Shown here: positions 1 through 64,000 of the stretch, in pieces
Layout of the letters: every line of letters begins with the position of its first letter
How positions within the stretch are numbered: the first letter of the stretch is position 1
DNA from: Chiloscyllium plagiosum
Lineage: Eukaryota
Length of the DNA stretch: 64,000 nucleotides
Assembly (NCBI RefSeq): GCF_004010195.1
Contig: NC_057732.1
Location: forward strand, 33,682,584 to 33,746,583
Direction: 5' to 3'
The notes under the pieces: generated by a model
Databases searched by the model: none
Seen by the model: the letters and a program-made list of their open reading frames with translations, nothing else
Told to the model about the DNA's origin: nothing
Position numbers and translations under genes: made by a program

Positions 1-327
1 GTTGATTTTAACCCTACTGTGAATCCTCTTGCAAGGATGCCTGCCTTGAAGAAGTTTTCCTCCTCTCTCTACAAGAATCTCAGGGAGTCCCCACCTTCAT
101 CTCCTCTCCCACTCACCTATTGTACTCTATGCTACTTTCTCCCCACCCCCACCCTCCTCTAGCTTATCTCTCCACGCTTCAGGCTCTCTGCCTTTATTCC
201 TGATGAAGGGCTTTTGCCCGAAACGTCGATTTTGCTGCTCGTCGGATGCTGCCTGAATTGCTGTGCTCTTCCAGCATCACTGATCCAGCATCTGGTTTCC
301 AGCATCTGCAGTCATTGTTTTTACCTC
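1..327 (+). mobile_element. Penelope-like element fragment (family A): partial tandem with pLTR
   Basis: The pLTR motif cctgatgaagggcttttgcccgaaacgtcgat...gatgctgcctga...ccagcatctgcagtc recurs at 10091-10190(-), 24590-24728 and 52330-52460, where it flanks GIY-YIG PLE ORFs or stands alone. Window start gttgattttaac also follows the pLTR end at 24720. Confidence 0.7.
197..230 (+). ncRNA. Minimal type I hammerhead ribozyme motif (family A)
   Basis: uuc-CUGAUGA-A-GGGC UUUU GCCC-GAAAC GUC|gau: intact core, 4-bp stem II, palindromic ACGU helix III, GUC cleavage triplet. Confidence 0.7.
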
Positions 328-527
328 ATAGTGTTAGGTGCATTAGTCAGAGGGAAATGGGTCTGGGTGGGTTACTCTACGGAGGGTCAGTGTGGACTGG
401 TTGGGCCGATCTGGTTTCCAGCATCTGCAGTCATTGTTTTTACCTCATAGTGTTAGGTGCATTAGTCAGAGGGAAATGGGTCTGGGTGGGTTACTCTACG
501 GAGGGTCAGTGTGGACTGGTTGGGCCG
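290..527 (+). repeat. Perfect 119-bp tandem duplication spanning a PLE/SINE junction
   Basis: 290-408 and 409-527 appear identical by eye. Confidence 0.9.
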
Positions 528-560
528 AAGGGCCTGTTTCCACACTGTAGGGAATCCAGT
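447..560 (+). mobile_element. HE1-like SINE 3' half
   Basis: atagtgttaggtgcattagtcag...gttgggccgaagggcctgtttccacactgtagggaatc matches the 3' part of the SINE copies at 11163 and 7405. Confidence 0.75.
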
Positions 561-1399
561 CAAACTAGAAAGGTGTTTCTAGTAATGAAGTTTAAATAGT
601 TAAGACTTAAACTAAAAAGCAGAAACTTCAAAGTAATTGTCTCTGGATTACTACCTGAGCCAGAAGAATACTGATACAAGGTAAATTGTTGAGGACACTA
701 TTTTTCTTTCACTATTCTCATTTTTGGTTTGGAACAGTAACCTTTCTTTAAGAAAAAAAGAGAATGGAACGACAGACACAGGTCTGCAATTGGGAAATGG
801 CCTAGGAAAGATGATGTAGGATAATTGCTGCTCTAAGAACAACATAAATGAATCAGACTGGTTTTAGATCTCTCAAGTTATTTTCCAGTTTTCAGTTTCT
901 TGGAAGTTCTGAGAAAAGAATCCTAGTCAGTAAGAAATAAATAAGTCTCCAGAAGTCTATGGAAGCTGTTTGTTTTGACTGATGACTATGGAATTCAAGA
1001 TATACAGTCTACAAAATTCATCATCCAAGAATTTCATGAAGGCCTGATATTCATTGTTGAAATAGTTCATCAAACTGGGCAAATTACAGTTCTTTTATTT
1101 TCTTTTAATTTATACTTAAACGGTTATCAGTATATAAGTAGGATTTTATGAAGAAAGAGGATTGGGCTCCGATCATACATATTAATTAGATCGCCTTCTA
1201 GTTTCTATATTCTACTAAAGTTTCATTCTTAACACTAAATTGTTAATTTTTGTTTAAGCTGTAAACTTGTTGTCCAAGATCTGTTATTTGTTAAATCTGG
1301 TTAGGAACAATTGAGTAATTTTGAGGGTCAATGTATATTTTAATTTCACAGTGTGAATCCTGGGTTGGTGAGGCTGCTTTGGCTAGCTATCCCTGTGTC

Positions 1400-4300
1400 A
1401 TAATATAATAAAGTGAAGTTAAACGTATGGCTCAAAGATATAGTGTGGATGAGATTGGTTTCAGCTCATGGGTCCCTGAAGCCAATGCGGGGCAGGATAG
1501 GGGTAACTCCAGTGGAACAAGCTTCACTTAAAAACTGTGCTGGGATAAGTGTTCTGATGAACACAATTAGAGTTATAGAGAAGGCTTTAAATTAATTAAT
1601 GAAATGGGTGCAGGTTTACAAGAGGGAAAAATATAGGCTTATGAAACAAAAGGAAATGGCAGTATTAGAGGGCAGCTATTTGATTTATGATCCTCAGAAT
1701 GGGATGGGAAAGGACAGAAATACAGCAGCAAAATAATATTATAAGGGGAAAATGAAGAAAAGGCAAAATTAATGGTTCTTTACTTGAGTACACATAGTAT
1801 TCAGAACAAAATAAATACAGCTTCAACGACAATCTTATAGTCACTACAGAGATATGATTAAAAGGCAACCAAAGCTTGGAAGTAAATATTCAAGGATATG
1901 TAAATTTTGAAAAAACAGGCAAGCAGGAAAAGATGGTGAGCAACTTTGTTAGTACAGGATAGAATAAGTATGATAGCACAAAATGATCTTGGATCCAAAG
2001 ATGGAGGCAAGAAATAACAAGGTGAAGGAGATGCTGGTGACAGTAGTCCATAGGTTCCCTAACAGTAGCTATATTCTGGGACAAATAATAATCAGAAGAT
2101 AACAATAGCATGTTACAGAAAAGGGCAGTACTTTAATCATAGAATCCCTACAGTGTGGATGCAGGCCATTCAGACCATCGAGTCCACACCAACCCTCTGA
2201 AGAGCATCCTACGCAGCCCCAACCCCCTGTCCTATTCCCATAACCGCTGATTTCCCATGGTTAACCCACCTAACCGACACATTGTTAGACACTATGAGCA
2301 ATTTAGCATGGCAATCCACCTAACCTGTACATCTTTGACTATGGGAGGAAATCCAAGCAGACATGTGCAAATGTGCAAACTCAGTTACCTAATGCTCGAA
2401 TTAAACCAGGGTCCCAGGTGCTGAGAGACAGTAGTACTAACCTCTGAGCCACCATGTGGTGACTTTCATCTTCATGTAGGAAAAGCAAATTGACATAAGT
2501 AGCAATGAGAAAGAATTCATATGGTGTATTTAGGGCATTTTTCTAAAACAATATGTCGTGGATCCATCAGGGATTGGTCTTTTTTGGATCTGGCAATGTG
2601 TAATGAAGCAGTTTAATAAATGATCATTACATAACAGATCCCCAAAACAGTGACAATAAACTGAATGCTAAATTCTACTTTGCTAATGGTGAGAAATCTG
2701 GGTCAGAAACAAATATGCTAAACTTAAGGAAGTGTAATTACAAGGGATTGAAGGCAGAGTTAACTGGCATGGATTGGAAAAGGTGTTTAGCAGCAAAAAC
2801 AGTTGAGGAACAATGACATATAAAAACAGAAAATGCTGGAGAAACTCAACAGATCTGGTAGCACCTGCATGGATAATCAGAGTCAGATAGGACTGTTCTT
2901 CAGAAAACAAGACTTTGCTTTTATTCAAGGAATAATGCAAATGATTAAGAAAATAGTTCATGACTCACTAGAAAGATATATTCCAGAGAGGAAAGATGAG
3001 TCTAAGAAGGGGATAAACTAACCTTGGGAAGTTTAACAATTGTATTAAATTGAAATAAAACACAATGTGACAAAGATTAATCGAAAGCCAGATTGAGAAA
3101 ATGTTTATAAACAAATGATCAGAAAAAAAAGAAAATATACTTTGAAATAAACTTGCAAGAAATATCAAGACAGACAGCAATAGTTGTTAAATATACACAA
3201 AGGAAGAGAGAGGCCAAAAGTAAACATAGGTCCCTTAGATAAGAGACTAGTTCATAGATAGAACTAGGGAAATGATAATGGGGAATCAGGAAGAGGCAAT
3301 GGAGTTGAATAAATACTAATAGCATTCCAAAAATACAAAATAATCAAGCGTTTAAAACAGGAAGAGGAAATAAATGCAATAATTAATCACAAGACACAAG
3401 GTATTAAAGTAAGTTATGGGTCTAAAAGCTGGTAAGTCTCCTAGACCTGATAGGATACATCCTAGAATATCAAGGGAAGTCACTACCAAGATAGTGGATA
3501 TACTGGTAGCCATCTTCCAGGAATCATCAGATTCTGGAAAAATACTGGAAAATTGGAAAACTGCCACTTTTCTTATTCAAAAAGGGGAGGAGATAAAAAA
3601 AGTAACCGTAAACCAGTTAGCTCAACATTAGTCTTGGGGAAATACTAAACGATGTTATAGCAGAGTATTTAGAAATTCGAAAAAAAAAATCAAGCTTTCA
3701 GCATGGCTTCCTGAAGGGAAAATCATGCTTGCCAAATTTACAAGAATTCTTTGAAGACTGAACTAGCAGCATAGATAAAAGGAAGTTAGTAGATGCATTA
3801 TATCTGGATTTTCGAAAGGTCTTTGATAATATGTCACAGGTTCAGCCACTCAATAAAATGACAGCCCAAGGTTTTGGCGGGAGTATGTCAGCATGGCTGG
3901 AAGACTGGCTAACCAACAGAAGACAGAGGGTTGGGATAATGTGTCATTTTTCAGGATGGCAATCTGTGACCAATGGAGTACCACAAGAATTACTGCTAGG
4001 GCCACAATTATTTACAATAGATGCTAATGATTTAGATTAGCAAAGTGAATGTACTGCTGTCAAGTTTGTGGATGACAGAAAAATAGGTGAAGAAAGGCAA
4101 GTGGTAAGGGTGATACAAAGAGTCTGCCCAGGGATATAGACAGTTCAAGTGAGTAAGCAAGAACTTATCAGGTGAAATATAATGTGGGAAAATTTAAGGT
4201 TATGCACTTTGGCTGGAAGAATGGAGGGCAGAATATTATTTAATTGGACAAAGAATACAGAAAGCCACAGCACAAAGAGATTCCTCGTGCATAAGTCATA

Positions 4301-4920
4301 ATAAAGTTAGAATACAAGTTCAGCAAGTAATAGCCAATTTTTCAAAAGGCGTGGAGTATAAAAATAGGGAGGTCTTGCTAAAAATAAGTAAGGCTCTACT
4401 TAGACCACAGCTAGAATACCGTGAACAGCTTTGGTATACTTATCTGAGAAGATATACTGGCACTGGAGGTAATCCAAAGAAAGCTCACCAGGTCATGAGG
4501 TGATATTGAGAAGGTTGGGCCTGTACTCACTGGAATTTACAGGAATGAGAGGAGACTTTATTGCGACATATAAAATTCTTAGCGGAGCTGACAGGTTAAA
4601 TGCAGAGAAATTGTTTTCCCTTGTGGGAGAATCTAGGACCAGAGGGCATAATCTCAGAATAAAGGGTCTCCCAGACAGGAGTTGCAATTTCTTCTCTCAG
4701 AGAGAAGTAAATCTGTGAGATTATTTTTATTTTAGAGCAGAAGGCTGTTGAGTCTGGGTCATTAAGTATTTTCAAGGCTGAGAAAGACAGATGTTTGATC
4801 AGTAAGGGCATCAAGGGTAATGGGGAAGGCAGGAATGTACAGTTGAGGATTACCATATCAGCCATGATTTTACTAGACAAGCCAAATCACTTATTTCTGC
4901 TTCCATGTGCTATGCATGAC
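1400..4920 (+). mobile_element. Old degraded CR1 LINE (ORF1 end, endonuclease, RT, 3' end)
   Basis: Fragments KSPRPDRIHPRISREV, QHGF (cagcatggcttc), YLDFRKVFD, NGVPQELLLGPQLF, KFVDD and LGLYSLEFTGMRGDFIATYKI, with many frameshifts. Confidence 0.85.
2140..2455 (-). mobile_element. HE1-like SINE inserted in CR1
   Basis: Reverse-complement match to the 11163 SINE (gcaatttagcatggc...ccacctaacctg...ctgagccaccatg). Confidence 0.8.
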
Positions 4921-5211
4921 TCTAAACAGTGGAGAGCTTTCCCCAAATTCCTTCGACTCCAGTTTTGTGAATGCTCCTTGATGCTATAGGCAGTCAAAAG
5001 CTGCTTTGATTTAAAGGGCAATAATTAACATCACATCTGAAGGTCAGTATTTATGTCCAAGGCTGTAGTGGGGTCAGAAGCCAAGTGGTCCTGGCGGAAT
5101 GCAATCTCAGCATCAGTCAGTATTGCTGAATAAGTGATACTTGACAGGCTGTCAATGACACCTTCCATTACTTTCTCATTAAAAATACAAAGCAGCTTCA
5201 TAAAGTCTTAC

Positions 5212-5391
5212 CTTATGAATTTCTCCTTTTATGTTGCCTAAAAAGCCAATTGTATAGTCATTCTCCACGGTCACAGCTATTGCTGATAAATTCGTATCAT
5301 AATGTTTCAGAGGTGTTGCAGTAATACCTTCTCTACTTGCAATGGGATATGGAAGGTGCTCACTACTGCAAGGATATACTTTTGCTTGTCC
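5212..5391 (-). CDS. PLXNB2: Plexin-B2-like, second coding exon (C-terminal Sema domain, 60 aa)
   Basis: Reverse complement reads ttttctgctatcccag|GGACAAGCA...ATTCATAAG|gtaaga; 180 nt, phase 0/0. Translation GQAKVYPCSSEHLPYPIASREGITATPLKHYDTNLSAIAVTVENDYTIGFLGNIKGEIHK resembles human PLXNB2 SFPCGSEHLPYPLGSRDG...ENNHTVAFLG as recalled. Absent from the ORF track. Confidence 0.92.
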
Positions 5392-6842
5392 CTGGGATAG
5401 CAGAAAATCAAATTTTCATAAATCAATATATTAATAAAAATTTCAGTCAGTGCCAACAATTATGAACAAAGCTTTTGTAAAAATAGTACTTTAAGATCTG
5501 AATTAAAGCAGTCGAAAGGAAATCTAAAGAACGGTTAGGAAGAAAAAAGGCTGCAAACAAACAATACTAGCTCTCCTCGCCATTTCACCATGATAGTTCT
5601 TCCAGCATTGGACCCACCTTGTAATAAAAGATGTAAGTAACATTTTCAAGAAATACAAGCAAAAAAAAAAGGTTACAGGAGGTCAAAATGTACATAACCC
5701 ACCAAACTGTTGCTCTCATGCATTCACTGAAATTGGAAATTTCCCTGTATCTCTCTTAAATTGACATGTCTCAGACACCAAAGTGATAAGCGAGAGTAGG
5801 GATTGTTGTAAAATAACAACAAGATGCACCTTAGATTTCCAGAATATTTGAAGCAATACTCATCTGCAGTGAAAATTAATGCTATTAGAACTTCTTCGCT
5901 CCTCATCAGCATCACTGATTTTCAATTTAGTAACTTCCCAACCTGTTCCCACCGGTTGTCAGAGCTCAGACTATCACTGGACTGAAAGGTGAACTTGTAC
6001 CATCTTCTAAGAAACTGAAGATTCACACTTACATGGCAATTTTCACAACCTCCAGAACAGCTCAAAGTGATATGTAGTCAATTAAGGACTTTAGAAGTAT
6101 TGTCTTGCCTTGGAGTGGGATTTAAACTCCGATCTAATGACTCAGGGGCAAGCTGTTAGAACTTGAATCTCAGGTGGTACTCATCATGAATGGGATGTTA
6201 TGTTGGATGTATTATTTCTGCACTACCCCATTATCTGCAGCTGGACTGTTGGAAATCATACCTCTCGGTTGTTCTTTTTCCCCTAAGCCAAAAAATGTTT
6301 GAAATGTGAGAGTTGATCAATGGATGTTGAACAAGCCTGGGCAATCTAGTGGAGCATATCCCAATACACCTGTGCCATGGTCTAGCCAGAATACTTCTAG
6401 GACCAAGTGTCTAAATTTGGTCAAGCAAGTCAGTCAAGCTCTAAGGTGTAGCAAAAAGTCAAAATGCTAATGGACACAGAACAAGATGTTGTGTACTAGA
6501 CTCTACAGGCTTGTATATTATTTTGTGAATCTTCAGTCATTCATCATTTCAAACCCCACTTCATCAGAACTTTTAACTTCATTCGCCCAAATAATCAGCT
6601 AGCTACTTTATAAACACATCAATCAATTCTACCACAATAGCTTTCATAAATGCCTCATTTAAGAATTTAAAGACCCATTTTATTATGACATTTCATCTAG
6701 ATTTGTATTCAGAATTGTTGGAGTGGGAGGAGTAAGTGAGGAGATAAATGTCGGAAGACAGTATGATTTTTCACAACTTTTGAGAATTCTAACCATTTCA
6801 ATACAGAAATGAAAATCATTGTTCCATGCAGAGAATAAATTC

Positions 6843-6915
6843 TAGCCTTGGATGACTGTCTGTGTGGAGTTTGCACATTCACCCAGTGTCTGCGTGGGTT
6901 TCCCCCGGGTGCTGC
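6843..6915 (+). mobile_element. HE1-like SINE internal fragment
   Basis: gactgtctgtgtggagtttgcacattc...tgtctgcgtgggtttcc matches the central domain of the 11163 SINE. Confidence 0.65.
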
Positions 6916-7404
6916 AGGAAGTCAATTAATTTGTGAAAGATCTCTCTCTCATCAATTTGCATTGGATGACACGGTCTCCATAGGGCAATGACCTTCTTAG
7001 AAGGTGCAGTTCCCAGAAATTAGGACAAAGAAACAAGTGGGGCCAAGAAAAATATTCTCCAACACCAGAGGCATAATAAATCTTGAATTTTTTTCCCTCC
7101 AAATTACATTCCCTTGTTTTGAGATTTCTGCACTAACAGGAACAATAAGAACTTTTCATTTCCAATGCCCATCATTCTTAGAATCATCTCAGTGAGAATA
7201 TCCCTTAACTACATCAACTTCAGATGATATGAACTGTTTTACCAATAACTCCTAATAGGCCAAAGTCTTCCTATCATCAAGTTGAATTATTGTTGGACTT
7301 TCTACAAGGTCAGTGTATGTACCCATATTAAATCCGGAATCTGCTTGTGCTCCCACTGTATTTTGATGATGGGCAAACACATTACAATGGGTTCTGAAGC
7401 CAAG

Positions 7405-7720
7405 TATTAGATTGGATTCCCCACAGTATGGAAACCGGCCCTTCAGCCAACAAGTCCACACCAACCCTCTGAAGAGTAACCCACCCAGACCCATTTCCCT
7501 ACTCTATATTTAGAGTATACAGTAATGCACTGACTAATGCACCTAACACTTTGGGCAATTTAGCATGGCCAATTCACCTAACCTGCACATCTTTAGATTG
7601 TGGGAAGAAACCGGAGCACTGGGAGGAAACCCACACAGACAGTCACCCAAGGCTAGAATCGAACTCAGGCCCCTGGTGCTGTGAGGCAACAGTGCTAACC
7701 ACTGAGCCACTGTGCCACCC
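7405..7720 (-). mobile_element. HE1-like SINE
   Basis: Runs from the ttagattgg tail to actgagccactgtgccaccc (reverse complement of the tRNA-like head). Confidence 0.85.
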
Positions 7721-7819
7721 AAATATAACTGAGTTGTGTCAAATTATTTATATTATTGTTTAAATGCATAATATTACTGATATCATGTACTAATAGTTTG
7801 TACTGCCTCACATGATCTT

Positions 7820-9225
7820 CAATTTTTTGAAGAGGTAACAAGTAGGTTAGACCAGGGAAACCCAACGGATGTTACCTATCTAGACTTCCAAAAGGCCTTT
7901 GATAAGGTGCCTCATGGGAGGCTGCTGAGTAGGCTGAGGGCCCATGGTGTTGGAAGTGAATTACTGGCACGGATTGGGGATTGGCTGTCTGACAGTTGGG
8001 ATAAAAAGCTCTTTTTTGAAATGGCAGCTGGTGACAAGTGGTGTCCTGCAGGGTTCAGTGTTGGGGCTGCAGCTGTTCACATTATATATTAATTATCTGG
8101 ATGAGGGGACTGGGGACATTCTGGCGAAGTTCACCGATGATACGAAGTTAGGCGGATAGGCAGGTAGTTCTGAGGAGGTGGGGAGGCTGCACAATATTTT
8201 AGACAGTTTAGGAGAGTGGTCCAGGAAATGGCTGATGAAATTCAAGGTGAGCAATTGCAAGGTCTTGCACTTTGTAAAAAAGAATACAGGCATGGACTAT
8301 TTTTTAAATGATGAGAAAATTCATAAAGCCAAAGTATAAAGGGATCTGGGAGTGCTGATCCAAGGTTCTCTAAAGGTTGATTTGCAGGTTGAGTCCGTGA
8401 TTAAGAAAGCAAATGTAATGTTGTCATTTATCTCAAGAGAGTTGGAATATAAAAACAGCGATGTGTTTCTGAGACTTTATAAAGCTCTAGTTAGCCCCCA
8501 TTTAGAATACTGTGTCCAATTTTGGGCCAAAGTGAGGACTGCAGATGCTGGAGATCAGAACTGAAAATGTGTTGCTGGAAAAGCACAGCAGGTCAGGCAG
8601 CATCCAAGGAACAGGAGAGGGCTTATGCCCGAAACGTCGATTCTCCTGTTCCTTGGATGCTGCTTGACCTGCTGTGCTTTTCCAGCAACACATTTTCAGT
8701 TCCAATTTTGGGCCCCACACCTGAGGAAGGACATACTGGCACTGGAGCTTGTTCAGTGGAGATTCACACGAGTGACCCCTGGAATGGTAGGCCTAACATA
8801 TGATGATCGGCTGAGGATCTTGGGATTGTATTCACTGGAGTTTAGAAGGTTGAGGGGAAATCTAATAGAAACTTACAAGATAATGCATGGCTTAGAAAGG
8901 GTGGACACTGGGAAGTTGTTTCCATTAGGCGGGGAGACTAGGACCAGTGGGCACAGCCTTAAAATTAGAGGGGGTCAGTTTAGAACAGAAAAGAGGAGAC
9001 ATTTCTTCAGCCAGAGTGGTAAGCCTGTGGAATTCATTGCCATGGAGCGCAGTGGAGGCCGGGACGTTGGGTGTCTTCGAGGCTGAGATTGATAAATTCT
9101 TGATCTCGCAATTAAGGTCTACGGGGAGAGGGAGGTTAACTGGAATTAAAACGTCCATCAGCCATGATTAAATTGCGGAGTGGACTCAATGGGCCGAATG
9201 GCTTTGCTTTCATTCCTATGTCTTA
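7820..9225 (+). mobile_element. 5'-truncated CR1 LINE (RT to 3' end)
   Basis: [46 protein letters not shown] and LGLYSLEFRRLRGNLIETYKI. Confidence 0.9.
8529..8700. mobile_element. Fold-back PLE pLTR insertion (family A) with 14-bp TSD
   Basis: TSD tccaattttgggcc at 8515-8528 and 8701-8714. Inverted arms aactgaaaatgtgttgctggaaaagcacagcagg... and ...cctgctgtgcttttccagcaacacattttcagtt. Confidence 0.88.
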
Positions 9226-10090
9226 AGATGCTAAACTACTGGAGCACACAAAAGAGCACCTATTAGATACGAATCAGGTTTTAAACAGCCAGTTGGTTTT
9301 TAAATATTCAGTGGGTTATCCATATCACTGTTTCTATTCCACTAGAGCCGCACTCATTGTAATTCTTACACCCAAGGTATACTGCCTTGTAGTATGCTTA
9401 CTCAACTTATCTGCTTCTTTTTTCTTGTGACCTACAGCTATTTGTTTCTCTGTTGTGGACATTTCTCGGAAACCTCAAAGTCAGAATACTGTTCAGTGAA
9501 GTCATGGGAAAAAAATTAAACATTTCATGTTGTAAAAGGAAGTGAGTAACAGGGATCTATAACAAGCCAATCAAATTAAATTAACAGGTCAAATGCTCAC
9601 AGTCTTTGAGTCAAAAACATGGACGAGATACCAGGGATTTCTCATATAAAATGTGTGAAATGAACTTCTTAGTAGCAATGTGAAGGAAATCTCTGGAATA
9701 ATTTCAGAAACTGGACTAGATGCTCCAGTTGGCTCACAGGATGCAGCTATCAATTTGTTCGGAATAAGTGGATAAAATAGCCTGAATGGACTTTCTCCCT
9801 TACACTGTCAACTTCATTTATAGCACTGGCAAAGTAGCCTCCTTCTATCAAATTTATGCTGTTCCTCTTTGGAGCAATCCAGTTAGTTCCTTTTTACTTG
9901 TCTGACCCCTGTAGCCCTTTGCTTCCTTTAAATGCCCATCCTTTTTTGAAAAATAACGGATTGTTTCTGCTTCTCTCTCCTGTCCTAGCAGGGTGTTTTT
10001 GGTCATTATTGTTCACAATGCATCACATCCCCCCACTGCATCTTGCATTCAAAACATTAGTCTAAGTATGAGGTGATACAGATCTTATCA

Positions 10091-11592
10091 GAGTCTAGAT
10101 TAGAGTGGTGCTGGGAAAGCACAGCAGGTCAGGCAGCATCCGAGCAGCAGGAAAATCAACATTTCAGGCAAAAGCCCTTCATCAGGAATGAAGGCAGCGA
10201 GCTTTCAGGGTGGGAGATAAATGGGAGGAGGGTGGGGCTGGGGAGAAGGTAGCTAAGAGTACAATAGGTGGATGGAGGTGGGATGAAGGTGATAGGTCAG
10301 AGAGTAGGGTGGAGCAGATAGGTGGGCAGGGAGATTGGCAGGTAGGACCGGTCATGAGGATGGTGCTGAGCTGGAAGATTGGAACTGGAGTAAGGTGGGG
10401 GGAAGGGAAATAAGAAAACATTGATGCCCTGGGGTGGAAGTGTTCCAAGGTGGAAGATGAGGCGTTCTTCTTCCAGGCGTCGGGTGGTGAAGGAGTGGCG
10501 GTGGAGGAGGCCCAGGACCTGCATGTACTTGGCAGAGTGGGAGGGGGACTTGAAATGTTGGGCCACAGGGCGGTGTGGTTGATTGGTGCGGGTGTCCCGG
10601 AGATGTTCCCTAAAGCGCTCTGCGAGGAGGCGTCCAGTCTCCCCAATGTAGAGGAGACCGCATCGGGAGCAACGGATGCAATAAATGACATTGGTGGACG
10701 TGCAGGCAAAACTTTGATGGATGTGGAAGACTCCTTTGGGGCCTTGGATGGAGGTGAGTGGGGAGGTGTGGGCGCAAGTTTTGCAATTCCTGCAGTGGCA
10801 GGGGGAGGTGCCAGGATGGGAGAGTGGGTTGTTGGGGGGTGTGGACCTAACCAGGTAGTCACCGAGGGAACGATCTTTGCGGAAAGTGGAAAGGGGTGGG
10901 AAGGGAAATATATCCCTGGTGGTGGGGTCCGTTTGGAGGTGACAGAAACGTCGGCGGATGATGTGGTTATGCGGAGGTTGGTAGGGTGGAAGGTGAGGAC
11001 CAGGGAGTGCTGTCCTTGTTACGGTTGGAGGGGTGGGGTTTGAGGGCAGAGGTGCGGGACGTGGATGAGATGCACTGGAGGGCATCTTCAACCACGTGGG
11101 AAGGGAAATTGCAGTCTTTAAAGAAAGAGGCCATCTGGTGTGATCTATGGTGGAGAAGATATGGGCGGCATGGTGGCACAGTGGTTAGCACTGCTGCCTC
11201 ACAGCGCCTGGAGACCAGGGTTCAATTCCCGCCTCAGGCGACTGACTGTGTGGAGTTTGCACGTTCTCCCCGTGTCTGCGTGGGTTTCCTCTGGGTGCTC
11301 CGGTTTCCTCCCACAGTCCAAAGATGTGCAGGTCAGGTGAATTGGCCATGCTAAACTGCCTGTAGTGTTAGGTAAGGGGTAAATGTAGGGGTATGGGTGG
11401 GTTGCGCTTCGGCGGGTCGGTATGGACTTGTTGGGCCGAAGGGCCTGTTTCCACACTGTAATGTAATCTAATCTAATAAGGATCTCCTGGGAGCAGATAC
11501 AGCGGAGGTGGAGGAATTGGGAATACGGAATGGCATTTTTGCAGGAGGTAGGGTGGGAAGGGGTGTAATCCAGGTAGCTGTGGGAGTCGGAT
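10091..11592 (-). mobile_element. Penelope-like element (RT thumb + GIY-YIG endonuclease + pLTR), 5'-truncated and frameshifted
   Basis: SHSYLDYTPSHPTSCKNAIPYSQF; CHCRNCKTCAH; NVIYCIRCSRCGLLYIGETGRLLAERFREHLR; RRLEEERLIFHLGTLPPQGIN. Hammerhead motif at 10155-10189(-). Confidence 0.9.
11163..11477 (+). mobile_element. Full-length HE1-like (V-SINE type) tRNA-derived SINE nested in the PLE
   Basis: A-box tggcacagtgg (11174-11184), B-box ggttcaattccc (11219-11230), CR1-like 3' tail and (taatc)n end. It interrupts the PLE ORF. Confidence 0.9.
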
Positions 11593-12438
11593 CTATCAAC
11601 CAACTGAAACAGTTTTAATTTGTCTTCCTAACATATCATAGTCTTGATTTATTTTATATGACCTCACAACCCCATATCATCCGAGAAGAACAAATATATT
11701 AGCATTCTCAGAAAGCTCAACTCTGATCTGTAATCTCATTCAGCATAATAAGATAGATACACTAGAAAAAAAAGTTTTTTCTGCAAGCAAGTAATAATTA
11801 CCTCATGTGGTGTACAATACCACCTAAACTGCAGGTTTGAACATAAAATCTTTTTTCCTACGTTTCTAAAGTAATGCAGAAAATTAATTCTCATAACCCA
11901 ATCAGCAGCACGGATAAATAGTCTTCTGGGTATGATTCAGACATTATTCCACAGCAAACACACTAACATATTGTGAACACTGTCTTCCTCAAATGTATTT
12001 TGCTTAGTTGCAATACACAACACAATCATAGTAGTGATGCATGGTTAAGACAGAGAGGAGAGAGAAAGGACAATAGAACATCAGTACTGAATAACCCAAC
12101 ACAACACTTTCGTTTATAAATAAACCAAAATAAACGCTATGAAGACAAATAAGCTGGTTCCTTTTTCAAATAAAGCACATTTTCTTCAAAGTAATTCAAA
12201 ACACTTTCTACATAATTATCTTTTATCCCATTTCTAATTTCTAGTTCCAATTCATAAACCACCGCATAGATTTTTACATTCTGTATGAAAAATATTTCAG
12301 TTCACTCTTCCTACTTAGCTTTATTCTTTCAGAAAGAATGTCTTTACCACCGTGCATCCTTATCACCATGAATGTCCTACCTTCCTGACCTTGCCCCTTA
12401 CCTGTGGAGTAGTGACCCTCAGGTTAAATCACCACTAA

Positions 12439-12441
<3 letters not shown>

Positions 12442-12469
<28 letters not shown>
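12442..12469. repeat. (TC)n microsatellite inside a SINE remnant (about 12385-12500)
   Basis: Direct reading; flanks resemble 27340-27445 and 63295-63400. Confidence 0.9.
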
Positions 12470-12475
<6 letters not shown>

Positions 12476-12559
12476 GAGCGTAGCCCTTGGTCCTCAGGAA
12501 CGACTGGACTTGGATTTTATCTTTATATTTTGCACATGCTAAAAGGATGGGAGGGAAGG

Positions 12560-12900
12560 CAAGTGGTATTATTGCTGGATTACTATTCTAAAGACCCAAG
12601 TAATGTTCTGGGGACCTGGGTTAGAATCCTGCCATGGCAGATAGCAGAATTTCAATCCAATAAAAATCTGGAATTATTCGTCCAATGTTGGCCATGAATC
12701 TACTGTCAATTGATGAAAAAATCCATCTGGTTCACTAATGTCCTTTAGGGAAAGAAATTGCCATCCTTATCTGGTTTGGCCTACATGTGACTCCAGATCC
12801 AAAGCAATGTGGTTGACTCTCAACTGCTCATTGGGCAATTAAGGATGGGCAATGAATGCTGGCTTAGCCAGCAATGTCCTTATCCATGAATGAATTAAAA
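12560..12900 (+). mobile_element. Second tRNA-derived SINE family
   Basis: B-box-like gggttagaatcc. The 3' tail gggcaattaaggatgggcaatgaatgctggc...atgaatgaattaaaa resembles the LINE end at about 41880. A related minus-strand fragment lies near 61320-61510. Confidence 0.6.
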
Positions 12901-13129
12901 ACACAGCAGACTTATATTAAAGGATGTGATTCTTCAGAATGGAGGCAAAATGGCAAAATCAAACAAGAATATATATACAGTAGAAAACCTATCACTGCAA
13001 CAGGGTCAAATGGCATCTTTCCGGAGAAAATCAATTAGTATAATATGCTAAGATATGAAGTTAATGCTTCAAAAGAACACTTTCTAGTTTCCTATTCAGT
13101 TCTATTACTTGTTCTTCATTACAGCCAAA

Positions 13130-13280
13130 TATAGTGGAACATCGATTATCCAGCATTTGATTAACCGCATTTTGGATTATCCGAACAAGATCGCAAGGTC
13201 CCCATGCTTGTCTAACTATGTTAGTCAGTATTTGATTAAGGAACAAAATACTTCCCGCATGTGTCCTTCAGATAATTGAG
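13130..13280. mobile_element. Possible DNA-transposon (Tigger/pogo-like) MITE remnant
   Basis: tagtggaacatcgattatcc with internal gattatcc/gattaacc repeats and an inverted gataattgag at the far end. Confidence 0.35.
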
Positions 13281-13644
13281 CACACTGGCAAAAAGTGGAC
13301 TCTGCTATAGTGTGCACCCCATGAATTCCACCATTGACAATCTGGCTTCAGGTAGAATAGCTGATCCCTGAAGTATTCTGCATATGGAGCCTAACACTGA
13401 ATGTTCATCACTAGAATGACTTTTTTTTTAAAAAAAAAAGCCTCGTGGAAGTGTAAACATATGGTCAAAGAAGTCCCAAAGTATCTTCACATTAGGTTCA
13501 AATGTTAAGTGCTCCTATTCCAAGTTGAGACACTTGAGAAAGTCCCAAATGCTTGAAGACTGCTAATTCAATTTCATCACACAGTATATGAAATCTTACT
13601 TAAAAACATACAAATAATACCTTTAGGACAGTAAACATATCTAC

Positions 13645-14751
13645 CTTGCCCAACCCAGGACAATTGTGCGAACCATCAGATTTGTACGGATTATAAATGA
13701 TTTCCTCATTATCTTTTTTCCCGTTGTTACTATAGCAGATTTCTCTATATTCTTCAATCTTTTCATTTATCTGCTTCAAGGAGAACATGCAGAAAGCAGA
13801 CTTATCAGATGAGGTTGTTTTTAGGTTACCTCTGTTAAACACAGCAAAGAGTATTTTATCCCGTGGAGTTACAGTCCCATATAAACCTGATCTGTTCATA
13901 TGCTGAGCAAGTTTTTCTCCAGGATGATTAATGTAAGCAGCCTGCACAAGATTACAATCATCACATTCCAAGACCATTTCAATGTAAGAATAATAAGAAG
14001 CATCAGAAATGCAAAGCCGTGATATGTAAGTTGTAGGTTCTTGTTGCGATCCATCCGTTCGAGAGAAAAGGAAATAAACAAACCCCCCATCTTCAAAAGA
14101 AAATTTAAAATCATGTCGATATTGTAGATGAGAAACTGGTTTCAAAGCTGAAGAATCTTGAACAAGCTCAAAAAGGTGGCCCTTTTCAGAGAGTGTTCTG
14201 GTGCTTACTATTGCATTTGCAAATGTTTCAAAGTGTTTCCCAACAAACATTACTGGCTTGAGTTCATTTCTTGTGTCATTCATGAGAGTTATAAGGCCCA
14301 CAGTTGATTGATTACTTGCAACAAAAGTGGCTTCTCCACCATTCACATTTTCATATTTGATTACACTGATGTCATTCAGCTGCCTTATTGAGCATATTCC
14401 TTTAAATATATTTCCACATATTACAAGTCTTTCTCTATCTTTGTCTATTAAAAGGAGTTTATTGTAATTTTGAGTTAGTACTGTGTTTGAGCAAGTTGAA
14501 GGCTTTATTGGTGGCACACACTTTGGATTATCTTGTTTTGGACCAGTGTTTGCTTTCTTTTCCTCTTGGAGGTCTGATGTTAGTTGATAGAGGTAATTCA
14601 CTGCCCCAACATACACTTGCTCAGTGGTATCATCAATGGCCAAATGCAGTAGGTTTGTGGTGCTGGTAAATTCATTATATCCATCAACTCCAGGTTTAAA
14701 GCTCACATAAAAGGCTGTGAGTGCACAGAACATCCAAGTCCAAGGTGACAT
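13645..14751 (-). CDS. PLXNB2: Plexin-B2-like, first coding exon (signal peptide + N-terminal Sema domain, 369 codons)
   Basis: Translation MSPWTWMFCALTAFYVSF...LLHLAIDDTTEQVYVGAVNYLYQL...TGPKQDNPKCVPP...NKLLLID...CGNIFKGIC...FVASN...FVGK...IVSTR...FEDGGFVYFLF...RLCISDASYYSYIEMVLEC matches the plexin-B Sema domain from memory. FKGIC, IVSTR and FEDG point to B2 rather than B1. Acceptor tttttgcag| (exon starts 14764), ATG at 14751, donor AAG|gtagat at 13645, phase 0. The 442-aa track ORF overruns both splice sites. Confidence 0.9.
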
Positions 14752-15514
14752 TTCCAAAACCAAACTGCAAAAACACAAAAGATTTATTATAAATGAATTG
14801 TTGAGTGCATCTAATAAAACAAAACTTAACACAGTGATCATGGCCTTATTTTGAAGCGCTACATAAAAATAAACATAACCATCAATTATCTCAGCTCCTG
14901 AAGCCCACTCATTCCCAAACATTATCATCCTGAGCTATTTACATTAAATACTTCTTGCCCCAAATGATTACATGTAAAACAGCAAAGTACTTCGTATAAA
15001 GACAATTTCAACATTCTGACTTACATCTACACTGGTTCTTAACACAATCTTCCAAATGCAATCACAAACAGTCTACACAAGGTAAATGTAAATTACTTCA
15101 ATTTATAACCTAATGACTTTGCAGTTTACTTTCTCTAACCTCTTTCCAATGATTTTAGCAATGTTTTAAAATCATTTGTTAACCTCTCATTTGCTTTGCT
15201 TTTTCCTTATTTATTAGTGTTTTGATGCTCTTTTGATGAATTCTGTAATCCTCCCAATCCTCAGGTTTACTACTCTTTTTGGCAATTTTAATAAATCTCA
15301 TTCTCAGCTGTAATGTAATCTTAACCTCCTATCTATTCACAATTTCACCTTTTTTGCGAGTTTTTGCTCCTCAAATGAATGTACAATAATGTTGCATATT
15401 ATGTGTTAATTTTGTGTTAAGTATGTTAATAAACCCTTTTTCATTTCTTCATACTAGATTGAGATTATCCTGATCTCTATTTGGTTCTTCAAAATACTGA
15501 GATAGAAAATTAAA

Positions 15515-15710
15515 AGAAGACAAAGAACTGTGGATGCTGGAGATATGAAACAAAGACAGAAATTGCAGGAGAAACTCATCAGTCTATCTCTATTTGCAGA
15601 GAGAAAATAGAACCTGTTCAGTTCTCAAGAGTCGTCACTGGACTCAAAACGTAAACCAGATGTTGCCAGACCTGTTAAATTTTCCCAGCAATTTTTGATT
15701 TGTTTGTTTT
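15515..15710. mobile_element. Degraded fold-back pLTR-like element (family D)
   Basis: Inverted arms aaacaaagacagaaattgcaggagaaact and tttcccagcaatttttgatttgtttg; decayed hammerhead agttctcaagagtcgtcactggactcaaaacgtaaac. Confidence 0.55.
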
Positions 15711-17789
15711 AGAAAGCCACACTGTCGACGTAGATGAAGCTACTTTCAATACTTCTTGAAAATTGCCGCTCAGTCCATGTAAAAATTAATGTCCTTAATG
15801 ATTATTAAATTAACCTTGTTATGTGCTTCTCTATTTTTTTGATTTGTATACTTAGTCATATGCTAATACTTGTAGTAGACCTTTAAACAAGGCTTTTTGC
15901 AACTTTTTTTTTAAAAAGTTTAACTTAAATTAATTTCACTTCTCGATTTTGAGATATATTTTTTCTCATTAATGTCTTTTACCTATCTTTTATCAGATTA
16001 CCCCAACAATTACCACTACTAACACCACCTCCCTGTTCCCATTTTATCTTTTTCTTCTAAGTTTTACATATTCTGGAATCATTAGGTCCATTTGCAAACA
16101 TGTTTCTGTAATGGCTATTAGATTAAATTTATTAAGTTCAATCTGTAATGCTACAAGCCAAATTCATTATAATCATTAAGAAAGGTATCTAAGTAAGTTG
16201 GTTCTCAGTTTTCCTGTTCTCATTGGAATGTCCAAGATACTGGCAGGATAAATCAGGATCAATGCAGAAAACTCTCAATTGGCTAACTAAAGTTCTACTG
16301 CTTTTTTAACAAAATACTGAGCCAACCGCTTTGGAGGAAGCAGTTGTTGGTGCATCATTTGCTATGTGAACAACGCCATATGGAAAAGGACAAGCTTTTC
16401 TGTGAAGAGCGTTCATTCTTCCTAAATTAGCTAATTTCATGCAATTCCAGGTCCATCACAAAAATTATTTTTCTTCTTTTAGTCAATTATACATAATTTG
16501 AAAGCAGCCCAGACTTGATACGGTATATAAAGGATAGCAAGAGGAAATTCAATAATTATTCAACTAATTGATACCTAAAATTCAACTTGCTTTTTTTAAA
16601 CTAAGTAACTCATAGTTCTGAAGCCAGAGCTCAAACGTTTGCAGCCGGTGACATCTCTGACACATGGCCACATCTGGGTCATGAGAAGCATCCACAACAT
16701 GCCACAGGACTGCATTCCGCTTGGCTGAGATATTCTACTATGCCTTAACATTAAATGCATACATTAAAACTTTCAAATCACTGCATTTTAACCTTAATCT
16801 GGCAATTATCTATGAATTGTAAATCAGCAGATCGGTTAGAAAATGCGAGGGATGCTTAGTCAGTAATATTTTGTCTGATTAGAGTCAGAAAGAGAGGTTC
16901 AATTGCTGAACATGTCATTTGGGCCATCGTCTCTAGTTTCCCTCATTCAAGATGTTAAGCAGAGTTGCCTGTGGCTGCTGTGTTCATATCTTCCCCTTTT
17001 ATGAATTTCTTACTTTGTTTGCCATTCTCAAAATTATTCACTCTGTAAAAGATCTTATTGCTAGCTGGTAAACACTTCCTTTCTGGAATGATTATACAAT
17101 TTCAATATTTTCCTCAATGAAACATGGCAATCAATAAACAGCTGAATTATATTTTTTCGGCCAGTTTGAGCTGACTGTTTGGTCAAACATAGGACAATCC
17201 AAAAGCAGGCACCATTATGACACAATATAACAAAAAGAGTGCACAAGGAGTAGCCTACAATTACTGACTTTATCCTACTTACACTTTTCAGTAAAGTGAA
17301 ACCCTATTTATTATAATGTACACAATAGAAGTATAATGGAATATTCAAATTACAAATTTAAACTGATTGGGTTAAAATTGTCAGGTTGAAATTTATTTAA
17401 TGCAGAAAATGCCCCAAAGTAATGGGATACTTTGCTGTTGCCAGTGCAATGATCATGCTGCAGCTGAAGGAGAAAAACTGTGAGAAAAGCACACATGTGC
17501 TTAAATTCCAAACCAAAATACGTAAACCACTGACTAAACTTGGATTAAAATGAACTTAATTTCCCTTCTCCTCCCCTCACTACCGATGAATTGCAGCCAC
17601 TCAAAAGCACTGATTACATTTAGATGCATCATAACTGTCAGGCTAATTTTTCAACTGTTACTCTGGGAAACCTGTCTTTATTTATTCTGGAGTTGGGAGG
17701 TGTACAACAGAGGCACTAGACATATGCAACTGGGAAGAAACAGAGGAAAATGAATGCAGAAAAAGCAGTGGGAAGCAACAGGCAGCACT

Positions 17790-18150
17790 AGAATCACAGA
17801 ATCCCTACAGTACAGATAAAGGCCATCTAGCCCATCAAATCTGCACTGTCCCTATGAACTGCATCCCACCCAGACCCACCACACCCTATCCCTGAAATCC
17901 CACATGGGGCTTTACCCTCATAGCTAATCACCTAGCCTGCACATCCCTCGACACCATGGGCTATTTAGCGTGGATCTCCACTTAAACTGCACATTTTTGG
18001 ACTGTGGGAGGAAACCCGATCATCTAGAGGAAACCCACGCAGCCATTGGGAGAACGTACAAATCCACACAGTCACTTAAGGTTGGAATTGAATCATAGCC
18101 CCTGGCACTGTGAGGGAGCAGTGCTAACCACTGAGCCACAATGCTGACCC
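17790..18150 (-). mobile_element. HE1-like SINE
   Basis: agaatccctacagt...cagtgctaaccactgagccac. Confidence 0.8.
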
Positions 18151-18721
18151 AGTAGTGGAGGAAGCAGGGATGACAGAGGGCAACCTCAAGAATGCAAAAC
18201 TCCTGTGTACCTTTCAGATACAGTAAAATCTTACATCACTATTCAGGTATTCTGCCTGCAGATCCTATTCTGAAACTTGAAGATAATTTATTAATTGATC
18301 TGCAAAATGAAAGAAACACACATCCATTGTCAGTGAATGGGAAAGAGTAAGATCAACGTCACAATAAAACAAATTTGCCAAAAGCCATCTTCTGCGAACA
18401 ATTTGAAAGCTTCGTTCTGAATCGTAAGATTAACCAAACTTTTAATTTAAAATAGAACTTGTCACTCGAGGTTTTTTCATTTTCTTTTGCATTCATTCAA
18501 ATTTGACAGTGATGTCACATACATGCAGAATCATTCTTCAAAAAAAATTGGTCGCTCTCTTATTTACAATCATTCAAATTGAGATACTTTCCTGACACTT
18601 TAGATTGATTTATTTTAAAAAAAACAGATTTATTGCCTCATCTTAGCTCCAAGTCTGATGGTGTTGTCAGTTATTGGATAGAATGAACAATGCTAGTGTG
18701 GAGTCCTAAGCCTTACGTCAT

Positions 18722-19053
18722 CATAGAATCATGGAATCTCGGCAGCGTGGGAGCAGGCCGTTCGACCCATCGAGTCCACACCAACCTTTTGAAGAACACC
18801 ACCACCCCCTCGCCATTCCTTGTAACCCTGCATTTTCCATGGCAAACCCAGCTTGCCTGTGACTATGGGCAATTTAGCATGGCTAATTCACCAAACTTGT
18901 ATGTCTTTGGTAGGAAACCTGACAACCCCGAGGAAGCCTACACAAACACGGGGAGAATGTGCAACCTCCACACCGACAGTCACCCGAGGCTGGAATCAAA
19001 CCTGGGTCCCTGGCGCTTTGAGGCAGCAGTGTTAACCACAGAGCCATTGTGCC
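18722..19053 (-). mobile_element. HE1-like SINE
   Basis: catagaatc...ctatgggcaatttagcatggc...gaggcagcagtgttaaccacagagccattgtgcc. Confidence 0.8.
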
Positions 19054-19164
19054 AAGTCTATCTCTGGCATGACCAGAAACAGACTAAATTGGTCACTTTT
19101 GAGTTTTCTAAAAGACAGTTTTACATCAATTATTTGAACATTTTTACTACCAACTTAGCCTTAA

Positions 19165-19900
19165 TTGCAGATGATGCAAAAGTTTGCAAAATAGAAAATA
19201 ACGATGATGATGGTTATAGGCTTCAGGATTGTGATATGGGTAGAAGCATGGCAGATGGCCCTCAAGACAGGAAAGTGTGAAGCTGTGCAGTCTGGAATAT
19301 TGAAGAATGTGACGCATAAATGATATGACTTTAAAAAACATATGTCAGCAGAGAGATCTTAGTATCTATCCACAAAAATCCTTGAACATGACTAGGCAAG
19401 TTGAGAAAGTAATCAAAAAGGAATGTAAGTTACAATGGCTTATAAAGAGCGGATTGGAGTACAATAGCAAGGTGCTCCTGCTAAACCTGATAAATTAGGT
19501 CTCAAATGGAATAGTCTGGACAATTCTAGATATACATCTCAGGTAAGATGTCACTGTTTTAAAAAGGAGTACCATAATGTTACTCAAGATGAGGGAAAAA
19601 ATTGGTACTGTTTCTTCTTGGAACAGAGAAGACAAAGAGATGACCAAATAGACGTTTGCAATGGTGAGATGTTTGATAGAGAAACAAATTTGGCAAGTCA
19701 ATTGTTTGAAGGAATAGATTCAAAACCATTAACAAAAGTTCCAGACGGGAGGCTAAGACAATTATTTTTCAACTGGAATATTCTACTTGAAGTAGGTAAG
19801 AAAATATTGTAACTTAAACCAACAGAAAATATTAAAAAGGGATTAGAGCGAGTAATTGGGAATGAGATATTTAATGTTGCAGACAAAAAGCATAAATCAG
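19165..19900 (+). mobile_element. Highly degraded CR1-type LINE 3' fragment
   Basis: ADDAKV (gcagatgatgcaaaagtt), agagagatctt and ttcttggaacagagaag remnants in the expected order. Confidence 0.5.
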
Positions 19901-19958
19901 AGAGGAAGCACAGTCAGTCTTTTGAAAAGCTGCATAAACATGACGGTAGCTCTTTATG

Positions 19959-20977
19959 TGCCGGTTTTGGACTGGGGTGTACAAAGTTAAAAATCACACA
20001 ACACCAGGTTATAGTCCAACAGGTTTAATTGTAAGCACTAGCTTTCGAAGCACTGGTCCTTCATCAGGGGATTGTTGAGTACACGATTGGAAGACAGAAT
20101 TCATAGCAAAAGTTTACAATGTGATGTAGCTGAAATTATACGTTGAAAAAGACCTTGGTTGCTTGTTAAGTCTCTCATCTGTTAGAATGACTATGTTAAT
20201 TTCACTTCTTTCATACGTAAATCACAAAACCTTTTTAAAAAGTTACATTCTCAAGTGAACTTTAACAATTGGTGTCAGCCCACTGGTGTCAATTTTGCTA
20301 TAAATTCTGTGTCTTACAATCGCGTACTCCACAACCACCTGATGAAGGAGCAGCGCTCCGAAAGCTACTGCTTCCAATTAAACCTGTTGGACTATAACCT
20401 AGTCATAGAGTCATAGAGATGTACAGCATGGAAACAGACCCTTCGGTCCAACAATGTCACACAGAATCATGGATTAGGATTTCTTCAGATGGTGAGGTTT
20501 CCTGTCCCGCCACCTCCAGGGTCATTGGGGAGCACATCTCTGCCATTACTGGCTACCTATGGCCATTAAACATTGCAAGGAACATTAATTGGCTGGAGAT
20601 GAGACTTCTGCCCCTTCCCTTGAGAGAGGAAGTCCTATATCAGAGAGCTATTGGAAAGTCGAATTGGCTGACAGTTCTCTAGCCCAAGCAGCTCTAAAAG
20701 CTTAGTGAATGGGGCTGGGGCAACAAGCATCTCCCAGAGTCGAGGGCCAGGTGATTATTGGGGTTTTGGGTTGGAAAGGAGAGAGCATGCCGACCAGATA
20801 TCCCAACCCAATCTAGTCTCACTTGCCAGTACCCAGCCCACATCCTTCTAAACCCTTCCTATTCATATACCCATCCAAATGCCTCTTAATGTTGCAATTG
20901 TACCAGCCTCCATCACATCCTTTTGGCAGCTCATTCCATACACGTACCACCCTCTGTGTTGTGTGATTTTTATCTTT
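19959..20977. mobile_element. Fold-back element (family B) with two opposed hammerhead motifs, interrupted by a CR1 3' fragment
   Basis: Arms match 33806-34030. Hammerheads at 20036-20070(-) and 20336-20370(+). The right arm breaks at ggactataacct (20400) and resumes tgttgtgtgattttt at about 20957. Confidence 0.8.
20401..20957 (-). mobile_element. Short CR1 (HER1-like) 3' end carrying a ~340-bp foreign insert
   Basis: agtcatagagtcatagagatgtacagcatggaaacagacccttcggtccaac | insert | atgccgaccagatatcccaacc...cacgtaccaccctctg. Confidence 0.85.
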
Positions 20978-21691
20978 CTGTGCTGTAAAGTTACATGGGC
21001 TGAATTTACTCTCCCACCCCACTGCAAGATTGCATGTGGTGGTGGTTAGAATGAAGCAAAAACTTTTTTGGATAGCCTTCCCATCCATTCAGATCTCTCT
21101 GCAATTTTACAGTGGCATGGACATGACCTAGGCCTGACTGCCCTTGCTCCAACTATGGCCCTTAAGTAGTTTTTCCTGACCAGTTTCAACTTTCAGACAG
21201 TTGGGAGAAGTGTAGCAGCAGAATGAGGGGGGGAAGGAGGAAGTGGTGGGGAGCTCAGAGAGTTACTCTTCTCAGGACCAGGTGTGAAAATACAAGCCTT
21301 TACCAATGGTTTCTTGTGACCACCTTGGGTGCAGGATCTGCACAGCCATGAGTGCTCCCTCCCTTCCAATCCAAAACCCCAATAATCACCTGGCCCTCGA
21401 CTCTGGGAGATGCTTGTTGCCCCAGCCCCATTCACTAAGCTTTTAGAGCTGCTGGGGCTAGAGAACTGTCAGCCAATTCGACTTTCCAATAGCTCTCTGA
21501 TATAGGACTTCCTCTCTCAAGGGAAGGGGCAAGAGTCTCATGTCCAGCCAATTAATGTTCCTTGCAATGTTTAATGGCCATAGGCAGCCAGTAATGGCAG
21601 AGATGTGCTCCCCAATGATCCTGGAGGTGGCGGGACAGGAAACCTCACCATCTGAAGAAATCCTAATCCATGATTCTGTGCGACATTGTTG
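20449..21691. repeat. Inverted repeat with ~340-bp arms (20449-20787 and 21353-21691)
   Basis: caacaatgtcacacagaatcatggattagg...gagagca is the reverse complement of tgctccct...catgattctgtgcgacattgttg with few mismatches. Confidence 0.92.
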
Positions 21692-22479
21692 AATATGTCA
21701 TATTTCCTCTGTGATCAAAGGTAATACCTTCTTGCTCAAATAGATACAAAAAAACTTTATTGTATGGGTCCTTCTCAGCACTCCATATCAAAAACAGAAA
21801 AATAGTTATGCATATTTTTTGCTCTTTCTGGGAGTCACTTTATAAATTGACCTCCACATTTGCCTACTGAAGAATAGCAAATACACCACAAATATGATTA
21901 TTTAAAAAGATCTCTGGAATGTTGAGGATGTGATTTCAGTTCGAAATAAATGCAATCTTTTTCTGAAAGATAGAAAGTTCACACTAAAGTGAACATGTAC
22001 TGTATTAGTAAACAAGAGCAGTTCAAGTCAAAGAAACATAGGATGACAGAAGACACACAAGTTTCTTGAAAATTAAGTTTTTTATGGCATTTATTTCAGA
22101 TCGTTTCCATTGACACAAAGCTAATCTGATACCAGGCTGGCTTCTATGACAACAGCTGAGAGATATTAAAAACTATTCCTTGCAAATAAGTTATTTCAAA
22201 ATAACTCATATTTGTCCCAATTTATAAAGGAAGCATTGCTGCAGGAGATTATTGATACAACACTGCATTTGTGTTTATAAACACACATTACAGATGTCAT
22301 TCATCTTGCAAATTAGCAATGGCATGACAGGAAAGCCTAACCATTACAAAGCACAGATGACAGAATGATACCAGCTGCTCTCTCTCTCTCCCTGTCTATT
22401 GTTTTCATTTTGTTACTTATAATCTTCAAATCACATTGGTGTCACTTGTATCATAGCTCTGTTTCCCCACGAACAGTTA

Positions 22480-22940
22480 TAGAATCAGAGTCATACAGCA
22501 TGGAAACAAGCCCTTCAGTCCAACCTGTTCATGCCAAGCTGATATACCAAGCTGATCTAGTTCCATTTGTCAGCACTTGGCTCATATCCCTCTAAACCCT
22601 TCCTATTCATACCCATCCAGATGCCTTTTAAATGTTGTAATTGTACCAGCCTACTGGCAACTCATTCAATACACTCACCACACTCTGTGTGAAAAAGTTG
22701 CTCCTTTTAAATCTTTCCCCTCTCACCTTAAACCTATGCCTCTAGTGTTGGACTTCCTTATCCTGGGAAAAGACCTCGGCTATTCACCCCATGCCCCTCA
22801 TGATCTTATAAACATCTATAAGGTCATCCCTCAGCCTCCAACGCTCCAGGGGAAAAAAGCCCCAGTCTCTCCATATACCTTAAACCCTCTAACCCTTGCA
22901 ACGTTCTTGTAAATCTTTTCTGAACCCTTTCAAATTTAAC
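22480..22940 (-). mobile_element. CR1 3' fragment
   Basis: agagtcatacagcatggaaacaagcccttcagtccaac...tctgaaccctttcaaattt. Confidence 0.85.
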
Positions 22941-24589
22941 AATCATATTGATACCACCTTTGTGGATCTTGGTTCAACAAAGGCCAATATTTTTCTGCAA
23001 CAACCCAATCCTACATCAAAACTTATACTGCAAGTATCGAGCGGAGGATGGTTATGAAGAATGGTAAATCTTCAACAGTTCACACAACTAGATATAGTTC
23101 ACATAGAATGACATGAAAGAACATCTCTGGGATGGAAAGAAGCAAGAAACATAGATTGAGTTCATTCATTATAACAAAGCAATGGCATTAATGTCCACGA
23201 TTATCAGTTGTCTGAACTAGGTAATTTCCATATTAATGTCCAGATTTAACTCATTAAAGTTTACTCGCATCTCCTGGAATTGTTGGCCCATGTTTGTAAA
23301 CAAGGCTATCAGAACACCAATTCAACGGAGACTCATTTTCATTAGTTCATAAGTTTCATTAGTTTTTGCCTTAAAAAAGAGCTCCCTTCATATTCTCTTA
23401 AACCAAGCCAAAGGAAGGCAGATAAAAAGGTCCTGACCTCGGTGTGAAAGTGACTTCTACATAGCAGAGAATATAGTTCCGAAACTGTACTGACCCTGCA
23501 GCTCCTACCCCTGCCATTTATTATTCTGAATTTGCTAATGGCTTCTTTGTGATCAGAAGTCTTAGAAAACATACACCAGCAGTTCACAGTCTCTGGTCAC
23601 AGAATTCTATATTTAGATGCCCGGCTGGATTAGTTTGCCTCCAACCGCTTGTCAAATTGATACATCAACAGATAATAATTATTTATCAATTACACAATAA
23701 CGCTCAGCTGAAACGTTAAAACTTCCCATGGCATTGTGTCTATTACCATCAATGCATTTCTAGAAATAAGCTTTCAGCCAGATTCTGGTGATAATATAGA
23801 CAGGTAAGAGAATGGAGTGACTCCACCAAATTTCACTTTTGAGAACCTGTGATAATTCTTACCACATACCCTCCAGTCATTGTAGCTCATATCTTCAATG
23901 GAGAAGTCCTCTGGGGCATTTTGCCATCCAAAGCAAATGGGACTCCCTATTGGAAAGTTCTATATTTCAGGATGCTTCATGGCAAAAACCCTGAAATGCT
24001 TCACAGCCACTTTACAAATGCACACATCTGATTTTTCCTCCCACTTTTTCCTGGGACACAAGTGCTTCTGGCTAGTTCAGCATTTGTTCTCCATCCCCAA
24101 TTATCCTTGAGAATGTAATTGTAAAAGAGATTCCATTCCATTCTTTCATTCATTAAAGGACAGGCACCAAACCTTTTAGCTTCACTTCTCACCCATACTC
24201 ATTCCTTTTATTTATCCATAATGCACTTTGCTGGTATCAGGAGTGAGATATCAAAGGATGTGTTAATGGATCTGACTGTACACATTTACAGAGGCAAGAT
24301 GCAAAGATCAGTCAACTAATTGCCCGCATTCCAATCTGCAGCACTCAGCCAAGTGACAAGGACTAGTGCCAAATGTTGCTCATGGGTTAGCTAATAGTTC
24401 CAGAGCCATTTTAATCTAGACCCTTCTAAACAGTGAAGCCAGCAACATAGCTGTTTTGCAGAAGTTGTAGCACTAGGAAGAAATGGGTGACATGGAGGTC
24501 CTCTGATCTTAATGGGAGGAAGCCATTTAATTTCTTCGGATTGTGAAGCTGGCTGGTTGCTGCGCAAGAAGGTCTGCAACACCAGATTA

Positions 24590-24728
24590 TTACTGATTCC
24601 TGATGAAGTTCTTTTGTCCAAAACGTTGATTCTTTTGCTCCTTAGATGCTGCCTGACCTGCTGTGCTTTTCCAGCACCACACTCTCAACTCCAGCATCTG
24701 CAGTCCTCACTTTTGCCTAGTTGATTTT
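24590..24728 (+). mobile_element. Solo pLTR (family A) with 12-bp TSD
   Basis: TSD aacaccagatta at 24578-24589 and 24729-24740. Begins near attcctgatgaag (decayed hammerhead). Confidence 0.8.
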
Positions 24729-26304
24729 AACACCAGATTAGCTGCCTAATCCCCATTTAGAAGTGGAAATGAATATTTTTTGGTTATTTTAAATCAGTCA
24801 CGTCTCTTCCCCTGAGGAAAGGTGTTAAAATCTCCTCTGTCTTTGTGTTTTAAAACTGTTCTGCACTGCGGGAAACAGTATATTTTTACAGGTAAAATCC
24901 CCTTGAGGCTACCATTCAGATTTTGCTTCCTGAAACTTGCACATATGGAAACTTGATAGTAGTGAGAGAATTTACCATGGACCAATGAAAAGAAAAATTC
25001 CAGACATCGGCACTTCAGGGTTAAGTGTGGGCAATTTTCTGCCACACAGAAACTTGGCAATGGTTATGTATTTGGAATGGCATTTCTATTTGCAAAGCTG
25101 TTGCATTGGAATTGTATCTTGGCTACAACAACCAGCTCCACATGATACAGGAAGTTTAAAGGGGCCATTTCCTTCCTGGTTACAAAGTACAAATCTTCAG
25201 TTTCTTTGAAGGAGCTTAATGGAAGACCAGATGTTCAATCATGCTAAAAGAATACTTTTAAGGAGACTAAATGATCTTTATCAATCACTTTCTTTCAGGA
25301 CTGGACTCAATGTAAGCCCAGATGAATGGACTGGAGATCTCTTTTTAAAGGGCTATTTATTAGGAGTTTGGGCACCTAACTTATATGCATATAGCAATAA
25401 TATTATGTGCTAAAAATGGGAATTTGTCAAAGTTTAGTAAAATATTTTAATAAAATCAATGTATAAAAGCATAGAAGTGGAAAGGTGTCATCTCCATTAC
25501 ACGCTGAATGTTGCTAGACAAGTAAAATATGCGATAGTTTTGATTGGCTTGCTGACCCATTCCATGCTATAGTCAAAGGTGGCTGACACCCCTTCCCTCA
25601 AGTCATTCATAAATTATCTGAAACTCCCACCACAATATTGGTCAAGAAATAGCAACCCATCTACAGAAATAAAGAGTGGCATTGGGTGGATGCAAACATT
25701 TCTTCAGACTTTACAAAAAAAATTATCTATCCCAAACAAAAAGTGTTCACGAAACTTTTGTTATGCCTCTGATATTCAAGTGGAGGATTGGGAGGGGTTA
25801 ATTTGAACAAGTAAAGCCAGTATAAATGCTGAAAGGAAACACAATGTCAAAATACAACACAATGCAACAAGATTCATAGGATTGCAACAGGACAGAAGGC
25901 CATGTGACACATTGTGTTGGTGCTGACCTTTGTAGGGAAGAATTCACATGTTGCTACTCCCTAGCCCTCTTTCCCCATGTCCCTGCACATTCTTCCTCGT
26001 CAGGTTTTTAGAATGTTAAGAAAACGTGGAAAAAAAATCACAGCAAGGAAAGAAGTTACTCTGGGCATGGTGTCTGCACCAGCTAAATTCCATTTTCAAG
26101 CACTGATCTGTATCCCTGGAAGTTACTGGACAACATTGTTTCAGTGAGCGAATGGTTTCTGCTTCTATTGCCCTTTCAAACAATGAGTTCAAAACTTCCC
26201 ACCACCCTCTGGTTGAAAAACTGTTTCCTCATCAAGAATAGGCAATTTAGCTACTCAAGGTTGATCCACCACCAATCAAGTTAGATCTGCAACTCTTAGC
26301 AGCA

Positions 26305-26745
26305 TTTGATTTGCATTTATTGTCACATGTACCGAGATACAGTGAAAAACATTGTTTTGTGTGCTATCCACGCAAATCATACCATTCATAAGTACATCAG
26401 GGTAACAGAGCAGAATGCAGAATATGGTGTTACAGTTACAGAGAAGGTGCAGGGTAAGAGCAATTTTAATGCATGAGAGGTCCATTCAAAAGTCTGATAA
26501 CAGCAAGGAAGAAGCTATTCCTGAATCTGTTGATGTGTTTTCAAACTTCTGCATTTTCTGCTCAATGGCAGAGGGTGGAAGAGAATGTTACTGGGGGGTA
26601 GGGGTCTTTGATTATGCTGGCTGCTTTCCCGAGGCAGCAGGAAGTATGGACAGACTCAATGGATGAAAACCTGGTTTGCATGATGAACTGGCCTATGTTC
26701 ACAACTCCTAATTTCTTGCGGTCTTGGGCAAAGCAGTTGCAATAC
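26305..26745 (-). mobile_element. LINE 3' fragment (Rex/Babar- or L2-like)
   Basis: atttgcatttattgtcacatgtaccgagatacagtgaaaa end followed by acagcaaggaagaagctattcctgaatctg, typical of such 3' UTRs. Clade uncertain. Confidence 0.5.
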
Positions 26746-27254
26746 GAGTGGAGCGGTAGAGTTCACCACTTTCAGATCTGTGACTTTTCATAAGAACTGG
26801 GAAATGCAGAACTACAATAGGTATTGAGCAAATGAAAAGATGTTGAATGGGAAGATCAACAAGGAAGATTAGTCTGAGAAACAGAAGTTGTATCTGGTGG
26901 TGGTGTGAGCATCAGAATGCTGAATAGCAGCCATCTGAAAGCAAAGCAAATAAGACAGAAACAAGAAAGCAAAGAAAATGATCCAGCCAAGAACCATGAA
27001 ACAAAATAAGGCAGCTGTTGTAATCTAAAGTTGTTGAACTCAATATCAGGTTTAGAAGGATATAAAGTGCCAAGTTGAAAGATGAGGTACTTCTGGAGTT
27101 TGAGTCAAGCTTCACTAACACATTTCAGAAGTGAGAGCAAGTGGAGAACAAAAACGATATGTAACTGCAAGTTTAGAGTCACAGTTGCACACTTAATGGA
27201 GGTGTCCTACAAAACAGTTTGTACTTGATTCCCCTAAAAGGGAGTTGATTAATT

Positions 27255-27445
27255 CTGTTGCTTGGAAGACTGGCTTGCAATACAGAGTGAGGCCATTAGC
27301 ACGGGCTCAATTCATATACTGGCTGAGGTCACCTTGAAGGCCCTGCCCTCTTAACCCTAACCCTCGTCCGTGATAACCATCTGGTTAACTTCACCAATCA
27401 TCTCTCTCTAATGAGAGATCAGCCTATGGTCCTCCAAGGAAACTA
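27255..27445 (+). mobile_element. Third SINE family remnant
   Basis: gggctcaattc B-box-like motif, ctggctgaggtcacc, tctctctctaatgagaga; homologous to 63290-63475(-). Confidence 0.5.
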
Positions 27446-27809
27446 TGCAAAATCCCATATTCCTACTGTAGAGGAATCAATAATATTAAGCGATCTCAAT
27501 TTCAAAAGTTTAATTGACTCCCAACAACCATTTTTAGGGGAGAATGTTTCAAATTGTCCTGATGCTTTGAGAGAGGAACACCTTTTGACATCATCCCTGA
27601 ATGCTGTAGCTATAATTTTAAAGTTATACTCAAGCTCCCTTGTTCCAAACACCCAACCATCGCCTTGCAACCTGAGGAAATAAATGAATGCCACTTAACA
27701 CAGAAATTTATTAATCATGTTTAACCTTAATTAAGTCACCACTTCATCCTTTACACTCAATAGAATGCAAACTTGTTCTATGCAAAACTTCTTTATAACT
27801 TCACCCTTG

Positions 27810-28129
27810 AAAGAGGTCATTCACCCATTGAGTCTGTACAAACCCTCCAAAGAGCAGCCCACCACCCTATCCCTATATCCCTGCATTTACCATGACTAAT
27901 CCACCTAGCCTGCACATCCTTAGACACTATGGAAAATTTAGCATTGCCAATCCACCCAATCTGCACACCTTTGGACTGTGGGAGGAAACCACAGTGAGTG
28001 GTGGAAACCCATGAACACACAGGGAGAATGCTAAACTCCACACCGACAGTCGCCCCAAGGATGGAATCAAACCCGGGTGCCTGGTGATGTGAGGCAGTGG
28101 TGCTAACCACTGAGCCACTGTGCCACCCA
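27810..28129 (-). mobile_element. HE1-like SINE
   Basis: Ends ...gaggcagtggtgctaaccactgagccactgtgccaccc. Confidence 0.85.
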
Positions 28130-28354
28130 TAAAGGCTATCGTTGCAAATACAGGGCTCATAAACCAACGGTTTCATTTGACAATAATGACAGTTGGCAAG
28201 GATCTTGCAAAGTGGCCCACTTACCTTAAAATGTTCCTTTTTTTTTTGTTTAGAAAAACATCCGGACGCTCAGGTCCATAGCTTTCTCATAACAGAGCTG
28301 ATCTAGTGATTTTCATTCTTGAGGTACAGATAACAAGCAAAAGAACAAACTGAG

Positions 28355-28482
28355 AGATAGTGAGAACTACAGATGCTGGAGAGTCAGAGTGGATAAAGAG
28401 TTGAGCTGGAAAAAGCACAGCAAGTCAAGCATCAGAGGACAGGAGTCGTTCACATTTCAGGTTAGAACCTTTCATCAGGGCA
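28355..28482 (-). mobile_element. Solo pLTR (family A-related) with hammerhead-like core
   Basis: Reverse complement reads cCTGATGAaaggttctaacctGAAAtgtgaa followed by gatgcttgacttgctgtgc...ccagc. Confidence 0.6.
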
Positions 28483-29354
28483 GTGCTTGGTAGAGGCTTT
28501 GCAGTAAGACTGAACTTGAGAGAGACAGAAGTACAACAGACAGAAGTACAACTAGCTGCCTGCTACTGATGCACCTGTAGTCTTGTGACAGGCAGTCCTT
28601 AAGCTTCTCATTGTACTCAGCCAATCAAAACAGACTGTAACACTTTATGTGTCAGATAACATTTCTTAGATTTTAGTTGACATTTGAAGACATGAAGCAA
28701 TGCAGTTCTCAGAGTGATTTTTTTATATTAAAAGGATCACTTACTGCTTCTTTGAGTAGGTCATAATAATTCAAAATCTGACAATACAGCCTGCCAAAAA
28801 GCAAAAATACCACAAATGCTTAAAACCTAATCAGAAACAGGAGATGCAGATCCCTTAGCAACTGTGGTGTGAACTGTTGAGATTAAAAGTTTGTACCCTT
28901 ACTCAGAACTGAAAAATAAACGAGGATAAACAGATTATTAAAATCATAAAAGGACAATGGGAAGACAAGAAAACTTAAAGTAGGCTGGATGGAATGATTT
29001 TGGGATGATGTAGCAAATCATCTCAGCAAAGTAATAGGAAGATACATTAAATAAATAAAGGCGTCCAATGACTCACAATGGTACTGAGGTTGAAGGAAAA
29101 TACACACAAAAAAAAATCAGGAAAAAAAGAGAACCAAGAAATCAAGTTGACATTTAAAAGTTTGGAATGCAGCCTAGATAACAGTATTTTTTGTTTTATA
29201 GTTCCAAGTCTGGATTAAAAGCTTCAGAAAAGACTTAATAACAATAGCGGTCAGAATATAATGAAACAAGGAAATTGCTGTAAAATTTGTTTTATTCTGG
29301 AGAGCCAGTTTTGATTACAATTGTGTACGTTAGAGATTGTCTCACACATTGTCG

Positions 29355-30335
29355 TCAGGCAGGAGGCTAGAAGAATACAGCAGGCCAAGCAGCATCAGGA
29401 GGTGGAGAAGTGTAACCCTTCTTCAGGACTGGAGGTGGGTGTGGAGGTAGCTGCAGATAAAGGGGGTGGCGGGGGCAGGCTGGTGAAGTGGGATAGGTGA
29501 AGACAGGTAGAGGGTACGACCTGTTTGGTCTACAGGAGGAATGGATCCAGTTGATGGCGGGGAAGACTGGAAGGGAGGGGGAGGGGCTGGGAAGGGATGT
29601 TATTTGAAACTGGAGAACTCAATGGCGAGTCCTTCGGGCTGTAGGGTGCCCAGGCGGAAGATGAGATGTTGTTCCTTCAATTTGTGGTGTGGTTCATTGT
29701 GGCAATTGACCGGGAGGTCCAGTTGGCCCCTGTATGCCCAGCTGCGATGCTCAGTGAACCATTCCCTAAGTTTATGTTCGGTGTAGAGAAGACCACATCG
29801 GGAGCACCTGAAGCAGTAAACTAGGTTGGAAGAGAGGCAGGTGAACCTCTGTTTTAGGGCCTGGATGGACGTGAGGGGTTGGTGTACCATCTGGTTTTGC
29901 ATCTTTTTCAGTTGCAGGGGAAGGTACCAAGGGGTTTGGTTGGGAGAGTGGCGCAAATCAAGGACTGTTGAAGGGAACAGTCCTTGTGGAAGGCAGAGAG
30001 GAGTGGGGAGGGGAAGATGCTATTGGTGGTGGGGTCTAGTTGGAGATGGCAGAAGTGTTTAAGGAAGATGCGTTGGTTGCAGAGACCAGTGAGGTGGTAG
30101 GTAAGGACAAGGGGTATCGGTCTTTATTGGGTGGGGGGAGGAGTTTAGAGTAGTGGAATGGGGAATGGAGGTGGTGTGGTGGAAGGCTGTCTGGATGACA
30201 AAGGGAGGAAAAGCATGTTGTTTGAAATAGGTGGACATAAGCGGAATGTCGCCTCGTCCGAGCAGATGTGGCTGAGGCGGAGGAATTGGGACAATGGGAT
30301 GGAGTTCTTGATGGGTGGGCGGGGGTGGGGTAGTG
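29355..30335 (-). mobile_element. Degraded Penelope-like element (GIY-YIG region)
   Basis: FTCLSSNLVYCFRCSRCGLLY...LIFRLGTLQPEGLAIEFS. Confidence 0.85.
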
Positions 30336-30379
30336 GAGCACCATATAACTGTTTATTGTATTCCTCTGTACCTATTTAC

Positions 30380-31860
30380 AGTCATAGAGTCATAGAGATG
30401 TACAGCATGGAAACAGATCCTTCAGTCCAATCCGTCCATTCCAATCATATATCCCAACCCAATCTAGTCCCACCTGCTATCACACGGCCCATATCCCTCC
30501 AAACCCTTCCTATTCATATACACATCCAAATGCCTCTTAAATGTTGCAATTGTACCAGCCTCCACCACATCCTCTGGCAGCTCATTCCATACACGTACCA
30601 CCCTCTGCGTGAAAAAGTTGCCCCTTAGGTCTCTTTTATATCTTTCCCCTCTCATCCTAGACCTATGCCCTCTCTGACTCTCTGACCCCAGGGAAAAGAC
30701 TTGGTCTATTTATTCTATCTATGCCCCTCATAATTTTGTAAACCTCTATAAGGTCACCCCTCAGCCTTCGATGCTCCAGAGAAAACAGCTCCAGCCTGTT
30801 CTGCCTCTCCCTGTAGCTCAGATCCTCCAACCCTGGCAACATCCTTGTAAATCTTTTCTGAACCCTTTCAAGTTTCACAACATCTTTCCGATAGGAAGGA
30901 GACCAGATTTGCACACAATATTCCAACAGTGGCCTAACCAATGTCCTGTACAGCCGCAACATGACCTCCCAACTCCTGTACTCAATACTCTGACCAATAA
31001 AGGAAAGCATACCAAACACTGCCTTCATTATCCTATCTACCTNNNNNNNNNNNNNNNNNNNNNNNNNNNNNNNNNNNNNNNNNNNNNNNNNNNNNNNNNN
31101 NNNNNNNNNNNNNNNNNNNNNNNNNNNNNNNNNNNNNNNNNNNNNNNNNNNNNNNNNNNNNNNNNNNNNNNNNNNNNNNNNNNNNNNNNNNNNNNNNNNN
31201 NNNNNNNNNNNNNNNNNNNNNNNNNNNNNNNNNNNNNNNNNNNNNNNNNNNNNNNNNNNNNNNNNNNNNNNNNNNNNNNNNNNNNNNNNNNNNNNNNNNN
31301 NNNNNNNNNNNNNNNNNNNNNNNNNNNNNNNNNNNNNNNNNNNNNNNNNNNNNNNNNNNNNNNNNNNNNNNNNNNNNNNNNNNNNNNNNNNNNNNNNNNN
31401 NNNNNNNNNNNNNNNNNNNNNNNNNNNCTTGCTGATCTTTGAGGGGCCCTATTCTCTCCCTAGTTACCCTTTTGTCCTTAATATATTTGTAAAAACCCTT
31501 TGGATTCTCCTTAATTCTATTTGCCAAAGCTATCTCATGTCCCCGTTTTGCCCTCCTGATTTCCCTCTTAAGTATACTCCTACTTTCTTTATACTCTTCT
31601 AAGGATTCACTCGATCTATCCTGTCTATACCTGACATATGCTTCCTTCTTTTTCTTAACCAAACCCTCAATTTCTTTAGTCATCCAACATTCCCTATACC
31701 TACCAGCCTTCCCTTTCACCCTGACAGGAATATACTTTCTCTGGATTCTTGCTATCTCATTTCTGAAGGCTTCCCACTTTCCAGCCGTCCCTTTACCTGC
31801 GAACATCTGCCCACAATCAGCTTTTGAAAGTTCTTGCCTTTCTCCAATTTAGAACTTCAA
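30380..31860 (-). mobile_element. Young CR1 LINE fragment spanning an assembly gap
   Basis: IKENPKGFYKYIKDKRVTRERIGPLKDQQ and RTLVRPLLEYCVQIWSPSYRKDV; (ctctatga) tail at 30380-30400. Confidence 0.9.
31043..31427. other. Assembly gap (385 N)
   Basis: Run of N. Confidence 1.
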
Positions 31861-32471
31861 CATAAGGAATTTTTTCACCAGAAAATGGGTATAAGTAATG
31901 AATGTATTTGTTCAGCCAAAACCTCTCTTGCTCCTCCAACATTTCCAGTAAATCTGTTATCTAGTTCCTCTTTAAACAAGTTGCAGACAACTCCAACCAG
32001 AATATTATGAATGAATTTGCCCAGGTATTCCACAATACCAAAGCAGTCAAATCAATACGAACACAAGCCAGTACCAAAGCAAAACAATCCAATTTTATTA
32101 GGAACAAAATAATGATAATCTTTTTAATACTAAACAAACTACTCCTAATCCTATTTGGCCCCTTAAAGTTACAAAACTTCCTGAGTTTCTTGTAAATTTA
32201 CACAGTCGCACTCTCTGTGGTTCTGCAAAGCTGCTTTATTCCTCTCTCCCTCTCTCTCTATCCCTCGGTCTGGATGGTCAGCTGGTCTCTGCCTCTTGCC
32301 ATGCTGGTCTCCTCAGAAGACCTTAGACGATTCAAGGAGAGGTTCCAAGAGTGAGATTTACAGGGGAACTCTTGTTTTTATACCTTTTGGGTGGTTTTCT
32401 GGAACGTCCCATAGTTCTGACTAATGAGGAAGATTCACTTAATAGTTTGAAACAAGAGTCAATCTTTTAAA

Positions 32472-33042
32472 TGTGACGATGCTGTCACTTTAAGATTATT
32501 TTGTCCTTGGTTTTTTTTTGAAGAGAGGTCATGAAAGCAGAGGTGCCGAAGAGTCTACTTTAATAATGGAAAGGCAATGGCCACTTTGCCCAGTTCAGGT
32601 TGTTTCTAATTTGTTTTAGCTGTAACAGTCACAAGACGAAAGAGTCCAGAGGAGTTGCAAGCTTCAATAAAGAATTTCTCTTGACTTTTTTTCTGAAATC
32701 CCTCTTTGGATGTTATTCCATCCTGCCTGTAAGAATCGGTGTTTGAATTAACCTTTTTTGTCAGTGGGTGTGTTTATGGAGTGTTGCTGTATTCGAATAG
32801 TTACTTAGTAATAGTTAATGTAGCAGGTCGGTTAAGTTATCTAACAGTAAAGTTACTCTAAATTCTGCTTTCTTTAGTCTGTGTTTCAAATGCAGTGCTT
32901 AAGTAGATTCTGTTTTGCTTAAAGCCAAGTGGTTTGATGAGCTGCATCACACTTGGAACATCCACCTTTAAAATAACAAAATGTTAGGGTCTAGACTTCT
33001 TTCTTAAAATATTTTAAAGGGGTTCTGGTCTGGTCCATAACA
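32472..33042 (+). mobile_element. Solo LTR-like element
   Basis: Starts TGTGACG, ends CATAACA (TG...CA with short terminal inverted repeat) and has an internal aataaa. No clear TSD. Confidence 0.45.
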
Positions 33043-33898
33043 GATGGCATGCTACTGTCAGTTTCTTTGTGTAGCAGGAACCAATGCCTTTCTGTCTGGG
33101 CTGTCCTTTGTTTCGTGGGTAAGCTGCTGGAGGAGTTTGTGCAGGATAACTGACACCTTTTGTACTATGCTAATGTCATTAGTACCTGGCTGCTGTATTT
33201 GCACTATGTCTGCTGTGTGGGTTTAGTGATTTCAGAGTTTCACTTGGCCAATGTACCCAGCATCCTTTGCTGTTTGGCCAAGTTAGCAATCTGTGTATTC
33301 ACAGCCAGGAGGTTGCTACATCTGTCTTCACTTAGAAACTTTGACAACTTTTTTTTTGTGTGGTGAAAGCAGTGGGTGGGGTTGTGAGGGAGAGGAAGTG
33401 CAGAGGAATAAATGCTAGGAGAAATCGGATTTAAATGATACTGCCAGAACCAAGAAATTTACTTATGACTTCTGGCAGCCCCTCAGTACATTTCATCCCA
33501 TTTTAACAATCCTTACGGTAATGTGGAGCATGCAAAATTTTGAAGTCCACATTCCTTCACTGATAATTAAAACATTGCCTGAAAAATGTCTAAGTGATAT
33601 TTGTTTTCTTTCAATTTGGTGTGTTCTTAACAATATATTCATACCGTTCAAGATTTCAATAATTTGAAGGAGTGGTTTCAAAAATTGCGAGTAACCCTTT
33701 GGCAGTAAAGCATCCAGACAGCACGACATCACATCACATAGTGATCTCTGACACATGTGGGACATTTCAGTAATAGGATTTTTATTAGTACAATATTCCA
33801 AGTAGTCATGATTTGGAGATGCTGTTGTTGGACTGGGGTGTACAAAGTTAAAAATCACACAACACCAGGTTATAGTCCAACAGGTTTAATTGGAAGCA

Positions 33899-33933
33899 CA
33901 CTAGCTTTCGGAGCAATGCTCCTTCATCAGGTG
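33899..33933 (-). ncRNA. Minimal hammerhead ribozyme motif (family B), sense to the plexin strand
   Basis: Reverse complement reads cac-CUGAUGA-A-GGAGC AUU GCUCC-GAAAG CUA|gug. Confidence 0.78.
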
Positions 33934-33939
33934 ATCTAT

Positions 33940-33974
33940 CACCTGATGAAGGAGCGTTGCTCCGAAAGCTAGTG
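33940..33974 (+). ncRNA. Minimal hammerhead ribozyme motif (family B)
   Basis: cac-CUGAUGA-A-GGAGC GUU GCUCC-GAAAG CUA|gug; helix I cac/gug, helix III AGCU palindrome. Confidence 0.78.
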
Positions 33975-34229
33975 TGCTTCCAATTAAACCTGTTGGACTA
34001 TAACCTGGTGTTGTGTGATTTTTAACTTCTTATTCCAAGTAGATTGCATGGAATCAGACTCAGTGAAAAAATATAGCAGAATCCCCAGGTATAGGGCAGC
34101 TACTTTCTATTTTGCCTGTTCAAGATTTCAGCGTTCATGGAAAGTTGAGTGTATTTCTTTCGTTAAATTACAAATACCAAGTTTCTGAGAAACAATGAAA
34201 AGGTTTGTGTCCCAGCCTTATACTTTATA

Positions 34230-34795
34230 TCGGGTCCTGGAGATATACATATACAGCACAGAAACAAACCCTTTGGTCCAACTCATCCAATGCCAACCAG
34301 TTAACCTAAATAAATCCAATCCCATTTGGCAGTATTTGGCCTATATCCCTCCAAACCCTTCCTATTCATATACCCATTCAGATGCCTTTTAAATGTTGTA
34401 ATTGTACCAACCTCCATCACTTTCTTTAGCAGTTCATTCCATACACACATTACCCTCTGTGTGAAAAAGTTGCCCCTTAGGTCCCTTTCAGATCTTTCTC
34501 CTTTCACCCTAAACTTATGCCCTGTAGTTCTGGACTCCCCTACTCCAGGGAAAAGATCTTTATTTACCTTATTTACTCTATTTACCCTTTCCATGCCCCT
34601 CATGATTTTATAAATCTCTATAAGGACATTTCGCAACCTCCGATACTCCAGAGAAAACAGGCCCAGCCTATTCAGCCTCTCCCTTTAGCTCAAACCCTCC
34701 AAACCTGGCAACATCCTTGTAAATCGTTTTTGAACCCTTTCAAGTTTCAGAACATCTTTCCTAAAGCAGGGAGACCAGAATTGCACACAGTTTTC
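34230..34795 (-). mobile_element. CR1 3' fragment
   Basis: IYKIMRGMERVN...DLRGNFFTQRV...FKRHLNGYMNRKGLEGY. Confidence 0.88.
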
Positions 34796-35227
34796 TAAAA
34801 CAAATGCTGTTTATGCTGTTTAAGGGATTCTCAAAAAAAGAGGACACTGTCATCAGGAATTCAGTGGAAAAGCCTGCGTCTGGAAAAACAATGCCAGTTC
34901 CAATCGCATCCAAAAGAAAAATACCACAGACTGTGTCATTCTCAATAGCTATTTTAAAGAGGAATGTATAAACCAAAGCTGTGCAAAATCAACAAGAGTA
35001 AGAAAAAGCAAAAATAATGTTTTGCAAGTACATGGTAGGTGAGCCGAAATATGAAAAAGATATTTCAACTTATAAGATTGGGTTTTCTGATCCTATAGTC
35101 GTAAAATTACAAAAAAATCATTCTTACTGTTTTTCTTCCTTGACCCCTGCTGCTAACCTTGTATGTCATAACAGTTCCTATCTTGGATTAGTCAATGCAG
35201 AATGGAATTTCAGGCATTCAATTCAAA

Positions 35228-35444
35228 GAGTTGAAAAGTGTGGTGCTGGAAAAACACAGCAGGCCAGGCAGCATCCGAAGAGCAGGAGAATCAACGTTTC
35301 GGGCATAAGCCCACTTTCAGGAATCGGGCTTATGCCCAAAACATCGATTCTCCTGCTCCTCAGATGCTGCCTGGCCTGCTGTGTTTTTCCAGCACCACAC
35401 TTTTCAACCCTGGTCTCCAGCATCTGCAGTCCTCACTTTCTCCT
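35228..35444. mobile_element. Fold-back pLTR insertion (family A) with 12-bp TSD
   Basis: TSD attcaattcaaa at 35216-35227 and 35445-35456; inverted arms of about 80 bp. Confidence 0.88.
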
Positions 35445-36577
35445 ATTCAATTCAAAAGAGCTACCATGGAAGAAACCCATTGTCCTAAAAAATCAAACAC
35501 AGGACAAGTCCCCAGCAGACCAGGTAAAGCCAAACTGATACAAAAGTACAAATGAACGTCTGTTCTAGGAGGATCAGGAAGTACAAAGTTTAAAACAAAC
35601 CATTAAAAGGAAACCCAACTTTTGGATAGTAAATTGACATAAAATAAACAAGGAATCATAAAGATAGTAATAAGTTCATGAAGTGTAGACTTGGCAGAAA
35701 GGAAGGACCCAAGAATAAATCAAATATTGGACAATGATATTAATCAAAAATAGAAAATGAATGTGACACAATATAAAGGGTTAAATAAAAGGAAACGGAA
35801 AATGAAGGTCACGGTGTGTTCACAACGGGATCAAGAAAAAAAATCTATCTGACAAGCAAAACTAAGTAAAAGGTTCCATTAAGGTCAGATGAATTAATTT
35901 AGAAATTATTTCTCTCTGTTGAGCCTATCCAACATGCAAACTTCTAAACAGGTTTATTCTCCACAACCATCTGTCATCCTTCTGAACCCAAGTTCAGCCA
36001 GGATTCACAGCACAGCGCAACTCTAGTCTTACTGAATATTCTGAGTTAATGTCTAAACGTTAGTCATTGAGATGAAAAAATAAATACATAAGATCAGAAG
36101 TGTCTCTACAGTAGCTACATAGATTAAGACCTCTTAAAACCTGGGAGAGTGGGGCAAAACAATTAATCTAGTTGAATTACCTGATAGATTAATTTTTTTC
36201 AAAAAGAATTTAACCTTAATCTAACATCTCTTCATAGGCAATGCCTCAATGTGTTTCTGTATCAGTCATACAAGAAAATTAAACAACAAATTACACTTTC
36301 AATTGCATCATCACAAAACAATGTTGGCACAATGAATCATACCCATATTGTCATTAGTTGTTTAATGAGACTTATCCTAGTTTAAATAATAAATGGATAC
36401 TATCAGCGTAAACTGTACTAAATGTAGCACAAGTTGTATATCTCAATTTCATAGTCATTAAAATGATAAGTTGTACTGAAACCACATTTGAATCAGCGAA
36501 TCAGCTAATAAATGTATTGCATGAGTCGGGGTTATAGCTGAATGATGCTGCATTTAGCCATGAACACTTTCAGCATT

Positions 36578-36677
36578 TAGAACATAGAACATAGAAGACG
36601 TTGGTGCCAATATGGACCACGACTTCGGGCTGCTCCCCCTCCCCCTCCAGGACCCGGAAAACACGATCAGAGACATC
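36578..36677 (-). mobile_element. CR1 mini-chimera: ORF1 esterase fragment fused to a (ttctatg)n 3' tail
   Basis: Reverse complement translates DVSDRVFRVLEGEGEQPEVVVHIGTN, then ttctatgttctatgttcta. Confidence 0.7.
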
Positions 36678-37254
36678 AAATTTGCTGGATCACATACGAT
36701 GTAATACATTGTATTTGCCTGCACTTCCTGTTAAGCTAGTCAACATCCTAATGCCAGATTAATTGTACAACCCTTGTCCATTATAATTTCTCACACCTAC
36801 ATTTATGTCATACCTGAATAAATTTGTGCGATGGATTATATAACTGTGAGTGACTGACAGCTTGCTTTCTATGTAGTTATGTGTCAGCTCAGTCATAGCT
36901 AGTGCTGAGATAAAGCTGGATGTGGTCAGCATACATGTGGAATATCATACAATGATTCTGATTACAAGTAGTGCAGGAGGGCAAAAGGGAGCAGAGTAGG
37001 AAGGGCAAGTCTATTAAAACCAAGACAGAGCTGCTGCTGAACATGATGGCAAGATCTCATGAAAATTTTATTCTTACATTTTCTGCTTGAGAGCCAGCTA
37101 ATTTTATGAGCTGACCAATGTGACAATCAGTTGCTGAAGGTTGCAGTATAGACAGGGTGGAAGCAGGAGACTTCAGAACATAGCACAGGAGCAGGACTAA
37201 AAATTACCAGGGGCAGCATGAGGTAATATAATGGCCACAGTCAGAAGTAGAGTG

Positions 37255-37382
37255 TGCATAAATAGAAAGCGGGCCATACCACCAGTGCTTCACCAGAGAC
37301 TCACTGATGATGTTACCTAGTCAAGGTGACAAAATGGCTGAAAACAAACCTTTCAGGTCAGCGAGCAAACTTACATCCAGAA
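37255..37382 (+). mobile_element. Solo terminal fragment of PLE family C with hammerhead core
   Basis: ataaatagaaagcggg...caCTGATGAtgttacctagtcaaggtgacaaaa...tcagcgagcaaac; matches 40265-40390. Confidence 0.65.
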
Positions 37383-37904
37383 GTAGAGTGTTTGAATGCT
37401 CCTTGGAGTATTTCTGCTCTTCCTGGCAGACAAGGAGTATACAAAGACCTATGACCACTTTCATAACCCAGAAGGCAACCAAGAAACCGAGTGACCAACT
37501 ATTAGTTTAAAAACAGGTTAGCAATTGTGGGAGCCTGATCTAAATATCATCACAAAGTGGTTCAAACCCCTTTGTCATAAAATGGCAAAGAATATGCATA
37601 TAACAGGTTGTAGATGCTTTTTAAACAATATATGCAAACGAGTTTAATCTCCCCACCAACGCGTCCAACACTAACCTCCTCACCACTTTTGGGTGTGACA
37701 AGCTTAATATCAACACCAACAAAATAACTGTGTAGGTGAGATGCAGTTTTTCGATGAGAAACTGGAGTTGGTGGGTAAACATAGATCATTGTCACTCGAT
37801 GGACAAAAGCACGACAGATCAAAGCATTTCCACTCAGCTGTACAACAGGATAAAGGCATTAAATGACGTAATTTACCAGACCATCCTAAAAGACTGAGAC
37901 ATGA

Positions 37905-38060
37905 ATTAAAAATCAGACAACACCATGTTATAGTACAACAGGTTTATTTGGAAACAGTAGCTTTCAAAGCTAGTGCTTCCAAATAAACCTTTGGACTATA
38001 ACTTAGTGCTGTGTGAATTTTAACTTTGTCCACCACAGTCCAACACTGGCTCCTCCACAA
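37905..38060. mobile_element. Family B fold-back element with central hammerhead cores deleted
   Basis: Arms meet at tagctttc|aaagctag. Confidence 0.7.
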
Positions 38061-39679
38061 CATGTATTGAGATTTGACTGGGATAATGGCCCCAAGGTCA
38101 TGCTCACACAGAGGACAATCACTAGCAAGTTTGATTCTCTGGACTAGTAATACAAAAAAAACCTTCATCATGGTTCGAGTTTCAGCCTCTGATCATTATC
38201 TCAACAGCTTTGCAGAAAGCAGGTAGATGGTAGATGAAGGCAGTATCAGATGTCTGTGACGAATCCTACTCACTCCAGGCTTACACACATTTGAAAAATG
38301 CCACTTTATCTAAGTGCAGGAGAGCCACTCCCAACTGTAGTGTATTGTGTACTGCAACACAAGGAATCACCTTCAGAAATGGTAAAGGGAAGGCAAGTGA
38401 GGAATTAAAAATACTTTTTGGCAAAGGTCTGCTCAGCTCTCAAAAATAATGCATATCATGGTGAAAATAATGACAATTTGTCCTTTTCCCTCCTCCAAAA
38501 GTATTAACAGTTGTGACTCCCAAATTATCCATAACCCACATTGCTTTATAAGCACTAATTCTGAATGCTGAACATGTCAACACTTGTATTCTGATTCAAC
38601 TCAGTCAGAGTGCATGGATTTAAACAAACATCTACTAACACCTTCAAGCGGAAATCTAATCTTTCATGGTGTCTACATTGAGAAACAGGTTATTCAACTG
38701 AGTTTAGTGGTCAAACTGAAGGGCAGCAACACATTTCAAAACCACAATGATACATTGTAAAATGAATAGCAAATTTACACACAATTTAATTGTGGCAAAA
38801 TCACTCAGATGTGCACAAGATTTGGGTGTCATAAATTTAACTGACCTATGTTTTGAACTCCTTTTTATTCAGCCAGTGCAACAATTATCAGATTTGATCA
38901 AACATTTGGGACTCATTTTATTGTGGTTCTAAATTCCAACTTTGTGCGTCATCAGGGTAGTTTCGGTAAGACAAGTCAAATCATGATTCTCTGGATAGCT
39001 AAGGACATATTCAACTCACACTATTTCGGTTAGTACTGTATAGGAGAAATTAGAATTCATAGCCCTAGGTGAATTTACTGCTTACCATCACTTGCAAAAA
39101 AAAGTCAGTAAAGATAATTTAGGATTTAACATATTCACTTTAGTTTTTAAAAATTCTATTTTGAAAGGGAATAACTGATTTTAAAAAATGAATAATATTC
39201 TAGTATTGTCACTCAACCAGTTACTTCAGGCTGCAGCATTCAAATATTAACTTTCGATTCCAAGGACATGCAACGACAATATTTAATTCACTATCAGCAG
39301 GGTGAGGTGCCCTCCAAATTGGGAAACTGAGGTATAAAAAAGTCTAATTAGAGTATTATATAAATTAAACCTATATTTTCATGCTAATGCAGGGGAGTAG
39401 CAGTTCTTAACCAACTGTTGCATTAAAACCCTAATTCTACCACTGATGTTATGTCAGAATATAATATACAGTATGCAGAAAATGGTACGCCATGACAATA
39501 TTTTGAATATTAAAATATTTTCTTTGCTAGAATTAAACAGTCAATAACTGGAGAGCCACTTTGATCATCAGGTTAAATGTTTCCAGTAAATAGCAATTCC
39601 ACAGAAACATAACACTCCAAGATACATCCCAGAGGAAGAATGAAGGGGTCAGCAAGTACTGCTGGGATATTGTAGAAGC

Positions 39680-40427
39680 TGTGGATGTAGGTTTGCTCGC
39701 TGAACTGCAAGGTTCATTTCCAGACGTTTCGTCACCCTACTAGGTAACATCTTGAGTGGGCCTCAGGTGAAGCACTGCTGGTAAGTCCTGCTATCTATGT
39801 ATATGTTTGGGTTGGTGATGTCATTTCCTGTGGTGATGTCATTTCCAGTTATTTTTCTCAGAGGCTGGTAGATGTGGTCTAACTCAATGTGCTTGTTGAT
39901 AGAGTTCCAGTTCGAAAGCCATGCTTCTAGGAATTCTCGTGCATGTCTCTGTTTGGTTTGTCCTAGGATGATTGTGCAAGGACTGTAACAAACACTACAT
40001 TGAACAAACAGGCAGAAAACTAGCCACCAGGATACATGAACACTAATTAGCCACAAAAAGACATGATCCTCTCTCACTAGTATCCTTACATACAGATGAG
40101 GAAGGATACCATTTTGATTTGGACAACCCAACAGAGGCACGCACGAGAATTCCTAGAAGCATGACATTCCAACCGGAACTCTAACAACAAATACATCGAG
40201 TTAGACCCTAAGAAAAAGAACAGGAAGTGATTTCACGACAGGAAATTACATCACCAACTCAAACATATAAATAGAAAGAAGGACTTATCAGCAGTGCTTC
40301 GCCCGGTGGCCCAACTAAGATGTTACTAGTAGGGTGACGATACGTCTGGAGATGAACCTTCCAGCTCAGCGAGCAAATCTATATCCAGAACCTAAATCTG
40401 AGCTACAAATCTTCTCAAAATTCACTA
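39680..40427. mobile_element. Tail-to-tail inverted PLE (family C) with 13-bp TSD
   Basis: TSD atattgtagaagc at 39667-39679 and 40428-40440. GIY-YIG C-terminal peptide HAREFLEAWLSNWNSINKHIELDHIY on the left arm with its homolog on the right. Hammerhead motifs at 39720-39759(-) and about 40308-40350(+). Confidence 0.85.
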
Positions 40428-40789
40428 ATATTGTAGAAGCAACAGAAAGCTGAGTATCTGCAAGTATTTTGTAGAATAGCAAGAATTAGGCAGAGGGTAG
40501 ACATGAGACCATCTCCAATGGAGATGGTTAAACAAGCAGGAGGTAAAAATGTGGAATTTATGTATTATCATTTTAAATATGAATGGACCAAAGATTCCAA
40601 GACTTAGTATGTCAATAAAGATGGGCAGGATGGGTAAGTGCAATATGACACATTTGGTAAAGTTTTGGACAAGTTGGAGTTTATTGAAGGTGATGTCAGA
40701 AAGCTCGCAAGCAGTGAATAGAGGAAATTGAATCGAGAAATGACAAAGATGCAGCTAAAATTTAAATTAGTTATCGAGTAACTTTTGCA

Positions 40790-41945
40790 CCACATAAATG
40801 CCAGGCAATGACCACCTCCATTAAAAGACAATCTAATCATCGTCCCTCAACATTTAATGGCATTACCTCACTCTCAATATCCTCAGAGTTACCATTAATT
40901 TGAAACTAAGAGTATTCGAGAAGATTTATAGCTCAGGTTGTGGATGAGCTTGTTGACATGCTTGCTGAGCTGATTATTTGCAGAGATTGCATCACCATTC
41001 TAGGTAACATCATCAGTGCGCCTCCAGTGAAGCGCTGGCATTCTGTCCCATTTGCTATTTCCGGTTTTGTTGCTGGTTCCGTTTCTTAGTGGTTGGTATA
41101 TCGGGCATGGGAATTCCTGGAAGCCTGGACATCTATTAACAGACGTGTAGAGTTGGACCCCATATATCAAACAATAAGAAACAGAACCAGCAACAAAACC
41201 AGAAATGACACCACCAATCCCAGCAGACCCAGGCACATAAATAGCAAGTGGGATAGAACACCAACACTTCACCAGAGGCGCATTGATGGTGTTACATAGA
41301 ATAGTGACGAAACATCTGCAAACAAACTTACCAGCTTAGCGAGCAAGTCAACAACCTCATTAGAAACTAAACTGGACAAGCCATATAAATACAGTGACTA
41401 CAATAGCAGGTCAGAGGGTAGGAATACTGCAGATGTGACTTCCCAAAGTATGTCTGCCATCTACAAGGCATAAATCAGGTATGAGATAGAATATTCCCCA
41501 CTTGCCTGGATGGGTGCAGCTCCAGCAACACTCAAAAAGCTTGACACCATCCAGGACAAAACAGCCTATTTCATTATTTGTGGATGTGATGCCATTTACT
41601 CCCATCACCACCAGTAACACTGTATACTATCTACAGATGTACTGCAGAAATAAACCAAGAGGTAGCAAATTTGTTATCACTTACCACTTAGAAAGAAGAG
41701 CACCAGATACAATGGGAACACCACCAACTACAAGTTTCCATCCTGACTTAAATACATTGCTTTTCTTTCAGTATCACTGGGTCAAGATCCTGGAATTCCC
41801 TCCCTAATGGCATTGTGGATTTCCCCATAGCACGTAGACTCAGCAGTTTATGAAGGCAGCTCATCACCATCTTCTCAAGAGCAACTAGGGATGGGCACAA
41901 AACACTGAACCAGCCAGTAACAGCGACGACTCAAAAGCGAATTTT
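40790..41945 (+). mobile_element. Old CR1/L2-type LINE 3' fragment, interrupted
   Basis: YKA.IR..IEYSPLAWMGAAPA.LKKLDTIQDK motif at 41460-41560; 3' tail gcaactagggatgggca. Confidence 0.7.
40910..41362. mobile_element. Fold-back PLE family C insertion
   Basis: gaaactaa duplicated at 40902-40909 and 41363-41370; WEFLEAWTSINRRVELDPIY; hammerhead remnants near 40985-41020(-) and 41277-41320(+). Confidence 0.75.
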
Positions 41946-42589
41946 AAGTGAAAGCTAAAGAAGGTGGAATGATTCTGTCTGATTGATTAGAAATAAGGAT
42001 TGAGGATTAGCTCTGCAACGGCAAAGAAGGCAATTTTGCATAGCACCTGTGCATGCAACCATACAGGGATGAAGTCATGCATTAAGTGGTTAGTTTTGAC
42101 AGAGAACAACTTTCTTTTTGTTTACTGAAAGAAAATGTGTCTCATCTTGGGCAAAATTAAACAAATGGTGTAACAGCCAAGAATTACTCTTGGATGTATT
42201 AGCAATTCATCCAAGGGAAAAGGGAAATAAGTGGGTAGTAAGCACCATGAGGTGGAAGAAATATTTCCTAGGCAATAATAAACACTAAAATGACAGATCT
42301 GATGGACATAAATTACCCACCAACTCCCATTTACCCAAGAGAAATTTAATTAACTTGGCTCTTAATACTAATTTTCGATTAAATAGGGATGAAACAAAGA
42401 CTAAAATGGTTTTAAGGCCTTGACCCTTCATTTTTAAATGGAACTGCACAGCTTTCAAAACATAATTTGATCAATTAAGCATTTGTAAGATGTTACTATA
42501 GAAAATTATAATCTGCAATAGAGAAACATGGACACAAAGATTCATGGTTCACGAATAAGAGGGGATAAAAATATCTAGTTTGAACAGTA

Positions 42590-42690
42590 ACAAGAACTGA
42601 AATTGCTGTAAAGTCTCAGCAGATCTGGCAGCATCTGTGGAGAGAAATCAGAGTTAACTTTTCGGATCCAGTGACCCTTCTTCAGAACTG
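42590..42690 (-). mobile_element. Solo pLTR-like element (family D) with hammerhead motif at 42652-42689
   Basis: Reverse complement reads aguu-CUGAAGA-A-GGGUC ACUG GAUCC-GAAAA GUU|aacu. Confidence 0.7.
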
Positions 42691-42854
42691 TTTCTTGCGA
42701 CTGTGATGCTCCTTGTACAAGTCCTTTTGTTGCTAATTTGTGTAGTACTACTCCACCATGCTAGCCCTTTTTATTTTGAAAATTAATTCCAATTACATAC
42801 AAAAATACCATTATTCTTCGAACACCATACTGTAAGCTTGTTTCCCTTAGCAAC

Positions 42855-43055
42855 TGTGGTGCATTTACGAAATGAACTGCCACAAGAAATGGTGGAGGTG
42901 GGTACAATTACAACATTTAAAAGACACCTGGATGGGTACATGAATAGAAAGAGTTGAGGGATATGGGCCAAATGGGACTAGGTCAGATTGGGATGTCAGG
43001 TCAGCATGGATGAGTTGGCTGAAGGGCATGTTTCTATGTTGTATTTCTCTATACT
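42855..43055 (+). mobile_element. CR1 3' end
   Basis: atttaaaagacacctggatgggtacatgaatag...gaagggcatgtttctatgttgta. Confidence 0.8.
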
Positions 43056-43994
43056 TCCAGATATACTCCCATCCTTTCCAATGTTGGAAGTAATACAGAA
43101 AGAGTATAACCTTACATCAAGTATATTCATGTTTTAAACTAACTATAATAGATGTGGGTTTCACATTGATGTCACAAGAGACATTTGACCCTGTAAATTG
43201 CTACTTTCTAATCTCCTAGCTCACAAACAGATACAGATACGAAGACCCAAAGCTGTCCTCACGTCCTTTCTGCTCTCAATGCTTGGGAAACCTAGCCTCC
43301 CACTGTAAAACCTGCAGAGCAGGTCAAGTCAGCAGCTGACAGTTTCATTAAAATACAGTAGTCGAAGAGCCAAGCTGCTTTCTGGAAGCAGGCTGGCCTA
43401 CTTCCCATTTTCCTGCCTCAGGAAAGAAAAATTGGAAGCAAGCAGATTGGAGGTGGACTGGGATCCAGCTTCAGAATTAAAAAAAATTAGAAATCTGTCT
43501 CAACACCAAAACCTCAATTTTATCTGTTAAAAGGCAGTCCGATTAGTCCAAAGTTAGCTGCTCCTGCAGTGCATGCTGCCACACTTGATATTCTAACCTA
43601 CAATTCACATTATTGCAAAGGCTATATTTCTCTTCTTTCAACTTAATTAGCTAGTGAACCCTGGTCATCTTTTTCAACAGTACTTTCTGGATACCTCTTT
43701 GTTGCTATAATCACTTGGCCTTTTCCTATCTTTCTTGCTTCTTTCATCAAACTTAATCCAGCAAGGTTCACCTAGGTTCCTTTGTCATAGCCATGACAAC
43801 ACTGTTCCTGGGTTGTACTGTTCACCAGCTCCCTCCTCAAATGGTCACTTTTAAAGTCTTAATGCTAGCCTGGCTATATCATTTACTCAAGATGACTCAT
43901 TTCCTGAACTTGATATTATGCATACACCAATTCAAGCTCCAGCTTAGCCTTGTAAATTCCTGCATTTAGAAGCTCTGCATTTAAGTTTAATCGT

Positions 43995-44572
43995 TATACA
44001 GTCACAGGTATATACAGGATGGAAACAGACCCTTCGGTCCAACTCACCCATGCTGACCAGATATCCTAAATTAATCTAGTTCCATTTGCCAGCACTTGGC
44101 CAATGTCTCTCTAAACCCTTCCTATTCATATCACCATCCAGATGCCTTTTAAATGTTATATTTTACCAGTCTCCACCACTTTCTCTGGCAGCTCATTTCA
44201 TACATGCACCACCCTATACATGGAAAAATTACCCTTTAATCCCTTTTAAACCTTTCCCCTCTCATCTCAAACCTATGGTGTGTAGCTCTGGACTCTCACA
44301 CCCCAGGGAAAAGACCTTGGCTATTCACCCTAACAATGCCCCTCAAGATTTTATAAACCTCTATACGGTCACCCCTCAGCGTCTGATGCTCCAGGGAAAA
44401 CAGCCCCAGCCTATTCAGCCTCTCCCCATAGATCAAACCCTTCAATGCTGACAACATCCTTGTAAATCTTTCCTGAACCCTTTCAAGTTTCACAACATCC
44501 TTCCTATAGCAAGAAGACCAGAATTGCATGCAGCATTCCAATAGTAATGGCCTAACCAATGTTCTGTACAGT
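43995..44572 (-). mobile_element. CR1 3' fragment
   Basis: VRPLLLECCMQFWSSCYRKDVVKLERVQERFTRML. Confidence 0.88.
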
Positions 44573-47500
44573 TTTCACACCCACTGTAGCTAATTTGGAA
44601 GCTTTCCAAAGCAAGGGAACCTCAGCAATTCAGTTTAGTTTTCCTTTTCTTATTATATTTTGCCACTTTGGTTTCACTGAACAAACCCTGCTAGCTCCTT
44701 TTAAATTTGACTTCCCCCGAGGCATTGTTTAATTAAGTTCATTTCAGGGCATCAATTCACAAAATTTCACATCTTTTTCACCTTTGTTCCTCTGCACTGC
44801 AGCCTTAATTCCTCAATGGCTCTCATACCTGCTTCTGCTCGCTCAAAGCAAAAGCCAGTTCCTGACTTGTTTGTCTTTTGGGTTAATTACCCAAATTGCT
44901 GAAAGTTCAGATTTTGGAAGGCTGGGAAAAGAAAAACTGAACTTGCCAGTGCAGAAATCTTTTTCTTCCAAAGTTTACCTTGTGGATTTAATTATCTCCC
45001 AATGCAGGTAGTGATCCTTTTGCTTTATTTTTACCTGTACTGAAGATATTTCACTTATGATTTTCATTTATTTAAATTCAGACCTTGCAGCTGGCTTGCT
45101 GCAGGACTGGAAGAGACTTGATAGGATGCACCCAACACTCGTAATGCATCCTCTCTCCAACTGAACAATTTAACTGCCCACTCAGTCACTTGTAGAAGGT
45201 AGCCCGCCATTTCTTCTCAGTAAATAACCAAGAAATATTGGCCTCATGAAATCTGCCCACAAACCAACTCCCACCCCCACCCCCCACCCCACACTCCCTC
45301 CCAACCAAAAGAAGCCATTGCAATCAGTTGCATTCAGAGACAAATCAACCAGATGAAAAATGCTGAAAGTAAACTCATTTACGTGTTAGCAAAATGAAAA
45401 CATTGCAATGTTAGAGCATTTTTCAATATATAACTGCCTCTCAAAATGTTTCTGAAAACCAAGTACTGCTTTTGAACACAAGCAAGAACAAATCCATTTT
45501 GTGGTTTAATCTCTATTTTTGGTAAAAATGCAACTAATTTTTACATTGTGCACCATCATCAAATGTCCACTGTGACATTCCAAGTCAATAAATGTCAAGC
45601 TTTCATCACTTGGCTCGTCCACAGACCATAAACTCTCAGCAATACTAAACAGCAAATGGCCAGCATTACAGAACAACTGGGATGCAAATAAAATGCTTTC
45701 CAAAGCTGGTGTACTCAATAGATGTAAATTTCTGAACTTGTTTTGTAGTTTCAGCATGTCTGCACATATGGGACCCAGCAACACAGATGTGTTAATGGAA
45801 GAGGAATTAGACAGTGAGTCAAGCCTGTGGAGTTTCAGATCTGAGTCACACATGACTTATTCCAGTAAATCAAGTCCTACATCCAACATTTATAAGTTTT
45901 TAAATCTTGACTGTAGAGGGCATGTGCCACACTGTCGCATCAATAAGCAAAACAAGAACCAAATACTTTTCAAGGTTGTGATTTAAGATAATCTTCATGA
46001 TGTAGGAAATTAAAAATAAGCTTCCTATCAAGATTCCCATAAACTGCACCTTACACTCAAAAAGAAAATTAAATTATAAACAAAAGTTATATTATTAACA
46101 CCTCAACATTAACTGTTTTGTCTATAATTTTACTATGGCCTTAAATTAAAGACCAGCAAAAAAAGTGTATTATAGACTACCTACAAAAATTGTTTTCCAG
46201 GGTAAATGGGGGAAATGAAGTAAGAATTGGCAGTTTAGGAGCCTTAATACATCACAACTTTATAGGACAGGCTACTTAGATCAGTGAATCTTTCCTGCCC
46301 ATCAATTTTGCACGTTCCTTTTGTGCATTTCAGTTAAAAGTATTGCATTTTTGTGAAAATCAGTGACGTATGAGTTAGCTCATCTGTTAATTATAAACAA
46401 AGCTAGAAGACATGATCATGACAACCCACCACGCAATTGGCTTGTTTTCTTGTTGTAGCAATTTGGTCTTGGTCACCCTATTTCTCAGGAAGCTGGTCCC
46501 TTTGAAACAATTGTTCTCCACTCTAAAGTTATCAAGAGCTCCCAACATTCTGGTCTAATAGCCAATTCCCATGAAAAGTTGAGGAACTGCAATCTTGACA
46601 TTTGAACTGCTGCATGCTGTAGGGCATTTGAAGAACAAGATATCTTCAAAGTTTTGACTAAGTCTTGTAGAAAGAAATATGTATTTTGATTTATCTTTAA
46701 ATGCAACTTCAAATAGCTAGGGCAAATCCAGTTATTTTGTTAATCAGGTGCATTTCATTTCCTCTCTCTGCTGTTTCCTATGTGTCCTATATTTATTATC
46801 TTAGCCAATAATATTTGACGTTTTTAGCTATAATATACATAGCACTATTGTATTATTAGTGGTCAGCGAAATAAATATCTATAGTCCAACCCATAATAAG
46901 CACCAGGCACTATAAGGCAATCAAAGCCTCAATTTACAATAAGTTTGAAAGATTACTTTAAGGCCTAGTGACAGATTCTATTACTCAGATCTAATGGTGC
47001 AACTGTTAAACAAATACTGAAACCTGAATAACCATGACATCCATAAAGGTTTAAGGAACACACACTAGAAAAATATACAGAGGGTATATTTAAGCAAAAT
47101 TAGCGTAACATTAAATTTCAGTTTCATGAAATTTTACAGTACATGGGGAGATCATTCTATCTTTTGAGTGTGCAAACTCTGCTGTTTTCATCTCTGTGCC
47201 TGCAAATTATTGTCTTCTGTTTGAATTTAAGAATTACAATGATATTCTTTGTTTTTAATCAGACTTCTACTCTTTAAACAATAAATAACATCTGCCATTA
47301 CCTAAAAAGGAACAGAGTTTGTGTAAACATGGGAAGTTTTGCAATTTCACTTCATTGTGATTTGATCAACAAAGATAGAATTATTAACCCATTTGCACAA
47401 AAGTGCAACTGTTGGTTTTAATATTTCCTAAACAGAAGAAACATTACAGGAAGGAAGGATGATCTTAAAAAAAACAGAAGAGAAAGGTTATTATTGTATT

Positions 47501-47987
47501 GAATGTTCTGAATGATGAATGGAATAGATGGATTCAAGCTGTGTGCTAAAGAATTAACAGCTGTTCAGAGTGAAATTACGCAGGAAAGCATTCACTGTGA
47601 ACAGCCTTCAGTGCCAGCAAAGAACCAACACAGATTCCTGCACCATTAGTCAAAGTTGAAAATAACAATTACCTACACATTAAATCAGCATTGTCTCTGG
47701 CCCATTGAACCTAGTGGTACAAACATGCAACAGGGAATAAGAAAATCAATGATAGTCCCTTATATCTCCCCAAATATCAAAGGATTGCCTTCAGACCAAA
47801 AATAGGGCAGTTAGAAGTAGATGTCTCTGGTTGTTGCAATCTATCAATTATCTTAAGCTCATGGTGATGTAGAATTGCCACATCTCACTAAAGTAAGCAC
47901 ATTGGAATTTAATGCAAAAGAATTAAAACTTTATGCAAAGTCCCCAATCTCCTGTCAGGCTAACAGACATCATGGACCAGGTTTCTG

Positions 47988-48558
47988 TAGAGTCATAGAG
48001 ATACAAGAGACTCTTTGGTCCAACTCGTCCATGCCGACCAGATATGCCTAATCTATTCTAGTCCCATTTGCCAGCAATTGGCCCGTATCCCTCCAAACCC
48101 TTCCTATTCATATACCCATCCAGATGCCTTTTAAATGCTTTAATTGTACCAGCCTCCACCACTTCCTCTGGCAGCTCATTCCATACACGCACCACACTCT
48201 GCATGAAAATGTTGCCCCTTGGGTCTCTTTTATATCTTTCCCCTCTCATCCTAAACCTATGCCCTCTAGTTCTGGACTTCCCCACCCCAGGGAAAAATAC
48301 TTTGCCTATTTACCCTGTCCATGCCCCTTATGATTTTATAAACCTCTATAAGGTCACCCCGCAGCCTTCAATGCTCCAAGGAAAACAGCCCTAGCCTATT
48401 CAGCCTCACCCTATAACTCCAATCCTGGCAACATCCTTATGAATCTTTTCTGAACCCTTGCAAGTTTCACAAAATCCGTCTGATAGGAAGGAGACCAGAA
48501 TTGCATGCAATATTCCAAAAGTGGTCTGACCAACGTCCTGTACAGCTCCAACATGACT
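47988..48558 (-). mobile_element. CR1 3' fragment
   Basis: SRTRGHRFRMRGERYKRD...WNELPEEVVEAG. Confidence 0.88.
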
Positions 48559-48662
48559 TAATTACTATTCATTACAAATAAACAGAACCTAGCTACAGGT
48601 AAATAATTATGAACTGCTGACATGTAATTCCACCAATTAAACTTGAACTCCATCTAAACCTC

Positions 48663-48664
<2 letters not shown>

Positions 48665-48693
<29 letters not shown>
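48665..48693. repeat. (AT)n microsatellite
   Basis: Direct reading. Confidence 0.95.
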
Positions 48694-48699
<6 letters not shown>

Positions 48700-49974
48700 C
48701 AGATAGGCAAAAAAAATTGATGTTTTGGGTGGAAGGGGAAAAAACCAGGAAAGGAATTCAATAGCGGCAATCCACAGGGTCAACTGAGATTATCGACTTG
48801 CTTGCTGGGACTGGTTGTACTTTGAATATTTTTAGCTGTTTACAGGAGGCACAGACAATTGGTACATTAATTACAGCATTATATTACATACATTACAGCA
48901 ACTGGTGAGGAAAACAAACTGGCTTTCTTCAGGCTTTATGTAGTTTATGAGAGAAATACAAACTAGTTGCCCTTCCAGTGGTTAGAAACATTCAGAGTCA
49001 CTCACACACACAAGGTGTTCAACAAGCCAAGAACCATCCACGTGGTTATTCATAAAAAAGTGGCCTTTGTCATCCACAGGTGGTCATAACTCCAATCAGC
49101 AACTTGTTACTGATTTTAAACACACCCTGGTACCAGTCCATTTGCAAACAGCCTCCCCTATTGGTTAAATAAAGCAGCATTGTAAATTTACAATGAGCGC
49201 CAGTTACTTGCTTTTAAAAAATACAGCAATCCATTCCACAATCCTTTGTTTTAAAATAGTTCTTTTTCCATTTCAGCCCATCATCAAAACTACAGAAAAA
49301 TGAAAGATCTGGTCTTCAGAGTGATTAATCTGCTCATCATTTCTGGCATTCAGCTCTTGTTGCTTTCTTCTCAATACTTATACGGATGGCTGGCAGTGAG
49401 CGTAAGCCTCACGCTGTCAGAACGTAAGCTTGATATCAGCAACTCCTTCTCAACTCTTATGGAGGCAACATATGTAAACTGGGTACTCACCAGTTCCACA
49501 TTAAACTATAGGGAATCTGGGGAAGATCTCACCTCCATGTATGTGGCTACTGGCATGCAGCTCTACCCCACTGGCCATGAACCTGATGCCCAGCTACAAG
49601 TAAAGAGCCTTAATGTCTTATAGGGGTCTTGATAGACAAGGCAGTTAAGGGAATAAACCCCACAGAAAATCCAAAGCTGAGTCCCATAAGCAATCAGGTT
49701 CCTTTCATCACCAGAAAGTAAAATTTTAAACCTTGCCTTTCCTTTGGACAATATTAGCAGTGCTGGCCACCTACCTCAGGCTGGACAACTTCAATTAGTT
49801 TAAAGTTAGGTACTGTCCTGCCATAGACTGCTTGCTTTATTGGATTTTTGGAACTTACAGCGTTATCTCTGAACAAGCAGATTGATCATCTAGTACCAGG
49901 CAAGACAAGCACAACAAAGAAGACACCAGACTTGCACATTGTAAGATGGAATACAAGAATTTTTTGCTTTCATT

Positions 49975-50651
49975 TAGAGTCAAAGAGTCATAGAGATGTA
50001 CAGCTTGGAAACAGACCCTTCAGTCCAACCTGTCCATGCCGACCAGATATCCCAACCCAAACTAGTCCCACCTGCCAGCACCCGGCCCATATCCCTCCAA
50101 ACCCTTCCTATTCATATACCCATCCAAATGCCTCTGAAATGCAATTGTACCAGTCTCCACCACATCTTCTGGCAGCTCATTCCATACACGTACTACCCTC
50201 TGCGTGAAAAAGTTGTCCATTAGGTCTCTTTTATATCTTTCCCCTCTCACCCGAAACCTATGCCCTCTAGTTCTGGACTCCCCAACCCCAGGGAAAAGAC
50301 TTTGTCTATTTATCCTATCCATGCCCCTCATAATTTTGTAAACCTCTATAAGGTCACCCCTCAGCCTCCAACGCTCCAGGGAAAACAGCCCCTGCCTGTT
50401 CATTCTCTTCCTGTAGCTCAAATCCTCCAATCCTGGCAACACCCTTGTAACATCTTTTCTGAACCCTTTCAAATTTCACAACATCTTTCCGATAGGAAAG
50501 AGACCAGAATTGCACGCAATATTCCAACAGTGGCCTAACCAATGTCCTGTACAGCTACAACATGACCTCCCAACTCCTGTACTCAATACTCTGACCAATA
50601 AAGGAAAGCATACCAAACACCTTCTTTACTATCCTATCTACCTGCGACTCC
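49975..50651 (-). mobile_element. CR1 3' fragment
   Basis: LRGDLIEVYKIMRGMDRINRQSLFPGVGESRTRGH; agagtca tail. Confidence 0.9.
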
Positions 50652-51239
50652 AATTTGTATCAGATCACATATTATTCCAGCAACGTTTATTTGGGCAGTG
50701 CTACCCAACCGGGCATGAGCTAATTGAAATGCATATCCTGATAATGAAAACTTTAAAATCAAAGGTCATATTGAATTTGAATGGTTAACTGTTTCCCTCT
50801 TACAGATTTGCCAAACCCAAGTTCCTCCAAAGCTTTTGTTTCAGATTTCCAGCACTCGCTGTGTTCTCCAATGGTTTTAATTAAACCTTTTAAATGGAAA
50901 TAATCTGTAGATAATCTTGAACATTTCAACTGATGGGCCATGACTATTTCCTTTGGCAGTTTAATTGTTCAACGTGACATTGTCCTTGGGAAGAAAGATT
51001 GCTGATGCATTACCTTGGAAACAAATGGTCTTTGTAGTTTGTCTTGATGACTGAATTGTGTTTTATCATGACATAGGGAACCAATTACTCATTTCTGTCA
51101 ACTTCCACCAATCCATTCCACATTTTGTAGAACGTAGTCCAACTATTTGCTTTCTTGCTTTGCTGTAGTGATTTCCATTCCAATCTTTTATCAAGGATAG
51201 AACACCTCTCAGTGATTTGTGCAGAACAGTGAAGTGCTA

Positions 51240-52460
51240 GCTCCCACCCCTTCCTGGGCCTCTCCACCCCCATCAACGGTGACCAACTCAACATGGACAT
51301 CTTCCACAAACCCACCAACTCCCACAGCTACCTGGACTACACCTCTTCCCACCCTGCCTTCTGTAAAAACACTATCCTTTATTCCCAAGTCCTCTGCCTC
51401 CGCTGCATCTGCTCCCAGGAGGACCAATTCCACCACAGAACACCCCAGATGGCCTCCTTCTTCAAAGACTGCAATTTCCCCTCCCACGTGGTCAATTATG
51501 CCCTCCAGCGCATCTCATCCACTTCCCGCATCTCCGCCTTCAAACCCATCCCTTCAACCACAATAAAGGACAGAACCATCCGGTCCTCACCTTCCACCCC
51601 ACCAACCTCCAGATACATCGTATCATCCTTCGCCATTTCCACCATCTACAAACAGACTCCACCACCAGAGATATATTTCCCTCCCCATCCTTATCTGTGT
51701 TCCATAAAAACAATTCCCTCTGCGACTCTTATCAGGTACATGCCCCCCCACCAAACCATCCTCCCCTCACATCACAAGGATTGCATAACCTGTGCCCAAA
51801 CCTCCCCCCTCACCTCCATCCAAGGCCCCAAAAGAGCCTTCTACATCCATCAGAGATTTACCTGCACCTCCACTCTTCATTTACTGTATCCGTTGCTCCC
51901 AATGCGGTCTCCTCTACACTGGTGAGACAGGACACTACTCGCAGAACGCTTCAGAGAACATCTCCAGGACACGCTCACAAAGCAACCCCACCCCCCAGTG
52001 GCCAAACACTTTAACTCCCCCGCCCACTTCACCTAGGACATGCAGGTCCTCGGCCACCTCCATCATCAAGTCCTAGCCACCCAACGCCTTGAGGAAGAAC
52101 GCCCCATTTTCTGCCTTGGGACCCTCCCACCACATGGGATTAATGTGGATTTCACCAGTTTCCTCATTTCCCCTTCCCCCACTTTATCCTGGATCCAACC
52201 TTCCAACTCGGCACCGCCCTCTTGACCTGTCCATCTTCTATCACCCTCACCTTAACCTCCTTCCCCCTAACGCATTTCCAACACCTCTCCTCCCTACCTT
52301 TTATCTTTGCCTGCTTGGCGCACTTTCCTCATTCCTGAAGAAGAGCTCATACCGAAACATTGATTCTCCTGCTCCTCCGATGCTGCCTGACCAGCTGTGC
52401 TTTTCCAGCACCACACTCATGATTCTGATCTACAGCATCCGCAGTCCTCACTTTCTTCTA
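51240..52460 (+). mobile_element. Penelope-like element (family A), 5'-truncated and frameshifted
   Basis: DIFHKPTNSHSYLDYTSSHP; IYCIRCSQCGLLYTGETG; RLEEERPIFCLGTLPPHGINVDF; pLTR with CUGAAGA...GAAAC at 52335-52358. Confidence 0.9.
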
Positions 52461-52699
52461 GCTCTGCTGCTGTCAAGACATAAGACAGCCCTGTGATTTA
52501 TAAGGAACTTACGACGCTCAATGTGGACATTGATATGTGGCAAAAAACCAGGCAAGCTTAAAACAATTCATTAAAAGAGAAATACTACATCTTTTTCATT
52601 CAGGTGTAAACTCAACAGGCAACAAACAAATGTGGAATAGGGTTTGCAGTCTAATATATGTTATTTGTGATGCTAGAGAAACTTTGTACTGTTCACTGG

Positions 52700-54620
52700 T
52701 CAACAAAAAAGGCCCAGTTAATGCAACACTCACCTCCATTCCAGATATCAAGGATCAGTTGAGAGACACATGATGTTGCCATCAGTACAAGGGACTGTAA
52801 TGCTTAAGGAATTCAAAGGGTGGGTACTGATTACACCCGCTTGGCCACTGTGCATAGGGCATCAAGGAATCAGCAAGGTTATTGAAAATGAAAAGCTACT
52901 GGATTTGTGTTGTTACAATAGTCTTGATATAATCAACAGGTATTTCCAAACCAAACCATGCCACAACGCGTCCTGAAGCTATCAGTCACACCAGTACAAC
53001 AGGTAGCTTTCTCGCCGCTACTCTCCGAGCTTTCACAGCACTATGACATTAGCCACTCCTTGATGTGTAGCAAGGTTGACCTTCAGCCAAAGAAGCTATC
53101 CTTCTCTAAAAATTAAAGTCATCCTCAGATCAACATTTGCCACAGCAATGCAGTGATCCAAGAGCTCTTCAACATCTTCAATCAGGTTCTTTTGGACAAC
53201 ATCCAGTGCCAGAAGACAGGGTCATATTGGGATTGTTGGCATGCCTTGTTCTATATCTCCACACTGACTGTGCACTGGAAGATCAGAGGAAGGGTGTGTG
53301 CCTTACCAAACTGAAATACATAGTCAGTTAGTCTAACCAAGAGAATAATTCTCAATAACGACAAACAAGGTCTTAGCAAGCAAAATCTACAAGTTCTCAG
53401 AGATTCCAGGATCAAGACTCAGCAGGCTATTTGGCATGTTGCAACAGTGTACAACTTGCTGCTGAACTGCAGGATACTAGAGTGATGTATGAAAGAATAA
53501 GAAAGCAATAGGCCGAACAGCAACCAAATCATCCCCACAAAGGTAGAAACAGGGATGATCATCACTAAGCCCAGCAAGAAGATTGAGAGGTGGGTGGAAC
53601 AGTACCTTAACTAGAAGCAAACCAGCTCTTCGTGCCATTTCAGACTTAATGTATTGTAAATGGAGGAACTGAATATTGAGCACATTATTGTAGAGATCAA
53701 CAAGGTTATTGTCAATCTTGTCAATTGTACATCCTTGGGAAATGATAGCATTCTAACTGAAACCATCAGAAGTGAGAAAATTCCGCACTGCTGTAGCACC
53801 TCCATGAGCTTTTGCCTCTCTTATGGAAGGTAAGATTTGTGCCTCAAGTCATGCATGACTCAAATACCGTCATTTGCAGGAAATATAGGAGACCAGTGAC
53901 AATCAACAGTTGCTTGTGTTGCTCTGATGCAGCTGTTATGTCAAAGTTGAGAAGTTGTGTGTGGACCAACTGTAAACTAACCAAAAATATAAAGCTTCAC
54001 ATGTACCAGACCTTGTTCATAATATCCTCCTTTACAGTAGTGAAACATGGAAAATATATGCAAGTCAAAAAAAATGCAAAAGAACAGCTTCCATCTCTAA
54101 TGCCTCAAAAAATTATTAAGCATATCCTGGCAGGACAGCATGTTGAATATGATAGCATACCAGCATGCAGGTATGCCCAATATGTCATCTTCGAATCAGA
54201 GGCTGGGTTACATAGGCCAAATGGATGATGGCCGCATCCTCAAAGGGACACTCCACGTTGAGTTTATTAATGGTAGAAGACTAACAAGCAACCGACAATA
54301 CAAGGACATTTGCAAGCAAGATCTCAAGTTGATAGGGATCAGAGAAGACCTTGTTGCTGACTGAAGTACCTGAAGCCAGGCAGTCTGGATAGGCACGTAA
54401 AAATTGGAGGACAGATAACTGACCAAATGGCTGATAACAGAGCCCAATGCTAAGAAACATCAGTTGACTTTAGGTCATTATGCATCTGGTGCAAATGAAT
54501 AGCAAAGGGCTGTCACATACCAAATAGATACATACTTATTTCAGCCACAATACATTATGTTCAATCCAGAAGTGACATGCAGCCTAGGCACAGTCCATCT
54601 TTACCGTAGACAAACAGATG
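52700..54620 (+). mobile_element. Degraded RTE-clade LINE
   Basis: CIGHQGISKVIENEKLL...NRYFQTKPCH (APE end); RLGYIGQMDDGRILKGTLHVE...RQYKDICKQDLK (RTE C-terminus). Confidence 0.7.
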
Positions 54621-54719
54621 CCAGAATAGTTAGCAACAGTAAAACTTTACTGGATAGTCTTTTTAGTTGGGTCGGTTCATTGGTATGGTCAAAAGAAAAT
54701 ACATCAAGTTACAGTTTCT

Positions 54720-55047
54720 TAAAGAATCCCTACAGTGCAGAAGCAGGCCATTCAGCCCATCAAGTCTACATCAACCCTCTGAAAAGCATCTCACCCAAAC
54801 CCAACTCCCTACCCTATCCCAGTAACCCTGCATTTCCCATGGCTAACACATCCCTGGACACTATGGGCAATTTAGCATGGCCAATCCACCTAACCTGCAC
54901 ATTTTTGGACTGTCAGAGGAAACTGCAGCACCCGGAGGAAACCCACGCAGATACAAGGAGAATGTGTCAACTCGACGCACAGTCAGTCATCAGAAGTTGG
55001 GATCAGACCCAGGTTCTTGGCGCTGTGAGGCAGTAGTGCTAACCATT
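54720..55047 (-). mobile_element. HE1-like SINE
   Basis: agaatccctacagtgcagaagcaggcc...ctgtgaggcagtagtgctaacc. Confidence 0.8.
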
Positions 55048-55569
55048 GGGCAACTGGAGCCCTCACCATCCCGACCTGTCCATGGGTTGGTCAAGTTCTT
55101 AGCTAAGTGCAGGCTGAATACTTGTGTAGATTGCAGACAGACTGTAAAGTTTCACTTGTGCTTCAAGTTAAAGCTGTGGGGCTGGTAAGGTGGCACAGAA
55201 CTCGACCAATCTACCAAAAAGCAACTTTTGATTACTAAGTCCCATATTTACAGGATGACCTCCAGTCCATTAGGAATCAAACACTGTCCCTCAGCAGTTA
55301 CAATATCCTTCAATATATGGAAATGGCTGTTTCAGTTTATTCACAGAAAAAAGTTTGGGATAAGGGCACAGCTGAACATAGTCCAATGTTTCACTTCCCT
55401 CTAAAATATGTCAAAAATAAAAGTTGCAAGGTAACCAGGAAATGCATTTGCTGCATTAATAAGTCAGCACAGTATTCAAAGGTACAGATCAAGAATCTAT
55501 TAAGCTTGGATAATTATGGCTCTTCTGGAAGGCTGAAATCAAAAGATATTACCAAAAATATCCTGACTA

Positions 55570-55895
55570 GATGACTATATTCCCTACAGTATGGAAACAG
55601 GCCATTCATCCCAACAAGCCCATACCGACCCTCCAAAGAGTAACCCACCCAGAACCATTCCCCTACTCTACATTTACTCCTGACTAATGTACCTAACACT
55701 ATGGGCAATTTAGCATGATCAATTCCTCTAACCTGCACATCTTTGGATTGTGGGAGGAAACTGGAGCACCCGGAGGAAACCCACACAGACATGAGAATGT
55801 GCAAACTCCATACAGACAGTCGCCCGAGACAGGAATCGAACCCGGGTCCCTGGTGCTGCGAGGCAGCAGTGCTAACTGCTGAGCCACCATGCCGC
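55570..55895 (-). mobile_element. HE1-like SINE
   Basis: tccctacagtatggaaacaggcc...gctgagccaccatgccgcc. Confidence 0.88.
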
Positions 55896-57699
55896 CAAAA
55901 AAAGTTTTTTTTCAGTTTTACAATCTTAAAACAATGCAGCAACTTTCATGCAAAACCAAAATAGATGACAATGAAGGCACACAAATTAATTATGGATACT
56001 GAGGTGATGAAAAAATCCCTCATGTTAACATATCTAATTCAGAAGTAATTTAATTAATTGATTGACTGATTGATTGATTAATTAATTGACTGAGTAAAAT
56101 AAAGAGGGTAACAGGTAGGATTGGTACATGGAAGGTTCTTGAAGACAATAGTTAATAAACACTCATCCACAAAACAAACACCTCTTGGTTTCTATTTCAA
56201 TGACTGTCTTGGATCCAATTTGAAATCCTAAACTAAATTGCCATACTGATCTGGCCAGTAACATGTATGCCGTAAGGGTTAAGTAATAACAATACTACGA
56301 CATTCAATGATGAGGTTGTGTTAAATACCAAATAAAAAGCACATGAACAAGTTGTCAATCGTTCAGGAGTCTGAATTGGAAATGTTAACATCTAGAGATA
56401 GACAAGGGGACTGAAGAAATCCTATGTGAGACTAACTAAATGTTATTAACATTATTAAACAATAGCATTCCAATATTTGTGAGAATATTGCTGAAGTAAA
56501 GCACAGTATGAACCTCAACTGAACAGACTACAAAAGGTGTTTATGTAAACGAGGTGACCAGGTTAACAGGTTGTTGATGTAGCCAAATGCGATTTATCTG
56601 GGGAATGTCAGAGGCAGATCAGAGGTAAAATCTTCAGTTTCCTAACAGCTAAAAGGGAAAAAAAAAGGACAAAACATTGGATCGGAGCTCCTTCATGGGG
56701 CTAGTGTTGACATGTTTTGAAATATTTTCAGGCAATAAACTAAATTTATGCCAATAACAGGAATAATGTGATGGACCTCATTCTTTTGAGTACGACAAGG
56801 AGAAGAATAAACTGAAATTCAGTTATAAACTTTATTTGTTCATTTACTGAGTGAACAAAAAGGAGTTAATTCATTTACAATTGATCTCACTCGACCAGTG
56901 TTCTTGTATTGGACTTCTGGCAGAGGGAGAAATGGTTTTGAGGACACACATGACCTATGCTAAAGGATGCACATGATGAGTGATATCTGAAAATGACCAC
57001 TGGGTTATATAATTCAATATGGTGCAGTAAAAATAAACTCAATCGAGGGAAAACAAATACAATTTAAAGAGCAATCTCTGATGCTGAGACCAGGAATACT
57101 TAGAGTTCACCAAAAATTTCTAATACACATTTTAGGACAAGGCTTTGTACAATAGTGTAGGTCACAATATGTTCGCACTACAATAAGGAACATCATGGGT
57201 TTCGGATTGGGTTTAGACAACAGTCGTACAGTCAGCATTAATCTCTAGATGTTTAAAAAAAGTGTTAAGTCTGGAAGGAAGATTATGATAAACAAATGAA
57301 GTGGAAAAAAATTGACAGAAACATTATTGGGCCTAGTTTCCTAGTGGTTTCATGTCAGAGTACCCAGGTGTTATATGCTGATTTGGGTCATTTTATAATG
57401 TAATAGCTTGTAGTGCTGGGGTTCTTTGTACATTATGAAATAGTAGATGTGCCATTGAAAATAAACATAGAATGGATGTATTTTGGTGTTACTTCTGATT
57501 CTCCAGGTTCTGATGGGTATTTTACCTGTACTTGTGAATACAATACATGTTCATGATAGGGTTTTAATCTTGTGTACATCAAAACCACCTTGAAAGTTAA
57601 CCAATTTCTAGGGCCTGAGCCTTTCTTTGGCCTGAGTGAAAGTTTTGTTTGGTCCCAGATCAATACTAGGTTAGAATATTTTTAAAAATATTCTTTCAT

Positions 57700-60600
57700 G
57701 GGACTGCCTTTGCTGTTGAATTCATGTATCGCTGGACATCGGTGTGCATCCAGGAAAGTTAACAAACTGAAATTCACAACTGATCTTGGAGGAACCTATT
57801 TGGGAGAGGTCACAGCACAGAAACAAATAAGTTTAATAGCTTTAAGTGTGGCTTTGCTGTAAGTCTGCAGAAGTAGAGTGCGTTCTTCATTATTTATATG
57901 CTTTATTGAGATATGTCTCTGGATTAAACTTAAAAATATAAGCCATAAGTATTAAGTTAGCCTGGAGCAATGTTTTAAAGAGGAATAAGAGAGTGCTATT
58001 TTCTGGGTCTGCAGATTGAAAGAAGCAAGTATGGTTCTCAGTAGAGTGATACGCTCGTCTTGTCGGATGTGGGAGTTGAGGAAGAGTTTACGTGTTACTG
58101 AGGATTATATCTGCAATAAATGCCATTAGTTGCGAATCCTATCAGATCGAATGGATTAGTTGGAGAGACAGTTAGAGGCAATAATGAATTTACAAGAGGT
58201 AGGGGGTGTGATGGATGGCAGTTATAGGAAGGGAGAAAAGCCGCAGATACAGTCATATAAATGGATTAGCTCCAGGAAAGGTGAGAGAGGTAAGCAAGTA
58301 GTACAGGAGTCTTTTGTGGCTATCCCCATTTCAAACAAGTATTCTGTTTTGGAAAATGATGGGGATGGTGGATCTCAGGGGAATGTAGCGTGAACAGCCA
58401 AGTTTCTGGTACTGAGACTGGCTCTAATGCAATGAGGGTTATGTCGGGTTCCAAGAAATAAATTGTGTTTGGGGACTCTCTAGACAGTGGCACAGATAGA
58501 CGTTTCTGTGGCTGGCAGTGAAAAATCAGAATGGTGTGTTGCCTCCTTGGTGGCAGGTCAAGGATGTCTCAGAGAGGGTGCAGAATGTTCTCAAGGGGAG
58601 AGGGCCCAGGTCATTGTACACATTGGAACCAACGACACAGGAAGAGATATAGGGTAGTTATGGTAGGGGGATCTTAACTTTCCAAACATAGACTTGGACT
58701 GCCATAGTCTTAAGGGTTTAGATGGAGAGGAATTTGTTAAGTGTGTACAAGAAATTTTTCTGATTCGGTATGTGGATGTACCTACTAGAGAAGGTGCAAA
58801 ACTTGACCTACTCTAGAGAAATAAGACAAGGCAGGTGACTGAGGTGTCAGTGGGGGAGCACTTGGGGGCCAGCGACCATAATTCTATTACTTTTAAAATA
58901 GTGATGGAAAAGGATAGACCAGATCTAAAAGTTCAAGTTCTAAATTGGGGGAAGGCTAATTTTGACAGTTTCAATCAAGAACTCTCAAAAGCTGACTGGG
59001 GGCAGACGTTCGCAGGTAAAGGGATGGCTGAAAAATAGGAAGTCTTCAGAAATGAGATAACGAGAATCCAGAGATAGTATATTCCTGTTAGGGTGAAAGG
59101 AAAGGCTCATAGGTGTAAAGAATGCTGGATGAGAAAATAAGGGTTTGGTTAAGAAAAAGAAGGAAGCATATGTCAGGTATAGACAGGACAGATCGAGTGA
59201 ATCCTTAGAAGAGAATAAAAACAATAGGAGTATACTTAAGAGGGAAATCAGGAGGGCAAAAAGGGGACATGAGATAGCTTTGGCAAATAAGATCAAGAAG
59301 AATCCAAACGTCTTTTACAAATATATTAAGGACAAAAGGGTAACTTGGGAGAGAATAGGGCCCCATAAAGATCAGCAAGGCGGCCTTTGTGTGGAGCCGC
59401 AGGAGATAGGGAAGATACTAAACGAGAATTATGCATCAGTGTTTACTGTGGAAAATGACATGGAAGATATAGAACGTAGGGAAATAGATGGCGATGTCCA
59501 TATTACAGAGGAGGAAGTGCTGATGCTTTGAAACACATAAAAGTGGATAAATCCCCAGGACCTGATCAGCTGTACTCTAGAACTCTGTGGGAAGCTAGGG
59601 AAGTAATTGCTGGGTCCGTTGTTGATATATTTGTATCATCATCAATAGTAACAGGTGAGGTGCCGGAAGACTGGAGTTTGGCTAATGTGGTACCACTATC
59701 TAAGAAAGATGGTAAGGACAAGTCAACGAACTATAGACTAATGAGCCTGACGCTGGTGGTGGGCAAATTGCTGGTGGGAATCCTGAGGGACAGGATGTAT
59801 ATGTATTTGGAAAGGCAACGACTGATTAGGAATAGTCAGCATGGCTTTGTGCATGGGAAATCGTGTCTCACAAACTTAATAGAGTTTTTTGAAGAAGTAA
59901 CAAAGAAGATTGATAAGGGCAGAGCGGTAGACCTGATCTATATGGACTTCAGTAAGGCATTCGACAAGATTCCTCATGGGAGATTGGTTAGCAAGGTTAG
60001 ACCTTATGGAATACAGGAAGAACTAGCCATTTGGATACAGAACTGACTCAAAGGTAGAAGACAGAGGGTGGTGGTGGAGGGTTGTTTTTCAGACTGGAGG
60101 CCTGTGACCAATGGAGTGCCACAAGGATGGTGCTGGGTCCACTATTTTTCGTCAGTTATATACATGATTTGGATATAAACATAGGAGGTATAGTTAGTAA
60201 GTTTGTAGATGACACCAAAATTGGAGACAGCGAAGAAGGTTACCTCAGATTACAACGGGATCGTAATCAGATGGGCCAATGGGCTGAGGAGTGGCAGATG
60301 GAATTTAATTTAGATAAATGCAATATGCTGCATTTTGGAATGAAAACTTTAGCCGGACTAATACACTTAACGGTAAGATCCTAGGGAGTATTGCTTAACA
60401 AAGAGACCTTGGAGTGGAGTTCATAGCTCCTTGAAATTGGAGTCTTAGGTAGACATGATAGTGAAGAAGACGTTTGGTATGCTTTCTTTTATTGGACAAA
60501 GTATTGAGTACAGGAATTGGGATGTCACGTTGCAGCTGTACAGGACATTGGTTATGCCACTTTTGGAATATTGTGTGCAATTCTGGTCTCCATCCTATCA

Positions 60601-61084
60601 GAAGGATATTGTGAAACTTGAAAGTGTTCAGGAAAGATTTACAAGGATGTTGTCAGGGTTGGAGGATTTGAGCTATAGGGAGAGGTTGAGTATGCTGGGG
60701 CTGTTTTCCCTGGAGCGTCATAGGCTGAGGGGTGATCTTATCAAGGTTTATAAAATCATGAGGGGCATGGATAGGATAAATAGACAAAGTCTCTTCCCTG
60801 GGGTGAGGGGAGTCCAGAACTAGAGGGCATCGGTTTAGGCTGAGGGGGGCAACTTTTTCACGCAGAGGGTGGTACGTGTATAGAATGACCTGCCAGAGGA
60901 AGTGATGGAAGCTATTACAATTGCAACATTTAAAAGGCATCTGGATGGGTATATGAATAGGAAGGGTTTGGAGGGATATGAGCCTGGTGTTGCCAGGTGG
61001 GACTAGATTGGGTTGGGATATCTGGTTGGCATGGACAGGTTGGACCGAAGGGTCTGTTTCCAGATTGTACATCTCTATGTCTCT
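57700..61084 (+). mobile_element. Near-full-length CR1 (HER1-like) LINE with internal deletion; inactive
   Basis: ORF1 from 58031: MVLSRVIRSSCRMWE...YICNKC (zinc finger), coiled coil, GDSL esterase IVFGDSL, MVCCL, VIVHIGTND. It jumps at about 58650 to the ORF2 endonuclease (RVVMVG..NFPNID), then RT (QHGFVHGKSCLTNL, YMDFSKAFDKIPH, KFVDDTKIG) and the tail tgtacatctctatg. The 5' boundary is approximate. Confidence 0.9.
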
Positions 61085-63289
61085 AACTGAGTGGCTGACT
61101 AAGTCATTTCAGAAGGCAATTAAGAATCAATCACATTACTTTGGATCAACACTCCCACTAAGCCATGCACTCTGATCAGCATCTACTTCTGGTTTTGGAA
61201 GATGCTGTCACTTGTAGGCCTTGGAGCTCTATCTAGAAGAAAACAAAAATTAGAGGGAAGGTTGCAATGGATCTAGAATCATATGTTGGCCAGAAAAAAT
61301 GAGGATTAGAGAGAAAAAAAAATTGCAGATGTAAATTTCCTTCCTTAAAATGGTATGAGTGAATCAGATAGGTTTTACGGCAATTGATGATTGTATCATG
61401 AGACTGGTTTTCAATTCCAGAATTCATGAATTGATATAAATTCTACAAGCTGTGAAAGTGGGAGTTAAATCCATGGCTCCAGAGGATTGGCATGCACCTT
61501 TGGATTATGCCTACAGTGTTGTCTCCCCAGTGGAATCCTTTTGCTTCACTTTGGACAGCTAAAACAGGAGAACATAGAATTCCAGACAGGTAGGTCACAC
61601 TCGAAAACCTGCACAAACTGACTGGAGGCCCAGAGTTTACAACACAGGAAAGATTTTAAAAACCAAAGTCAAAGAAAAGACAAAACAGCTCAAGTATTAT
61701 CAACTAACAATTCAGCTGACAACTAGAAAATAAGTCACTATGGTCCAGGTCCATACAACTTAGTTCCGGCCAACGTTGCAAAACTCGTAACCATTAACCT
61801 GCTGAGATGTATGTAATGAAAAGACTCTAAAAATGTTCATCCTTGGGCTGAATGATGCAAATCTGTGTCAGTACCAATCCTGTGGACGCTGTGCTTTCAG
61901 CTGCCAAAGTTTTAGATTCTCCCCGCTAGATCTATCGATTGCTGTACCCCTCTCAAAATGTTTCTTAAAATTCACCTCTGAATATCATTTTTCGGTCACC
62001 TGTCCTAATAGCTGCTTATGTCAAACTTTGTCTGATTACCCTCTCGTGAAACATTTTGCTCGTTTAAGATACTAAAAGAATGCAATTTTTTGCTATTTCC
62101 TTCAAAACAGTTCTTTGTCAATATGAAGACAGTAACACTATCTTCATGTTATGCAACATTGTATTGTTATTTGAAACGGAAATGAAATCAATGACTAGGA
62201 TTATTTGGTAACAAGTCTTATTTTTATAAGAAAGAACAGAAGTGGAAAAGTGATTTACATGTATATATAATCAAAGTTGCAGCTTGTGTAAAATAAACAG
62301 CTGTAATTTATAAAAATTCCATTCTGAGTAACATTCATTATGGAACCACTACAGAGCATTTGTACACAGGCAGACATTCCTCCTGCACAGATAAAAGTGG
62401 GTAATCTATTTTAAATGTGAACTGTCTCCAGATTCATGCATGTGGGTGGACAGCAGTCATTCTTGGTTTTAAAATACTTTTCAATGCCATGCAACTGAAC
62501 TGAAACAGCTGCAAAGGTTCTATTACGCTTGCAAGTTCCCTGCAGCATCAAGTTAATAATTAGCTGTTGATTCCACCAGTTACCACAGGAGTTAAGTTGT
62601 ATAAATAACCTAAACCCAAATTGTTCCTCTCAATATGTGCAAAGCTCCACACTAGTGTTAGGCATAAAAAGAAAAAGTTTGAAATAAATTAAAGAGATGA
62701 CAATTAAGAAATTTGTTTATTTGAAAAATAAGATATTAATAACTAATAGACTTACTCCATAATGCGTCAACATGTGTACACTGAACAGCGTCTCATTAAT
62801 TTTAAAAGAAAAGGTCTTCTTTTAATACAACCTCCATAGTCTTATTTGTGTCAAAAAGTAGTGATATACAAGAACTATCACACAAGGGAGTTTCAGCAAG
62901 GAAGGAAGGATGTTGTATTCCGTCAGTAAAATCCATTTTCGGGATTATTGTGAACTTGCTCTTGCTGGGAAATCTCAGACTGATCCAAGCCCAAATCACA
63001 TCACAGAATAGATTTCACTTTAAAAATAATCATAGCTTGATCAGAGTGTAAATTTACATAATGTAACTTTTGTTTCATGGAAACAGGAGCAGTTGACTAT
63101 GAACTGTGCGGATCATTGTCTAGATCAGAGGATTAGTAGTTCCTCAGTTCAGATTTTGTGAGATTCACTGTTTCCTTCAGCTTTTGAATACCTATTACAG
63201 AGAGAAAGAAAATCACCAAGAAGAAAACAGAGAAATGAAAAGATCAGGAAATCACTCTGCTATGTAAAAAGCTGCCGTGGCCTAACTGG

Positions 63290-63475
63290 ACTATAGACTG
63301 CTCTCTCATTAGAGAGAAATGATTGGTGGTGTTTAAATCTGAGGGTCAGTATGCCTCAGGCAAGGAGGGAGGTTGAGAAGGAGAGACCTTCACAGTGACC
63401 TCAGCCAGTGCAGGAATTGAATCCATACTGCTGGCATCACAATGCACTGCAAACCAGCCAACTGAGCTAACCAAT
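63290..63475 (-). mobile_element. Third SINE family copy
   Basis: Reverse complement has head tggttagctcagttggc (A-box-like) and ggattcaattcc (B-box-like); homologous to 27255-27445. Confidence 0.6.
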
Positions 63476-64000
63476 CCCTACTGCCAGAGAAAAGAAAAAT
63501 AAGTGAGAAATTGAACAAATGGTGACCTAAAGTGATTGGAGGAAATACAGGGTGAAGGGTGATTAAAGCATTCAACAAAAATGATCAAGACCATTAAAAC
63601 ATCATGTGCTCTTCACATAACAAATTTAAGTTTTATGTAAAATGATCTACCAGGATTATTTGTTTTAAAATGTAAAGAGGTGCTGACTAACGAATATTCA
63701 AACTCATTTCTTTTTTAAAGGAAAGAAACACTGTCAATGTGTTGAAAACATCTGATCTTCGGCAAAGCTTTTTCAGCTTCTAGGAACCAAGCCTGACTGA
63801 AAATTTCCCAAAATGTTGCCAACTTCGCAAGCTGGCTGGTGTAAGGAAATAAAACTGCAATGCAAAAGCAAAACATTTTAAATTTCAGCATTCAACAGAG
63901 TAGGCATGTAAGAATGCCAAGGGGCATCAAAAGTAAACCTTTGAACTACAATAAAAATAACAAAGTGATAATGGCATAATCAGCCTGCCCGTATGTGCAA

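Follow-up and report, generated by a model that had tools for sequence, protein, structure and literature searches.

The 64,000-nucleotide stretch of the Chiloscyllium plagiosum genome analysed here (the window; NC_057732.1, positions 33,682,584 to 33,746,583) contains short motifs resembling minimal hammerhead ribozymes, which raises the question of which elements carry them and where, relative to the predicted ribozyme cut, the copies of these elements begin and end. In the explanation that we consider best as a whole, at a probability of roughly 85%, the motifs represent minimal type I hammerheads carried by the pseudo-LTRs (pLTRs) of endonuclease-bearing Penelope-like elements (PLEs) of three lineages, and the window copies are dead, mostly 5'-truncated by-products of retrotransposition under neutral decay.

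A recognisable hammerhead copy was found at all 16 sites that an initial annotation had listed in four families (A to D), displaced by no more than a few bases from the position given there. A strict descriptor (CUGANGA, helix II of at least 4 pairs, GAAA, paired 15.2/16.2, NUH, and helix I of at least 2 pairs) was passed by 4 of the 16 sites (200+, 10185-, 33930-, and 33943+). Across 100 dinucleotide shuffles of the window, the descriptor matched 0.01 times on average and at most once; across 55 loci picked at round coordinates (534,619 bases in total), it matched 21 times, compared with 0 in each of 10 shuffles. Because descriptor matches exceed those in shuffled sequence both in the window and in the 55 loci, the motif frequency is far above chance. 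The descriptor scan that the annotation had proposed thus bore out the presence of minimal hammerhead motifs, although just a quarter of the listed sites are strict examples. Another check proposed there did not: an Rfam covariance-model search returned no hammerhead family up to E = 10, either for the window or for positions 170 to 270 alone. Rfam matches on fold-backs were weak and microRNA-like only. The list of copies was also incomplete: it lacked three fold-backs, at about 8620, 35300, and 37960, as well as a worn copy resembling D at about 2900. Genome-wide, exact motifs numbered 17,044 (A), 15,860 (B), 646 (C), and 134 (D), reversed control motifs had 0 exact matches, and all four families are parts of highly abundant repeats.

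The CUGANGA core, GAAA, and NUH were present in the majority sequences of families A to D, with an extra base between positions 9 and 10.1 (A in families A, B, and D; U in C). The first helix II pair, G10.1-C11.1, was formed in 94 to 96% of A, B, and D copies; helix II comprised 4 to 5 bp in these families and 7 to 8 bp in C, and the palindromic 15.2/16.2 positions, without a loop III, were CG in A, C, and D and GC in B. Helix I had 3 bp in B and C, 4 bp in D, and 2 bp, a U-U, and 1 further pair in A, where the U-U position was paired in 17% of 90 copies. The covariation of helices described in the annotation was found mostly between families, whereas variation within families was mostly CpG decay. 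Helix I of family B changed between subfamilies (C-G in 66 and U-A in 8 of 94 copies), and one pair was doubly changed between A and D (C-G to U-A), a change that does not stand out from shuffles, of which 34 of 500 scored as high. All five family C copies in the window are broken in the core or GAAA, so the C motif drawn from them is a composite, although intact copies (the 646 exact matches) occur elsewhere. In cofolds of two copies the active dimer fold was not the minimum-energy structure; nearest-neighbour folding does not model the dimer, and the result was given no weight.

A PLE reading frame could be linked to every family, in agreement with the annotated identity as PLE pLTR hammerheads. 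Neptune-type ORFs precede families A, B, and D, and Poseidon-type ORFs precede C, the clade names resting on a linker motif (PMC8557442) and not on a tree. This mark of the Neptune clade, a CX2-5CxxC linker between the RT and a GIY-YIG domain at the C-terminus (PMC8557442), was seen in family A (window 10297-11184) and in family B at L029, in a copy that has lost the last cysteine. Family A motifs stand behind GIY-YIG frames in the window and at L023, and family B motifs flank a PLE RT frame at both ends as direct repeats at L025; the ATG of the B frame sits at the tail's far end. The D motif was found 3' of A-like frames at 2 of the 6 tested D loci with matches beside the motif (L071 and L080), and the 34 to 39% similarity of these frames to A frames is the sole basis for assigning D to Neptune. 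Between two D copies 2,369 nt apart (L083), no PLE frame was found. RT and GIY-YIG remnants accompany family C at L084 and L085, and 19 of 25 C copies have a frame that stays open from an AUG within the core. With the L084 frame lacking the linker motif and the ORF starting at stem II, family C shows the marks of the Penelope/Poseidon clade. Pfam gave no match for two of three locus frames and a sub-threshold RT match for the third. A and D align over 100 nt and share an invariant downstream block. Because these two families are homologous, the alignment argues for three PLE lineages (Neptune-type A/D, Neptune-type B, and Poseidon-type C) rather than four sequence-distinct families from at least four lineages. 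Nor did the retrozyme-like lineages that had been suggested appear in the window: none of its 7 tandem repeats contains a hammerhead motif, leaving no retrozyme array there.

Minimal hammerheads occur in the pLTRs of metazoan PLEs, including Xena, Poseidon, and Neptune of fish (Cervera and De la Pena 2014, PMC4209133). As described in the available part of that report, they share with the motifs here the core, the extra base between 9 and 10.1, the G10.1-C11.1 pair, and a palindromic 15.2/16.2 without loop III, and likewise form several families per genome, mostly as solo copies with opposite-strand pairs nearby. Copy number is higher here, at more than 33,000 exact matches; by different search methods, coelacanth has about 4,000 and Xenopus 9,000 (PMC4209133). 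No shark name was found in one searched supplement of PMC4209133, and literature searches returned nothing on shark Penelope/Neptune hammerheads or cartilaginous-fish ribozymes. Animal non-LTR retrozymes, reported in one chondrichthyan, similarly carry type I hammerheads derived from PLE pLTRs but, in the part of the report available, are defined as tandem repeats with a hammerhead per unit, of which this window has none (Li et al. 2026, 10.64898/2026.07.22.740005). That the motifs extend a class known since 2014 to a cartilaginous-fish-like genome at very high copy number matters little; their main value is that abundant copies record the start and end of the copied RNA.

Table 1. Hammerhead copies, fold-backs, and PLE reading frames in the window
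Feature	Positions	Strand	Remarks
Family A minimal hammerhead, intact	196..231	+	Upstream pLTR sequence attached; core from 200; predicted cut after 227
Family A fold-back pair without core	8550..8730	.	Not listed initially
Family A hammerhead, core intact	10154..10189	-	CpG loss has worn helices II and III; Neptune-type ORF ends about 110 nt ahead
Broken Neptune-type PLE frame (RT end, cysteine linker, GIY-YIG endonuclease)	10297..11576	-	PF01541, E 7.5e-05; split by short repeat
Decayed family D copy	15560..15710	+	With remains of inverted partner
Long family B copy, helices decayed	19950..20190	-	Inverted partner of 20339 copy
Family B copy, helix I broken	20295..20404	+	TATAAA 20299-20304; putative start near 20331; core 20339
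Decayed family A stub	24596..24700	+	Starts at ribozyme 5' edge
Decayed family A-like stub	28400..28479	-	NUH lost
Additional broken Neptune-type frame	29606..30309	-	
Family B stub, intact hammerhead, long tail	33845..33935	-	Core from 33930; left arm of head-to-head inverted pair (99% identical)
Family B stub, intact hammerhead	33934..34028	+	Core 33943; predicted cut after 33971; ATTAAA 33983-33988; right arm
Family A fold-back pair, decayed	35230..35440	.	Not listed initially
Family C copy	37258..37383	+	GAAA and NUH broken
Family B fold-back without core	37900..38065	.	Not listed initially
Family C copy, helices intact	39680..39860	-	Core broken (G5 lost)
Poseidon-type GIY-YIG C-terminal remnants, both strands	39763..40152	.	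Between head-to-head C copies
Family C copy	40195..40420	+	Core and GAAA broken
Family C copy	40920..41065	-	GAAA broken
Family C copy	41235..41350	+	Core broken; inverted partner of copy near 41016
Family D stub from ribozyme 5' edge	42590..42690	-	Copy at 42685; core intact; C15.2 lost
Broken Neptune-type PLE frame	51329..52232	+	Ahead of 52335 copy
Decayed family A hammerhead	52331..52365	+	Helix II broken

A deleted hammerhead-like remnant was also seen near 29420, on the same strand as the additional Neptune-type frame. Co-option of window copies as active ribozymes regulating a host plexin-family gene could be proposed from a plexin-like exon at 13600-14934 (-), since the hammerheads 33930- and 10185- lie on that strand. 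However, 12 of the 16 listed copies fail the descriptor, decay is of the CpG type, the intact B pair would fold as a head-to-head unit into one 91-bp hairpin, and there is no intact same-strand partner nearby, which makes such a role very improbable.

When copy starts in family A were mapped with anchors placed solely in sequence 3' of the cut site, 26 of 54 copies started at -36 to -29, 0 in the next 24 nt upstream, and 3 within 4 nt of the predicted cut site. For one fixed flanking context, position -32 had 1,093 starts genome-wide, compared with 36 for the cut site and 25 for an arbitrary position (base patterns for these sites occur 10, 10, and 6 times, respectively, in the 55 loci). The family B pile-up is broader, with 14 of 52 copies at -40 to -33 and 19 between that peak and -5. 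In family C, 6 of 23 copies, from motif-selected loci, start at -52 to -46, whereas the unbiased set holds 8 C copies, every one of them long. For D, the set was small, with 11 copies retained. Long copies extending past the 5' edge made up 14 of 54 in A and 12 of 52 in B. The common forms are stubs of 90 to 130 nt and fold-backs, and 3' ends fall into two clusters at about +55 and +90. Copies tend, then, to begin at the apparent RNA start and not at the predicted ribozyme cut. Copy 5' ends are not mapped in the available part of PMC4209133; Arkhipova 2006, Pyatkov 2004, or bioRxiv supplements may already describe the pattern.

The pile-up might instead be a junction artefact of a preference of the endonuclease, or of microhomology, for ATT-like words, of polymerase stalling on folded RNA, or of alignments stopping where subfamilies diverge. 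The Anolis enzyme does prefer 5'-ATT-3' (PMC11167929, in the part available), upstream sequence does differ between subfamilies, and G is somewhat enriched at control junctions too. Yet an ATT at +2 to +4 attracts no pile-up (36 versus 1,093 starts), and of 26 family A copies that have an inverted partner immediately upstream, so that an unknown subfamily cannot be responsible, 13 start at -36 to -29. The peak, moreover, tracks TATA spacing, and its position in family C is 15 nt upstream of the ribozyme, so that an artefact seems quite improbable. The short, numerous copies with their shared sharp 5' end would also fit separate non-autonomous SINE-like or retrozyme families, hammerhead-first and copied whole. 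However, short and long copies share loop and core variants, 3' ends follow the two-site PLE tail, and, besides the lack of tandem hammerhead arrays in the window, tandem flags were raised for just 8 among 371 copies. Separate short families are accordingly rated as quite unlikely.

A TATA-like box lies about 30 nt upstream of the start pile-up, with a strict TATA match in 1 of 7 family D upstream regions. An untemplated G was present at 69 of 100 junctions, compared with a background of 38% and with 31 of 61 (51%) at control sites. An extra G of this kind can derive from the RNA cap; literature searches found no paper for this. Family B has a poly(A) signal, and its RNA reads run through the predicted cut site and are polyadenylated 29 to 32 nt past it; by inspection, A, C, and D have no poly(A) signal near the ribozyme. 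No paper describing a poly(A) site in a Penelope pLTR was found among the sources available. In one informative RNA run, which is a weak test, no reads ended at the predicted cut site, and no position was seen at which many molecules begin, the start site being taken from DNA ends. Loose read ends at place 3037 coincide with -32; these were not counted as support because they come partly from a subfamily with different upstream sequence. The short copies have no common upstream exon, which led to rejection of a splice junction at helix I.

Under the model of PMC4209133, the ribozyme cuts and re-ligates element RNA, and the resulting circles are the main template. Retention of the motif in all three lineages despite changed helices speaks for it, and a circle would permit the long copies that pass the 5' edge in A and B. 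A circle has no end at that edge, however, where nearly half of the mapped A copies (26/54) start, with an excess of untemplated G, and family B reads cross the cut site to end in poly(A). Circles as main template are therefore unlikely, though less clearly so for the long copies. In the preferred reading of the copies as PLE by-products, the pLTR would be a Pol II promoter whose transcript begins a few bases upstream of the ribozyme core (A, -32; B, -37; D, -34; C, about -50). Reverse transcription would initiate within this RNA, 55 or 90 nt beyond the cut site in the known PLE tail, copy through the uncut ribozyme, and run off the RNA 5' end, which would yield the common stubs and fold-backs. 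According to the literature, a motif of this type has no stable helix III and cuts only as a dimer or when helped by the element's protein.

LTRs of retroviruses and LTR retrotransposons have a U3-R-U5 layout and give rise to strong-stop DNA. The TATA-like box, the junction G excess, and the family B poly(A) site suggest a U3-R-U5 arrangement like that of an LTR, in which R contains an uncut ribozyme. The order in family B resembles an LTR (TATA, start, poly(A) signal, poly(A) site, GU-rich stretch, and RT start sites); unlike in LTR elements, there is no tRNA primer site or integrase, and priming is by a GIY-YIG nick. That the pLTR works as a true LTR is a tentative proposal, to which we give somewhat less than even odds. 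Capped, TATA-driven RNA would begin at the hammerhead 5' edge, and the ribozyme would remain uncut within a terminally redundant R. In family B, the poly(A) site, 30 nt beyond the cut site, would close this region; in A, C, and D, ribozyme cleavage might do so. The strong-stop product would be cDNA primed internally and extended to the cap, which could integrate at once, leaving tens of thousands of stubs, or jump via R to the RNA 3' end and copy the body. If true, this would explain the tail, partial tandems, and PLE insertions without poly(A), and the role of the ribozyme would be 3' end formation and not making the template 5' end. Literature searches found nothing relevant on PLE strong-stop DNA or template jumping. 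The fossil ends make such a strand-transfer model testable, and they argue that the template keeps the ribozyme uncut, which bears on the role of PLE hammerheads and on PLE replication (PMC8557442, PMC11167929).

Several of these features have counterparts in studied PLEs. In the Anolis Poseidon element PAc, as far as the available part of the report describes it (Frangieh et al. 2024, PMC11167929), the ORF, like that of family C, starts at stem II, the tail arises from two internal RT start sites, which match the +55 and +90 clusters, and no RNA reads end at the cut site, as here. Unprocessed RNA was the main insertion substrate of PAc in vitro (PMC11167929). PAc cleavage was shown in vitro with protein, whereas the ribozymes here are predicted from sequence; PAc is also a Poseidon, whereas A, B, and D are Neptune-type and the B frame starts from the tail's far end. 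In the available parts of reports on Penelope of Drosophila virilis and on Adineta vaga (PMC2377424, PMC3846280), transcription starts inside the pLTR, as in the model here. In the fly, the promoter has no TATA box and an intron ends at helix I, which differs from the short copies here; the rotifer pLTR has TATA and initiator-like motifs, comparable to the TATA-like box of the present families. Head-to-head inverted copies with palindromic junctions are shared as well.

Hammerhead copies were present at all 16 of the 16 sites listed in the initial annotation. Four of the 16 passed a strict descriptor (CUGANGA, at least 4 pairs in helix II, GAAA, paired 15.2/16.2, NUH, and at least 2 pairs in helix I) and the rest failed it; shuffling the window 100 times gave 0.01 matches on average. 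The core or GAAA was broken in 5/5 family C copies in the window. No Rfam hammerhead model, the check proposed there, matched. Across 55 loci at round coordinates (534,619 bases), the descriptor matched 21 times, and 0 times in each of 10 shuffles. Exact motifs in the assembly searched (vertebrate, 3.56 Gb) numbered 17,044 for family A, 15,860 for B, 646 for C, and 134 for D (reversed controls, 0), and a looser A pattern produced 57,837 matches. The motifs are real, abundant, and of an already known kind, and the window copies are mostly dead. Hammerheads whose helix II, loop, or NUH differed from those of A to D marked further subfamilies at L024:274-304, L121:3606, L094:521, and L126:1381.

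The proposed tie to Penelope-like elements (PLEs) held for every family. Family A motifs were located after GIY-YIG frames with a CX2-5CxxC linker, the Neptune mark according to PMC8557442, and family B frames carried this linker too. At one locus (L025), two B motifs formed direct repeats on both sides of a broken PLE reverse transcriptase (RT) frame, with the ATG of the PLE frame at the distal end of the tail (PLE sequence beyond the cut site). D motifs at two loci (L071 and L080) followed frames 34 to 39% identical to those of A; the PLE frame search at other D loci gave no match in L059, L067, and L083 and a match distant from the motif in L078. Family C was accompanied by RT and GIY-YIG remnants without the linker, and a frame was open from an AUG within the core in 19 of 25 copies, as in Anolis Poseidon (PMC11167929). 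The whole arrangement, solo copies and opposite-strand pairs included, is the same as that in PMC4209133. Because A and D aligned at 68% mean column identity, three lineages were found instead of the four claimed. Between families, the helices differed in sequence yet kept their pairing, so that covariation stood as a description but not as a statistical result: one pair changed on both sides between A and D, with a score not above shuffles. Within families A (90 gap-free copies), B (94), and D (31), CpG losses were the most frequent changes; C had only 2 gap-free copies.

Two identical D motifs lay on one strand of L083 (2834 and 5203), 2,369 nt apart. The intervening stretch had no PLE frame, and the arrangement may reflect a local duplication or the capture of host DNA. 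Same-strand C pairs ~390 to 410 nt apart with intact cores (L085:3545/3954 and L086:2302/2689) are partial tandems, with the potential for a cis dimer.

With +1 as the first base past the predicted cut site, 3' ends of copies fell into two clusters, ~+55 and ~+90, corresponding to the PLE tail that PMC11167929 attributes to two internal RT start sites. The 5' ends were mapped with anchors solely from sequence 3' of the cut site. From 68 A copies (55 loci plus window), 6 with a late anchor were dropped, as were 8 that scored low or had N at the junction. Among the 54 left, 26 started at -36 to -29 (the helix I 5' strand is -32 to -29), and none did so in the 24 nt just above that peak; another 14 started farther upstream, 11 within the ribozyme, and 3 at most 4 nt from the cut; 13 of 26 A copies with an inverted partner started within the peak. 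For B (52/59 kept), 14 ends were at -40 to -33, 19 between this peak and -5, and 3 at the cut; for D (11/20 kept), 5 were at -37 to -30; all 8 of 8 C copies were long. At motif-selected loci, starts were at -37 to -32 in 11/17 D copies and at -52 to -46 in 6/23 C copies. When the flank was required to be AA plus a purine, genome-wide A starts numbered 1,093 at -32, 36 at +1, and 25 at -16; in the 55 loci, the corresponding base patterns were present 10, 10, and 6 times. Three head-to-head B pairs (G000:C1, near 2944402, 19156317, and 19332931) had a common palindromic junction at -37/-36, which suggests recurrent fold-back at the cDNA end.

TATA-like words lay ~30 nt upstream of the A, B, and C peaks: TATAAA at -69 to -65 in 26/33 long B copies, TTATCT at -64 to -62 in 14/18 long A copies, and a TATA-like word at -86 to -79 in 20/32 C copies (D matched in 1/7), in copies that are related and with words picked after the copies were viewed. 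The peaks also coincided with initiator-like words. Copying of the cap by reverse transcriptases yields an additional G. The base preceding the A at -32 was G in 69 of 100 matches listed (hand count), versus 0.38 genomically (P = 3e-10); the excess was found in the CUGAAGA subfamily (64/85) and was absent from CUGAUGA (5/15). At two control sites, confounded by deletions and inversions, G was found in 31/61, lower than at -32 (P = 0.03) and above background (P = 0.03). A separate listing had G in 63 among 100 matches listed, and in 37/61 once 39 rows were removed in which an inverted partner, point mutation, or duplication accounts for the base. Literature searches for a cap-derived extra G found no supporting paper. 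TATA spacing, initiator-like words, and G excess, as sequence features, are putative signs of an RNA start at the peak.

RNA reads came from a poly(A) single-cell run (X20), ~2% of which was read, probably from a related species. On L029:2860-3500, 3,638 reads were found; sense exceeded antisense ~10:1 in the B ribozyme region, and family A showed little strand bias. B sequence was used for polyadenylation in this run: 270 reads ran into poly(A) after +29 and 324 after +32, where 0/123 genomic B copies had an A run, and AATTAAA or AAATAAA at +11 (71/88 B copies) was followed by a GU-rich stretch. A few host transcripts using the signal of a B copy could also supply these poly(A) reads. No clustered read starts or ends were listed at the cut site or inferred start in X20, a weak test since a library of this type would not retain cut products and reads come from many loci.

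The most likely mechanism, built on an RNA start at the peak, would have the pseudo-LTR (pLTR) start a capped RNA at the ribozyme edge; internally primed cDNA would copy through the uncut ribozyme and run off the 5' end, leaving 5'-truncated stubs and fold-backs. Such copying would parallel PMC11167929, in which the main substrate was uncut RNA and cleavage needed protein. PMC4209133 reports no cleavage for the monomer and little for dimers, and Li et al. (10.64898/2026.07.22.740005) report 1/9 Xenopus dimers cleaved. Tentatively, with a probability of about 0.35, the pLTR may contain a putative LTR-like R region with strand transfer; no description of this was found in the literature searched, which excluded key subscription papers. 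The value of these hammerheads rests mainly on the mechanistic lead.

Dense repeats surround a plexin-like exon in the window, and the two LINE-like remnants are presumably CR1-type.

Coding and LINE-like features in the window
Feature	Window positions	Strand	Support
Large coding exon, plexin-family gene	13600-14934	minus	Sema domain; Plexin-B1 (E 1e-42) as best relative of solved structure
Long LINE-like remnant	58976-61089		RT domain match PF00078 at 59480-60043
Long LINE-like remnant	30374-31836		

An exact 119-nt tandem duplication at window 290-528 contained a family A copy tail and part of a short repeat; with 100% identity, it is probably either recent or an artefact of assembly. A 339-nt inverted repeat (20449-20787/21353-21691, 97% complementary) lay within a LINE-like 3' end and adjoined the B copy at 20339.

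Follow-up and report, generated by a model that had tools for sequence, protein, structure and literature searches.

A palindromic, hammerhead-bearing insert with head-to-head arms as a probable integration product of a Penelope-like retroelement

EN+ Penelope-like elements (PLEs) typically form insertion units with an inverted pLTR, an optional 31-bp tail and TSDs of 8-10 bp, mostly arranged head-to-head (PMC3846280, Arkhipova et al. 2013), and an inverted 5'-truncated copy associated with a 30-40-bp tail has been described in a report that calls the formation of tandem and inverted PLE structures still undefined (PMC8557442, Craig et al. 2021). On the biochemical level, the PLE protein of the anole, a predicted dimer, is described as cutting and extending both target strands, and as starting in vitro at two sites within the RNA, one at each boundary of the tail (PMC11167929, Frangieh et al. 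2024). The min-HHRs of PLEs are reported to show no cleavage as single motifs and weak cleavage as dimers, and min-HHR pairs on opposite strands, 100-700 bp apart, have already been described (PMC4209133). Additionally, the name non-LTR retrozyme has been given to direct repeats in tandem that carry two or more hammerhead units in succession (Li, Clavereau and Pollet 2026, 10.64898/2026.07.22.740005). In a search of the main texts of mostly open-access papers, no literature on shark PLE hammerhead palindromes or on PLE twin priming was found.

Here we describe a short palindromic insert within a stretch of 64,000 nucleotides (the window, whose numbering is used throughout), taken from a gapped assembly (385 N). 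The insert very probably goes back to a single integration by an endonuclease-bearing Penelope-like retroelement of family B, during which synthesis of each cDNA arm ended prematurely; its identification as a truncated PLE insertion is independent of whether the arms arose by twin priming or by self-priming.

Architecture of the insert and of neighbouring complexes

Between two 12-bp direct repeats lie 225 bp in the order TSD, tail, arm, facing arm, TSD, with the 5'-truncated ends meeting at the centre and the 3' ends pointing outward (Table 1). An earlier sequence-only reading had described a palindrome with arms of about 90 bp, a 2-nt gap and a mismatch near the stem II loop, and this description was borne out: the arms measure 91 nt each, 2 nt apart, and differ solely at 33917/33956, where the stem II loop begins, by a CpG-type change. 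The one-sided extension of about 40 bp and the 12-bp TSD that it reported were likewise recovered, the former as a 39-nt tail and the latter as a duplication identical at 12 of 12 positions, against a best score of 8 among 298 random position pairs in the TSD search and with a chance estimate of about 6e-5 when 625 offset pairs are allowed. The tail, which is also carried by the family-B copies at 19959 and 37966-38064, leaves the insert with termini that are not mutual inverted repeats. The suggestion of a minimal product of tail-to-tail PLE integration is supported as regards PLE integration, and has to be corrected as regards orientation, which is head-to-head.

Table 1. Coordinates of the focal insert and of neighbouring inverted complexes in the window
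Feature	Position	Strand	Remarks
TSD, left copy	33794-33805	+	12 bp
PLE tail	33806-33844	-	39 nt, left arm only; its outer end represents one of the family's two end classes
Left (tailed) arm	33845-33935	-	family-B 3' end module, sense on -; 5' truncation 5 nt before hammerhead core
Poly(A) signal ATTAAA, left arm	33885-33890	-	AATAAA in about one third of DNA depth
Minimal type I hammerhead, left arm	33899-33933	-	predicted cut 33902/33901, from standard hammerhead numbering
Centre	33936-33937	+	2 nt; templated family letters (-7/-6) of right arm
Right (tail-less) arm	33938-34028	+	family-B 3' end module, sense on +, ends at tail boundary
Minimal type I hammerhead, right arm	33940-33974	+	core from 33943; predicted cut 33971/33972
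Mirror poly(A) signal, right arm	33983-33988	+	
Two extra letters	34029-34030	+	match neither family continuation nor TSD; probably untemplated
TSD, right copy	34031-34042	+	12 bp
Family-A complex	8529-8702 (8515-8714 with TSD)		14-bp perfect TSD, one-sided tail, head-to-head
Family-B complex	19959-20977		centre near 20292; right arm split by another repeat at about 20404-20955
Family-A complex	35227-35441 (35216-35456 with TSD)		12-bp perfect TSD, one-sided tail, head-to-head
Family-B complex	37906-38064		centre 37965, inside GAAA
Family-C complex	39680-40427 (39667-40440 with TSD)		13-bp perfect TSD, one-sided tail, head-to-head; spacer with GIY-YIG remnant

Five other complexes in the window, drawn from three families, repeat the focal layout around different centres. 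Because the layout recurs in other families, it appears as a property of PLE integration and not of one particular unit. Perfect TSDs of 12-14 bp were found in four of the seven inverted complexes (the focal insert and those at 8529, 35227 and 39680); two of the remaining three have degenerate TSDs within the null range, and one has no TSD. The link to PLEs is further supported by family A, which runs into a GIY-YIG frame (PF01541, E 7.5e-5), and by the spacer of the family-C complex, which aligns to that frame (12 of 23 residues identical, E 4e-6); the 24-aa family-C peptide has no Pfam match, its GIY-YIG link being given by the pairwise alignment alone. The earlier statement that the window lacks a family-B coding sequence was upheld, since the upstream part of the longest copy, 225 nt in length, is interrupted by stop codons in each of the three sense frames. 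A 22-nt family-B pattern had no match in metagenome, viral or prokaryotic genome contigs, in which no autonomous partner was found; neither there nor in the window did an RT or endonuclease frame prove to be linked to family B.

Several further features of the window deserve mention. The family-B complex with its flanks (19951-20985) is older, with one long arm reaching about 225 nt upstream of the core and a degenerate TSD of 11-13 bp, and an inverted repeat (20449-20787 / 21353-21691; 339 bp, 97% identity, 565 nt apart) that overlaps its interrupted arm may have arisen by inverted duplication or as a non-autonomous DNA transposon. At 40910-41360 lies a decayed family-C-related inverted complex with an inner 49-bp hairpin (41057-41206), from which no TSD was recovered. 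A long family-A PLE 3' remnant occupies 10297-11181 (minus strand) and extends to 10102; in it a hammerhead at 10185 comes after a GIY-YIG frame, and a similar remnant lies at 51233-52460 (plus strand). Solo PLE-type end stubs, with intact or decayed cores and from at least three families, occur at 200, 24596, 28478, 37304, 42685 and 52335. A 444-aa stop-to-stop frame with a Sema domain (PF01403) is found at 13603-14934 (minus strand), 19 kb from the insert; we take it to be the likely first large coding exon of a plexin-like gene.

In the left flank, the letters directly before the TSD (33776-33793) resemble the family-B arm/tail boundary, a likeness that could hint at target choice by resemblance to the element's own end. 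Further out, 33166-33320 is an unrelated multi-copy repeat of about 130-150 bp with high contig depth, and position 33788 reads G in the window and C in all three DNA runs, pointing to a private allele or an assembly error.

Routes to the inverted arms

The joint at 33935/33936 is blunt, with neither microhomology nor inserted letters, and the letters of the centre are the family's next upstream letters on the right arm according to the loose-end consensuses (run X5 before 33936, 25 contigs; run X21 behind 33935, 544 reads). Relative to the hammerhead core, the tail-less right arm ends 7 nt upstream and the tailed left arm 5 nt upstream, leaving only 5-7 nt beyond the core on the arms; each of the two arms contains family letters that are absent from its partner. 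Six complexes allowed such offsets to be resolved, a count that leaves out 40910-41360 as too decayed (63% arm identity): the tail-less arm is the longer one in four, by 1, 2, about 12 and 23 nt, and the tailed arm is longer by about 160-180 nt in the other two. As the tail-less arm in these four complexes holds family sequence missing from the tailed arm, neither arm is a plain copy of the other. In a small sample of mapped stubs, 5' ends fall just before the core (-4, -4, -5 and -7) as well as at +7, +8, +33, -44 and far upstream.

The nature of the template is constrained by family RNA, for which about 2% of one poly(A) single-cell run (X21) was sampled and 2716 reads matched the stretch; these are family-level reads, 70 of the 2716 matching at 99% identity or above. 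Poly-T loose ends at 33870 (542 reads) and 33873 (448 reads) correspond to sense-strand polyadenylation 12-15 nt past the hexamer at 33885-33890, at a site that lies 25-28 nt inward of the tail-less end, or about 65 nt inward of the tail end. RNA polyadenylated there would end short of either insertion end, so that ordinary poly(A) RNA cannot have been the template of the insert.

Within the PLE-insertion explanation, we infer, with somewhat more confidence than doubt, a route of staggered nicks, twin priming and end joining. The RT-endonuclease would nick the target strands with a stagger of 12 nt, and both target 3' ends would then prime cDNA, one at the tail end and the other at the tail-less start 39 nt inward; the two cDNA arms would pass the hammerhead core, stop 5 and 7 nt upstream of it and be joined end to end. 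An unprocessed or read-through RNA would serve as the template, which would account for an insert without a poly(A) tail. The 12-bp TSD and the outward 3' ends, taken together with the results described for the predicted dimer in PMC11167929, make twin priming the simplest reading, and a blunt joint with the tail-less arm reaching 2 nt further favours two separately primed cDNAs, even if the 2-nt templated offset at 33936-33937 may be chance (1 in 16).

A possible but doubtful alternative keeps the same element and has the inverted arm arise by self-priming or fold-back, with either an antisense template or the first cDNA being copied, after which the endonuclease trims one tail. Self-priming has been proposed from palindromes at the inverted junctions of rotifer PLEs (PMC3846280), and the one-sided tail has been ascribed to endonuclease resolution (PMC8557442). 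Such a model accommodates the nearly symmetric centres at 33936-33937 (2 nt) and 37965 (1 nt) and the minority family states common to both arms, and it fits at least equally well the two of six complexes in which both arms stop within 1-2 nt. It is harder to reconcile with a joint devoid of microhomology, and pairing cannot close a loop of 1-2 nt. Moreover, fold-back from the tailed arm cannot give the centre letters, which are templated for the tail-less arm, and fold-back from the tail-less arm would need an additional step to produce the tail.

An unlikely further proposal returns to two cDNAs and would have both arms synthesised by the paired RTs of a single PLE dimer, which travel in convoy along one unprocessed RNA, with the tail-less start leading, the tail start trailing by 39 nt, and the arms joined where the leader stalls. 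The tail-less arm would then usually reach a few nucleotides further 5', unless the leader drops off early; the further-5' tail-less arm of four of the six complexes agrees with this prediction, and the longer tailed arm of the other two would reflect early drop-off. Were the convoy correct, the very many stubs in the genome would constitute a fossil record settling how PLE inverted ends form.

Centres, hairpin folding and age

Family B is very abundant. In four compared public runs of 24 listed, aligned to a reference of 33100-33970, which takes in the left flank, the tail and the left arm and runs 33 nt beyond the centre, the three DNA runs yielded 80477, 48208 and 81597 contigs matching the stretch, whose summed depth does not translate into a copy number. 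Loose ends with mixed flanks at 33808 and 33844-33847 represent the tailed and tail-less end classes; their flank consensuses are AT-rich and of low agreement (0.34-0.37), in a window that is itself about 60% AT. Joints numbered 194 at many positions (15 shown and 179 counted), with left-arm ends among those shown at 33832-33899, in a list biased by the short reference and by a common 2-nt indel at 33897-33899. Joints at 33897-33899 were considered as arms ending at the hammerhead cut and set aside, since they coincide with that indel. Depth across 33934 was 7934, 1393 and 2318, against 1.36-1.59 million at 33916, so that centres near 33934 seem to make up at most 0.1-0.6% of core depth, an upper bound that leaves room for other copies centred there. 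Centre variants were also seen, with one letter absent at 33935 in 18, 7 and 18 contigs and A>G at 33934 in 31, 12 and 29.

These data bear on the proposal, made in the sequence-only reading, of a discrete non-autonomous 225-bp palindromic unit that moves whole in the manner of a MITE or a retrozyme. The clean TSD and the near-identical arms would suit such a unit, and contigs with centres within 1 nt of the focal one seem to exist. It nevertheless appears very improbable: copies of a MITE-like unit share both ends and the centre, whereas the three family-B inverted complexes of the window have three different centres and the runs contain the 194 joints, and the same layout is met in the unrelated families A and C, with termini that the one-sided tail prevents from being inverted repeats.

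A CUGAUGA...GAAA core is present on each strand, from 33943 (plus) and from 33930 (minus). Both hammerheads have an intact core with an extra base before helix II, a helix I of 3 bp, a helix II of 5 bp with a 3-nt loop, and a helix III of 1 bp around a palindromic AGCU; the description of an intact hammerhead per strand therefore stands for the core, and the word complete was overstated in view of helices I and III. Rfam searched over the window at E<=1 gave nine matches, none to a hammerhead and all under the gathering score; matches of microRNA-precursor type over the element were rejected as generic hairpin matches, below their gathering scores.

The hairpin folds at -173.2 kcal/mol (z -24.3), a value equalled by none of 200 shuffles, and forcing helices I and II costs 60.0 kcal/mol on the plus strand and 57.4 kcal/mol on the minus strand. 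With the predicted ribozyme fold lying 57-60 kcal/mol above the hairpin, a two-state switch between them is not credible, and the ribozyme would be hidden in any read-through transcript. The idea that a transcript could fold either as ribozyme or as dsRNA is further weakened by the order of the arms, the antisense arm being transcribed first on both strands, and by the presence of one sense core per strand where the motif needs a dimer. The copy would now be inert: a read-through transcript would make the antisense arm first and zip into a 91-bp hairpin concealing both ribozyme and poly(A) signal. As part of the unlikely convoy reading, such a hairpin would also neutralise the element's poly(A) signal and ribozyme in a host pre-mRNA, which could make it more likely that palindromic copies persist within genes. 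RNA ends did not pile up at the predicted cut or elsewhere on the stretch among the results listed, in a poly(A) single-cell library that is a poor test of cleavage.

As regards age, the left junction (flank, TSD, tail) is present in an X1 contig over 33267-33830, with two differences and 25 nt into the element, and in a contig from a second organism, B (X10), over 33289-33822, with 21 differences in 534 nt, three gaps and 17 nt into the tail; both contigs reach less far than the 31-letter bridging rule requires. No empty site was seen; an X5 contig ends within the TSD, at 33802. By this evidence the insertion seems to predate the split of about 4% from organism B, and as that organism seems to carry the same insertion, the insertion is not recent and its earlier description as young is weak. 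The single arm mismatch agrees with neutral ageing over the time since the split, for which 3.6 mismatches would be expected (P = 0.13). A mutation rate of 7e-10 per generation was measured directly in one shark (PMC10587355); at that rate, and if the host is a shark, the split would date back millions of generations.

Even less probable than a discrete mobile unit is a functional RNA switch, or a dsRNA source recruited by the host as a small-RNA or editing substrate, near the plexin-like gene. The great stability of the hairpin, the apparent retention of the insertion in two species with one arm mismatch, and the position of the Sema-domain exon 19 kb away on the minus strand could be read in its favour. 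Against it, the ribozyme state is energetically remote, the single mismatch fits neutral ageing, and the sampled 2% of run X21 contained no RNA read from the unique flank 33340-33789, a weak test. Nor did A-to-I editing, for which a check had been suggested, find support: at the family level, A>G/T>C places in RNA (12/12) show no excess over those in DNA (7-10/14-18). Least probable of all is an assembly or library artefact, since the two-sided TSD, arm mismatch, one-sided tail and templated 2-nt offset are unlike a fold-back chimera and two organisms have the left junction in their runs, even though the assembly is gapped and no contig listed in the runs aligned to 33100-33970 spans the centre of this locus or the right junction.

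Relation to described elements

The insert combines an inverted truncated module, a 39-nt tail at one end, a TSD and a minimal type I hammerhead, all of them features of EN+ PLEs. Like the EN+ insertion units described in PMC3846280 and PMC8557442, it has a head-to-head terminal module, a tail of 30-40 nt at one end, a short TSD, heavy 5' truncation and no poly(A) tail. Unlike those units, it has no ORF and no direct-repeat partner, and its two arms end at nearly the same point shortly before the hammerhead, 2 nt apart at most; its TSD, furthermore, is 12 bp, as compared with 8-10 bp in the rotifer PLE cases of PMC3846280.

The hammerheads agree with the min-HHRs of PMC4209133 in their intact core, the extra base between 9 and 10.1, the G10.1-C11.1 pair, the short helix I and the palindromic helix III. 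The cores here start 13 nt apart within one near-perfect hairpin, as against 100-700 bp for the min-HHR pairs of that report. As in PAc, the Poseidon PLE of the green anole, two end classes bound the tail and no pile-up of RNA ends was observed at the predicted cut; the PAc tail lies inside the ORF start (PMC11167929), whereas no family-B ORF was found in the window.

With animal non-LTR retrozymes, as defined in the report cited above, the insert shares its non-coding, PLE-derived character and the type I hammerhead, and it departs from their tandem definition in that its hammerhead units are inverted, one per strand. A further parallel comes from a different class of retroelement. In LINE-1, 5' inversions arise by twin priming, in which both target nicks prime cDNA and the inversion lies inside the TSD, the two cDNAs copying non-overlapping parts and a poly(A) tail remaining. 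In the present insert, by contrast, both cDNAs copy the same 91 nt, and there is no poly(A) tail.

Altogether, the layout has been in print since at least 2013, and the locus, as one of very many truncated PLE copies, carries little weight alone; set beside the described systems, the blunt joining of its arms at templated letters and polyadenylation of family RNA upstream of either end limit the models by which PLE inverted ends can form.
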